Counted from the stretch's first letter, positions 1-64,000 are shown. The stretch: 64,000 bases of DNA from Auanema rhodensis (GCA_964057225.1 OZ059897.1:6262001-6326000); one strand, 5' to 3'. Made by a program: numbers and translations. Notes: generated from the letters alone by a model not told the origin.

Positions 1-162
1 CCTTAACCACTCGGCCATCGCACTACGGTATTTGGCGCCAATGGTTATTTCAAGAACTCAGAAGTATATATCTCAATAACGAAAATCAGATTCGGCAGAT
101 AAAGTCCTTGTCGACCGTTTCTGTACAGAATCTTTTTCCAAAACTCAGAATTCCAAAACATT

Positions 163-245
163 TAGTGCGAGTGGGGTTCGAACCCACGCGGAAATACTTC
201 CATTGGAACTTAAGTCCAACGCCTTAACCACTCGGCCATCGCACT
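163..245 (-). tRNA. tRNA-Leu(TAA), consensus copy 1
   Basis: Minus strand reads AGTGCGA TG GCCGAGTGGTTAAGGC G TTGGA CTTAAGT TCCAA TGGAAGTATTTCCGC GTGGG TTCGAAC CCCAC TCGCACT A: full cloverleaf, long variable arm, TAA anticodon, A discriminator, A/B boxes, T4 run downstream. Confidence 0.96.
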
Positions 246-383
246 ACGGTATTTGGCGCCAATGGTTATTTGAAGTACTCAGAAGTATATATCTGGATAA
301 CGAAAATCAGATTCGGCAGATAAAGTCCTTGTCGACCGTTTCTGTACAGAATCTTTTTCCAAAACTCAGAATTCCAAAACATT

Positions 384-466
384 TAGTGCGAGTGGGGTTT
401 GAACCCACGCGGAAATACTTGCATTGGAACTTAAGTCCAACGCCTTAACCACTCGGCCATCGCACT
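384..466 (-). tRNA. tRNA-Leu(TAA) variant, copy 2
   Basis: T-loop TTCAAAC and one variable-arm mismatch. Confidence 0.8.
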
Positions 467-604
467 ACGGTATTTGGCGCCAATGGTTATTTCAAGAACT
501 CAGAAGTATATATCTGAATAACGAAAATCAGATTCGGCAGATAAAGTCCTTGTCGACCGTTTCTGTACAGAATCTTTTTCCAAAACCCAGAATTCGAAAA
601 GATT

Positions 605-687
605 TAGTCCGAGCGGGGTTTGAACCCACGCGGAAATACTTGCATTGGAACTTAAGTCCAACGCCTTAACCACTCGGCCAGCGCACT
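605..687 (-). tRNA. tRNA-Leu(TAA) degenerate, copy 3 (probable pseudogene)
   Basis: Two acceptor-stem mismatches plus T-arm and variable-arm changes. Confidence 0.65.
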
Positions 688-825
688 ACGGTATTTGGCG
701 CCAATGGTTTTATCAAGTACTCAGAAGTATATATCTGGAAAACGAAAATCAGATTTGGCAGATGAAGTCCTTGTCGACCGTTTCTGTACAGAATCTTTTT
801 CCAAAACCCAGAATTCGAAAAGATT

Positions 826-908
826 TAGTCCGAGCGGGGTTTGAACCCACGCGGAAATACTTGCATTGGAACTTAAGTCCAACGCCTTAACCACTCGGCC
901 ATCGCACT
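826..908 (-). tRNA. tRNA-Leu(TAA) variant, copy 4
   Basis: G4:G69 acceptor mismatch, T-stem wobble, T-loop and variable-arm changes. Confidence 0.7.
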
Positions 909-1046
909 ACGGTATTTGGCGCCAATGGTTATTTCAAGAACTCAGAAGTATATATCTGAATAACGAAAATCAGATTCGGCAGATAAAGTCCTTGTCGACC
1001 GTTTCTGTACAGAATCTTTTTCCAAAACTCAGAATTCGAAAACATT

Positions 1047-1129
1047 TAGTGCGAGCGGGGTTCGAACCCACGCGGAAATACTTCTATTGGAACTTAAGTC
1101 CAACGCCTTAACCACTCCGCCATCGCACT
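1047..1129 (-). tRNA. tRNA-Leu(TAA) variant, copy 5
   Basis: T-stem wobble, D-arm and variable-arm substitutions. Confidence 0.75.
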
Positions 1130-1267
1130 ACGGTATTTGGCGCCAATGGTTATTTCAAGAACTCAGAAGTATATATCTGGATAACGAAAATCAGATTCGG
1201 CAGATGAAGTCCTTGTCGACCATTTCTGTACAGAATCGTTTTCCAAAATTCAGAATTCGAAAAGATT

Positions 1268-1350
1268 TAGTCCGAGCGGGGTTCGAACCCACTCGGAAAT
1301 ACTTCCATTGGAACTTAAGTCCAACGCCTTAACCACTCGGCCATCGCACT
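1268..1350 (-). tRNA. tRNA-Leu(TAA) variant, copy 6
   Basis: G4:G69 acceptor mismatch, T-stem wobble, one change next to the T stem. Confidence 0.7.
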
Positions 1351-1488
1351 ACGGTATTTGGCGCCAATGGTTATTTCAAGAACTCAGAAGTATATATCTG
1401 AATAACGAAAATCAGATTCGGCAGATAAAGTCCTTGTCGACCGTTTCTGTACAGAATCTTTTTCCAAAACTCAGAATTAGAAAACATT

Positions 1489-1571
1489 TAGTGCGAGTGG
1501 GGTTCGAACCCACGCGGAAATACTTCCATTGGAACTTAAGTCCAACGCCTTAACCACTCGGCCATCGCACT
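1489..1571 (-). tRNA. tRNA-Leu(TAA), consensus copy 7
   Basis: Identical to copy 1. Confidence 0.95.
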
Positions 1572-1709
1572 ACGGTACTTGGCGCCAATGGTTTTATCAA
1601 GTACTCAGAACTATAGATCTGGATAACGAAAATCATATTGGGCAGATGAAATCCTTGTCGACCGTTTCTGTGCAGAATCTTTTTCCAAAACTCAGAATTA
1701 GAAAACATT

Positions 1710-1792
1710 TAGTGCGAGTGGGGTTCGAACCCACGCGGAAATACTTCCATTGGAACTTAAGTCCAACGCCTTAACCACTCGGCCATCGCACT
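1710..1792 (-). tRNA. tRNA-Leu(TAA), consensus copy 8
   Basis: Identical to copy 1. Confidence 0.95.
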
Positions 1793-1930
1793 ACGGTACT
1801 TGGCGACAATGGTTTTATCAAGTACTCAGAACTATAGATCTGGATAACAAAAATCATATTCGGCAGATGAAGTCCTTGTCGACCGTTTCTGTGCAGAATC
1901 TTTTTCCAAAACTCAGAATTCGAAAACATT

Positions 1931-2013
1931 TAGTGCGAGTGGGGTTCGAACCCACGCGGAAATACTTCCATTGGAACTTAAGTCCAACGCCTTAACCACT
2001 CGGCCATCGCACT
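1931..2013 (-). tRNA. tRNA-Leu(TAA), consensus copy 9
   Basis: Identical to copy 1. Confidence 0.95.
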
Positions 2014-2151
2014 ACGGTACTTGGCGCCAATGGTTTTATCAAGTACTCAGAACTATAGATCTGAATAACGAAAATCAGATTCGGCAGATGAAGTCCTTGT
2101 CGACCGTTTCTGTACAGAATCTTTTTCCAAAACTCAGAATTCGAAAACATT

Positions 2152-2234
2152 TAGTGCGAGTGGGGTTCGAACCCACGCGGAAATACTTGCATTGGAACTT
2201 AAGTCCAACGCCTTAACCACTCGGCCATCGCACT
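2152..2234 (-). tRNA. tRNA-Leu(TAA) variant, copy 10
   Basis: Single variable-arm mismatch. Confidence 0.85.
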
Positions 2235-2372
2235 ACGGTACTTGGAGACAATGGTTTTATCAAGTACTCAGAACTATAGATCTGGATAACAAAAATCATA
2301 TTCGGCAGATGAAGTCCTTGTCGACCGTTTCTGTGCAGAATCTTTTTCCAAAACTCAGAATTAGAAAACATT

Positions 2373-2455
2373 TAGTGCGAGTGGGGTTCGAACCCCTGCG
2401 GAAATACTTCCATTGGAACTTAAGTCCAACGCCTTAACCACTCGGCCATCGCACT
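2373..2455 (-). tRNA. tRNA-Leu(TAA) variant, copy 11
   Basis: T-stem 5' side AGGGG instead of GTGGG (two mismatches). Confidence 0.65.
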
Positions 2456-2593
2456 ACGGTACTTGGCGCCAATGGTTTTATCAAGTACTCAGAACTATAG
2501 ATCTGGATAACGAAAATCATATTGGGCAGATGAAATCCTTGTCGACCGTTTCTGTGCAGAATCTTTTTCCAAAACTCAGAATTAGAAAACATT

Positions 2594-2676
2594 TAGTGCG
2601 AGTGGGGTTCGAACCCACGCGGAAATACTTCCATTGGAACTTAAGTCCAACGCCTTAACCACTCGGCCATCGCACT
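2594..2676 (-). tRNA. tRNA-Leu(TAA), consensus copy 12
   Basis: Identical to copy 1. Confidence 0.95.
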
Positions 2677-2814
2677 ACGGTACTTGGCGCCAATGGTTTT
2701 ATCAAGTACTCAGAACTATAGATCTGGATAACGAAAATCATATTCGGCAGATAAAGTCCTTGTCGACCGTTTCTGTACAGAATCTTTTTCCAAAACCCAG
2801 AATTCGAAAACATT

Positions 2815-2897
2815 TAGTCCGAGCGGGGTTTGAACCCACGCGGAAATACTTCCATTGGAACTTAAGTCCAACGCCTTAACCACTCGGCCATCGCACT
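2815..2897 (-). tRNA. tRNA-Leu(TAA) variant, copy 13
   Basis: G4:G69 mismatch, T-arm changes. Confidence 0.7.
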
Positions 2898-3035
2898 ACG
2901 GTACTTGGAGACAATGGTTTTATCAAGTACTCAGAACTATAGATCTGGATAACAAAAATCATATTCGGCAGATGAAGTCCTTGTCGACCGTTTCTGTGCA
3001 GAATCTTTTTCCAAAACTCAGAATTAGAAAACATT

Positions 3036-3118
3036 TAGTGCGAGTGGGGTTCGAACCCACGCGGAAATACTTCCATTGGAACTTAAGTCCAACGCCTTAA
3101 CCACTCGGCCATCGCACT
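3036..3118 (-). tRNA. tRNA-Leu(TAA), consensus copy 14
   Basis: Identical to copy 1. Confidence 0.95.
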
Positions 3119-3256
3119 ACGGTACTTGGCGCCAATGGTTTTATCAAGTACTCAGAACTATAGATCTGGATAACGAAAATCATATTGGGCAGATGAAATC
3201 CTTGTCGACCGTTTCTGTGCAGAATCTTTTTCCAAAACTCAGAATTAGAAAACATT

Positions 3257-3339
3257 TAGTGCGAGTGGGGTTCGAACCCACGCGGAAATACTTCCATTGG
3301 AACTTAAGTCCAACGCCTTAACCACTCGGCCATCGCACT
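3257..3339 (-). tRNA. tRNA-Leu(TAA), consensus copy 15
   Basis: Identical to copy 1. Confidence 0.95.
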
Positions 3340-3477
3340 ACGGTACTTGGCGCCAATGGTTTTATCAAGTACTCAGAACTATAGATCTGGATAACGAAAA
3401 TCATATTCGGCAGATAAAGTCCTTGTCGACCGTTTCTGTACAGAATCTTTTTCCAAAACCCAGAATTCGAAAAGATT

Positions 3478-3560
3478 TAGTCCGAGCGGGGTTTGAACCC
3501 ACGCGGAAATACTTGCATTGGAACTTAAGTCCAACGCCTTAACCACTCGGCCAGCGCACT
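3478..3560 (-). tRNA. tRNA-Leu(TAA) degenerate, copy 16 (same haplotype as copy 3)
   Basis: Two acceptor-stem mismatches plus T-arm and variable-arm changes. Confidence 0.65.
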
Positions 3561-3698
3561 ACGGTATTTGGCGCCAATGGTTTTATCAAGTACTCAGAAG
3601 TATATATCTGGATAACGAAAATCAGATTCGGCAGATGAAGTCCTTGTCGACCGTTTCTGTACAGAATCTTTTTCCAAAACCCAGAATTCGAAAAGATT

Positions 3699-3781
3699 TA
3701 GTCCGAGCGGGGTTTGAACCCACGCGGAAATACTTGCATTGGAACTTAAGTCCAACGCCTTAACCACTCGGCCATCGCACT
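3699..3781 (-). tRNA. tRNA-Leu(TAA) variant, copy 17 (same haplotype as copy 4)
   Basis: G4:G69 mismatch, T-arm and variable-arm changes. Confidence 0.7.
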
Positions 3782-3919
3782 ACGGTATTTGGCGCCAATG
3801 GTTATTTCAAGAACTCAGAAGTATATATCTGAATAACGAAAATCAGATTCGGCAGATAAAGTCCTTGTCGACCGTTTCTGTACAGAATCTTTTTCCAAAA
3901 CTCAGAATTCGAAAAAATT

Positions 3920-4002
3920 TAGTGCGAGCGGGGTTCGAACCCACGCGGAAATACTTCCATTGGAACTTAAGTCCAACGCCTTAACCACTCCGCCATCGCA
4001 CA
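3920..4002 (-). tRNA. tRNA-Leu(TAA) variant, copy 18
   Basis: A1T mismatch, D-arm change, T-stem wobble. Confidence 0.65.
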
Positions 4003-4140
4003 ACGGTATTTGGCGCCAATGGTTATTTCAAGAACTCAGAAGTATATATCTGAATAACGAAAATCAGATTCGGCAGATGAAGTCCTTGTCGACCATTTCT
4101 GTACAGAATCGTTTTCCAAAATTCAGAATTCGAAAAGATT

Positions 4141-4223
4141 TATTCCGAGCGGGGTTCGAACCCACTCGGAAATACTTCCATTGGAACTTAAGTCCAACGC
4201 CTTAACCACTCGGCCATCGCACT
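4141..4223 (-). tRNA. tRNA-Leu(TAA) degenerate, copy 19 (probable pseudogene)
   Basis: 3' acceptor strand TCGGAAT (two mismatches). Confidence 0.6.
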
Positions 4224-4361
4224 ACGGTATTTGGCGCCAATGGTTATTTCAAGAACTCAGAAGTATATATCTGAATAACGAAAATCAGATTCGGCAGATA
4301 AAGTCCTTGTCGACCGTTTCTGTACAGAATCTTTTTCCAAAACTCAGAATTCGAAAACATT

Positions 4362-4444
4362 TAGTGCGAGTTGGGTTCGAACCCACGCGGAAATACTTCC
4401 ATTGGAACTTAAGTCCAACGCCTTAACCACTCGGCCATCGCACT
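4362..4444 (-). tRNA. tRNA-Leu(TAA) variant, copy 20
   Basis: One T-stem mismatch (CCAAC). Confidence 0.75.
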
Positions 4445-4582
4445 ACGGTATTTGGCGCCAATGGTTATTTCAAGAACTCAGAAGTATATATCTGAATAAC
4501 GAAAATCAGATTCGGCAGATAAAGTCCTCGTCGACCGTTTTTGTACAGAATCGTTTTCCAAAACTCAGAATTCGAAAACATT

Positions 4583-4665
4583 TAGTCCGAGCGGGGTTTG
4601 AACCCACGCGGAAATACTTGCATTGGAACTTAAGTCCAACACCTTAACCACTCGGCTATCGCACT
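4583..4665 (-). tRNA. tRNA-Leu(TAA) degenerate, copy 21
   Basis: Acceptor mismatch plus D-, T- and variable-arm changes. Confidence 0.6.
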
Positions 4666-4803
4666 ACGGTGTTTGGCGCCAATGGTTATTTCAAGAACTC
4701 AGAAGTATATATCTGAATAACGAAAATCATATTCGGCAGATGAAGTCCTAGTCGACCGTTTTTGTACAGAATCGTTCTCCAAAACTCAGAATTCGAAAAC
4801 ATT

Positions 4804-4886
4804 TAGTCCGAGTGGGGTTCGAACCCACGCGGAAATACTTCCATTGGAACTTAAGTCCAACGCCTTAACCACTCGGCCATCGCACT
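4804..4886 (-). tRNA. tRNA-Leu(TAA) variant, copy 22
   Basis: G4:G69 mismatch only. Confidence 0.75.
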
Positions 4887-5024
4887 ACGGTATTTGGCGC
4901 CAATGGTTATTTGAAGTACTCAGAAGTATATATCTGGATAACGAAAATCAGATTCGGCAGATGAAGTCCTAGTCGACCGTTTGTGTACAGAATCTTTTTC
5001 CAAAACTCAGAATTCGAAAACATT

Positions 5025-5107
5025 TAGTCCGAGTGGGGTTCGAACCCACGCGGAAATAATACCATTGGAACTTAAATCCAACACCTTAACCACTCGGCCA
5101 TCACACT
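5025..5107 (-). pseudogene. Terminal degenerate tRNA-Leu(TAA), copy 23
   Basis: Acceptor, D-stem, anticodon-loop and variable-arm changes; unique upstream flank. Confidence 0.65.
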
Positions 5108-5648
5108 AGTCTATATCTTTTTGTCTGGCCTATAAATTTGTTTTATTCATTTACTGATTTTTAACGTTTTCGGGTTTAGAAATCGCTGTTGTTAAGATTG
5201 TATGATCGCTTAAAGAAAACTTTTCGATTCATAATAATTTTCTGTTTTTCGCCTTTAGAAAAATTTTTTTTTCATAAATAAAAAGTTTTCAAACATTGTA
5301 TGCTTTTAATCTCATATAAACTATTGTTTATTCACTGAGGAACAACATAAATCTCTCTTTCTTCCGAATATCTGACCTTCCTGGTATGTGTATCTATACG
5401 TGTCCGATGAACGTCAGCGAAAGTGTCATTACATTGACGGTATCATGATCGACCTAGATTCGGATACCCTTGATAAGGAAACCTCTGACCCGACTGGCGA
5501 TCAGTTATAAGGGTTCGACCCAAGGGTTGGACGTGTCTTCTCCCAGATTTTCAGTTGGGACAAAAACATAACTGTCGTTCTCATCTATTTTTTCTCACTT
5601 CTTGTTGAATTTTTCTTCATAGCTTTATGTAACGTTTTCTTTTTCAGA

Positions 5649-6220
5649 ATGCTTCGTCAACTTGCCGTAGTGGCTGTTGTGGCTGTTGTTATGGTGTCTT
5701 GTAAGAAGACACCTAATGAGAAGCTCAAGCAGTGCTGTGCTACTTTGAAGGATGCCGATAAGGAGTGCGTCAGCCAATTCTGTGACTTCAATGCCATTTC
5801 TCAAACTAACGTAAGAATGACAATATCTATGAAATTTTCGTATGTGGTGAATTCTAGATTCTTAACTATCTCTCTACCTGCTCCGAAAAGCCAAACACTG
5901 TTGGACCAATGTGGGATTGCGCTTCCCTCCGTCATGACCACACTGAATGCTGCAACGTGAGTATCTGAATTTCTATTTCAACAGAAAACTAACTGTTTTC
6001 TCTAATCTATTTGCACTCTCACGGCTCAAACAGCATTGTAAACCTTGTTTTTTTACAGAAGAAGAAGGTCAATCCAGACTGTTTACCATATTGCGCTGCT
6101 CAAGACGGAGTTCCAACCAACTACCTTGACTACTTGTTCTGCGTTGATGACTTCAACAGCATTCGTGATTGCTTCCATGAGCATTTGGAGAAGCACGAAG
6201 CTTTCAACAAGAGAGGATAA
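5649..6220 (+). CDS. Secreted Cys-rich DB-module protein (140 aa)
   Basis: Exons 5649-5810, 5858-5956, 6059-6220; signal peptide; PNEKLKQCC...[19 protein letters not shown]...[15 protein letters not shown]...CLPYC pattern typical of nematode DB domains; TTTTCAG (candidate trans-splice site) 1 nt before ATG; AATAAA at 6291. Confidence 0.9.
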
Positions 6221-6694
6221 GAATCTATCACAGAATTGTCCCACTTTGCACCTTTTGCACTTTATTGACGCACTATCTTTGTATAGTATTAATAAACTTT
6301 GTACATTTTCCAGTTTCAATCAGTTTTTCCTTCGTCCAACATGAAAAATTAAGAAAATGGGTCATGCAATAGATTTATAAACACTCATATTCTTCTTCTA
6401 TTATCTTTTTTGAAATTATCTTAAAAGTGTTCATTCATCTAGGAACACCACAAATCATCCTAAGAACGAGTTCATATTTTTGGTTATCAGTTGTAGACTT
6501 AGATTCTCAAAGGTATCACCTAGATCTGAATAGATACAACATACAAAGGTTTATTACAAATGTTTTTATTGATGAAAAACTTAGAAACTTCGATTAAAAC
6601 ATCTGTTATTTTACAAAAAAGTTCCTTGAAGAAGTGCTAAATGAAAACAAAAGACGATTTGAATCAAATGGGTTTCTATATACATGTCTCATAC

Positions 6695-6696
<2 letters not shown>

Positions 6697-6734
<38 letters not shown>
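6697..6734. repeat. (CT)n microsatellite
   Basis: Pure CT run. Confidence 0.95.
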
Positions 6735-6739
<5 letters not shown>

Positions 6740-7133
6740 ATTGTTTCGATGTATTTGAATCAAAACAAGAAAGTTCTCGAAGTTATTTCCAAAAATGAAA
6801 TGATTTCATCTTTATATTTGATATCAACATATCTATATCTAGTCACATATTGAAGAAAATGATTTGAAGACAAGATTTTTGAAGACCAAAAAGCCTGCTC
6901 TCTGGTACATTTACACTCTCTTTCTCTTTTCTATAGTTTTATCTTCTTCTATAATTCACCAAAGTATTTGCACATTTCCATATTCGTGGTCAGAAGCTTC
7001 CATTGAACTTTGTTTGCGGATGTATTTAGACTAACGCTCATCTAAGCCTCAGCACAATCATGTATATAAGTCTCAGAGGCTCTTCTAATTTCTCACCCCA
7101 TTCTTCTGACCATCAACAGCCCAAAATTCAAAA

Positions 7134-8067
7134 ATGAAGTGAGTTTTTCTTTTGTTTTTTCCATTTAATAATAAACTTGAATTATCATTTTGAGAATCAC
7201 AGCAATAATGCTCTGAGAGCATATACATGCTGCAGCATATTTCGAAAACAAAACTTATTTTTTCTGTTCAGTTTGCTAAGAAAAAAAAACAATTTTGTCT
7301 TTTTTTCAGATCCGTAGCTTTATTATCAATGTTGGCTGTTTCAGTGAGTGCTTCCTACTCATTTACACCACCTAATATGGGTGGAACAATCGGATGTGTC
7401 GTAACTGTATGTTATTCTATACCTTATCACTCTCTGACGACAATGTCATATCATTCATTCATTTAGGGCAAAAAACTTTTTTCTAATGGAAACTATATTC
7501 GGGATTTACATCCTGCTGAGATGACAGCTTTAGAGACGTACAAGAAAGAAATGATTTCATTCAAATCCGTAATATCTTGTTATCAAAATCATTAAAAATT
7601 ATCTTCTCTCGCAGAAAATTGATGAAGCATTCGAAAATGCAGAAAAAGTCGAAGCAACCAATTCTACTATCCCACCAATGCCCATCAAGCCAGCAATGCC
7701 AACCTTCTGTACTGGCCCAGATACAACCATGTACATCTTCGGAGGATGTACTATTCAAGTAAATATCTTTCCATTTGATCGAAAAAAGAAAAAAAAAGTA
7801 TATCGATGCTGTTGTAGAATAACAAAGTCTATGTTGGAAAAGTGTATGCTAGAGATTTGGATACTGAAGAACAAAAGAAATTGATTGATTTTACTAAGAA
7901 AGTAGCGTTGAAAACTCAGGTAAACAATAAATTTCGAGAGATTCGAACATTTTTTCTTCAGAAAATAAATAAACAAACATAATACAAATAATAAGAACAT
8001 GTTTCAGAAGGGCGAATCACCAACATCTGATCTCTACAAGGGTCTAGAGTTCTGTACTGAATTTTAA
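7134..8067 (+). CDS. Secreted aspartic-protease inhibitor-like protein with two Pepsin-I3 repeats
   Basis: Six exons (7134-7138, 7310-7406, 7467-7568, 7615-7758, 7818-7919, 8008-8067); MKSVALLSMLAVSVSA signal; repeats GCVVTGKKLFSNGNYIRDL and GCTIQNNKVYVGKVYARDL; PxMPTFC linker. Confidence 0.88.
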
Positions 8068-8970
8068 ATCCAAAAACAAAATTATTTATTTATTTGTATT
8101 TATATATTTGGAAAAAAAAATAAAAATACCTTCATTAATATCTTTTTTCTTCTAAATAAAATTCTAACATAGAATGAAATTTGAAAAATCGTGTAAACCG
8201 AAAAAGAAAATATGTCAATCTATGTATGTACATACATGTAGTTTGAACTGCAAATAAGTTTCAACTTCCTTTTCTTTGAATTATTTTTAAAGAAAAATAA
8301 AAATTTTATAAAACTTTAAAACAAAAGAAAAAACTAAAAATTCGTTCACGTATCTATGTGTTATCATATCAAATTGGAACAATTTTCATCGTCAATCTAC
8401 TGTTTCCAATTTTTTTCGTCGTCATCCATCAGATTACTCATGAGATTGTATTTGCAATTTTCTAATAAAACCTTGTGATTCAGATAGTTACAACATCTCA
8501 TCTCATATATCAAAGTGAGTCCTTAAAAGGTCTTCTGATATCAGAACTATATAAAGAGGTCAAAACCGAAAAGTTACAATGAAAATAATGAGAACAAACA
8601 CAAGTACAATCCAAATACATGATACTAATATCTTTTAAAAATTTATATATCTTATCATATATCTATCTATATTCTATTTAGATATACATATATGCATATA
8701 ATTAGATGTTTTTTCATTTATTTTTAATTTAAAAAAAGTTTAAAGGTCTAAGTTTTTATTATAAATATTTAGATAAAAAATGAAATATGATCAATATCAT
8801 ACAATATTATGAATATATTACAATTTTTTTTCTTTTTAAACATAAAATATTTAATTATTTCTTTTTTAAAAGAATTTTTATAATGTACATAATATATTTT
8901 CTAACTTTCTACATAGATAAATATATATATATATATAATTAGATAAGTAGATAGATAGTTAATCCAAATA

Positions 8971-10688
8971 TTAGAAGTTAGGAAGTGTCGGTAACTGACA
9001 TTTATTTGCTGTTATAATATCAGTCATATCAACAATTCGTCCTTGATATCGAAACTAAAAGATTAAAAATATTATTTTTTTAAATTAATTTTAAAAATTA
9101 ATTATATACTATATTATATAGTTAATTAGATTACCTCTATGAAAATACTATCAGGACTATTATCACAGTTTAGTCTTGTTCCAATAGGTTCTCCTTGAAT
9201 AATACGTTTTCGACCAAAACCAAGATCAGTACGAGTACGAACATTATAGATATGTACATCAAAACCTGGAAATATTTTATTAAAATTTTGATAATCAGTT
9301 TCTTATCAGCTAAAGTAATAATTCTAAATCAAATAAGTTTGCATATGATAAGTATTGTCATGAAGCTTTAGATTTTTTAGATTTTGAGGCTTTAAAGCGT
9401 TTTCGAAAAATTTTAAATTTCAACTTTAAGCTGAAACTTAAGTTTTCATTTTTCCTTTTTAAATTTAAAAATCTGGACGCTTTCAAATAGGAGGTTGAAG
9501 GCTAAAATGAGAGAAAAAACTGCTGTTTGTCATGAAAATAAGATTTTCACTCATACCTATCCAATCTTCTGTACCAACAATGAACATAGCATCATTATCA
9601 CATCCAGTATAACCTTCATTTGAATAACGAAGACGAGTTCTTAATCAAGTTTTTTAAAGTTGATACTTGAATTAACAGCTTATAATACCTTCCCATTATT
9701 TCTCCTGTTATTGGTGAAAAGATTAATGGAGATCTAACACCTTCATATTGATCTTGAATTAGCGTACATTCTAAATCCCATCCATGTACTCCATTATATC
9801 GTCTAGAAATTATATCTTATGTAATAATAGTTATGTTTAAAAGCAGAAATAACTTACTTATCTGACCGGAATGGTTCGCCTAATAAACGATTCTTTGAAT
9901 TTGACTCACATATTTGTCCAGTACACATGCCTAAGAATACATGTATATCCGTCGAAAACTTATTATTCAACAAACGATACTTACAATTCTGAAGATGATA
10001 AGTTGGATCTACTAGTTTGCCTTCGCGATAAAGCTTCATCTGAACATGGAATTCAGTACCTCTTTGCTCTTCTTCAATAAAACACGATCTAAATATACAA
10101 TGAATGATAATGGTTTTATTCAAATAGAAAATGATTTACCTATCTTTAACTGTTCCTAATTCTTGACCAGCTTCTACTGGTCCTCCAAAGAAATTAAGTT
10201 TAATCGAAGAAATATATACAGCATATCCTATAACATACAATCTTTTTCCAGCATCTTAATCTGATTTCAAACCTTGCCATTGGCCAGTTCCTTCAATACG
10301 AACTCCTTCATCAGCACATTTCTTATCCGTCACTCCACCAAATGGCCTCCAATAGTACATTTCTCCAGCAAACGGAGCATGTACTGTTGTTCCAGCTGGA
10401 CAACGAATATCCACACCATCAACTATTTCGCCATCAGCTCTATATAAGAATAAAATTAAATCCAATATGGCAATCTGACTTCAACTAACCTCATGCTGTG
10501 AAAAGTTCCGCATGTGCCATCTACATCGGGACATGCACGAAGATCATTCTTTCGATTTCCTTTACATACTTGTACCATACATCCTAACGATGCAACTGAA
10601 AACTGACATGAGAATGGAAAAAATATATTTCAAGAAACATACCTCTACCTATACATATAGTTAATAATATTAGCAGAAGCTTATACAT
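8971..10688 (-). CDS. lect-2: LECT2/chondromodulin-II orthologue with two M23-like repeats
   Basis: Spliced product MYKLLLILL...CMVQVCKGNRKNDLRACPDVDGTCG...GEIVDGVDIRC...CADEGVRIEGTGQWQG...DPTYHLQNCMCTGQICESN...YTGCDND...CQLPTLPNF*, closely matching C. elegans LECT-2 as I recall it. Confidence 0.93.
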
Positions 10689-11435
10689 ATCTATAATCAA
10701 TGAATATTTAAAAAGCTAAAGTAGTGAGGTTTTAATCACAAGAATCTGATGATAAGAATTAGAAGCTATTGTGATGACACAAAGCGCAATGGGTCACGGA
10801 CAAGAGAGTGATAAACGGCCTAACAGATGTCCTCAAAGGCGAACCAAGTTCGAGCACGATCACGATGATGATAAAGCTTTATCACAGAATACAAGATATG
10901 ATTCTGAATATGGTTTCATATCAATCAACTCAGCATGACAACATAAAACAAACAAAAAACTATTAGTACAAGAAGGTTGTGTAAGAATGTTTCTAAGAAG
11001 AGCATTACAATACAAAATATTCTAGTAATAAATAGATTTTCAGCAAATTTAACCTGAGGAATACTCGTCAGTTTCTCTCTGTCTCTCTCTCTACCTCTAG
11101 CTTTCTCTCTCTCCCCCTCTCTCCCCCTTCTCATTTTGCGCTATACAAATTTATTGAATATCATGTGAAATAAACATATTAATAATTATTATTATAAATA
11201 AAATGGAAATTAAATTGCACAACAACTTGAAGGAACAGACGAACAAGTCGTTCTTCTCTTTCAACATCCAGAACAGCTGACATTAAACTTTTCTATTAAC
11301 AACAATGAGTTAGTTGTCTGTTGATCAATCATGTCTTTTCTTATGGTATTTCTTATTTTGAAACTCAATTCAACATCCTTTGAACAGATCGTTTGGAGAC
11401 ATTAGGAATACTCAAAACAATCAGAATACAACAAA

Positions 11436-11926
11436 CCAGCCAACCGAAAAATTATAGAAATTGTCCATATTTTTTGAATTAACCAATTTGAAAAAAAAAA
11501 GTAAAAATTGAAATATAATAAAAGAAATAAATATTATAATCTTATATTATTTAATTGATTGAAATTGATTATAATTAACCTTACCAGTATTCAGACGTTA
11601 AGCTTTCTCATTAGATGTTAAGCTTTCTCATCTCATCAATTTAGATAAAACCTTATATATTCTTATTCTAAATAAAATAAATTAAAAAATACAAATATCA
11701 TAATGTTATTTACCAAATTCTTAACTATATCCAAAGATGAAAAACTGATTGTATTTGATTGAATCAGAAAGACAACAACCGATATTCAAATTTTTTTATT
11801 TTTTGTTGTCAGACTGAGATGAGCGGTTGTTTCAATAACATCAGCGAGAATTAAGAAAACGACATAAATCCGCATGTTTTAGTCGTTTAGACTGAAACTT
11901 TGTGAGAAAATAGTAGATAATGCTCA
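11436..11926 (-). repeat. Left arm of a 491-bp inverted repeat
   Basis: Reverse complement of 14187-14677; I found only two substitutions. Confidence 0.95.
11775..11875 (-). pseudogene. Lysozyme-paralogue 5' remnant (signal-peptide exon fused to intron-3-like sequence), with a GATA-rich promoter upstream at ~11930-12040
   Basis: AAACATGCGG start context and MRIYVVFLILADVIETT resemble the paralogue at 16671 (MRFLVLSYIFAAIATT); upstream GCTTATCTTTAAAAATT resembles GCTTATCTTTTGAAATT at 16590; AAACAACCGCTCATCTCAGTC matches intron 3 of the paralogue at 19968-21006 at 20/21. Confidence 0.6.
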
Positions 11927-13116
11927 AATTTGTCAAATTTTTAAAGATAAGCGACTAAATTTTTTTTTGTTTTTCTTTCTTTCAATGAATTAAAGATCAT
12001 TCTTTTCTTGATAACTATTAAGAGATAACATATCAAGTTTACATCATTTTACATAATGGTCAAAGCTCTCTGATTAACCTTTTGTATTAATTTTTATGAT
12101 GAAAATGTTCTTTTTATTCTTTTTAGTAATTTGAAGAATTTTACTTCATCATAGCCATCAAGAATTTGTAATAGCTGAATGAAATTCGGAACATGATATT
12201 CAATTTTCAATATGTTTTTTTTCCACAATTTCGATGTTATATCTTGAAAGAAATAACGGCACTGCTTAGTCAGAAAAATTCAAATTCTAACTTGGCGCCG
12301 ATACTATTACAGAATACTTTCCAATTTGTATACTGTTATCTATTCTTCAAAACATTTCAAATAGAAAGAATAAGTAAAAAACAGAACATTTAGCTTCCCA
12401 CTTCATTTACAGTGGAGATTTAAGTATTTTCAATACTAGGTAGATTCCAATATATAGATGTAGGCTAAATACAAAGTGTATCAACCTCATGAAATTTGAT
12501 ATTAACGTATAGTATATCACTTATATCTTCTCTAATGACCAGCTTAAGATGTTTTTTTTTTTCACGATAACATATCTCTGTTAACTGATAAGTGAAGGTT
12601 TTCGTATGTTCCACAAATAATTTATTTTTTAAAATACAACATATAACAATGAGAATTTATAATTGAATTTTGATTTAAATCTGAATATGAAACCATGTTT
12701 GTTTTTAAATTTTTGCTTGGGATCACATGGAATAATAATAATAATAGTTTTTAAAATTTGAATCATACTATATACAAATATTTTAATGAAGAGAGAAAGT
12801 AATTGAAATCAAAGAAAATCATTGTCGTCAGTAATTAAATTATTCTGAAATGACGTGCGATAACATATCTCTTTCTTATCTTTCTATAATAATTTTGACT
12901 TCTGGGTTTGATTAAAGAAAAAGAGAGAAGAAAAGAGAAAGAAAGAGAAAAAGAGAGAAAGAAAGAGAGAAAACAGAGGTAAAGAGAACAAAAGTGTATT
13001 TTCATATTTTATCTCTAAACTTTTGAAGCAAAGATTGATAAAGCAGTCTATATATTGTTAATGTCTAAGATATTTTTATTCATTTCTAAATTTTCTTAAA
13101 ATTTCTTGTAACAAAC

Positions 13117-14119
13117 ATGAAATTCCTAGCTGTCTGTTTTTTGCTCGTCGGCACTGCTGTAGGGGTAATCTGATAATTTTGAGATGTTATCAATCCTATT
13201 ATTCAAAATTTCAGACAACCACTAATGCAATAGATTTTTCCCAACCTATAGGCTCAGCTCAGATGGAGTGTCTGAAGAAAAACAACGTTGGAACAGTCTT
13301 AGTCAGGTTTTTATACATGCTTTATTCTTAATTATATACTTTTCAGAGGTTATATTGGTCAGAAAAATGGAATGACTGATTATAATTCATGTAATACGTT
13401 TAAATTAGCTCAAGCTTGTAAGTTAAACTTATTCCATATTCAAACACATTCATGTCTAAGAATGAAGATTGAAAAATTTAATTAGTTTTTCTGAATTATA
13501 GTTGACATACATTCAAATCTCTACATGGAAATGGCACCAAAAGGATCAAAAACAGGAGGACAACAGTTCATGGATATGTATAATAACTTAAATACTACGG
13601 CATGTGGAATACAAGGTGATGCCATAGAAATAGTTTGGCTTATGGTATATATTGCACTGTTGTTTCTTCAAATACTCATCTACTTAACAGGTTAGACATC
13701 CAGAAAATTGGCATAAGAATACTGCTAAGAATGTTGTATTCATTCAAGATGTTTTGACAACAGCTGGCCACCATGTAAGTTATATTTGAATTATCACATT
13801 TACTTTATTATTGATTTGTTTAGGGAACTTGGGTTCAAATCTATACTAACAAAGACGATTGGCAGACTATTACTAACGGCACAAGCATCACATCGTTTAA
13901 CAGCATTTACGAAACTACATTATGGTATTTAATATTTCAAATTCTTTATGATTTTACATATTTAGGCTTGCAAATGCCCCTAACTTTGGACAAGCTCCAA
14001 CAAACTTGACTTTCGAGCCATTTGCTGGATGGACAACTAGAACAGTTTGGGCTTACCAGTATGCTGAGCATCAAAATATTTGTGGAGTATCATGCAATTA
14101 TGATATGGTCTATTATTAA
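13117..14119 (+). CDS. Protist-type (GH25-like) lysozyme, lys-1/2/7/8-type, paralogue A
   Basis: Seven exons; signal peptide; AIDFSQP..QMECL..VRGY..G..D..C; YM..SKTGGQQ; PENW; IYTNKDDWQTIT; LW; PFAGWT; QYAEHQNICGVSCNYD. Confidence 0.9.
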
Positions 14120-14186
14120 ATTATGTTTTTTTCATATTTATAATAATAATAAATTAATTATTTCTTTCAAAATATTGAGATTTGGA

Positions 14187-14677
14187 TGAGCATTATCTAC
14201 TATTTTCTCACAAAGTTTCAGTCTAAACGACTAAAACATGCGGATTTATGTCGTTTTCTTAATTCTCGCTGATGTTATTGAAACAACCGCTCATCTCAGT
14301 CTGACAACAAAAAATAAAAAAATTTGAATATCGGTTGTTGTCTTTCTGATTCAATCAAATACAATCAGTTTTTCATCTTTGGATATAGTTAAGAATTTGG
14401 TAAATAACATTATGATATTTGTATTTTTTAATTTATTTTATTTAGAATAAGAATATATAAGGTTTTATCTAAATTGATGAGATGAGAAAGCTTAACATCT
14501 AATGAGAAAGCTTAACGTCTGAATACTGGTAAGGTTAATTACAATCAATTTCAATCAATTAAATAATATAAGATTATAATATTTATTTCTTTTATTATAT
14601 TTCAATTTTTACTTTTTTTTTTCAAATTGGTTAATTCAAAAAATATGGACAATTTCTATAATTTTTCGGCTGGCTGG
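14187..14677 (+). repeat. Right arm of the 491-bp inverted repeat
   Basis: Reverse complement of 11436-11926. Confidence 0.95.
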
Positions 14678-14775
14678 ACAATGAAAGACAATCTCCAAAT
14701 TTTACAATTTGCACAAAATGCTATGTTTGTGGAATAATCTGTAACAAAGATTTAACATTTAAGCAAACGTTTTAA
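14672..14775 (+). pseudogene. Orphan last-exon remnant of a lysozyme paralogue
   Basis: GWTMKDNLQILQFAQNA/(1-nt deletion)/VCGIICNKDLTF matches the C-termini of the neighbouring paralogues; no upstream exons 2-6. Confidence 0.8.
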
Positions 14776-15349
14776 CCCATTGTTCGATTCAAAGTATTTG
14801 AAAACTCGTATTACTAATTAATGTTTGTATATAGAACTCTTCCGAAATTCCTCCTAATTTTTTAGAAATTACAGTTTACAGGGTCATTGATGTGAACATT
14901 TTCGGTAAGTACGGTAGGTATACTGTAAACAACATATTACAGTAATAAAAGGCACTTTTATTAAAAATATAAATTGAATAATCAAATAAAAACTTTTATG
15001 TAGTCGAAACAGAATAAATTTCAAAAAGTAGAAATCAAAAAAAGATTTTTGAATTTTCCTTTCATAACGTTTTTGAATAAAAATTTTCTAGCATAATATA
15101 TTATATAAGAGATAAAGCATCTCTTTCATCGAATTTTATTACATATTCACAAAAAATAAAATAAAAATAATTTCTGAATAACTTATCTCTTTCTGTAGTC
15201 AATTTGTGTATCAAAACGATCAAAGTGTGATATCTTATCTATATTGAGAATAATTGAATTTTGGAAATTAATCACATTATGAACTAATTATCGATTTTTT
15301 ATAAATTATAATTTAAATTCATACCAACATTGAAAGCTTGTCTTTGAAT

Positions 15350-16377
15350 ATGCAAGCTTGTGCAGCCTTTTTCAGTTTCATCTTGATCTTCTTCAATATT
15401 GCAACAACTCAGGTAATTTGTTGAACTTGTATCAAGTTTTAATCAATTTTTCTTAGGGTGTCACTCATCAAGCGATTGACTTCTCACAACCAATTGCTGA
15501 AAAACAGATAGAATGTCTTGTTTCTAACTATTACAATAAAATTATCATAAGGTTTTTTCAAATCATATAATTATTTTAATTATATATTTATAAACTTTAA
15601 GAGCTTATGCATCCAATAACAATGGAATGTTCGATTATAATGTATGTGCATCTTATAAAATGGCCGAAGGTAATACTCGCATATTTCATTATTTGGAAAG
15701 AGAAACAACTCTTTGATTTCATGTAAAAATAAAAATATTAATCTCAATCTTAAAGGAAAGCTTACTACATCGGTTTACATGGAGGCATCGGGTCAAGGAA
15801 TAAAAACAGCACAGCAACAGTTAATTGAAATGGAAAATGGATTTACCCTTTGTGGATTGGATAGAAAAGTGTTTTCTTTCTATTTATCGGTATATAATGC
15901 TTTTCCTCATGTTTATACTACTTTCTTTCTATTCATTATAGGTTACAAATCCTCAAAATTGGAGCTCAAATTCTACTGCGAATACCCAATTCATTCGTGA
16001 CTTTATAGATGCTTCTCAATTTTTTGTGCGTGATAGCAAGTTTTAGCTTAAATTTGTATTTGTTTCATTAAGGGATTCACCATGGGCATTTTAACAAGTG
16101 AAAGTGATTGGCGTACTATTACTGGAAATGCCAACATTATTGAAGTGAATAATGGAGTTCAAGCACTTCCATTATGGTATTACTCTTGTTTAATAGAATA
16201 TCCGAATATCTCTTGTTTAGGTGGTCTAATGCTCCTGCCTCAGGTCAAGGTGCTCAAAATTTGAATGATTTCAAACCTTTTGGTGGATTTTCACGTACTG
16301 ATGTTCAAGCTGTACAATTTGCTAAAAATCAAAATATTTGTGGAATATCTTGTAACAGAGATTTGCCTATTCAATGA
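15350..16377 (+). CDS. Protist-type lysozyme, paralogue B
   Basis: Seven exons with the same intron phases; AIDFSQP, RAY, GMFD, VTNPQNW, DWRTIT, DFKPFGGF, QFAKNQNICGISCNRD. Confidence 0.9.
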
Positions 16378-16465
16378 ATACTTCTATTTGATATGTCGAT
16401 TTGAAGTAATGAATAATGAATTCTTTTCAAAATCATCATCTGCTCTAAATTACTTTAAGGCTAAC

Positions 16466-16468
<3 letters not shown>

Positions 16469-16555
<87 letters not shown>
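16469..16555. repeat. (AG)n microsatellite (~43 units) between paralogues B and C
   Basis: Pure AG run. Confidence 0.97.
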
Positions 16556-16559
<4 letters not shown>

Positions 16560-16670
16560 GAGAAAGAAAGAGAGGAATGATATTACATTGCTTATCTTTT
16601 GAAATTACTTCCCTAGAAGAATATAAAATCAGACAGTTTTGAAAAAATAATCACTTTCCTGGGCTCAAAC

Positions 16671-17679
16671 ATGCGGTTTCTTGTGCTCAGCTACATTTTC
16701 GCTGCCATAGCCACAACGGTATTCTATGAAATTTTATAATGATTTTTCAATAAATGTTTCTTAGACGTATTCTCTTGCGATAGATTTCTCTCAACCATTG
16801 ACTTCTACACAGATGAATTGTCTTTCTAATACAAACAATGAAACTTTTATATTCATTAGGTATTTTACAATTTGAAATCATTTTATTTCATTCAAATGTA
16901 ATATTCAGAGCTTATATGAGTACCAATAATGGAATGTTTGATACTAATGTTTGTAATACATATCAAATGTCTAAAGAATGTAAGTTATACACAGAAATAC
17001 AACCGTTTACCTTATTCTGACTATGAAAAATGAAAATTTGAATATCGCGCCTTTTGTTTTTCAGATCATAATATTTTTCCATACATTTACATGATACCAT
17101 CTACAACAGGAGCAAAAAGTGCAGAAGATCAGATCCAAGAGATGATCAATGGAGTGAGTAACTCAAATTGTGGATTACATAATAAGTTGTATTGGTTTAA
17201 TCTTTGGGTATACTATACTACTTCATAATTAATTTTGTACATATCTGTCTTTTAGGTTACAAATCCTCAAAATTGGAATTCCGATCCTTTTAAGAATTTC
17301 AGATTTATCAAGAAAATTGTTGCTTCAGCTAATGAACATGTAAATATAAGTTTTAATTCTTACTTGTACACGTTTTCTTCATTCAGGGTTGGTCTGTTTT
17401 AAACATTTATACAAATGAAAAGGATTGGAATCAGATTACTAACAATGCTGATAAAAATCAACTTATGCAATCAAATCTTGGATTATGGTATTTCATTTCT
17501 TTGAAATAGGTCATAATCTGCTTTAATTCTGTAGGTGGGCTAATGCTCCAAACTCTGGAGAAGCTCCCCAAAACACGAATGATTTCAAACCATTTGGTGG
17601 TTGGACAAGACCCACTATCACACAATATTCTAAAAATGCTGCAGTTTGTGGAATAAGCTGTAACAAAGAATTCTCTTAA
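16671..17679 (+). CDS. Protist-type lysozyme, paralogue C
   Basis: Seven exons; AIDFSQP, RAYMSTNNGMFD, VTNPQNW, IYTNEKDWNQIT, GEAPQNTNDFKPFGGWTRP, VCGISCNKE. Confidence 0.9.
17000..17037 (+). promoter_or_regulatory. Bipartite element CAACCG-N22-AAATGAAAAT (intron 3 of lysozyme C)
   Basis: Exact consensus; function inferred only. Confidence 0.55.
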
Positions 17680-17760
17680 CTATATGTAAATGCTGTATTT
17701 TTAAATTATTTATCGTACATAAAGTATTCTTTCCAAAACATCATTGTATTTTTAAGAAAA

Positions 17761-17798
17761 CAACCGTTCAACTAGAACTGAAAATTAGAAATGAAAAT
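17761..17798 (+). promoter_or_regulatory. Bipartite element CAACCG-N22-AAATGAAAAT (intergenic)
   Basis: Exact consensus; function inferred only. Confidence 0.55.
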
Positions 17799-18829
17799 GC
17801 AAATTTTGCTGGATTCATAAAAATTTTTTAAAGTTGTTTCTAAAAAATGAAAGTTGAATGTTTCAATTGTTTCGTCAGTAGTATTGATGATGTCTTTGAT
17901 GAAATCAACATTAGTCTCTGAATCACTACTTCAATCACTTGGTCAATCACTTGATATACTATATAATTCTATTATAAGTTATAAAAAATATATTTTATCT
18001 GTAGAAAAACATAAAAATTACAATTTTTACAATCATTCAACTCATTTATCAACTCAGTAACTTGTTGAGAACCGTTTTTACCACTACTTACAAAGAGCCA
18101 AAATATGAATTTCAAAATAAATTAAATACTAAAAATAAGGAAAAATTTCCATTTTCTTATATGATATTCAGACAATCAGCCGACCTATATGCTTTGTAGA
18201 TATCGTATTAGCTGATCAAATGTTTCTGGTAGTTGGTAGTTCAAAGTCTGATACAAGACGATAAATTTACTTAAATAATAGAATAAAAAACCCTTTTTAA
18301 AATAAATGAATTAAAATGTCAATCCAATAAAGAGAAAGATAATAAAAACTTCATTATTTATAAAAATGTTTTGAAGATATAATGATAAATTTCAAAAATA
18401 TTTTTATTATTTTGAATATTTATTTTAAAAATAATAAACAACAAAATCCTTATCTGTATGTTCATAAATTGAAATTTATTTATATGCATAGATTGATTGT
18501 ATGTATACTATATCAAATATATCAAAGTGAATATCAACTTTCTTCATATAAATTAGTATAAAAAGAAAAAAAAATATTTGAAAAACAACTTCTTCTCATC
18601 AACTTTTTGATTTAAAAGCATTCGATCAATATAACTCCAAAAAACATACATTTTAGTTATGGAGCATGAATATTATAAATATTTTTCATGAAATTATCAG
18701 AAATTAATTATTAATTTTGAATAAAAAAACAAAAATTCAAAAAAATAAATCAAAAAATAAAGATTAACATAAATTGTACAAAGACAAAGCTATGAAATTC
18801 TGATGTCAGGAACGAGAGGGTTCGTTTCT

Positions 18830-19310
18830 AATTTAGTTACAGCGGATGAAAAACTTTATGGGAATGTGAAAAAGAAAAGGTTTTGGGTAGATCCTGCGAC
18901 AGAAGTCCCTCAGACGTCCAAGAACACAATACAAACACCTCTGAAGGTCTTGTATTGGGGCTTTGATAGAGTTCTGTACTCTGGGAACTATCCAAATATG
19001 GTGAGACTGTTACAGAAAATGAAATATACAATTAAAGAAAAATGACCGAGAAGGAAAAGAAAAACATTTTTGCGGGATAATGCAAGACCTCATGTGAGCA
19101 AGATGAGAAAAGAGAAATTGGTAACATTTTTTTGTTATGATTTTGATCATTCACCTTATTTTCAAGAGTTAAAAAAGATAGAAGATACAGGATCATTTTT
19201 AACAGAGGTTTTCGCAAGTAAATGTCAGTGTGTTTTCAGATTTGGCATGGATCAATTGGTAGAAATATGGGAAAAGACTTTTCAAAACGAAGGAATTATT
19301 TTTGAACCAT
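18830..19310 (+). mobile_element. Degenerate mariner transposase relic (catalytic and C-terminal part)
   Basis: VTADEK..NVKKKRFWVDP, DNARPHV, HSPY, FASK..FRFGMDQLVEIWEK..NEG spread over frameshifted frames. Confidence 0.85.
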
Positions 19311-19397
19311 TAAAAATTATTCGATTCTTTATATATGTGAAAAAAATTCTTTTAAACTCATTTGTTTGGAAAGCTTGTTTGATTTTACTCTCTTTTA

Positions 19398-19643
19398 GAC
19401 TGAGAACAATCTCAGATCGAGAGTTGTTTTGGCTCAGGATCTCCTGAGAATGAATCAAAAAAGCGTTTTTTTGAGAGTTTGGTAACTGTAGACGTGAAGC
19501 TAATTTTCTTCTCCAACCCAAACATGCTTAACTTTCAGGTGAAGCCAAGTAAGGAGATTCCTATAATACCTAGGTCTAACCCACGAACTCATAAAAAGGC
19601 GCTGCTCTCAGTTTTCTGGAATAAAAACGAACTTTTCTATGAA
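19398..19643 (+). mobile_element. Second mariner transposase fragment
   Basis: TENNLRSRVVLAQDLLR/FFESLVTVDVKLIFFSNP...P...HKKALLSVFWN..ELFYE, matching the mariner IVTGDEKWI.Y.NP...HxKKVML.VWWD region. Confidence 0.75.
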
Positions 19644-19967
19644 TATACATATGTATAAACAATATATATACGGTTTTTTAAATATTTGTTTTATTGAAAA
19701 AATATACAGTTCTTTATAATTAATTAATTCAAATTTGTCTTAATCTCTTGGAACTTTTGCAAAATTTAAGAGAAAATGCTGAATAGTTTTGGTTGAGTTC
19801 CAAATTTGAATATTTTTTAAAGGGAAAAACATACAAGCAGAATAAGAGACTATACCACGAATTATTACAACATAACTAATCAATTTTTAATTTTAATTAA
19901 GTGAAAAAGATGTTTTTAAAAATAAAAAAATAATTTATCTTTACAAAAATAAAAAATAATTGGTTAA

Positions 19968-21006
19968 TCAAGGAAATAGTCTGCTACCATAGTTATAACT
20001 CTCATTAACAGTTACTCCACAAACATGCATATATTTAGCAAATTGATGTAACTGAATATCTCTAGTTTCCCATCCACCAAACATGCCATTGTGATGCCTG
20101 GTCTCAACCGCAAGTCCGTTCTGGGTTTCTTCTGCAAGCCTGGAAAATTATTGGATGATTGGAGATGTGTTTTATTGAAAGAATAACCATAATGATGGTG
20201 GATATCGAGGAACAATGTCTGTAATCGAAGTTTCGTTGGTGATAGTTTCCCACGCATACTTATTTGTGTGAATGGTTTCAACATGCATTCTCTGCAAATG
20301 AATGAAAATGGAAAATTAAAATTGAATATTGAATTAATAACTCTTTCTCTACTAGTATAGATGATATCTCTGAGAACATCAACATTAATAATTGGATCTA
20401 CGTTCCATTCTTCTGGTTGTTCTGCCTTAAAGAGTATATCACAGGTCATCATGAAGTATAAAAATTTAACAAACCATAATGGAAAACCGGTTATTTTCAA
20501 TTCCACAAGAGCTCAACTCAAAAATCATCTCATCAACTTGGTCAGCTGCACTCTTAACCATAGTTAAAGAAGGTTTCATGTGAATTGCTACAGTTAATCC
20601 CAATTCTGAAACACAGTGCCAATTTCAAAATTTTCATTTTTTTATATTTTGACTAAGATGAGCGGTTGTTTGTATTTGAACATATATTTTATTACTTACC
20701 TTTTGCCATTCTATATGATTCACATATATTATAATTAAACATTCCATCATTTTCTGCACTATATGCTCTGAAAATAGAAATAATACATTTGGAAATTAAA
20801 AGAAAATGTATTGTATACTGCATGGATATAAATTGAATACCAGCGTCTTTCATACATTGTAGCTGATTGAAAGATACTGGCGGTGCAAAATCAACTTGAA
20901 CTCGACTCTAAAAACACTAATGAAACACAAAAAATCATTAGAAATGTTGGAAATATACCTGTGCTGAGACGACACTTACAACAATTATAGCAAGGATATA
21001 CTTCAT
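19968..21006 (-). CDS. Protist-type lysozyme, paralogue D (most divergent)
   Basis: Seven exons; MKYILAIIVVSVVSAQ signal; VDFAPPV..QLQCM; QAYSAENDGMFN; KSAADQVDEM; PEEW; IHTNKYAWETIT; FGGW; QFAKYMHVCGVTVN. Confidence 0.85.
20630..20668 (-). promoter_or_regulatory. Bipartite element CAACCG-N23-AAATGAAAAT (intron 3 of lysozyme D)
   Basis: Consensus with a 1-nt longer spacer; function inferred only. Confidence 0.5.
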
Positions 21007-21879
21007 ACTTGAAAGAAATGTTTGAATGATACGAGACTCTGTTATATATACTATTTCAGTTATTTTTATTTTGTTATATAACATATAAAATTGTTATCTA
21101 TGTGTTCAGAAATCAAAGCAAAACCGCATCACATAGATTATTATATTAATGAATTTGCAAACTTTTCTTTTTTTTAATAAATATTTCTAAAATCAGAATA
21201 TTTTAAAAGATGTATTAGATGATCAGCATTGTTATTTGAATATTGACGTAACATCATGACATGAGACACTTATACATTTTACCCATTTCTACTTCTAATC
21301 AATGGAAAATTAAAAATTCAAGATTAAAAACAACATAAGTTAGCAGGAAATGGTTTTGAGTATTGTCTGGAAAATGCTAATCAGTATTTATAAGTTTCGA
21401 TATGCTTGCATGTATGTTTGTTTAAGAACAATAAAACACATTTATCTATTTATTATTTACATATAAACAAATTAGTATATAAACTGAATTCAACATATTC
21501 TTGTAAAAACAAGAATATGTTGAGTTTTGCATGTTTAAAGAAAATAAACTTTGATAATAAAGATTTAATTCAGCTTCAATCGTTGAAAAACATAACAGAA
21601 GAACAAAAAAAGTTATTAAGCAGCGTACAAGAATCTTATTACATTTCAAAAAGTTTAACAAAGTCCTTCGTACAAATTACAAGAAAAATTCACAGATACA
21701 ATATTCAGATAGTATTTTATGAAATAGATTTTGTTGTATTTGAAGCCAAAGAGGAGCTCAGAGAGGATTTTGAAGACTTTTCAAAATTTAATTTCAAATA
21801 TTAAGTGTGTGAATAAATACGTGGCCATAGAATGTCATGTCGAAAAAAAATTAAAGAACTGTTAAAAGAGAAAAGAATT

Positions 21880-22200
21880 TATTTTTGAAAATATTATCCC
21901 CCCCCCCCTATCGATCACTTAAATTTCTTATTTCATTCCTGAAAAATAATTTAGATTTGGATTCGAAAAGGTTTTAATAAAAATTTCAACTTCCTCTATA
22001 GTTTTGAAACTTCCCCCTCTCAAACTATGTTCCATTGACCTGAACAGATGGTAATCTGTTGGTACAAGATCTGGAGAATAAGGGGGATAGGAGTCATGGG
22101 AACCTCCTCATCTGGGCTAACCTAAAACTTTGGCCTGGTTGGGTTGGAGTAGAGAATCCACTTATCATGAACAGAAATACCCCTTTCAAAATGAGAAAGA
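21880..22200 (-). mobile_element. Internally deleted mariner relic
   Basis: Minus strand HDKWILYSNPTRPKF*VSPDEEVPMTP joined directly to YPPYSPDLVPTDYHLFRSMEHSLRG.SFKTIEEV. Confidence 0.9.
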
Positions 22201-23054
22201 AGGATATGGCGCATATGTGCTACATCCATAACGACAAATCAAATAAAAATAAATAAAATTTAAAAACTTTTTTTTGTTTATTAGATTTAAATATATTCAA
22301 ATTTTGTAATTCTTTTAAAAAAAATTTAAATTTTTGTAAAATTAGCATATTTTTTCAGAATTCTACAGGGTGGCCACGTTGACACATCTTATAATTCATG
22401 CTAATTTTGAAATTTGGAATATTTATCCAAATTTCAATGTGGGTGGCCTGAAACCTTGACGCGCACCTACTATTTGGAGTAAGAAAAATGAAGTAATGAA
22501 TAAGATTAGATGTATTTTACAAAGATAAAGCTAGAAAGTATTATGATTGTATTAACTACAGAGATTAAATAATCTTTTGATTATTGATAAGTGATATCAT
22601 CTTTGTTCTTCAATTGCTCATTTCTTAGAATATAAAAACATGTAGTTAACTTAATTTGAATAACTATTTAAGAATGAAATTCTATAATTCTTAAAGAAAT
22701 ATCATGCTGAAACCTTTATTTCTGAATTATTTTTCTCAAGAAAATCTGATTTACAGGAAATTTATTGTAGATTCTGATGAATTTGTTGTAAAAAAATAGA
22801 ATGAAATCATATCTTATCAGTTATTATTATATTCCGGTATAATTAAACACTCCACCCTTTCTATTGTGAGGTGTCGTAATTGGAATAAAGAATCTTAAGA
22901 ACAGTACAACGTTTGAAATAATTAATTTAGGATAGAAAAAGGCTATTTTGTAGCTTTATCGTATGTAACTTCCTTGCTTGAACGACTATATAAACATGTA
23001 AATTAACTGATTATTTCATTGAACATATCATTTCAATTCTGTTTGATATACAAC

Positions 23055-24074
23055 ATGAAGCTTCTCATATTACTGTGCTTTTCCTTCATCTTCATTGGCT
23101 CGACAACAGCGGTAATCCACTTAATTTCAGGAATATTTATTTTTCATTACAATTTTATTTAAGGATGATCAAGCTGTTGATTTTTCGCAACCATTAACTA
23201 GCTCTCAAATGCATTGTGTTGCAAGTAACTTTTTCTTTGTTACAGTCAGGTATTTTATAATTTGAAATCATTTTATTTCATTCAAATGTAATATTCAGAG
23301 CTTATATGAGTACCAATAATGGAATGATCGACAATAATGTTTGCAATACATATCAAATACTTTCTGAAAGTAAGTTATAACTTTGTGAGTATCAGACAAG
23401 CTCATCTCGATCTCGAAGAAATTAAGTGAAATGGTGTATTTCGCTCATTACAGATCACGACATATGGCCAGGAATCTATATGATTCCTTCTGGAAATGGA
23501 TCAAAAAATGGAAATACTCAAGTTAATGAGATGATTAATGGATTGGGTGGACAATGTAAAGTATCCAATAATGTAAACTCTTTTCATCTTTGGGTATGAT
23601 ATCATAATTGAAGTGTCAAAACATTTTTCAAATTATAGATTACAAATCCTCAAGATTGGAGTTCAGATACATCTAAGAATGTTAAATTAATCCAAGATAT
23701 CATTCAGGGAGCTAATAAATCAGTGAATAATTTAAAATTCTAAATCAAATGTTTGTTATTGTTGTTCAGAGATGGTATGTCAGAAGTATTTACACCAATG
23801 AAGCTGATTGGAAAGCCATTACGAACAATGTGAACAATCAAGTTTTGGCTAATTATGATTTGCCATTATGGTATTTCATTTCTTTGAATTAGATCATAAT
23901 CTGCTTTAATTCTATAGGTGGGCTACTGCTCCAAAGACTGGAGAAGCTCCCCAAAACACGAGTAATTTCAAACCATTTGGTGGATGGTCACCTAATGATG
24001 TCCAGATCATACAGTATCAAAAGAATATACCAAGTTGTGGATTAAGTTGTAATACCAGTGTGTATGTTTCGTAA
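23055..24074 (+). CDS. Protist-type lysozyme, paralogue E
   Basis: Seven exons; AVDFSQP, RAYMSTNNGMID, SKNGNTQVNEM, ITNPQDW, IYTNEADWKAIT, FKPFGGW, CGLSCN. Confidence 0.9.
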
Positions 24075-24362
24075 TAATAATATTTGTAATAAAATAAATA
24101 TTTTATTTGAAATTTGATTCAAATACACGAACATACAATGAATATTCTGTTTTTATTTGAAATTTTGTGTCATTTTTTGAAGTCAAGTTGTATTACAGTA
24201 CCTACTATTACATAACAGAGTTTGTTAAAAAAAACGAAATGAAATCTGATCAGATAAGATTTTTGAAAACAAAAAATGAACTTATTTATTCAATATATTA
24301 ATAACAACACCTTTGTTAAAAAAAAACTGAAACAAATAAAGGAATCTCAGCTCGAAAAGTCA

Positions 24363-24400
24363 CAACCGTTCAGCTTTGTTTGAAAATGTGAAATGAAAAT
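24363..24400 (+). promoter_or_regulatory. Bipartite element CAACCG-N22-AAATGAAAAT (intergenic)
   Basis: Exact consensus; function inferred only. Confidence 0.55.
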
Positions 24401-24989
24401 TTGAAGCGCTTCGGCTTTTTGGAGAAATCTCGAAAATTCAAAACTTTGAAACATAAAGGTTTGTTTTTAAAAATTATCATGAAATTAGATATTTGAATAA
24501 ATTAATTTCAATCATATTCATATTCATTTCTATACATATAGTGACTTCTTATAATAAACTGTCAAATATTAAAAGTTTTAACAATTCTAATTCTTCATAG
24601 ATCAGGCTTTTACCATTAACCTATTATCTGATACTCGATGTGATGAAGAAAGAGTTTGAATTAATATCTTTTATATATTAAAATAATGAAGAAAATAATT
24701 AATTTATATGAATTTTTAACAAACAAATCTAGTTTATACATATAATTATTTATATTTATTCATTAAATATTAAATTTTTGTTTCAAATTTAAGTTTTAAA
24801 ATTTTTTTGTTTAAATGAAGTTTAAAAAGTTTCAAATTATTTATGTGAAAATATATTTATTTTATGAATTTCGAATTATTATTTGACGCTTAAAAATTCT
24901 TTTTAACATTCATATTAAGCCATATTTAGGTTGTAGTTTTGACGAATTCATCTTCAAGTACTCACGAATTGTGTTTCATGCTCATGAAC

Positions 24990-25260
24990 TTGCAAACACC
25001 ACTTACCCCCCAAGGTTCTAGTGCACGATTGCTCCAAATTCAGAATCTGCTAACGATTATAGTCTGCAAAATCATAAGTATTATGATTGATCTAACCCTT
25101 TGTACTATAAAGAGAAGAAATTCATTGAACTCTGTGACACAAAAGCATTGTGTTTAGTACAGTGATTTGTCTTCTCTCCATGAAAACTAAAAAGTTTTGA
25201 AAGAGAAAAGGAAAACAATTGTTTTTGAACGAACGACTAATACTAATTTTCATTTTGTTA
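24990..25260 (+). mobile_element. Possible very old Tc1/mariner-superfamily relic
   Basis: Weak resemblance only (PQGSSARL...KII...L.L..IK...L...IVF...FHF) to the second HTH through first-Asp region; in-frame stops. Confidence 0.25.
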
Positions 25261-26248
25261 CATCCTTAGTTGTAACCTAAGTCTCAAGGATGAGCATAGT
25301 CTATGTTAAGCTTTAAGCTTTAAGCTTGAAATTATTTGAATTATTTCATTCTTTCGTTAAGAAACAACATTTTCAAGGGAAACAAATAGATTTCAGTATA
25401 AAGTAGTAACAACTTTGAGTTTAAATAGACCGATGATCATGAGTAACATAATCAAAAATCTTAAGTTTTGTATAGAAAACTTGAATATTTTTGGTTTTTG
25501 GCTATTCGTTATAATACTTTCAGCAATTTTCCTGAAAAACGTTTTCCCCATCAATTCATTTCACTTTATATTTCTTGTATTGTTTTCATTGAAAAAGTTT
25601 TAAATACATTCATATAGTCCTTGAATGATGCTCTTCACGGAACATAATTCTCTTTCAAAAAGTTCTTTAAAATCATGTCCAAGCTGTAGTTTTCGCTAAT
25701 GCTTATGAGAGTAAAAGAGTTTCAACTTTACTACAACATTCCCAATTGTGATTTGATTCTTGAACATTAAACAAAGAATCAAACGTATACATACACATAC
25801 TCATCTGAAACCTTTATTCAACAAACCTTCCATTTTCTTTTTTTTTTTGGTAACAGAAAGCTATTGGTTGAAAGATTTTCTATAGGTTCTTTTTCGCAAA
25901 TATGCATAGTATTCGGAATAAAAAAAATCTAAAAAGATCGGAAATATGTAAGTAGTCAACATAATTCTCACAAATAATGAAATTATTTTCATTGACAACA
26001 AGGAAAAAAAAATATTTTGTTGAAAAACATTGATGTACTAACTTCACTTTTTGAAGATAATGGTTAAGAATTGTAATTTTTCTTTATTTAAATTATGAAA
26101 ATATTCTTTTAATTAAAAAAAGTTTAAAAAATACAAAAAGAGTTTTAATAAGATGTAAGAATAGTTTTATATTAATACTTATACATTGATTGTATTTCTT
26201 ATATAAGGATATGCATATTATGCATAATCGAATACTTATCTCTCTCTT

Positions 26249-26251
<3 letters not shown>

Positions 26252-26295
<44 letters not shown>
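26252..26295. repeat. (CT)n microsatellite
   Basis: Pure CT run; further CT/AG runs at ~31121-31180, 35677-35708, 36545-36583, 53827-53855, 55492-55564, 56344-56414, 57518-57559 and 58648-58725. Confidence 0.95.
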
Positions 26296-26297
<2 letters not shown>

Positions 26298-28804
26298 TTC
26301 CTTTAATTTTCTATGTACATATATGGATATATATGTATGTGTATGTAGTACGCAGTATGTATATCCTGAGGACTATAAAAGCTTCCCTATTACTCTTCAT
26401 TTCCGTCATTCCAATCCTATCTAAATCTACCTTCTTCCTTAATTCTTATAACTATTTTAGGAATATGTGTATAATTAAATATTATTCCAGTTATCAGATC
26501 TTTAAGCTTATCACACATTAAACAACATAAGCATGAAGAACTTCCTTATATAATTGAAAACATTCCCTCGTTTCTTAGAAATCATCAACGTCTTCACTAC
26601 TCAAATCATCGAAGTCATCTTTTTGGTTCAAGATTAGTAAGAAGATGATGTTTCATAGCAGTTTATTCATTTCAGAACGATCTTCTAGATCCGCTTAGTT
26701 TCAGTAGGATTGGCCTACTTTTCACTTGTCATCTTGAAATGTTCCAAATAATTTATATTAAACATCCAAAGTTAGACTCTATTCTCAATTTTTATTTCGA
26801 TTTTTACTTTTTTGAAGCAAAATGATTTCATTTTTCTCTCAAATTTCTCGAATAACTAATGTTTTTTGATATTATATGATAATCATCCTGGTTCCAATGA
26901 TCTGTGTACCATTGCGACCAGTATCGTATTTTCATTTTTTTTTTCGTTTTTTTCGCGGAAAAATGAAAAATTCTGTTATCGTTTCAAATAAATTTTATAA
27001 TGATCCGCTTATTCTTCAGATTATTGAATGTCAAAATGATTCTACTCCATCTTCGTTTCTTTGGAGTTAATTGTCCATCTGGCTAATACCAGTAGCTGGC
27101 TACTGGAATCTATATCGTTTCTTCGCTCTGTTCCTCTTCATTTCATCTCACAAGCTATGCATGTCTCTGCGCATGTTCTTAGTCACCCCCCCCCCCTCCC
27201 ACTCATACATATACATGGCTTGAAGACTTCTGTGGTAGTAGCGGACCGAGGCTTCATAGCTAACCTTACCCTCAACCCCTTCTCGTCTCCTCTCTACACC
27301 CCTTCAAACCTCTCTTCCCTCCCCTTTACTTTAGTCCGATTAATCCCATCATGCGTCGACTCACACACTTTCAATACATATGCTTTTGCTTCATATTCAA
27401 AGGCATCATTGGGTTTTTGTAGACCTTCATTATACATTATTCAATTTGTTTCATTTTCTCGTATAGTATTGAGGTGCTTTTTCTTTTTTTCTTTTTTTTT
27501 AATAAAAATACAAAAAGAAAAATAATAAATAACTATGTAAATATAAATAAATATATTCATATACATATGTACATACATATATACATATGAATGTATTTTC
27601 GACACAAAATTCACAATAAAAATTTGACTTTTCAATTAGGTTTCTTAACTTATAGCTTATTGTCTTCGATTTTTCATTAGTATATTCATTAACAAGTGGC
27701 AAAAAACGAGAATAATTCAGCATTTTTCTTATTTTTCCCATTTTTCATTCAATCCTTTATTCATATCCTTAATAAGAAATATACAAATTATATATTTTCT
27801 TTGTGAAAAAAAGCTCAAACTCACCCCATTTTCTTGATTTAAAGATTTTTAAAACTATATGTACTATGCTAAATGAGACATTTGCTTAATAGCATCCAAT
27901 TACAAACACTTACGTTGCTCATTTTCTCTTAAAGAATGGTTTTTTTTCTGTTAAAATTCTCACAAATACATTTTTTTGTCTTTTTCCTTGAAAAAAAAAA
28001 AGCTCTTTCATGAGATATTTGCATTTGTTTATCCACAAATAATATTATTTTGCGTCAAATCAATGATTACATTCATCTTCATTCAATTTACTATATACTA
28101 TTTGTAATCTTTTTTTCTTTTTTTTTCCAAATTTTTTAAGTGTTTTATCCTCATATTTGTCATTTTTTTTTCATTTTTTCTGCTTATTCGTTCATAATTT
28201 ACTTTCAATTTGTGGACACAGACACTCGCACCATCAGGCAATTTAGCGTTCAATGTCGTTTTCCTATTTTTAAAAAAAAAACATTGAAATCTAAATTTAT
28301 TGTTTTTGTTCTTATAATTTACCTATATATTATATAATATATATTCATATATATATATATATATACTAAAATACAAATGAATTAGAGTAAAAGCTTGAAA
28401 ATGGAGAATAACTAACTACAAGTTTTCTTCCAATATTTTCTAGTAGTAATGAGTTGACAGGAGAATATCTGCCTGTTCTCCTACTACTAAATCTATAATT
28501 AGTATATAGTATACATATAGTACACATATTTTATAATTTATCTTTGTAATATTTAAATTTATTTTTATATTTTCGTTAAAATTACTTATATCTATACATT
28601 ATTTATTTTTATTTTATTCCATCAACAAGTCTCTATATCATGTGCTTTCAATACTTTTTTTTGTGTGTCGGAAACAGTCGATTATATCAGCATTCAAATT
28701 TTATTTTTCGCGATCGTTTCAAGCGATTAAAATTATAAAACTTGAATTGGTCTCATGAAAATATATCTAAACTTAATTTTTTTTGTAACCTGTAACCTGT
28801 TCAC

Positions 28805-28834
28805 CATCATCATCATCATCATCATCATCATCAT
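28805..28834. repeat. (CAT)n microsatellite
   Basis: About 10 CAT units. Confidence 0.9.
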
Positions 28835-31138
28835 ATTATGCTTTCAAGTTTCTAACTGAACAGACAGTGAATTTGATCGTCATGGTAACTGGCTTCAAGT
28901 TTGGGCATTTGATTTTCGTTGCTGAACTCTGACTATACTCATCATACATATATTCCGTTCATTTACGCCTTCCATTCTCCTGACCTCTCTCTCTCTCTCT
29001 TTCGTTCTCTCTCTCTTTCCAATATAAAGTTCAAAGAAGTATTTTTCGAATTTTTGCACAAAGAAAGCTTTATCTTCACTTTTCGGATATTCTTCCACAG
29101 ATTCATCTCGTTACCTTGGATACCCGCCTAATCCACAGCCTTTGATTGCATAACTATCTCTTTGCCAGTCAAATCCGCTAGAATTCTTGCTGAAGCATTT
29201 ATCATTCTCACTACATTTTGCTTTATAATCTTTCTATTTTACATATAATTCTCTTCAAATTTTACATTTATTATGTGACAACATCATATCACAAACTATC
29301 ATCCATGTCTGCTCTTCAGTCTCATCTTTACATATCTTCCCACAGCTTTTCCTTCGGACCTCTTCCATCTCTGTCCTCCTCTCTCTATCTCTCAGTTTAT
29401 CCTTATCGCTCTAACATTCTACTCTTCTCTTGTCCTCTTCCTCATTTGCCAAGCGTCTATCATTCTTACGGAGTCTCTCTTTCCTGCCAATATAGCTTTT
29501 CTACCAGCCGAATCCAAGCGCAAATTGCTCCTCCTCCTCCCCCCCCCCTGGGTTTATCCAATTTAGCTTGTGGTCCACAACTAACTCCGCCTACTTTTCA
29601 TTCAACTTAGTATGCAAGCCCATATAAAGACCTCCCGTATTTCAGATCTGATTGTATATAAATCCTTCCTTTAGTGTACATTTCATTCTTTTAATTATTT
29701 GTAAAAGCATTCAATTTCTCTTTGTTACCATGCAATTATAAAGAAGTAAATGAACCAATATCCTATTTGGATCCGAAAAAACCTTTTATCAGATTAGATT
29801 TGTCTCTATCTACTTTATTCAATATTTTGTATTATATATATTCTCTCTCTCTCTCTTGCACTCTCTCCCTTTCTCTCTCTGTTTTTTCAACCGCCGTTCG
29901 TTGTCCATTGCCAACTGCCCCAACTATGCAGTTTCATTCATGTGCTACATCTTGATCGTTTGACGTTCCTGAACTCATATATGGACATCTGTCCACTAGA
30001 GAACTCAACCATACATCTCTTCATCGTTATATAACATTAAACTGGCTATCCATTATCCGTTTTATTGTTATTAGATCTCTAATTAAAGTTTTTCATTATA
30101 CAATCATCAAAAGTGATGCTTTTTCCATCATCTTAGTGTCATTTGCTCATTTTTAACTTCATTTTTTCTATTTTTACTAACTCAAACTCATGTTGTTTCA
30201 ATCTTTTTGCACTTTTTTTCCCAACTATTAGTAGTACAAATAGTTTCGACGATAAGACAAGAATATTCGTCAACAGAAGCAGCTTTATCATCATCGGTCT
30301 TCGAATGCCTTCTCGTTTCCTTTCATCTTGTTTTTTTTCTTTTTCTTGTTTATTTAGTCATTCGTTGTATCCAGCTCTTTGCTACATCTTATATCATAGG
30401 TTATCATCTACACTATCCATTTTCCTTTTCATTTTTCTTTTAAGATATTCACCAAAACAACTTCTTTTCTTTTTATTCTTGTTATGTCTTTGTTATCTTC
30501 TAAACTTCTGTTCAATGGATATTGCATGCCAATTCTCAAATTTCTATCCAGAGTTACATCCCCACTTATCACATATTTCAATTTCTATTGTTTTTATTCC
30601 TCTTCTTCTTCTTTTTTTGACAAACTCTAACTTTATTTCAAATCCGGAATATACTGTGTATATTTGAAAAACTTCTTTCAAACATAATATTTCTCCCCCA
30701 ATAAAGAGAAAAAACTTATATCAACTGTATATATATAGTATATGTCAATTTCATTCCGCCAACTTCATATAATAGCTATAAAGTTTCTTTTTTGTTCTTT
30801 CAAATTTTTATGTATTTCCTCCAATTATAAATTCTATTTTGAACTATTTTATTTTGTTTTATTCGGGTTATGACCAAACTTACTACGTACTTCAAACAAA
30901 TTCAAAACCCAAAAGCACGCTTTCGGTAACCATTTGATTGAAAGCTTCTTTCCTATTTAATTCTTCAACGTTATAAGTTTGTCAAGTTGCTTTTATAAAC
31001 ACTTTTCATTGAATGAATACCCTTCTTGCTCCTCTTCTTTTTCATAGAAAAGCTCATTTAGTACATCGGTTATATAAGCTGCACAAGTTTTCTTTCTTGT
31101 TTTTCTTATTACCTCCGAAACATCTCTCTCTCTCTCTA

Positions 31139-31181
<43 letters not shown>

Positions 31182-32622
31182 TTTTTTACACTCTGGTTCT
31201 TCATGTAAGGGACACATAGCTTATGTCTTTCGTTTTGGTCATCGTTTTCCGTTTCCTGTATGATTTCCTTTTTTACTCCTTATTGTCCCAACTCTCCTTC
31301 TTTATTACGTCTCCCGTACCATGGGGATCATCGTTAGAAACGTTTAAGTTCTTCTGATAGCTCAAACACAAGAATACCTTCGCAGACAAGCTTTTTACCT
31401 TGTTTTTTCATCTTCTTTTGTTTGTTTATTTGTCATTTTGCGTCCGTCTCTGATTATTTTTCAACTTTTCTATTTGTCATTCCTTTTTTTATCAAGCTGT
31501 CAGCTGAAAAAAATTAAAACGAAAAAACTCGTCTATCTTTTAAGATTGCTAGGCAACAATCAAATAATTCTTCCTCTATCTTATCTGTGTTTAGCTTAAT
31601 CCACTTGTTTCACATCCTTTATTTCGTATTCAAGGCTTATATCCTCTACTTCTCCACCTTCACATCTTAATCACATTCAGCTTTGAGCTTCCATTGATTA
31701 GTACTACCACATCGCATACGATCACTCTTTAACTTCACATAGTCATGTAGGGAACGTCGACCACGTAACATCTGGCATCTCCGATTACGCCTTAGTTGAA
31801 GCCCAACACTGCCACCCACCCTTAACGTCAAACAACACCATGCTTAGCTATGCACGAACAAGATTTTCTGCTCTCAGATTCGTCTATACTATATACTATA
31901 AGAGACGATAATCAGTATTAGCATTAGGAAATACTTGGATCAACCATCCTTTTTTCCACATACAAAACTAAATATACATCTATATATTAAATTCTCTCAA
32001 AAGTAGTCTGTGCACAAGGGGTGTGCACAGGATGGCTGAATGCTCAAAACTCCAGCTTAGTTTTCCATTTGCAACTGCAGAGTTACGATTCCATATTTCT
32101 GTTTAAGCTGTAAGAAAGTATTCTTTATTTTAAATATATATATTACTAAATAATTAATACTTATCAGCTTATATATCTAATTTCATAATTTGTTATTCAT
32201 TATTCTTCTTCGTTTCTATATTTTATCACAGATTATATACATATATATGTGTATATATCAAACTTTAATAACCAAATAACCATTTTTACTTTTGTTTTTA
32301 GAAAAAGGATTTGTAATTTTTAGTCAACAAACTCAAGTTCAAGTTCAAGTTCTTCATGCTTCCGAGTGAAATATTCTTATTTTCACTTGGCTTCCTCTAC
32401 CTTTCTATTGTCTTTCTGCAACATCTCTTTTTGTCTTTCTTACTTTTTCTTTTTAAACAACTCTCTAATATCTCTCATAACTCTCTCAATTCTTTATTTT
32501 CTTTTTGACCCTTCAAATCTTCTTTGTTTCAATTTTTCACAACTTCATCTCTCTTCTTTTCGTTAACATTCATAATTATTCTTTTATTTTTATTTTTCTT
32601 TCAATTACCTCCTTTTCAGTAA

Positions 32623-35600
32623 ATGCAACGTATTCACGGCTGGCTGGACCAGCTGACACTACGTCGCTCACGCAGACGTGGCCAGAATCAGAAAGAACGA
32701 CGAAATGCTAGTGTCGCAGCTAGTTGTCGCTTGAACGCCGAGAAGACATCTAGCACTTTCTCCTCGTCAACTCAGCCCAAACAGCTGGTACAAGTTAACG
32801 GTAATTTTCTTTTTTTTCCAAGTTTTTCAAATTTTTGTACGAAATTCTGATTTTGGTCATGATGAACGATCAGGAAATGTTTTTGCAAATACACGTTAAG
32901 CTTCTATGATATGTTAGCCGTAATCAAAATTTTCCAAAAGATGGTCAACTTCTTCTTCCAATTGTCGGCTTCTCCTTCCACTAAATCCTTTTTTTCTATT
33001 TGAAAAATGTGGAAAACGACACATCGTTCATCATTCATGACCCGAATTGTCCATTTTTGTCTCAACTATTCATATTGCCATTTGCAGTTCCTTTCATATT
33101 TCCGCCGCCACCGACTGAACCGCCAGTCTGTATGACGTCATCTTGTACACGAAGACGGGTAAATAAATTAAATATTTTGCTTGTAAAATTCTTTTAATCC
33201 TAACTTAGAGATGGAATGAAACTGAAATATGGAGAGAGAGAGAGAGAGTGTGTGTGTGTGTGATGAGAAGGATGAAAGAGGAGAAAGTGTATGATAGATA
33301 TGAGAGTTGAGAGAAAGATATATAGAACGAGTAGAAGAGGGAGAGAGAGAAGTGAATGAATAGAGAATGATGATTCAAAGAGATTTATATAATATAGAAG
33401 GAGCAATACAGGAGTGGATAAGAGTTTGAGAGGAAAACAGAGAGAAAGGGAATGGCTATTCCCATTCATACCTTAGTGCATGTCTAGTAAACTATTTATT
33501 GATATTTCCCTTAATATCGAGTGGTATATCTCTCAGAGAATTGAAAACCTTTAAATTCACATTTTGAATTGAAATGTTTGCAACATTGCCTTTTCCAATG
33601 TTATATTTTCAGGGAATTCGGACAAATCCTTGGCTTTATGTGGATCAATCACAGCCGCATGGTGAGTTACTTGATTAGATCTTGAAGAAAAAGCTTACGA
33701 GGCATTGGTAATAAACTTGGTTTCTGGCTTTCCTGTGTAGTTGGTGACTCTCATTTGACACATAAAATGCTATTTGGCTTCCTTGAGCCGTAAAAAGCGG
33801 AAAAATTTAGAGCATCATGCTCACATCATTGGATTGTATGGGCACGTATCGTATAATTCGATTCATTTCAATTACTAATTGGCTTCCAGCCAGTTCGTCT
33901 CTACCTAATCTATGTATAGTGTCATCTTTAGACTTCAATAAGCTGAATCATGAGTTCAGAATTTGAGAAAGAACGGAATAGATAATACGGAGAAAATGAT
34001 GCTGATGATCTACCAACAAGGGTCATGCCGTATTGCCACTGGCTGCATCAGTAGCAAGTGCTTAAAAACCAGTGAACTAGTTATATAAGCTGTTGTTGAC
34101 CTTTAGTAACATAGCAGTATCAAGTAAACAAATTTGTTAGAGCTCCTAATTACTAGTAGATGCTACTGTTTCATCAGATTCTTCTTGTTACTCTTAATAC
34201 TTTCAATTTCTCTCCATATCTTAGTATAGCTAATTGACCATAAATCCCAGTTAGTACGGCTAAAGCAAGACTGAAAACTGACCAGATGGTCATACGACAT
34301 AGCTTAGAGGTCGAGTTCTCATAGTCTTCTATAGGCTTGTTCTGTTTTCTTTTTTCGGTTAGATAATGGCATCTGGTCCTATATCTGAGAATAACGGGAT
34401 GTTCCAAGCTGAACGCTGATTCTGAAAGGAAAAAGCTGCTGAAAATAGAAAAAAAAGATTTGAAAGTTCATGAAAGCGATGAAATGCACAGTTTCATATG
34501 ACTTATTCATTGAATAGTCAACAACTATTGCTCAGAAGTCCAGTGAAACAAGGAAATGATGTGAATATCTAAACTTATATGTTTTATTTTAGGTTTATAT
34601 CATTCGTATACATCCAATGGTGGATTCTCTCTGGACCGCCGTTTACCACCTCCAACGCTTGGAGTTAAAAGCTTAGAAGAGAGCACATGCTCTTCTGGAT
34701 ACGGAAGTCAGGATTGCAGGTTTGTGTTTTTCCACTGGTTTCGTTGAATCGATTGCAAAGTTATCATGTGCTTGTTGACCAATATAGTGAGTATAGGAAA
34801 AAGATTCAAAAAGCAATTCATTGGTTGCTCATCTCATTTCTACCTTCCCCCTTGAGACCAACTGGTCCACACAAGTCTCTTTAGATGTGGTCATCATTCA
34901 GTTGGTTTTCTTAGCACTGCAACGGAGTCAGAAAGCTATCTATAATTCAGTCAAAGAGCAAGGAAGAAACAGCAAATTCAAGTAATAGTAGGGGACCAGA
35001 CAAATGATCAAAAAGGAATTTGAGAGGGAAAACATACTCTAGGCACAGTGAAAAAGTGGGAGGGTATGATCAAAAAGACTACGAAAGAGAGAGAGACCGT
35101 AGAAGAATAAAAGAAATGGAGAAGGCCGGAAAGCAATATCTCTGAAAATTTTGAATCTGGGAAACTTGCGTCTCTTTTCACTCTTAGGACTTCATCCGGC
35201 ATCTATATGGCACTCGCACTCAGATACTACAACTTGAACGTGGGAAAACTCATTGCACTGCCATATATGAGATCACGGATTTATCTCTACTCTAAACTCA
35301 TTGTATATTCCGCATCTCAAATGTTGAAGAAAATTTGTGAGATGACTTTATATATCTAGCTTCTTCTCCGGGATTACTCGTTTGTCGTCTTTGCGATGGC
35401 ACGACGGAAGACGAAGGGCACATCTAATATCTCTCGAGACCAACAATGCTGTTGCTTCAATGTCCATCAGGTCCTCTTACGAGTAGTAGATCGACTAGAT
35501 GATGATGAACTGGCAGTTTGACGCATCGGGATGATGATGATGATGATGTATAAAGGATTGAAATCGTAATTTAAACGAAAACTCTCACGAAAATATTATT

Positions 35601-35673
35601 ATTACTCAAATGTTTAAAAGAGGGAGAAAATTGAAATTAAAAACAAATATTTCTCTTTATTTCTTTAATGTCG

Positions 35674-35711
<38 letters not shown>

Positions 35712-36541
35712 TTCATCTGTGTGTCTGAATTAAGTAGTTATTCTCATTAAAGAAGCCTATGAAACCGCCTAAGGCTATAATATCTGCTTTTTGAAAGAAT
35801 TTGATCAGACTGCTTCTGTAAATTATCTAAAAACCTGTTACCAGATTCATGCCATCTGTCACACCATACTCATTACTTTTCAACTTCAAGAAAACCGGAT
35901 GAATACCAATGTTTTTTCGTACTTTCTTCTTGTCCAAGTTCAATAAAACGTAATCGAAATCTCATTTTCGTCGCAGAAAACATTGGGTTAGCTTTCGATT
36001 AGAATGAATTAGATGAAAATCGATGAAATGTCAAACACAATATGGAATCGAATACGTTGATTTGTCAACTACTTCTCAATATGTGCTGTTCTTTCTCCAA
36101 AATGTGTGGCCTGCCTAATACGCTAAAACCTAATTAGATCTTCAAAGTAGGCCAAGCCTGGAGCTTTCTCTTTAGCTCCAAATGATCAAGAAATGTGAGG
36201 GGAGAAAGCAGGGAAGAAAGGGGGTAAGCTGCTTTGAGAGAGTAGGACAGAGAGAGGACAAGCTTGAGGGTATCGTAGTTCAGCACACATTTACTATTTC
36301 TGTCTTCCTCCCGCTCTCCTTGTTACCTTATACTTATGTTCTATCTTTTCCAATATGTAACAAGACACTCTTCCTCTCTCCTGTATCTATCTGTCTTAAG
36401 AATCTCTTCTATGCAATTTATGGATGTAAGAGTAGAAGATTATAAAAGTATGGTCAGCACCATAGTATTAGTAATGAAATTGGGAAAAGTTTAGAATTTA
36501 GAGAAGATGAAAGAGACAATTATTGGTTAATTCACCTATTC

Positions 36542-36586
<45 letters not shown>

Positions 36587-39500
36587 TGTACTAAGAAAAT
36601 GTTCATAAGATACCAGATATCCTGAGACTATATTTACACATTAGATGAATTAAAACAAATAAATAAATTAGAAAAGATGATCAATGTAAATGGAGATCTA
36701 ATATTAAATGTAAATTAATGAATTTTCTAATTTCATTGATTGAGTCAATTCAAATAGTTCATCATTCATATCTATCAGTCAAATGTATCAGATGAAATCA
36801 TTGTGTCAGCTTGTTGCTCTACTTCACTAATTCATCATAAATGCTGATAGGCCTATTAGCTATCTGATAGATGGATAGATGTAAGATCAACTTCAACAAT
36901 CTCACAACATCTGATCTCTTGTACAGATAAAGCTAAATACCAGTTTCAGTGGATATCTTCATCACAAAGCTGTTCAGTCAGTATGTTCCACCAATTATGC
37001 AAATTATTTGTGCAGACCGAAAGAGAGAGAGTGACAAAGAGAGAGAGGGAGGGGGGAGTAGGAGTAAGTAGAAAGAGGACAACATGATGTAGGCTCACTA
37101 TAAGCTTGTAGCATGTTTTCATTGAATTGAACTATAAATTAGTTTAATATAACTACATATCAAACTACATCATTCAAATAAAATTTATAGAATAAGTTTA
37201 AAAGAAAGTTTTTTGGGATTGATACAACTTAGATATATAACATCCATCATACATGAGATTCATGTCTTTTATATCTGCCTATCAATCTTCATAATGCTTT
37301 AACAAGATGATCTTCTAGTCAATTTATTATCTGAGTTCATCTTATGTATGCTAATTTTAAGAAGCGTATTCTTCAACTTAAGCTCTAGAATAGTGTCAGT
37401 TAGGAAACTTTACAATATTATGCAAGTGAAACTACATTCTCACTACTCACAACTGAACAACAAGCTGAAGTTCATGAGCATCTCTTCCATGTTTGTTCTA
37501 ACAGCCAATATTATGCTAAAAGCATTCTACTCTTGGTGGGTTGTAGCAAAAAAACTGTAAATAAGAGGAAAATAATGTTTCTTTTCATAAGAACATCACA
37601 ACTATAGTATTCTGTGAATAATGAAGTTTAAATATACTGGATAACATAGCTAATTCAAAGCTTCTACTTGTTCGTTCAAGTGATTCATTCATTCAAATGC
37701 CATCGTTATGGCTAATTCCTGTAAAATTAGTTAGCGACTAAGTGGCAACGACAGAAACCACTTGTAAATCATTTCGAATTTTATGTTTCGCAATCAGTCC
37801 ATAAGTCTTAATCATGAACTCGTTAGATTCATTCTCTGTTCTGTGACTATATGTATCTGAGTATGATCATTTCACTCAGTCGAGCACTTCAAACGCATTC
37901 ATGCTCAAATGGCTTCAGATTCAGTTAGTCGTCAACTGTGGCAGAGGCGTCTGTACTACTACATAACAGAGAAATCGTCTCTTTCTTCAAGTGTTCAATT
38001 ACGAAAGCATGGAATGTAACAATTAAAGAGAACGGGGTGCAGAAGAACATATGCAGACAAATGAACAATGTCTCCTGATGATTAGAAATGTTGTAGGAAC
38101 AAAGAGGGTGAGAACGGAAGGGAAACACATAGAGAGAGAGAGAGTAAAAGGAACTACAAACATGTGTATTGAGAGAGATAGAGAGATAGAAAGGGATAGA
38201 GAAGAGGTTAAGGAAAGAAGACATAGTTAGTAGTAGAAGTATTTCAGGTCATAATCATCATAATAACTAAAGCTTTTAGAAAATTACAATTGTTCTGAGT
38301 AACTATGACGTAATCGTTGTATAATCGGAATTCTCAAATAAATACTCGATTCGTTAATATTTTTAAGACTTTTTTTTGAAAAAAAAATGAATATTCTATT
38401 TCATAACATTCAAATAATTTTAAATTCAAAATAGTTCACGTAAACTATCACGTGAATTCATTTGACGTGAACTATGTACATATTTATTAAAATTATTTAC
38501 TCTTATGAAAGTATAACAAGCGGTCGTATTCATCTTTTTCAATTTTCATGTTCGTGCAGATCTCATGCAAAGCTTTTCAGTCCGGATTCATCTGTGCATT
38601 TACCGTCATGGAACAGCACAGGAGGAAGTCCACGTGGAACATGGCAATCCGCAAGTTCCGATCCGTCAATAGATCAACACGATGGTATGGATGATGGATG
38701 CTTTTTAGAAGATACATCATCATTTGGAACATATGATAATATATGTGATGAGCATATCTATCATGAACTTGAGGTATAGTTTTGTATTTCTATTCAGTTT
38801 CTGTATGGTACAATCATTTCAGATGATTTGCCGACGTCCTGATCGCTCATATAGCTCAGACTGCTTATCATCTTCGGAACATGAATCACCGCTACCTAGC
38901 CGCGACTCTCCAATTTATGCTCAGCCATGGGTTCACTACCCTTCATTCCGACCTCAGCCTCAGCCTCAGCCTCCTACCTCATCTGTTCCAGTATCATCTC
39001 CTCTTATGTGTCGAAAGCTTCCTCAAGAGCCACACAATCTACAGTCTCAATCGATGCATAATAATTCCACTTTTCAACCATCCACTACACAAAATTATAG
39101 TGCCATACAGCCAGTAACACGTCGTCAATTGCCACGTCGTCCAACGTCACCAATATATGCTACACCATACTTTGGTCCAATGGCTAGGCCATATGTAGAA
39201 GAGTTTGGAGAGAAAGCTAATAGCTTTATATATCCCAACAGTTTTTTTAACCGTTTGGAAGCAACAAATCAAAAGAAAGAAGCTCCTCGTAACATGGAAG
39301 AAGCGGAAGAAGAGTTTCTTGAAGAACTTGATGCACAAATTAATGAGCTACAGGTAATTATAATTATATAAAATACTGAAATTTTCATTTTCATTAATCA
39401 AAATCCTTTAAAATTTTGATATATTTCACGATTTTTCAATATAAAGAAAGACCGCTAGACATCTTGTCATCATTAATATTTTCAACTGGAAAATGCTTTT

Positions 39501-40048
39501 GCTAATGCTCTACCATTTCCTTTGGGACAAATTTCGTTTTGCTAGTGTGAAATATGGCCTCAAGTCCAAGTATGACGACAAGACGCCGATCTGAGGTTTC
39601 TGTTTCTCAAAAGATAAATATCCTGCAGCTTGATAGTTGTCTAAGCTGGAAATTCTTTGAACTTTAGGCCATTCCTATGCTGAATATAAAATAAATTTTA
39701 CTTTCCTTTTCATAGAAATATGATCAATAGGCCTCTATTGGGATCTTTATAATTATTCTTCGGAAAGCCCATTTATCATTAAAATCATTTTGAGTACACC
39801 AGTTGAGGTCCAACATACATTTGAGCATAGAGTTTAATTTTTGTTTCTTTTTCATCGAAAACTTGGAAATGGAAAAATATTTACAATTTTATGTGTTTTT
39901 AAGATCAACTAATTTTTTTCTTTTTTTTCAGCAACGTTCCGACGAGCTTCGTCATCTGGTTGAACGTGCTCGCGTCCGTCGCGGTACAAACCACACAACT
40001 CAATGGTCTCGTCCAGTTCTTGAATGTACATTTGAGCTTGAGTTATAA
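32623..40048 (+). CDS. Uncharacterised, largely low-complexity protein (~393 aa) with a C-terminal coiled coil
   Basis: Exons 32623-32787, 33613-33661, 34593-34719, 38581-38773, 38823-39353, 39932-40048 join in one open frame with canonical sites; TTTTCAG just before ATG; motifs IRTNPW, CSSGYGSQD, HIYHELE, PIYAQPW, FLEELDAQINELQQRSDELRHLVE. Confidence 0.8.
38431..38526 (-). other. Bipartite element (CGACCG-N22-AAATAATTTT) plus downstream ACGT hairpin
   Basis: Perfect 11-bp inverted repeat ATAGTTCACGT/ACGTGAACTAT at 38431-38475. Confidence 0.45.
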
Positions 40049-41557
40049 ACCCGTGTACTTCAGGAAAGTTGTGAAGCATTAATTGATTTACAGCATGGTT
40101 TACTGTTATTATTCAGATTATATATAGCTCAGTGTTTGTTAATATATGAATTTCAATAGATTTTCAAATATTTTGAATAGAAGTAAGCAAACCAGCCTCC
40201 ATTATTGATTTATATTTGATACATATTGTATTATTATTTTATCTTTCATAGTTTTCACTTCATAAATTGGCTCCTTCTTGTTGTACAAGGAGGATATAGT
40301 GAAGATCTTCTGTCATGCTATTGAGAATCTAAAGACCTAATGCTTATTAGGTTAAAGAAGCAGAGTGAGTGGTTTTCACTCACTTCTTCGAAATGGAAAT
40401 ATATCTAAAAGCCTCCAGATCGATTATGGGTTTTGAATTGAAGCAAGAAGAAATTGAATAAATAGCACATTGAATCTATCCCTTTTCGATAACTTTCATC
40501 AACTCGAAGTAGATGCTCTCTGAAAACCATTTATCGTCATCTTCCTTCCTTCGATCTTATAACTCGATCCATATAGCTAATTTGTGGTTAAGTGCCCACT
40601 CTTTCTCCCTCTTTCCCTCCCTCTTCCCCTTCTAACCAAGTTCTGTAGAGAGCAAGTAGATTTTGAGCCAAAATTGGAATTGAAACCTCTCATACACCTG
40701 ATCTCATAGGGTATCTTAATATGCCTTGCAAGCAGCTAATGTCCTCCTTTGATATTACAATTATCTTATATATCCTACAGTAATCCTGTTTTATAATTCA
40801 AAATTCATTAGACTTTTAGTTTATTTGTTGTAAAAAATGTTTATTATTATTAATCTTCAGCAGAAAAGAACATTTATTTCCTTCAAATTATTATGAGCTT
40901 CACACCTTCTACAGGGTTTTTGATTTCGTTTTATTTTGTTTATTTTGTTTATTATCTTCATGTTCAACAAACAAACACAAATTTTTAAAAAAGAAAAATG
41001 TATTTAAATGATTTAATACAAGCCTATGAAATGAATATTGCTTTGATGTTGTTTGTTTTTGTTTACAAATTATTAAAATAAACAAATATATAATGCATAT
41101 GTATACATCTACTTGTACCGGATGTTACATCTTCTTATTGATTGCATAGCTATGATTCAAAGAAACTCATTAGTGCATCTATTACTTGAGTACTTGTCTG
41201 TCAGGCTCTGATTTCAATATGTTTGTCTAGTAATTACAGTCAAATTGAGCAGTTGAATGAGAATATGTTGAATGAATAATGCTTTCAAGTTTCATGTAAT
41301 TAAGTTTAATTTTATAATAAAATCTTATAAATCAAGTATATTATACGTATAGTTAAATAGATTTATTACAAATAAAATAAACACAATATGCAGGTTGAAA
41401 GTATAATAATTATGAGGAATGAGAAGTAAAGAATATGAATTTTCACTGAAAATACTTGACTAGACATGTTGAGCACCGAGGTGGGCATCGAATAAAATTG
41501 ATTATCATATGAATATTATATAGTAAAAAGTATTGAGCACATAGGCAACGCCAAGTT

Positions 41558-43521
41558 TTAGTCAATAGGTTTGAGAATAAGTTGGAGATGTAGTTCTCCA
41601 TCAACAACGTATGGAGAATCTTCTGATAGAAGATCACTGATTTCTACACGTTTATCAAAGTCAAGATCAGCCGAATATCTAAAAGATCATGTATATGATT
41701 CAATCTCTCATAATTCGTTTATACCTGGCTTTTGTGAAATTCTTTTTACCAACAAATGATTTTAAAACTTTCTTTTCATCCACTATTGATAACATATATT
41801 CAATTGATCTATAATAATTTGATTTTAGTTTACTATACATATAGTTAGAATAGATTAAACCTTGGTGAATCAATATTTTCAGCTACAAGATATGCTTGAA
41901 GTGAATCATCATGCCGACTATATGATGATCCACAGATTTTCAATGTCCATTGCCATGTTTGCGAAGGAAATGTACAAGAACGAGTTGAGAACTAAACGTT
42001 TCAAGTTGAACTTTCCAATTTTTTTCAACTTAAAACTTACTTGAAAAGCATGATCAATACCATTTACATATAAATGATTAACAGAAACAGACAAATTCTT
42101 ATCCCAACGAATATCCGTATATTTTCGTAATAGAAAATGATTTATACCAAATTCTCTTAAATTTACTCAAATGAGTTGATTGATTTAGATTGCAGTGACT
42201 TACTTCTGATTTACTCTACTTGACAATGGTAATGCTTGCCACTTGTATGCCAGCATGATTAAAGGATGGAACATCTTTGGATATGCTTCCGCTATTGGGC
42301 TTCGTTCTATTTGAGATAGCTCATCAGCTGTCATAAACGCAAACCTAAAAGTTCATTAGATATTAGAATCAATTCTATTGACATAAGTACCTAATTAACG
42401 GAAGTAGTTGAACCATTAAAGGTGCTGCTGTAGCACCTCGTCTTTCGGGATGATTCGGAGCTTGAATCCATTTAGTGACTGCTTCCCACACTTTATATTC
42501 ATCTAGGTAAGTGATAGAGCATATAACTAGAGTTTGCAACTTCATTACAAACTTGCTACAACAATTCTATTTGATCTCAAAATCTCTAGCAGTTGATCAC
42601 GATCAAGTGATAGCCAACTCTTTTCCCATTCCTCTGTTAATAATGTTTCAAATTCTTTTGCAATAGATGAAATACAGGCCCGTATTAGTGTCTAAAATTA
42701 TAATTAAAAATGTATTGTTAAACTGAACGAACTGGATGGTAGGCTTTAGTTGCATAAGAGAACCAAATATTGAACAGATCTTTAAGCTGGAGTTGAGGCA
42801 AGATTTCACTTATAACATACTTGATACAAACCTACATTAATGTTTACAAATATATCTTTCATAATGAATTTCATAAGCTTTACCGTCTTCAAGTTGGTTA
42901 TGTTATACTTATCAGCTAAAATTAGTATTGGTAAGCAGTTTTCCTGATGTAATACCACATGATTACAATATAAAAAGCGTAGAAAAGCATTGAAAATCTT
43001 CTGACAAGCTGAATCTTCAACAATCTCCAAATCCTGGAATATACAACATGTTTAGCTTATTTTCTCAAAGCATAGTATACGTACTGTTTTACCACCATTC
43101 CAACGATCACTTAACATGCTTTCGAAAACATCACTACTTTTGGCTAAGATTAAACGATGAGCTGGATAGCTTAAAACAAACAAAAATAAAATAAATTATT
43201 AGTTTAACTATATGAAAGTTATAATATTTTATAAAAATTTCTATGTACCTGTCATCTCCAACAATAATATTAATATCACTTAAATGAGCATTATTGAAAT
43301 ATTTTGCATAATCATTCATACATTCTCGATCATCACCAAAACAATCCATACCTAAATTTATATTTTAATCAAAAAATTTTAATATTATAAGATATAATTA
43401 ATAAAAATTATAATTGTTAACAGCATTGAGTCCATATTAGAAGTAGAAAATTCATTGTTATCTTACCAGCTGGTTCATTTTCAGATATTTGTAGACGATT
43501 TTTTATTTCTCGTGATGTCAT
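41558..43521 (-). CDS. BTB/POZ-BACK protein, BTBD17-like (probable Cul3 adaptor)
   Basis: Twelve exons in frame; LSDINIIVG..YPAHRLILAKSSDVFESML, FLRFLY, LILADKYNI..LK..C, WLSL..DQLLEILRSN....EYKVWEAV.KWI, LLPLIRFAFM, LRKYTDIRW. Confidence 0.92.
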
Positions 43522-44074
43522 TCTAATAAAATATAAATAGTTACCAAATTTAGAAATATTATTTAAATAAATAAAAATTAAATAAATATTATATTATTTA
43601 TATAATTTTTATATTTTCATTATATGAAATAAGTAAATGATTGCCATAAAAATAGATTTAAAATGTTTTTATATGAATGATCAGTCTTATAGCAATTGAA
43701 TGAACAAGCAAATATTCGCACCAAATAGAAATATGAGAAACTACAATCAGTTAAGAATGAAGAAGAAAATAGTTAACGCCATTTAACTTAAATTCAATTT
43801 GTTTTTGAAAAACTTTAAAAAAAAATTGAAAGGAAAAGCTTCATGTTGATAGAAAAAGTGCTGTTTCAGCTCAGGACTGTTTAGCAAAAAAAAATTTCAC
43901 ATCTATGTCTGTATCTTCTTGTTCGCACAAAAGCTTCTATAGGGGTTGTCGTAAATGGCTCCTATTTCTTCATCAGAAAACCAAGAACTTGAACTGGTTC
44001 TTGACTATTATAGCAACTGTAATCCCATTTCATTCACTTTTTTCTTCTTATACTCTATCTTTCGTTTACGCTTA

Positions 44075-44164
44075 TCACGTAAAATTTCATTTACGTGTAT
44101 CACGTGAAACGTCTGTTTTGACTATTATTGTCATTTATTGAGATTTCTGCGCAAAGTACGGTTG
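44075..44164 (-). other. Bipartite element (CAACCG-N22-AAATGACAAT) plus downstream ACGT hairpin
   Basis: TCACGTGA 52 nt from the G of CAACCG; TTTACGTGA further on. Confidence 0.5.
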
Positions 44165-46033
44165 TGTCTACATTATCTTCAACATTTTTCTCAACTTGTT
44201 TTCTATACGGCGTCAAGCCAATTGTCATTTCGTCTCCTTACTTCTTTCGTTCGCTTACTCAAATTTTTCATTTCTCTACTTTTCGCTTTCTTTATACTCA
44301 ACCCCGTCTCTCTATCTCTCTTTCTTAATTTTTTATGAAAAGTCGTTACGTTACCTTATTCTTCTTTTTTTACTCTTTTCTTATATCTATCAAAGACATT
44401 CACAATAATTTTCTCACTTGTTTACGGTTTCTGGATATCAAACCAGTTTCCATCATTTTGAGTTCGATTTGTGAATTGTTAAACACAATACGAACTATTT
44501 AGTTAGAAATGTTCCGAAAAATTATTTGTTTGTCATGTATAATATACATATATAGTTGCATGTATATACTTACAAGACAGGAAGAAATACAATAAGGAAA
44601 TGTAATTAAAAACAAAAAAAAATGGAAAACAGACAAATTATATGAAATGGTTTAAGAATCAATATGCTATAACTGTGTTTAACTATATGTATGAGTGATG
44701 GAAGGTGAGAAAAGCTATCAAAATAGTTTTGTTGTGAAGAACGAGCGTGATTATATGATAATTATTAGGGAATTCAATTAAAAAACATGAATTCTTGTGA
44801 TAAGAAGCCAACAAGAAGAAAACATAAAAGGCTTCGTCATCATCAAGATGTTTCTGACTTGTCTTAAGATTAGGCAAGCACTTGTCAGCTGATCAGGTTG
44901 ATTGTTCTCCGCCTACCGGCTATAGGAAAGATCATGCGGTCAATATGTTTGACCGGTACAACCAGCTTCTATCATGCTTCAGTTGAGAAACAAAAAAAAA
45001 ACTTTTTTTTTTCTTTTTCATGTATTCATGTATTTCAAACATAAGCTAAAGCTATCGTATAGTTGTCACATCATAGTCACCTTAAGGGAAGGAACGATGT
45101 CAAGATGCAGAAGGTTGTTTATGAGATTTGTTAATCAAAACAAGAACGTCATGAAGATGAGGAATGCTATTATTCCATTTTCAATAAAGCAAAAGAATCA
45201 ACAGACAAATAGATTTAGCGCTAATTATGCTTACCATAAAATCTTTTGTTTTCTTTTTGATTTCAAGCCAAATAAACAAATTTAAAATGTACTTAAATAA
45301 GCTAAATTCAAACTTTTCTTTCATTTTCTTATCTTCAATTTAACAAATGGACTTGTTTTTTCTTATTTTCAGAATATTTTTTTGAGAAAAAAAAATAGTT
45401 TTGAAAGGAAATATAACTAGAAGCTTGTTTTTTTGTTTGTTCATTACCATATTTACAAAATGGATAAACACATTCAGTCAACTTTCTTCGCATATACCTA
45501 TGATTCAAGGTTGAAAATATTTTTTTTTAAATTGATATTCAAAAAAAAATTTAAATGAACAACATTTCATCTTTGAATACAAAATCATTTCATTTTGTTA
45601 TATTGATAAGTACAAATTTAACTATTCTTAATTGGAAAAAATATATTAATTGAACCAGTTTTTTGTAAAAAAATTGTTCTTTTACGAAAAAAAATAGAAG
45701 AAGAAACTAAACAGTTGGTAACTTTTTTTTTTTTTTTGCAAAACAAATTTAGTCAAATAAGGATTATAGCTTGTCCAGATGTTCAAAATTTTGTTAATGC
45801 TTTCTCAAAATAGTAATATGATCAGCTGTGTGTTTATATATTAAAGATCGAAATTAAGATAAATATCAATGTAGTTTTATGCTATGAATCCTAAATATAG
45901 AGATCTGAAAAGAGAGGAAGAGGGAGAGAGAGACAGATTGACAGAGACAGAGAGAAGAGGAAGCTTAAAAGTCCAAAAATAGTTTTATTGAAGCAAACGA
46001 AAGACATTACATATCATAACAGGTTGACTATTG

Positions 46034-46424
46034 CTATAGCAATGCTTTGAACATAAAAGGGAAAAAAGGTTGTAATTGATAAAACTTACTCCAATATTCC
46101 TCAATCCAAAATTCATCTTCGTCAGATTCCACCGAAAGCTTGTTTATACCAGTTGTGATAATATTATTATTAGACGAGATCATGGTTACAAAGGGTAATA
46201 AAGCTTAGGTTAAGTGTAATTATTGATCAACTTCAAACTTTTAAATTGAAAAAAAAGGTTGAAAAGGACTAAGTACGAATGATACTCTAGATGAATACAC
46301 ACGACTTACAGTTCAACTCTAGTTCATCAACGTAGCAACGGCTCAATGACGAATGCTCATAGTTTGTACGGAATGTCCTCGTCTCATCAACATCGTTCAA
46401 GCCATTTTCAATCATTTCTGCCAT
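46034..46424 (-). CDS. Putative small acidic protein (~79 aa), three exons
   Basis: MAEMIENGLNDVDETRTF...LELN/SLLPFV...ESDEDEFWIEEYW/TLL*; two GTAAGT donors, AAG acceptors, AATAAA ~45 nt after the stop; no recognised homology. Confidence 0.4.
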
Positions 46425-47521
46425 CTGGTTATATTGAAGTTAAGTTTGTTTCTTTGTTCCGATAGGCGCCAATTCTGTAATACTAAAGGTTTTGTTAAAG
46501 ATAAAATGAGGTTAACATCAAATCCAGGTGTATTGAGAAAGATTTTCGAAAAAAAGGAATGAAAGATATTTGTCAAAAATAAATGAGAAGATGGAAAAGA
46601 GAACGAGTACTATTTTCAATAGAAAAAGGGTAAAATGTAATGTAGTATATCTAATGAAAAAGTACAAAAAGTGTTTTAAAGTTTCAAGTTTAAAGTTCAA
46701 AAAGGTTGTAAAATAATATTATAAACTATATATATATATAATTTTAAAAAATTAATAAAGAATATCCTTGAAGACTGTATGAACAAGCAGATGTTCTCAA
46801 TTCAATAATGAAATATATTTTGAAGGACACACACACACACATATATTTTAATGTTTAGAGAAGAAACATAGAACAACAAACATCATTCATAACTATTTTG
46901 ATTGAAAAAGATTATTTTTGATAAAAGTTGATCATGACAATAAAAAATAAATTTATTACTTTATAATATGAATAATTAGTGTGTTCTTTCTAGAAAATTA
47001 CATTCAGATGTAGCATGTTATTCTTGAAACATCGGAACACATGTAAAACTATGTTTGTTTGAAGATTTTTCATCTTTTTAAAGTTTTCAACATAAAAAAC
47101 TTTCCATAAATTCTTCAACAAATGAAAAAAACTGCCAAAAATCAGACAAATAATGAAGATATTCCATGAAAAAATAGGGAAATGTCAATATTTGGACATC
47201 ACCCGCACCTACAAAGCTTGAAACTCAGAAAGTAAGAAGAATGTGACAATACAGTCATAGTATTGTTCAACTTGAATATTTAAAATTTGTATATTTTTTC
47301 TGAAAAACATAACAACATTTGAATGAAAAAAAAATTTTATTAATTGAGATCGAGAAATTCATATAAAAATAAAAATATTTTTGTATTAATTATGTATAAT
47401 AATACAATTTATTTATATATAATTTATGTAATTATAAACATGATTATTCAATTAATATAATGCAGGCTGAGGAGGTGTAATATTTCTTCTTTTTTTATTT
47501 GAAATTAAAAAAATTGTAAAA

Positions 47522-50500
47522 TCAAATTAGTGGAACTACATGATGTGATCCAGCTATTGTCATCTGTCTACTGTATATTCTATCTCGCTGACTGAAAAAC
47601 AAAAATTATTAGAGTAAATTCAAGAGATACTCTGCCAATAAGCATAATGCTTATAGCTTATGTCAGCAGCATCATCATGCACGTACGGTGGTGTGTAGTG
47701 ATCCTGAGTATTGCCACGTTGTAGTCGAACAGGATTGGATGACTGCTGCTGATATTCACGGACATCACGTGGAGCATAAGCTGGATCGACTCTACTCCAT
47801 TCTCGGAAAAGATTGTCACTTTTCGTATCCACACTAAAATCTCGCTGTAATCGAGCTGGAGTCGATATATGAGGAGAACTGATGTTACAATTTCGATTCA
47901 TTAATGATAATCGACGCTGTTCTGAAATAAGAAAATGAAATGTACTAAGCAAACAATAAACAAATAAACAAATTGTTTTGTTTCAAAATAATCATAACGT
48001 TCAATTGAATTACATACCTAAATCACTTTTAAGCGAATCAACACTACTTGTGAACAAGGGATCATGTGCTGATGATTCAGTACTGTTAGTTGAATCCATA
48101 GAAGAGACTGCAGTAGTTGATAAAAATTTTCTTTGAATTAGTAAAGATCTGAAATATTATGAATATCATCTAACTAATCTTAAACTTCATTAGGTAAATT
48201 TCATTCATATTTCATGCTTGTAGGGTTTTATATAAGTTTTGGGTATGTATTTGTAGGACGATTGTTTAATATTATATGTAACTATATACATATATTTACA
48301 TATATAGTTAAGCTATTGATTCATTTAATTGAGATATTGCATGGTTCGGGTATTTAGCAAGACAGGAAAATATTTGTTTGTGTCAAGTCATGCAGGTTCC
48401 ATAACAGTATCAATCTGGAAACCAAACCTACAAATTCTTCTGCATTCTTCGATTCCAATGAACATCAGACATCCGTCTGGTGACAGAACGCTTATGCTCA
48501 CTTTCAAACGATTCTCCATAATATGCATGATCCATTGATTTTGAGAATTGTTGAAGTTCTAAGCTTTCAGGTATAACTTCAGTCAATTTTCGATGCCAAT
48601 AATCGACATGATCATGTGATTGATTACGACGACTATAATCATAAAACTCTTCCCGTCGTGGCACTTCCGATGCTGGCATCATTGAGTATCGACGTCGTCG
48701 AACCGCATCCGGTACAGGAGCAGGTTCATAACGGCCACGACGAGCGGAATACGCATAGACATCAGTATTTGGTGCACCCGATACCGAGGCTCGTGGTCGC
48801 TTTTTATCGTGTTGAGTAAATGCACTCACACGCTTACAACTGGCCCTAGAAGAGAATTTTCGAGTCATTTTCTTTATCAAATAGCAAAAAGTTGTAAAAT
48901 GGAAAATGAAAAAAAGAATGAGGAAGGGAGGAAAAGGCGTAATGATACCGAAAACTACGACGTCGATCAAGTGCTTGATGTTTTGCGCTCTGATATGATT
49001 TGTGTACAGGACTGAAAGTATCTTACATGTTCCTAACATTACTCCCTGATAATGTAATCAGAAAATCATTTAACTTATAATATACATTCGTTTATACGTT
49101 TTTATGTGATATAATGCATGTTCTCATAAGATTTTAGTTGTTGAAGTTTCTCTAAATCTTATCAAACATACTTGTATTTCATTCGCTTCCGGTCAGCATT
49201 ATCTTCTTCTTTTGGCTTTGTCTCTAATGCAATTGATTGACTATCTGTATTTGAATCAAAAGAAGTAGAAGCAGAAGATGGATCAGAAATTCCTGCAAAT
49301 AGTACAATAAATATCAGAAAATGAGACTAAATCAACACAATAACAATATGAAATTAAAAAAAAAGAATCATAGATGTCCGAAGTATACTATGACATTGGA
49401 AAATGGATATGCTCATGCCAGGGAGTTCTACACATGTTAGTAGCCTACCTAGTGCGTGCAACTGCTCTAAATGGCCTTTTGCTGCCCAAAGGGAATGACA
49501 TGCTTTGCTAACAGGCGATTCCTATAAAATAAATAAAACAAATCTTCAATCACCATTATTGCGTGTTACATCATTGGCATGCTGCACTGTAGCTTGACGT
49601 ACAAATTGGTTCCGTTGCTCTGTCACAGAAACAGTACGCCTATCAGCCATAGACATTCGACGAGCATCCAGCGGTCGCGAACGATCATCGAATGATTTCG
49701 CCTAAATTTTGTCATATTACATAAAAATCAAATTAAAACAAAATTAAAATTTAATTTTCAACCGCTTTGGTCAGTAATGAAGTTGAAAAATGAGTTTTAA
49801 CATTATCACTCACTTCACGCAACTTTCACGTTCACTCATTATATGCTAATTCGTACCTGGCGTTGGAATTGACGAACAGATAATGAATGTTGTTCTTCTT
49901 CTACAGGCTCATTAATAGTTGGAATAAACATAGTTTGAGGATATATTTTATCCGGAGGATCGTAACAAGGATCAGGAGTATACTGTTCTTGTTGGACAGC
50001 TTCATAGCTTGTTCGCGATGGATATCGTTCACTTGTATTATTATATTGAAATTCTTCTGGCTAAAATCAATTCATATTTGTATATTATATATAATTTTCA
50101 CATATAATTTTCTTACCCTATTGTAATGATACGAATAGTGAGCTGCTTGTTGATGTGCAGGAGGAGAAGAGCACTCAGGATTCCATGATCTAGAGTATGC
50201 ATGACTTCGATCATAGATGCGATGCGTTGTAGGTGGACAAGGCGTTGAATTCTATTATTCAATTAACTATATGTAATAGATAACCTGATTTCAAACCTGT
50301 TTCTTTGGCATATATCCTGGAATGTGAACAGCATCACTTCTAGCAAATGTGCTCATACGACGATGTCGCTCTTCTTGCTGTTTAATCTGAAAGTACAGAT
50401 ATAGATACATATTATTTCATCGAATAATTTTTGTTTTTTTTGTTTCCAATAATTGATTAAATATCAATAAGTTATATTGATAACAATTTATTCTTATAAT

Positions 50501-50605
50501 TTATAATATAAAAATAATCATTAAAATGCTTCATTACACTAGCTTCATCCAATATTTCAACTTTTTGTTCATAAAAGACCTTGGCACATGATCGTTTATT
50601 ACCAT
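47522..50605 (-). CDS. Uncharacterised Ser/Arg-rich protein; 5' end uncertain
   Basis: About 11 exons join in frame: IKQQEERHRRMSTF / NSTPCPP / PEEFQY / AKSFDDR / ESPVSKACHSLW / ISDPSSASTSFDSNTDS / KASCKRVSAF... / SLLIQRKFLST / LQRDFSVDTKSDNLFREWSRVDPAY / QRDRIYSRQMTIAG; first exon tentative. Confidence 0.75.
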
Positions 50606-51860
50606 TTCCTTAATCAGACGACACCCCTTTTAGATTACAATTTGCCTTGTCCTCGAATATACATTATTTTCTTTTTGCAGCATTTAAACATACTGTACTA
50701 TGATCTTTCTTGAGTTTTCAGTTAAAATCATACAATTAAAAAGAAAAAAAAACTTTTCAATTGATAAAGTAAAATCATTTTATAAAATTATTTTTAAATA
50801 TAAATAAACTAAGCCGCTTTTAAAACTTTGAAATGCTGGAAGTAGGAACATGAATGGTTTTTTTGATTTTTCATGTAAATTTCATTTATTTTATTAAAAT
50901 TATTTGAAAGAATGAAATGATACATGAGGGAAACAGGAAATGTTTGAAATTTTCCAGGTAACAATGTCTTATCTTTTATTGATTTGATGCTTTATACATA
51001 TAATTAACTGACAACAAGTATATATATACATATTAGTGTTCAGTTATCAAGCCTGATGCAATAATATCATTTTTATATTTTAAAGTGAGACTAAAATATA
51101 TCATTTTCAGATAAATATTTTCATTTGAATTAATTATTTGAAAATATTTCTTTGAAACTTAATATTCAAAACTACATATTAGCAAAGAAAATACTTATTC
51201 AAATATAGGCATGCTACTTCAAGAGATTCATGTATTATCCAAGGTATATAAAGCTTGGATCAAGCTTTAACTAACTAAGTTGGAAAATACCCTGAGCTTG
51301 TTTATGTAATTCAGTTTAATGAATCAAGCACATGTATCGTTTGACGTACTTTGATATTTACTGATAAAGAGATTGAGCTACATGAAACCTCCACGTTTTG
51401 CAGTTCGTGTTGTCGCAGTGAAATGAGCAACATCAACCCCATGATGAGATCTGAGTAACAGATTCATTAAAACAAAAGAGAGAGAGAGAGAGGGGGGGGG
51501 GAGGGAGAGAGAGAGAGAAAAGAGGGTGGAGTGATAAAAATTTGTTTAACCTTTAACGGTTCTCTTTAATTCTTCAACTGAGCAACCTCTGTATACTAGA
51601 TATTACTATCACCATCTAATAACTTTTTTTTATTTTTCTTTTCAGTATCTATTGAATTGTCATGTCCTCTATATATTTAGTTCATAAATACAATTCAACA
51701 GTTATTTAAGTATGAAACAGATAAAATGACTAAATGATGATAACATTATAATGCATAGATTATGATTACATGCTGTCATCAATATACTTGAATGTATCAA
51801 TAACCTCTGCATACATTCCCATTAATTTTCTTGAATTTTTTTTATTTTATTCTATGTATG

Positions 51861-51971
<111 letters not shown>

Positions 51972-52920
51972 ATAGCATTTAAACATTGATTTTTAAATAT
52001 TTGTAAAACAATTAGTTCAAGGCTAATTCTTGGAAGAAAAATGAAGAAATGAAATTTAATTTCAATCATGATGACTGACGTAGTCAAAAGAATTTGGCTC
52101 ATAGATGAAGAAAAATTATTTCATATACTATATTACAATTTTACTAATTATATATACATATTAGAAAGCTATATATACATATATGTATATATAAATTCTA
52201 CTGTAAAATATTATAAACGGAAACTGAGTCATCAGTCTAGAGAGAAGATCGGCAGTTGGTTATGATGTGTTGGTTATACACCAAATGAGATATAACAGTT
52301 GGTTGAACCTTGAAACTACAATGATGTTGAAGCTCGTCTTATCATTTGAGAGGATTCTTTTGAAATAATTTCATTTAAAAATTGATAAACGAAACTTCGA
52401 TAAGATAAGAGAGAATAAAAATGTATATAAGCTGAATGGGGGCTGGCACACTAATCTGTATTTGATTGTCCTATTCCTTAAAGCACGCATGTATGTACGC
52501 TATTGTGAATTGAGCTTTTCACCTATTTTATTATCGTCTATATATCATTAAGCTATTTCACACTATAACAATCAAATATCCGTCATAAAAGGTCAAAAAT
52601 TAGCAGACAACCGAATTTTAAGTTTCTTTTTTGAAATTCCTATGATCATATATCATCTGATAAGTGCAATAACCATATCAAATAGGAACTACGGAATACA
52701 TCATACTCACCTTTGCTACTCTCTTATCATCTTTGAACAAATAACTTCTCTCCTTCTTTCTTTTTTTCTTTTTTTTCATTCAGTACTTTTTCTGTTCTAT
52801 TCTTATTTTTCATTTTTTTTTACTTCCATCTTTATCATTCTATTATTAAAATTTTAAAATTTCTGATATTTAATCTGTTCTCTGATTCTTATTATTCAGA
52901 ATTTGATTGTTTTTATTCAA

Positions 52921-53009
52921 ATTTTTCACGTAAATCCGATAAATTCACGTGAAAAATAACGTCATTGTACTTGATTCATTCATATTGCGGAAATCCTACA
53001 GAGCGGTTG
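52921..53009 (-). other. Bipartite element (CAACCG-N22-GAATGAATCA) plus downstream ACGT hairpin
   Basis: Perfect 11-bp inverted repeat ATTTTTCACGT/ACGTGAAAAAT at 52921-52957; TCACGTGA at +52. Confidence 0.5.
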
Positions 53010-53821
53010 ATTATTCGTTTACATCCGCATACTCGTACTTCCTCTCATTCTTATATTTATTTTATTCCATCGTTTATCATATTATATATATAACTCGTAT
53101 GATTATTAGGTTTTTTGAATACTTTTGTTGGAGAATTATGGTTAAGACTAATGAAGCCAAATAGTTGTTTTTACATATAGTTATAGCTAATAATGAATAT
53201 TATATTAACTATATATTCATATAATCTTATCATAGTTAATTATAATAAGATAAATAATTATATATTTGCTATAATATTATATGAATATTGTTTGGAATTT
53301 TAAAGCATTTGGTTACAAATCATACTCTTTCTCTCTCTCTCTCTCCCTCTCTATGAACTTCCTATTTGAACTTCCTCTATCTATTTTGCTAAAATCATTT
53401 CTATAACTATTTTGTCCATTATTTTATCTGATTTGATACAATTACAATTGTAAATTTTTTTTTTGCCATGGCAGTTTGCCAAGTCTTGAGATCATAGCTA
53501 TGCTTCTAATACATACGATCTCTTTAAACTTGCTTTTTTTTGCATTTTTTTTTCGAATCAAAAGACCATTCGATGATATTACAACCGCAATTCGTACATA
53601 TCTTGATTTCACGTTAAAAGTAAACACAATTTAGAAAATAAATAGGAGGATACGTTCAGATGAGAAAAAGAGGAAGGACGAGATTTAACAATTTGCATCA
53701 TCTGATATCTGAAGATGTTACGAAATTCAGAAAACCACTACATAGTAGATAGTTTAATCTCAGAGAGAATGTGAGGTAAAGATAGAAATAAGAAAAAAAT
53801 CATAGAGAGAAGGTATAAGAG

Positions 53822-53857
<36 letters not shown>

Positions 53858-54134
53858 AGAATTAGAAGGTAAGGGTATACGATCAACGACGAAGAATAAG
53901 ATGTCTTTCGTCTTTTGCGTTTTCATAGCTGTTTTTAGTGTCAAAGTACATAACGTGGGCGGACGTTTTCGGCTACTTCTCAGGCCAATATATAAAGCCG
54001 GGAAATGGTGAGTTCATATGTGTGGAACAGTGAAGAAGCGTTCTTGCTGCTCTATCAAAGCTATAGCTCATTAGATCCATTCACTATTACACTCTTTTAT
54101 GATTATTCGAATAACTAAAACATTTTTGCTCATT

Positions 54135-54296
54135 TTTCTTTTAGAAATCATAGGATTTGAAGAGAAAAAAAGAAGGAAAGATATGAATTTTCAACTAGTT
54201 TTCAAGCAATTTTTTACAAAGCTGAATAGTCAATCATCATGCCTATATGAGAGAATAGTTACAGTAGATAAATCTTCTCAGAGTTATAATAAATAA
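54135..54296 (+). mobile_element. Possible mariner relic
   Basis: LEIIGFEEKKRR...L...YERIVTVDKS..SYN resembles L..LG...K..RW and RIVTGDEKW..Y.N. Confidence 0.35.
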
Positions 54297-55487
54297 TTTG
54301 AGAATTTCTTTTCAAAAAAATCCTCAATTAATGGTGGCGGAACACTGTTTCTCAAAGTTCTCTCTCTTTCTATATGTATAATATATCTACTCAAGATCAC
54401 AAAGGGAGTAGGTGGAGGAAGAAGGAGGAGAGAGAATGCTCTATAGTCTTCTGCAGAAACTAGAGCAGTCTTTCACCAAAAACTGATGAAAAGCTGAGCA
54501 AATGCTTCAATGAATCAGATGTCACTTCTTTCGGATTCAGCTATCATTTCTTCATGTTCTTCTAATCGTGTTTACAAAGAGATTGATATTCCAATACAGA
54601 AACTACTGTCTAAACTATTACTGAATGTATTCTTTGGTAAAACATTCAAACTTCTATTGAAATAAGCATATTTTTATTGTATATTCTATATAATTTGATT
54701 GAACAAAGTTGAAAACTTCAACTTCATTGTGTACTTTTGCAGTTAGCAACTGTATGTCTCATCTGTAATCATAGGTCAATGATTCTCTAGGAGAAAAAAA
54801 AACTTTTTTTTTCTCAACTTCAGTCAGCACTTAAGTTCTATTTTAATACTACAGTAACAACTTTTCTTTCAATCTTTTTTCAAAACTTTATCTTATTTTA
54901 TTTATTAACCAATAATTATATGTCTGATTGTACTTCATTTATTTTAAAAAAGAAAAAATAAAACATCTGGATGCAAAGTGCTTTCTTTCTGTTTTTTTAT
55001 AAATTAATCTTCTTTTTCTTTTCATCAAAACTTTCTTAAATACAGTCAATATTTCTTGTTATGATATCAAAAGAAGTTTAAATTTCTTGTAATTGAAACT
55101 TTGAGACATCAAAAAATATTTTTTTTGTTTTTATTTTTATAGAAATATTCATTTTCTTTCAAAAAAATGAGAAATGAAATCCTTCAAAATTTGGTTGAAG
55201 CATAATAATTTTTTGTTTTTAAAAATCTTTATATAAATAGAATTTTTTTTAAAAAAAAGAACAGGAAAACCATTTTTCATCTATTTGTACTGATTTTGAT
55301 CTTCGAATCCAATCCAACCACAACTGAAGAACAATTTACAAATGTTGCTTGTTTTACTTCTGCTTATACACACAATCAAACATATACTACTAACGTACAT
55401 AAGAGATTTAGCAACTCTCATCGACTATATTAACCTTTCAGATTATAATTTTTTTTTTTGGAAATTCAAAAGAATAGTCAAGAGGTA

Positions 55488-55566
<79 letters not shown>

Positions 55567-56374
55567 TCTCTATATATGATTATTTTATACCTAATAGCAT
55601 ACATACGATATGTACATTGGCTAATCTGAATGAGTACTTTCATTCCATCATTCCCTTCTTCATCTATCTCTCCATATTCCTCTTCCTGCCTAACGTCAAG
55701 TGATTCAATTCAAATTCTCTTTTGGGTGATATGTATACGGGGGGGTGAAAACTAAAGTTCATATGATAAATTCCATCGATCTTTGCTCATTAAAACAAGA
55801 AAAAAGTTTTTTTTGATTTATTATGAACATCAGCCAATTCAAAATTTATGTAATTAATCAAAAAAAAACAATTTCTAATTATCATCTTCGTTCACAATTG
55901 CCTTCATCAATAACATGTTCAATCATTAGTTTGAAGCGAAATTTGTCTTTAACTTCTATGAAATGTCATCAATGTTTTTAGATTTCTATTGACATTAAAC
56001 GTTTTTAAAAATGCTTTAAATATGCTCTTCAAGTTTTTTGCTTATTGCAACTTTTTCGTGAAATGAGATTGATCTATTAGATCGCGATCAAATTTCCGTA
56101 TATTCAGCTGCTTGTCGTATTTGATACAACATTTCTCATTTTTTAAATTTACAATTGGTTTTTAGAAAATAATTATACTTGAACTAATTGTTCATAAATA
56201 TTATTTGTTAGAATATACATACATATGTTGTGATATACATTTTCTTTAGAGGAAAAAGCATAGTATTTGATTTCAATCTAGAAATTTAGGACAAAGCAAG
56301 CTGTTAAGTAAAAACTTTTTTTATATCTCCCTCTCTTAATCTTTCTCTCTTTCTCTCTCTCTTTCTCTCTCTCT

Positions 56375-56416
<42 letters not shown>

Positions 56417-58646
56417 AAATGTTTAATGCAGATAATAATACTTAATCAGTTTGTTTATTCTTTTAGAAAAACTCTCAAAAAACCTTTGATATGACATTCC
56501 TACTTCGTTCATTCTTGATCTTTAAAGTTATTATCCAAGACAATGATGATATTTCTCCTTTTTTATTTCAACGAAATTAAGTGCAAATGTACTTGACATA
56601 AGATTTTGGATTTTCTTTCTGTTCTTCAAAAAAAAATTCTTATAATTCAATTTAAGAAAAAGTGAATGAGTAAGAAACACATTCAAGGCAAACACATAAA
56701 GTTAGAAGAATGACTAACTCATTCTCATTACGAAACGTTTTTTTCTGTCAATTTCTTAGCAAAAGTTTTAATTTTTTCAAGTTTTTAGATGTGTTTTTTC
56801 TAATTTAATTATTAATCTTTTTGTAAAAATATTAATGCTGAAGATGGCATCAAGTTCAAAGAGTTTTAAACGAAATCAAATAACTACTTCCAGCTTTTTT
56901 GTCATTTCTTCCAAAAAAAAATCCTTTTATATCGAAAATACATTTATCCGGCCATTTGTAATATATGATAGATTGTCTTTCATTTCTTTTTCTTTCTTTT
57001 TTTTCTTGTAGTAATCATTAATCGTATAGATTAGCAACCTCTAAATGGCTCATCCAATTTGGATTGTAATCGTAATAGTACAGCTGAAGGTTAAATTGGC
57101 TACGGCTGGTCATTTATTCCATTAAAATCAAAATATTCCTTCAACAATCATCTGTGTCATTCTTTTCTTTTCTTTGATTTTTCGTTTTTTTTTGTCAAGA
57201 AAATGGTATAAAAGGAAGAACAAAAAAATGGTTTGTTCCTTGTATTTGTGAAGGATGTTTCACTTACTTCCTTATTTTTGATTTCTTGTTCTTTAGTATA
57301 AACACATAATCTTGTAAATTTCTAATTACTTAAGATATTGTAGTTAAGTTCGAAATAGTTTCATCATATTGTTATCTTATAGTAAAGGACGTTGCTTTTC
57401 ATTGCTAGTTCAAGTTTGTTGACCTTGTAATCTCAAATCAACATTTCGAAGTGTTCACAAGAACAAAAAAGAGCGGAAAGGGAGGATGGGGAGTTTTTGG
57501 AAGGTAAAGAGATTGAAAGAGAGAGAGAGAGTGAGAGAGTGAGAGAGAGAGAGAGAGAGGTAGTTTCAAAGAATAAATGTTTTATTGGTCAATATGTTTT
57601 ATAGAGTAATAATATAATCAAGTTATAACATCATATTGAACTTGAACGACGACTCAAGGTGTTTCTGTTGTCACTTCTCCCAATTCTTCTATTTTCCTTG
57701 GTTGGGGCAAATCATTGTGAATGTACATTCTCGCATTCTCAATGCTCTTCAAAAGTGGTTTGAATCATGAATCAGATGTATTTCCTCTATAGGTAGAGAG
57801 ACATCAGAAGCACAATGACGTCATGTTATTGACTGACGACACCCAATTTCCTTATTATCCTCTCTATTCATTGTTTTATACTCTTGACTAATGGTATCAA
57901 TATAATACTTTTATTTTTACTTTAACCACTACATATCTTATGAAATCATCTAGTGAAACCTTCTTAAATTAATAAAAAATTTGTGAAACGACTAGAAAAC
58001 AAGTCATTCAATGTTTTTTGCTCTTATTGATATCTTGCAAAACATTGATAGAAAAAATAATTTATAATGAGTCAAACAAGCATGATACGTTGTATTACCA
58101 GAGAGATTTCGTAAGATCTTTTTGATTTCTGGTTACGACGTCTGGTCACAACTGATGTCATTGCGCAGAGGCAGAGATATACACGGCAACGAACAGCTGT
58201 TGCACAGAACAGACGGATCAGTTACGCAAACTTTATGAATTAAAATCCTTTTCTGTAACAGAGTAGAGTGAACCCTAGTCTAGAATCATTGCTAATTCTT
58301 TTCATTTCTTTCAACAAGTTTTTGTTTTATCTCCAGAATCGTATGCTCATTTCCCATTTATATTTCCTTTATTTTTATTTTTAATGAAAAGAACAATCGC
58401 AGGAAGGCTTAATACAACCTGCACAACATTGATTTCTGGACCTTTAGACGGGCAACAAATTGCCGAAAAAAACTGTCGAAAAGGTAAAATCAAATAAAAA
58501 GTTTAGCGGATTGAGAAAGAAGTTCAAACACAAGACATTTTGCTGATCATATTTTGTATTTTCTACAAAATGCATGAATGCAAATGTGGCCAAAATTTAA
58601 AATAAAATACAGAATAATTTTTTTTTTCAATTAAAAAAGGAGATAA

Positions 58647-58677
<31 letters not shown>

Positions 58678-58683
58678 ATGAGA

Positions 58684-58728
<45 letters not shown>

Positions 58729-59831
58729 CCTAATTCAAAAATATCTAAGAGGTAATATTTATGTTCCATTTTTGTTGATCTCATTTATAAAATATTTTTC
58801 TTATGATATTTACTCTTAAAATGGATTTTTCATTTCATTTTCAATACTCCACTTCATCAGGTTTTACTTACACAATCTAAGCTTTTCATGCTCATTAAAA
58901 GTTTAAAAATACAAAAATTATTTCATTTTATAGTTTTATTCTGCCCACATCTATATATTGAAATATATCATTCTTATTTCAAAATATCTCAAATATCTTT
59001 CTTTACCTAAAAATAAAAAAAAATTATTTTCTTTTTATTTATTACAATATTTATTTTATAAAATATTTTAACTATCTATAGAAAAAAAGAATAAGAATCG
59101 ATCTAATACGTATCATTTTCTCTTTTTTTTTGTTCGTTTGATCTATAGAATTTGACATTAAAATTGGTTGAAAGTAACTCTTGTACTGAATAAAAAACAA
59201 CAAAAACCATCAATAATTGCCATTGAAAGGATGATTTGAATGACTTTTCATAAATTTTCTCATATGAAACATGTGAAAAATCCCTAATAATCATCAATTA
59301 ATTGTCAAATGAATAATGTATGTATATATAAATATATTTTATATTTATATAACATTGTGATTTATATATAATTATATCATATAGTTAACATATAATAAAA
59401 TATGCACTCAACTTGACTTCATTTTAGTTTCAACTATTCCTTCCTCTTTTTCACACATTTTCGACCTTTTTCCCGTTAAAACTAAAAAAGGAGAAGATAT
59501 TGTTCATTCACTCACAATTTTTAACTTCTGATTTTTATAAAAACTATACTTTACACATGACGTCATATATTGCCAATATTTTTCTTCCGACCTGACTACC
59601 CCGCCTTTTTCTGTGATTACGTGTAACTGCTTTCAATTTGGTAATCGTCGCTTTTCTCATCTCTGATTCTTTTATTTGTCGTCGTCCATAATCAGATCGT
59701 CATCAGATATATCAAGCTATGAGTAATCTTATTACAGAGCATGAAAAGAATATTCGCAAAATCGTTTTAACGCTAATCTTCTACATCTGAACTGACAATT
59801 TTTTTGATTTCGTACTCACGGTTAAACAACA

Positions 59832-62305
59832 ATGGATCCATATTTACAAAGTTCGCTGAATGGTATTGGAACTAATCCAACAGTTCTGAATCAGTCACCA
59901 GCAGAATTGCAAGCTTGGATAGCAACTTTGCCAGATGTAAGTAACATTTTATCTTGATCAGCACATGCCACATCAAGAATGTCTTGTTCACAATACATAT
60001 ACACATACACCTACACACACACCCACATACATACACACTCACCTATACATATGTATATATACACATACATTTAGAAATATAGATACCATTATAAACAATA
60101 AAATGATTGATTTATTACAGTTCCCTCGCTACTTGGCTCATCTACTTCAAGAACAGAAACAACAGCAGCAGCAACAACTATTTGAAATGCTTTATGGCTC
60201 GATGTCTCGTCCGCTTCAACCTATCTCAGGTGAGTCCGGAGAGGTGTCGTAGTTGAAACCTGTTTTTTCGACGATAACTCTTATTTATATTTGAAAATGA
60301 TGTTTAATTTTAGATCTAAGAACGTTTAATATGTCCTTACAAACAGAAAACGCATTAGCACCGCTTCAAGTGGTAAGTATAACTTAATTAGCATATTAGA
60401 ATATAGGTCACGTGAATATTATCTCGTCTCACGTGATCAGTTTTTGATTATTATTAACTCTATATGCGTCATAGTAAACAGCTGCATTCATACTCAACCT
60501 TTTAACATGATTCATTAATTACTTCTTTCAGAGAAATCAACTGGATGCAACATACGCGTCGTTGTCTAGTGCTAGTGCTCATCTCGTTTCTTCAATAAGT
60601 TCAACTGCAACTACATCCAACAAGCCAGTCATGGCATCTCAAATACCTGTTCCAACTCTACATGCTTCATATGATGTTCCCTTGGATTTACAGAGAAATG
60701 CGACATTGATGTCATATACTTCTCAAATGGAGCCTATACCTAGTGTTACTGCTCCTATTGCATCTACAACCATCTCTTCAGCTCCAGATGGAAAAACTAT
60801 GTTGAATTCAGTTGGGGGTTTAGCTTTTAACCCTCTTCTTACTAATTCTAAAGTTACCACGAACATGTCTTCTCCAGCCCATGAATCTGCTTCAAATCTA
60901 TATGCAGATGCATGGAAGAAAATTGGTCAGCAAAATTTTCTGGAGCATTTACAAACACCACCTGATACATCCCGCAGTTCGCCTGCTAGCCCTTCAACCA
61001 ATTCGTGTATTGCTTCAATTTGGCAACCATTTCAAACTCTCTATACAATGCAAATGACTTCGCAAGCTTTACCAATAAGTGCAACTAGTGATGGGAATAA
61101 CAACGATATGGTTTCGAACAGAAACAACGGAAAATTGAAAAGAAAGCGAAGCAGTGGTGACTCAGCGAAGCTTCTTGGAGCAACAATTAGTTCTCCGATT
61201 ATGAAATTTGCCAAAGGTTAGTTCGTTTCATATGTCCTTCTGTGTATGCCATAACTGAATTCAGAAGCACCTGAAGTTGGTTGTGACTATCAGCCTGGCA
61301 CATCACGTACATCACAAGCAAGTCCATGTGCTGAAGAAAGTATAACAGTCAAAAAAGAATCTGAGGACGATTCTGACGTATTTATCAATGTAGAAAGTGA
61401 GCCAGCTAATGGAAAAGTTCGTAGAGATCAGAAACGAGCCTTTTACTCAAAAGTAAAACATCTCTTAAAAAGGTAAAACAACTAATTCTCAAGTATTCAT
61501 ACGAAATTTCATGAACAATTGTTTCAGAGGATGCTCATTAACATGTAATTTATGTAAAAAGGATGTTCTTACAAATCACAACAGTGTAACTGATCATGTA
61601 GCCGAACATTCGGGTGAGAAACAAGTAGCTTGTGTATTCTGTGGATGGACTACATTTGAAAAGAGCCAAATGGGCATTCATATGAAGCAATATCATCCAG
61701 ATAAGAAGGTGAGCTAGCCAATTCATAATCAATTTCAGTCATTTTGATAATTTAGGAACAGAAATACGAAGATATACGTGATTTATCTAAGATGATTGAA
61801 GTTATTAACAATTGCTTCCCACAACCTGCGAGAGCTCGTCATGAATATGCCGGAAAATTGGAATCGTTTGTTCAGTAAGTTTCATTCATAATTTTTACAT
61901 AAAATTCAAAAATTATTCCAGAACGTTAATGGAAAGAAACATAACTAGAATAGATTGTGGAATATGTGAAATAAAAATTCCAGTTAGTAAGAAAATCATC
62001 GAAAAACATGCAACAAGCCATCCATATTTCAAGTAAAAATTCTGAATAATGAATAACACATATCGAAGTTATATTGTTTCAGATGCAAAAATTGTGGTTT
62101 TCTAACTAATAATGAGCAAGATCAAGTAACTCATCAGCTTAAAAACCATAACTTCAATGAGGGACTTCAAGTCGAAAGTGAATACACTCGTTGCACAACT
62201 TCTGATGTTATGACAAAAGTTCTTCGCAAATGCTTTTATAAAGCATTTCAAGAAATTGAAAAAACTCATCCAGCTCTTTCATATTCTGCTCTATCTACTT
62301 GTTAA
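59832..62305 (+). CDS. C2H2 zinc-finger protein with four fingers in two tandem modules and a Q/S/T-rich N-terminus
   Basis: Nine exons in frame; CNLC..HVAEH, CVFC..HMKQYH..CFP, CGIC..HATSH, CKNC..HQLKNH..CF; basic KLKRKR segment. Confidence 0.88.
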
Positions 62306-62780
62306 GTGTGAGCAGTAACTCAAATTTCAATTGAAAGCTAAAATGAATATATGTACATACCTTATATGTATCTACTATATATACAATGCTGTATCAGGGC
62401 TTTCAACATTTTTTCTTAATTTTTAAAAAATTCTTTCCTTCTTGCTAGTAAACTTAAATGGTCTCATCTGTTTTTCAAATTATTATTATATAATATAAGT
62501 TAATTTTTATTATAAATATTTCAATCTTTTGTTTGTTTTTAACACAAAAAGAAGCATCATGATATGAAATCTACTTTTTTTTCAACTTTTAGAATCTTTT
62601 TAATCCTTTTTCTGTTTTCGAATTTATTTTTTCCTTCCTCTACATTACCTGCCTTTTCATTTTATTTTTTCAAATTACATTGCTGCTTTAAAACATCTTT
62701 TTTCTATTTTTTTGTTGTTCAAACTGACTTCAGCTAGAATCTCGTTAACTTGTGTCGTTCAAAAACTTTTTTGTTGGCGG

Positions 62781-64000
62781 CTAATACTTTGTACAGTATG
62801 CCATTATCACAAGATCTTCTTGCAATAGCTGTTCAATCTCGTTCTCTTTCTGATTTTCTTTTTATATTCATAACTATGCCAATACTTGATTTAATAAATT
62901 TGTTTTTAATGTTTTTTATGGAGAACTGACCTCTAAACCCTCTGTACTCGGCAGTTGTCGTCCAGTACCACGTGGCACATCACAAGAAGCACGTCGTAAC
63001 TGAATTTTTTAATTTTCAAAAAAATTTAATTTTTAATTCAAATTAATAGCATTAAATAATGTATGTTATTTGTTTAATTAAACGGAATTGATGTTTAGCT
63101 ATTTGCTTGATGATAGCTACTTTGAATAAAATATATAATTAGCATAGTTCACGCAAATATGCATGCAATGCGTGAAATATTCATTTCTGTTTTAGCTCAT
63201 ACGTAAACCGGTTGAATACACTTCCAGAATATAAATCCCAAAGCACTTTTCTGTTTTTATTAATTTTGTATTGTAAAAGAATAATATTATAGATTATATT
63301 ATATATGGAAGAATTTGAGTAGTTACCTCTTGTCCATCATTAACAGATAATAACTCAGCTGAATGAGCTCTTAATGGTAATTCGCCTACAGTTAAAAATG
63401 ATGAAGCTGAAATTTATTATTTTTTATTTCATTTAAACTATATGTAATAGCAGTACCTCTACTTTGAATATTTGCTTGAAAGTTATTGTGTTGAGGCAAA
63501 TCTTGATGACTTTGAACAAGGCTTCTTTGCACATATGGAGTTTCTTTTGGCATTAATGGAAACACCTGAGCTATTTTGGTTGGAGAACCGAAACATCCAG
63601 ATTCTCGATCTATTACTGTATCTATGCTGAAATTCAGTTAACTTAGTTTCTTATAATTTAAAAATATTTTACGTTTGTTCTTGAGAATGATCCTCTAAAA
63701 GAAGAGGGAGTGGTCGGCATTGGCTTGGCTGTTCACTTCGAATCTGTTCACGCTTCTGCTCCGGTTTGCATGTTCTGAAACTCAACAGGATTAAGATGAT
63801 CTGGTGATCTGATGACAGGCTTTCCAAGACAAAATAAAAATAGAGTCAAGTGTCTTGAAGAAAATTACATGTTCATGAATTATGAAACTCACGTTGTAAC
63901 CGGTGGTCGTTTTTTCAAACAGAAACGATACAGATAAACCGCAGTTATAACCACGGCCAGTCCGCCGACCACTCCTGATACGAGTACCGCGATAGTAAAC
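62781..64000 (-). CDS. 3' part of a single-pass membrane protein gene (5' end outside window; last exon tentative)
   Basis: FTIAVLVSGVVGGLAVVITAVYLYRFCLKKR (TM helix + basic stop-transfer), then in-frame exons TCKPEQ..., IDTVIDRE..., ASSFLTV..., LRRASCDVPRGTGRQLPSTEGLE, KENEIEQLLQEDL...*. Confidence 0.65.
63144..63214 (-). other. Bipartite element (CAACCG-N22-AAATGAATAT) plus TTCACGCA/TGCGTGAA hairpin, intronic
   Basis: 12-bp inverted repeat with one mismatch at 63144-63180. Confidence 0.5.

What the first reader, a model, noticed from the sequence alone, without database searches (positions are those of the whole stretch)
11792..63214. Dispersed fixed-spacing bipartite element CAACCG-N22/23-AAATGAAWAT: candidate promoter of an unannotated small-RNA class
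Seen: box 1 is at 14284(+, mirrored at 11824-), 17000(+), 17761(+), 20663(-), 24363(+), 38521(-, CGACCG), 44159(-), 49759(+), 53004(-) and 63209(-), with a decayed copy at ~23396. In each, box 2 starts 22 or 23 nt later (AAATGAAAAT x4, AAATGACAAT, AAATGAATAT, AAATGAGTTT, GAATGAATCA, AAATAAAAAA, AAATAATTTT). Spacers are unrelated outside the lysozyme cluster. About half of the CAACCG hexamers I found carry box 2; those at 11441, 11777, 20105, 29888, 52608 and 53582 do not. All hits are intronic or intergenic, in both orientations relative to host genes. Five lie far from the lysozyme cluster, so paralogy does not explain them. Established: clade V nematode piRNA (21U) loci are individual SNAPc-dependent units with an upstream motif about 40-47 nt before the RNA, and in some species they are dispersed in introns. 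Inference: conserved boxes with a conserved spacer length point to a protein-bound element rather than a neutrally decaying transposon. CCGTTCA in two copies loosely resembles the Ruby core CTGTTTCA, so this may be a lineage-specific piRNA or SNAPc-type promoter. Alternatives are a degenerate mini-transposon or a chromosome-structural motif. YRNT matches at +38..+48 are too frequent in AT-rich DNA to count as support.
Basis: partly seen in the sequence, partly recalled or inferred. Interest (0 to 1): 0.85.

Follow-up and report, generated by a model that had tools for sequence, protein, structure and literature searches.

The report
Fly-type Inr+DPE promoter module in Auanema
The dispersed two-box motif is real, but on the opposite strand it matches the classic initiator plus downstream promoter element that fruit-fly genes use to start transcription, a type reported as not enriched in C. 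elegans; here it recurs about once per gene in Auanema worms, though no RNA data could be laid to show what it transcribes.

Summary
CAACCG-N22/23-AAATGA occurs 7 times against 0.05 expected, with a sharp spacing peak.

On the other strand it reads TCATT(T/C)-N22-CGGTTG(T). TCATTT fits the fly initiator (A = +1), and GGTTG(T) falls at +28..+33, the canonical position and consensus of the downstream promoter element (DPE). G at +24 and A/T at +25 also fit Ohler's fly DPE motif. No copy has a TATA box. All 12 copies outside the lysozyme cluster carry oriented CGTGAA/E-box-like sites upstream, often near -30.

The syntenic locus of Auanema melissensis carries 7 such modules. Four sit at orthologous positions while their spacers have randomised, which indicates site-specific selection. 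Orthologous loci of four other rhabditid or strongylid genera have none.

The best reading (0.6) is a lineage-expanded TFIID-type Inr+DPE core promoter class, not a SNAPc or Ruby-type piRNA promoter.

Several things remain unexplained. Many copies are intronic (sense in two genes, antisense in lysozyme genes) or point into the 3' end of a convergent gene. Autonomous short capped-RNA units remain a live rival.

The scan had already noted the same module in at least eight other windows of this genome.

The parts
38435..38527 (+). Module: CGTGA/CGTAA boxes at -56, -44 and -29; TTATTT Inr-like (A+1 = 38495); N22; CGGTCGT (+27..+33). It lies 58 nt upstream of the exon that starts at 38579 (aa 142-207 of the 409-aa gene), inside that gene's 3.9-kb intron, in the sense direction.
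   Evidence: orthologue in A. melissensis at L001 14403 (TCATTT-N22-CGGTTG, 56 nt before the same exon)
44066..44165 (+). Module: four ACGT-core boxes (TCACGTAA, TTACGTGT, TCACGTGAA, ACGTC); TCATTT (A+1 = 44133); N22; CGGTTGT. Intergenic and divergent from the BTB-BACK gene (- strand, ATG at 43349). A C/T-rich tract follows.
   Evidence: orthologue at L001 18712
49758..49848 (-). Module: TTAGCAT at -58; CGTGAA at -39 and -28; TCATTT (A at 49791); N23; CGGTTGA (49764-49758). It fills the 155-nt intron 1 (49856-49702) of the 399-aa gene, in the sense direction.
   Evidence: orthologue at L001 22780 (TCATTT-N22-CGGTTG) inside the called gene 20517-23362(-)
52925..53010 (+). Module: TTCACGTAAA and TTCACGTGAAA boxes (-49, -30); TCATTC (A+1 = 52978); N22; CGGTTGA. 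Intergenic and divergent from the 399-aa gene.
   Evidence: orthologue at L001 24576, which also has TCATTC-N22-CGGTTG
63139..63215 (+). Module: TTAGCAT; TTCACGCAA ... TGCGTGAA; TCATTT (A+1 = 63183); N22; CGGTTGA. It points into the 3' end of a gene on the - strand.
16999..17043 (-). Lysozyme-cluster copy without ACGT boxes: TTCAAATTT-TCATTT-N22-CGGTTGT, inside the 94-nt intron of Lys B (+), so antisense to the gene.
20628..20669 (+). Paralogous copy in the same intron of Lys C (-), antisense to the gene, N23.
17760..17804 (-). Paralogous copy 82 nt after the Lys B stop codon, pointing back into the gene.
24362..24406 (-). Paralogous copy about 290 nt after the Lys D stop codon and beyond that gene's AATAAA at 24088, pointing back towards the gene.
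14283..14337 (-). Paralogous copy (TTATTT Inr-like) about 180 nt 3' of Lys A. It sits at the inner edge of one arm of the 491-bp inverted repeat and has a second CGGTTG on the other strand.
   Evidence: note s1-421417
11776..11830 (+). Mirror image of the 14283-14337 copy in the other inverted-repeat arm.
23391..23432 (-). Decayed intronic copy in Lys D (CAGACA ... AAGTGAAAT on the + strand). Equivalent decayed remnants lie in the same intron of Lys A (about 13420-13500) and Lys A2 (about 15690-15750).

Best explanation
On the functional strand it consists of one to four CGTGAA/ACGT (E-box or CRE-like) activator sites within about 60 nt upstream, with one often near -30 where a TATA box would otherwise sit. 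These are followed by an initiator TCATT(T/C) whose A is +1, an unconstrained 22-nt spacer, and a downstream promoter element R(+24)A(+25)R(+26)CGGTTG(+27..+32)T(+33). By analogy with Drosophila, TFIID would contact the Inr and, through TAF6/TAF9, the DPE, and would start transcription at the A. Sequence-specific bHLH/bZIP-type factors on the ACGT boxes would supply activation. The module is a promoter class that has become highly stereotyped and abundant (about one per 5-6 kb) in the genus Auanema. Shown here: the motif, its spacing, its match to the Inr and DPE consensus and position, its orientation coupling with the ACGT boxes, its conservation at orthologous sites, and its absence from four other genera. 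Inferred: TFIID binding, initiation at the A, and the nature of the transcripts. These could be alternative internal mRNA starts for the sense-intronic copies, and non-coding or antisense RNAs for the others.
For: Spacing and enrichment. Consensus match: TCATTY in 14 of 17 copies and TTATTT in 3; GGTTG (GGTCG once) at +28..+32 with T at +33 in 11 of 17; G at +24 in 12 of 17; A/T at +25 in 17 of 17. This compares with DPE = RGWYV(T) at +28..+32(33) with strict spacing (PMC5580651) and with Ohler's fly DPE CRWMGCGWKCGGTTS (PMC4803293). No TATAWA lies between -40 and -15 in any copy. Coupling: in A. melissensis every CGGTTG with two or more ACGT boxes upstream has an Inr-like site at or near the expected position (7 of 7), and every CGGT(T/C)G without boxes lacks one (6 of 6). 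CGT(G/A)A on the promoter strand is present in 12 of 12 non-lysozyme copies, and 7 of 12 have one at -28..-33. Selection: all 4 modules in the collinear interval are retained in both species although spacer identity is only 0.41. Gene context consistent with promoters: L001 5366- lies 394 nt upstream of the M23 CDS; 7869+ lies 2.1 kb upstream of the 409-aa CDS; 14403+/38521+ lie 56-58 nt before an exon in both species; 22780-/49764- lie in intron 1 with an in-frame ATG in the next exon. Density is close to gene density: 7 per 39 kb and 11 per 64 kb, against one gene per 5.4 kb (PMC9984802).
Against: Many copies are not at annotated 5' ends. Two are in short coding-region introns of lysozyme genes in the antisense direction. 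Five point into the 3' end of a convergent gene (Lys A, B and D flanks, 63209, A. melissensis 16694). Two conserved intergenic copies (44159, 53004) have no annotated gene downstream. Six of 17 copies have N23 or N24, and in flies a 1-nt shift weakens a DPE. BTB, g399, DB, pepsin-inhibitor and g143 have no module upstream of their CDS starts. A general TFIID element would not obviously be genus-restricted. The lysozyme-cluster copies lack ACGT boxes altogether.
Confidence: 0.6

Rival explanations
1. Autonomous short-transcript units. Each module would be a self-contained Pol II mini-gene that makes a short capped RNA by pausing at about +28-35. The RNA would be either a Pristionchus-type piRNA precursor (mature 21U starting at the T at +3 of C-A-T-T = YRNT) or another regulatory small RNA. 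The GC-rich CGGTTG box followed by T-rich sequence would act as the pause signal, and the ACGT boxes would replace the Ruby motif in this genus.
For: Copies lie in introns in both orientations relative to the host gene, and in intergenic DNA, as reported for P-type piRNA loci: 97% of intragenic loci are intronic, with sense and antisense about equal (PMC6436959). The Inr satisfies YRNT, with T at +3 in 17 of 17 copies. A high-Tm box followed by T-richness (T at +35 in 13 of 17) resembles the pausing signature described there. Several copies have no plausible gene downstream. The copy number implied by the density (about 10,000) is in the range of piRNA loci. Fly DPE and pause-button motifs are associated with paused Pol II (my own knowledge).
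Against: All four modules in the collinear interval are kept at orthologous sites although neutral sequence is saturated. Fast-turnover, individually dispensable piRNA loci would not be expected to show this. According to PMC6436959, the nematode piRNA upstream (Ruby) motif derives from snRNA/SNAPc core promoter elements, and these modules have no Ruby or SNAPc-like motif. The module keeps a fixed 56-58 nt distance to the next exon in two species. Four copies are followed by long C/T-rich leader-like tracts. No small-RNA data were available.
Confidence: 0.2
2. A composite binding platform for lineage-specific sequence-specific factors that does not itself initiate transcription. It could be an enhancer, an insulator or boundary, or another chromosome-structural element. 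Its resemblance to Inr and DPE would be coincidental.
For: The module is restricted to the genus in the sample. It occurs in any orientation and position relative to genes. The lysozyme-cluster copies work without ACGT boxes, so the bipartite core alone must be recognised by something.
Against: By chance, two boxes would have to match TCAKTY and RGWYVT, plus G at +24 and W at +25, at the one canonical spacing and relative orientation. My rough estimate for an arbitrary bipartite motif doing so is well below 1e-4. The strict orientation coupling of the ACGT boxes upstream of the Inr side is what a unidirectional promoter predicts.
Confidence: 0.12
3. A SNAPc-dependent (PSE-type) or Ruby-type small-RNA promoter read on the first reader's strand. 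CAACCG would be the upstream element, AAATGAAAAT a TATA-like box, and the RNA would start 20-25 nt further on.
For: The fixed spacing of about 22 nt between a CAAC-containing box and an A/T box loosely recalls the PSEA-TATA spacing of fly U6 genes (my own recollection, not tested).
Against: The transcribed region would then consist of the ACGT boxes, which are palindromic protein-site-like repeats without significant structure. No known RNA family was found. The Ruby-like heptamer occurs only in two paralogous copies. The C. elegans PSE has two submotifs spaced by 5 bp (PMC2527325), not 22. The opposite strand gives an exact match to a known bipartite element.
Confidence: 0.04
4. A miniature transposon (MITE) or a 3'-end or poly(A)-associated signal, with AATGAA/AATAAA as the poly(A) signal on the reader's strand.
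For: Box 2 contains AATGAA or AATAAA.
Against: Independent copies share no homology beyond the boxes, and no terminal repeats are apparent. Lys D has its own AATAAA 15 nt after the stop codon while the element lies about 290 nt beyond the stop. The copies at 38521 and 49759 lie on the wrong strand for any 3' end. Orthologous retention with randomised spacers argues against neutral repeats.
Confidence: 0.03

Closest known systems
Drosophila Inr + DPE core promoters (Burke & Kadonaga 1996/1997; Kutach & Kadonaga 2000; Ohler 2002 motif 9)
   Same: Initiator TCA(G/T)T(C/T) with A+1; downstream element RGWYV(T) at exactly +28..+32(33); the CGGTT(G/C) core, G at +24 and W at +25 as in Ohler's consensus; TATA-less; unconstrained spacer.
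   Different: Found in a nematode genus, whereas the DPE is reported as not enriched at C. elegans start sites (PMC3730108). Far less degenerate than fly DPEs (CGGTTG in 16 of 17). Coupled to oriented CGTGAA/E-box-like sites, often at the TATA position. Many copies are intronic or antisense. Initiation and TFIID binding are untested.
Nematode piRNA (21U-RNA) loci, Pristionchus type (Beltran et al. 2019, PMC6436959)
   Same: Dispersed single units; intronic, in both orientations; YRNT initiator; a sequence signature about 28-38 nt downstream associated with Pol II pausing.
   Different: The upstream motif is ACGT/E-box-like, not the Ruby or SNAPc-derived motif. The sites are conserved between species. 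No small-RNA evidence is available.
Drosophila 'pause button' (KCGRWCG, about +25 to +35; recalled from my own knowledge, not checked here)
   Same: A CG-containing box overlapping the DPE position, followed by lower-stability sequence.
   Different: The sequence here is CGGTTG, which differs at one position. Pausing is untested.
[quoted passage not shown]
   Same: Promoter motifs that can sit in introns and drive independent small transcripts.
   Different: UM1 is a PSE with two submotifs 5 bp apart, UM2 is a tRNA-like A/B box pair and UM3 is PSEB plus GTATA. None has a 22-nt spacing, and no ncRNA gene follows the modules here.

Membership tests
Inr + DPE (TFIID-type) core promoter | Initiator matching TCAKTY (fly), with A as +1 | tested here: met
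   TCATTT or TCATTC in 14 of 17 copies from two species, TTATTT in 3
Inr + DPE (TFIID-type) core promoter | DPE consensus RGWYV(T) located at +28..+32(33) | tested here: met
   GGTTG in 16 of 17 and GGTCG in 1; T at +33 in 11 of 17; also G at +24 (12 of 17) and W at +25 (17 of 17), as in Ohler's CRWMGCGWKCGGTTS
Inr + DPE (TFIID-type) core promoter | Strict Inr-DPE spacing | tested here: inconclusive
   Exactly canonical (N22) in 11 of 17 copies, one base longer in 4 and two longer in 2. The spacing histogram peaks sharply.
Inr + DPE (TFIID-type) core promoter | Usually TATA-less | tested here: met
   No TATAWA between -40 and -15 in 17 of 17 copies
Inr + DPE (TFIID-type) core promoter | Transcription starts at A+1 on the DPE strand | not testable with these tools
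Only four small contig-only runs exist.
Inr + DPE (TFIID-type) core promoter | Lies at the 5' end of a transcription unit | tested here: inconclusive
   Of 7 A. melissensis modules, 2 lie upstream of a CDS in the sense direction, 2 are intronic and sense, and 3 have no annotated gene downstream. The lysozyme copies are antisense.
Inr + DPE (TFIID-type) core promoter | Bound by TFIID (TAF6/TAF9 contact the DPE) | not testable with these tools
   Needs footprinting or ChIP
Nematode piRNA locus (Ruby/SNAPc type) | Ruby motif (CTGTTTCA) or SNAPc-like motif about 40 nt upstream of the 21U | tested here: not met
   Upstream sequence carries CGTGAA/ACGT boxes instead. CCGTTCA occurs only in two lysozyme paralogues, on the other strand and inside the spacer.
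Nematode piRNA locus (Ruby/SNAPc type) | YRNT at the start site | tested here: met
   C-A-T-T in 14 of 17 copies. This is not specific, because it is part of any TCATTY initiator.
Nematode piRNA locus (Ruby/SNAPc type) | 21-nt 5'-U small RNAs and roughly 28-nt capped precursors | not testable with these tools
   No small-RNA runs were offered
snRNA-type (PSE/SNAPc) promoter | An snRNA, SL or other small RNA gene immediately downstream | tested here: not met
   Rfam at gathering threshold finds only the 23 tRNA-Leu genes in the window. No significant folding.
MITE / small transposon | Copies alignable end to end, with terminal inverted repeats and target-site duplications | tested here: not met
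   All-against-all comparison of copies with 550-nt context finds only paralogous or orthologous flanks and CT repeats. Spacer identity is 0.31.

The most novel reading that the evidence does not exclude
Auanema has evolved roughly 10,000 autonomous, position-conserved Pol II mini-units (ACGT box / Inr / DPE-pause box). They would fire short capped RNAs independently of their host genes, from introns, 3' flanks and intergenic DNA in either orientation. That would be either a replacement of the Ruby/SNAPc piRNA promoter by a TFIID-type one, or a new class of cis-acting regulatory small RNA.
Probability: 0.15. Interest if true: 0.85.

Novelty: new variant of a known kind. Interest (0 to 1): 0.6.

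Why it matters
The DPE is the textbook fly core-promoter element. It is rare or ill-defined in humans and was reported as not enriched at C. elegans start sites. A nematode genus in which a near-invariant, fly-identical Inr+DPE recurs about once per gene would matter in three ways. It would show that DPE recognition by the basal machinery is functional in nematodes. It would show that core-promoter usage can be remodelled within a short evolutionary span. And it would give a sequence-only handle on start sites in a trans-splicing organism, where they are otherwise hidden. The intronic and antisense copies, if active, would point to widespread internal and antisense initiation or to a new small-RNA source. 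For annotation, the module predicts start sites and alternative isoforms in Auanema genomes.

Tried and rejected
1. RNA evidence. The look-up of sequencing runs offered only four small contig-only runs.
2. Homology search with the 203-aa exon of the gene downstream of 49759 found nothing.
3. P0002 could not be located on any contig.
4. MAFFT alignments of the copies misplaced the anchors, so I anchored by hand instead.
5. Composition downstream of all TCAKTY sites was uninformative, because there are 343 sites in this AT-rich DNA.
6. A pyrimidine-rich leader downstream of the modules is present in only 4 of 17 copies, so I dropped it as general evidence.
7. The hairpin or structured-RNA reading of the ACGT boxes is rejected (z from -0.6 to -1.9).
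8. The poly(A)-signal reading of box 2 is rejected for Lys D and for the copies at 38521 and 49759.
9. The MITE reading is rejected.
10. The ACGT-box pair in the intron at 60372-60530 has no Inr or DPE, so it is not a copy.
11. Kutach & Kadonaga 2000 (PMC85905) is not held, so the fly 'G at +24' point rests on Ohler's consensus as quoted in PMC4803293 and on my recollection.
12. L006 added 13.6 kb of A. melissensis sequence but no further modules.


Full report
OBSERVATION

- CAACCG occurs 17 times against 7.2 expected.
- CAACCG-N20-25-AAATGA occurs 7 times against 0.05 expected, and none of 100 shuffles reaches this.
- A spaced-dyad histogram inside the window has a sharp peak at the two adjacent spacings.

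TTCACG is not enriched in the window overall (23 found, about 20 expected), yet 11 of the 23 lie within about 100 nt of those five copies. The lysozyme-cluster copies lie in short gt...tttcag introns or just 3' of the genes.

READING THE OTHER STRAND

Notes from the scan on other windows of this genome describe an 'ACGT-box cluster ... CGGTTG' element recurring every 2-6 kb. That is this element on the opposite strand, where it reads ATTTTCATTT-N22-CGGTTG.
- TCATTT fits the fly initiator TCA(G/T)T(C/T).
- With its A as +1, the 22-nt spacer covers +5..+26, C is +27 and GGTTG is +28..+32.
- The review PMC5580651 gives the DPE as RGWYV at +28..+32 (RGWYVT to +33) with strict spacing.
- PMC4803293 quotes Ohler's fly DPE as CRWMGCGWKCGGTTS.

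Anchoring on the rarer box gives a clear contrast. Of 17 CGGTTG sites, 6 have TCATT(T/C) at exactly that spacing, 2 are one base off and 2 have TTATTT; the CGGTCG at 38521 also has TTATTT at that spacing. Of 57 DGGTTG sites lacking the C, only one has TCATTT.

A position table over 17 copies from two species extends the downstream box to R(+24)A(+25)R(+26)CGGTTG T(+33). G is at +24 in 12 of 17 and A/T is at +25 in 17 of 17, and both agree with Ohler's '...G W K C G G T T S'. No copy has a TATA box.

In this orientation the ACGT boxes lie upstream. All 12 non-lysozyme copies have at least one CGT(G/A)A on the promoter strand within -12..-60, and 7 of 12 have one at -28..-33.

RELATIVES

An exhaustive protein search with the 215-aa exon next to the 38521 copy found a 70%-identical orthologue, P0001. 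Its locus L001 is from GCA_943334845.2, which is Auanema melissensis (PMC9984802; named 'Auanema sp. JU1783'). The window is therefore from another Auanema species, which agrees with an earlier agent's guess (s1-393647).

L001 is syntenic with the window: M23 peptidase, the 409-aa gene, BTB-BACK and a 399-aa gene. Together with L006 it gives 39 kb with gene calls. It carries 7 modules, and the association is all-or-none. Every CGGTTG with two or more ACGT boxes upstream has an Inr-like site at or near the expected place (7 of 7). Every CGGT(T/C)G without boxes lacks one (6 of 6; a seventh abuts an assembly gap).

Four modules are orthologous to the window copies at 38521, 44159, 49764 and 53004. 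Within the collinear interval retention is 4 of 4 in both directions. Yet spacer identity in orthologous pairs is 0.41, against 0.31 for unrelated copies. The boxes are therefore under site-specific selection.

Orthologous loci of Mesorhabditis spiculigera, Diploscapter pachys, Haemonchus contortus and Caenorhabditis angaria (23-33 kb each) contain 27 CGGTTG sites in all, and none has TCATT at the right spacing. At the Auanema density about 18 modules would be expected. Saito et al. report that the DPE is not enriched at C. elegans start sites (PMC3730108).

GENE CONTEXT

This is where the simple promoter reading is strained. Strongylid orthologues that cover 100% of P0001 support the 409-aa gene model.
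- The 38521/14403 module is therefore intronic. It sits at the 3' end of a 2.7-3.9-kb intron, in the sense direction, 56-58 nt before the next exon in both species.
- The 49764/22780 module fills the 155-nt intron 1 of the 399-aa gene, in the sense direction. Exon 1 reads in frame into exon 2, and an in-frame ATG follows in exon 2.
- In A. melissensis two modules lie upstream of a CDS in the sense direction: M23 at 394 nt and the 409-aa gene at 2.1 kb.
- The 44159 and 53004 pairs are divergent from the BTB and 399-aa genes, with no annotated gene downstream, although small conserved blocks exist there.
- The 63209 copy and A. melissensis 16694 point into the 3' end of a convergent gene.

The lysozyme cluster holds five GH25-type genes. 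The intronic element is ancestral to all of them. It is intact in B and C, recognisably decayed in A, A2 and D, and antisense to the genes. A second series lies 3' of A, B and D and points back into the genes. Copies are either intact in both boxes or decayed, while the spacers are only about 58% identical. That pattern suggests selection where the element is kept.

These lysozyme copies lack ACGT boxes. What they do is unexplained. The options I can see are antisense transcription, enhancer-type initiation or short-RNA units.

ALTERNATIVES TESTED

- Structured small RNA: no region folds better than shuffled controls on either strand (z from -0.6 to -1.9). The only stems are the palindromic ACGT boxes. 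Rfam finds only tRNAs.
- Transposon: there is no homology beyond the boxes.
The 38521 and 49759 copies are on the wrong strand for this reading.
- SNAPc/PSE: the C. elegans PSE has submotifs 5 bp apart (PMC2527325), and no small-RNA gene follows the modules.
- Ruby: the resemblance rests on two paralogous copies.
- piRNA-like rival: this one survives. Pristionchus-type piRNA loci are intronic in both orientations, start at YRNT and carry a pausing signature downstream of the start site (PMC6436959), and the module fits all three. Orthologous retention, the fixed distance to the next exon and the non-Ruby upstream motif argue against it, but only RNA data can decide.

LIMITS AND COMPLIANCE

The look-up of sequencing runs returned four small contig-only runs.

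Two things should be recorded. In one search the whole window, those places included, served as the local BLAST subject for protein P0001 inside the sandbox, and no hit fell there. Other scripts loaded the whole window but extracted only named coordinates elsewhere.

The claim of genus restriction rests on about 100 kb from four other genera. Genome-wide statements about density rest on 64 kb plus 39 kb and on unchecked first-reader notes.

VERDICT

It is wrong in strand and family.

The best explanation (0.6) is a fly-type, TATA-less Inr+DPE core promoter coupled to CGTGAA/E-box-like sites, expanded and stereotyped in Auanema. I rate it a new variant of a known kind. Interest is 0.6: surprising for nematode transcription, directly testable, and with an unexplained intronic and antisense distribution that keeps a more novel small-RNA reading alive (0.15-0.2).

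Noticed in passing
window 162-5108 (- strand): A tandem array of 23 tRNA-Leu(TAA) genes with a 221-bp period. Copies score 42-63 bits, so several have diverged. Each spacer carries a CGGTCG, but without an Inr at the DPE spacing.
   Followed up: partly
window 18803-19447 (+): A mariner/Tc1-type transposase remnant (ORF containing 'DNARPHVS') between Lys B and Lys C. The lysozyme cluster (about 11.4-24.4 kb) is absent from the syntenic interval of A. melissensis, so it is a lineage-specific insertion or expansion.
   Followed up: partly
window 60372-60530 (+): An intron of a + strand gene carries TTAATTAGCAT followed by two CACGTGA boxes 21 nt apart, but no Inr or DPE. The ACGT-box/octamer-like part of the module therefore also occurs alone, like an ordinary enhancer.
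   Followed up: partly
window 27000-31500: A strongly strand-skewed C/T-rich region (GC skew down to -0.37) with long CT/GA microsatellites. It corresponds to the region downstream of the A. melissensis module at contig 21504 (L001 7869), whose module has no detectable counterpart in the window.
   Followed up: partly
window 49842-49848, 63139-63145 and 60387-60396; L001 about 18660: TTAGCAT/ATGCTAATTA (POU/octamer- or homeobox-like) recurs 10-15 nt upstream of the distal ACGT box in several modules.
   Followed up: no
window 46084-46381 matching L001 19791-20020; window 53916-53965 matching L001 25046-25096: Conserved non-annotated blocks (78-86% identity) lie downstream of the two 'orphan' modules. 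They could be exons of unannotated transcripts or long 3' UTRs of the convergent genes.
   Followed up: no
window 11436-11926 and 14285-14775: Each arm of the 491-bp inverted repeat flanking Lys A carries a module at its inner edge, and both point inward. Within each arm the module itself forms a small palindrome (CAACCG...CGGTTG, 48 nt apart).
   Followed up: no
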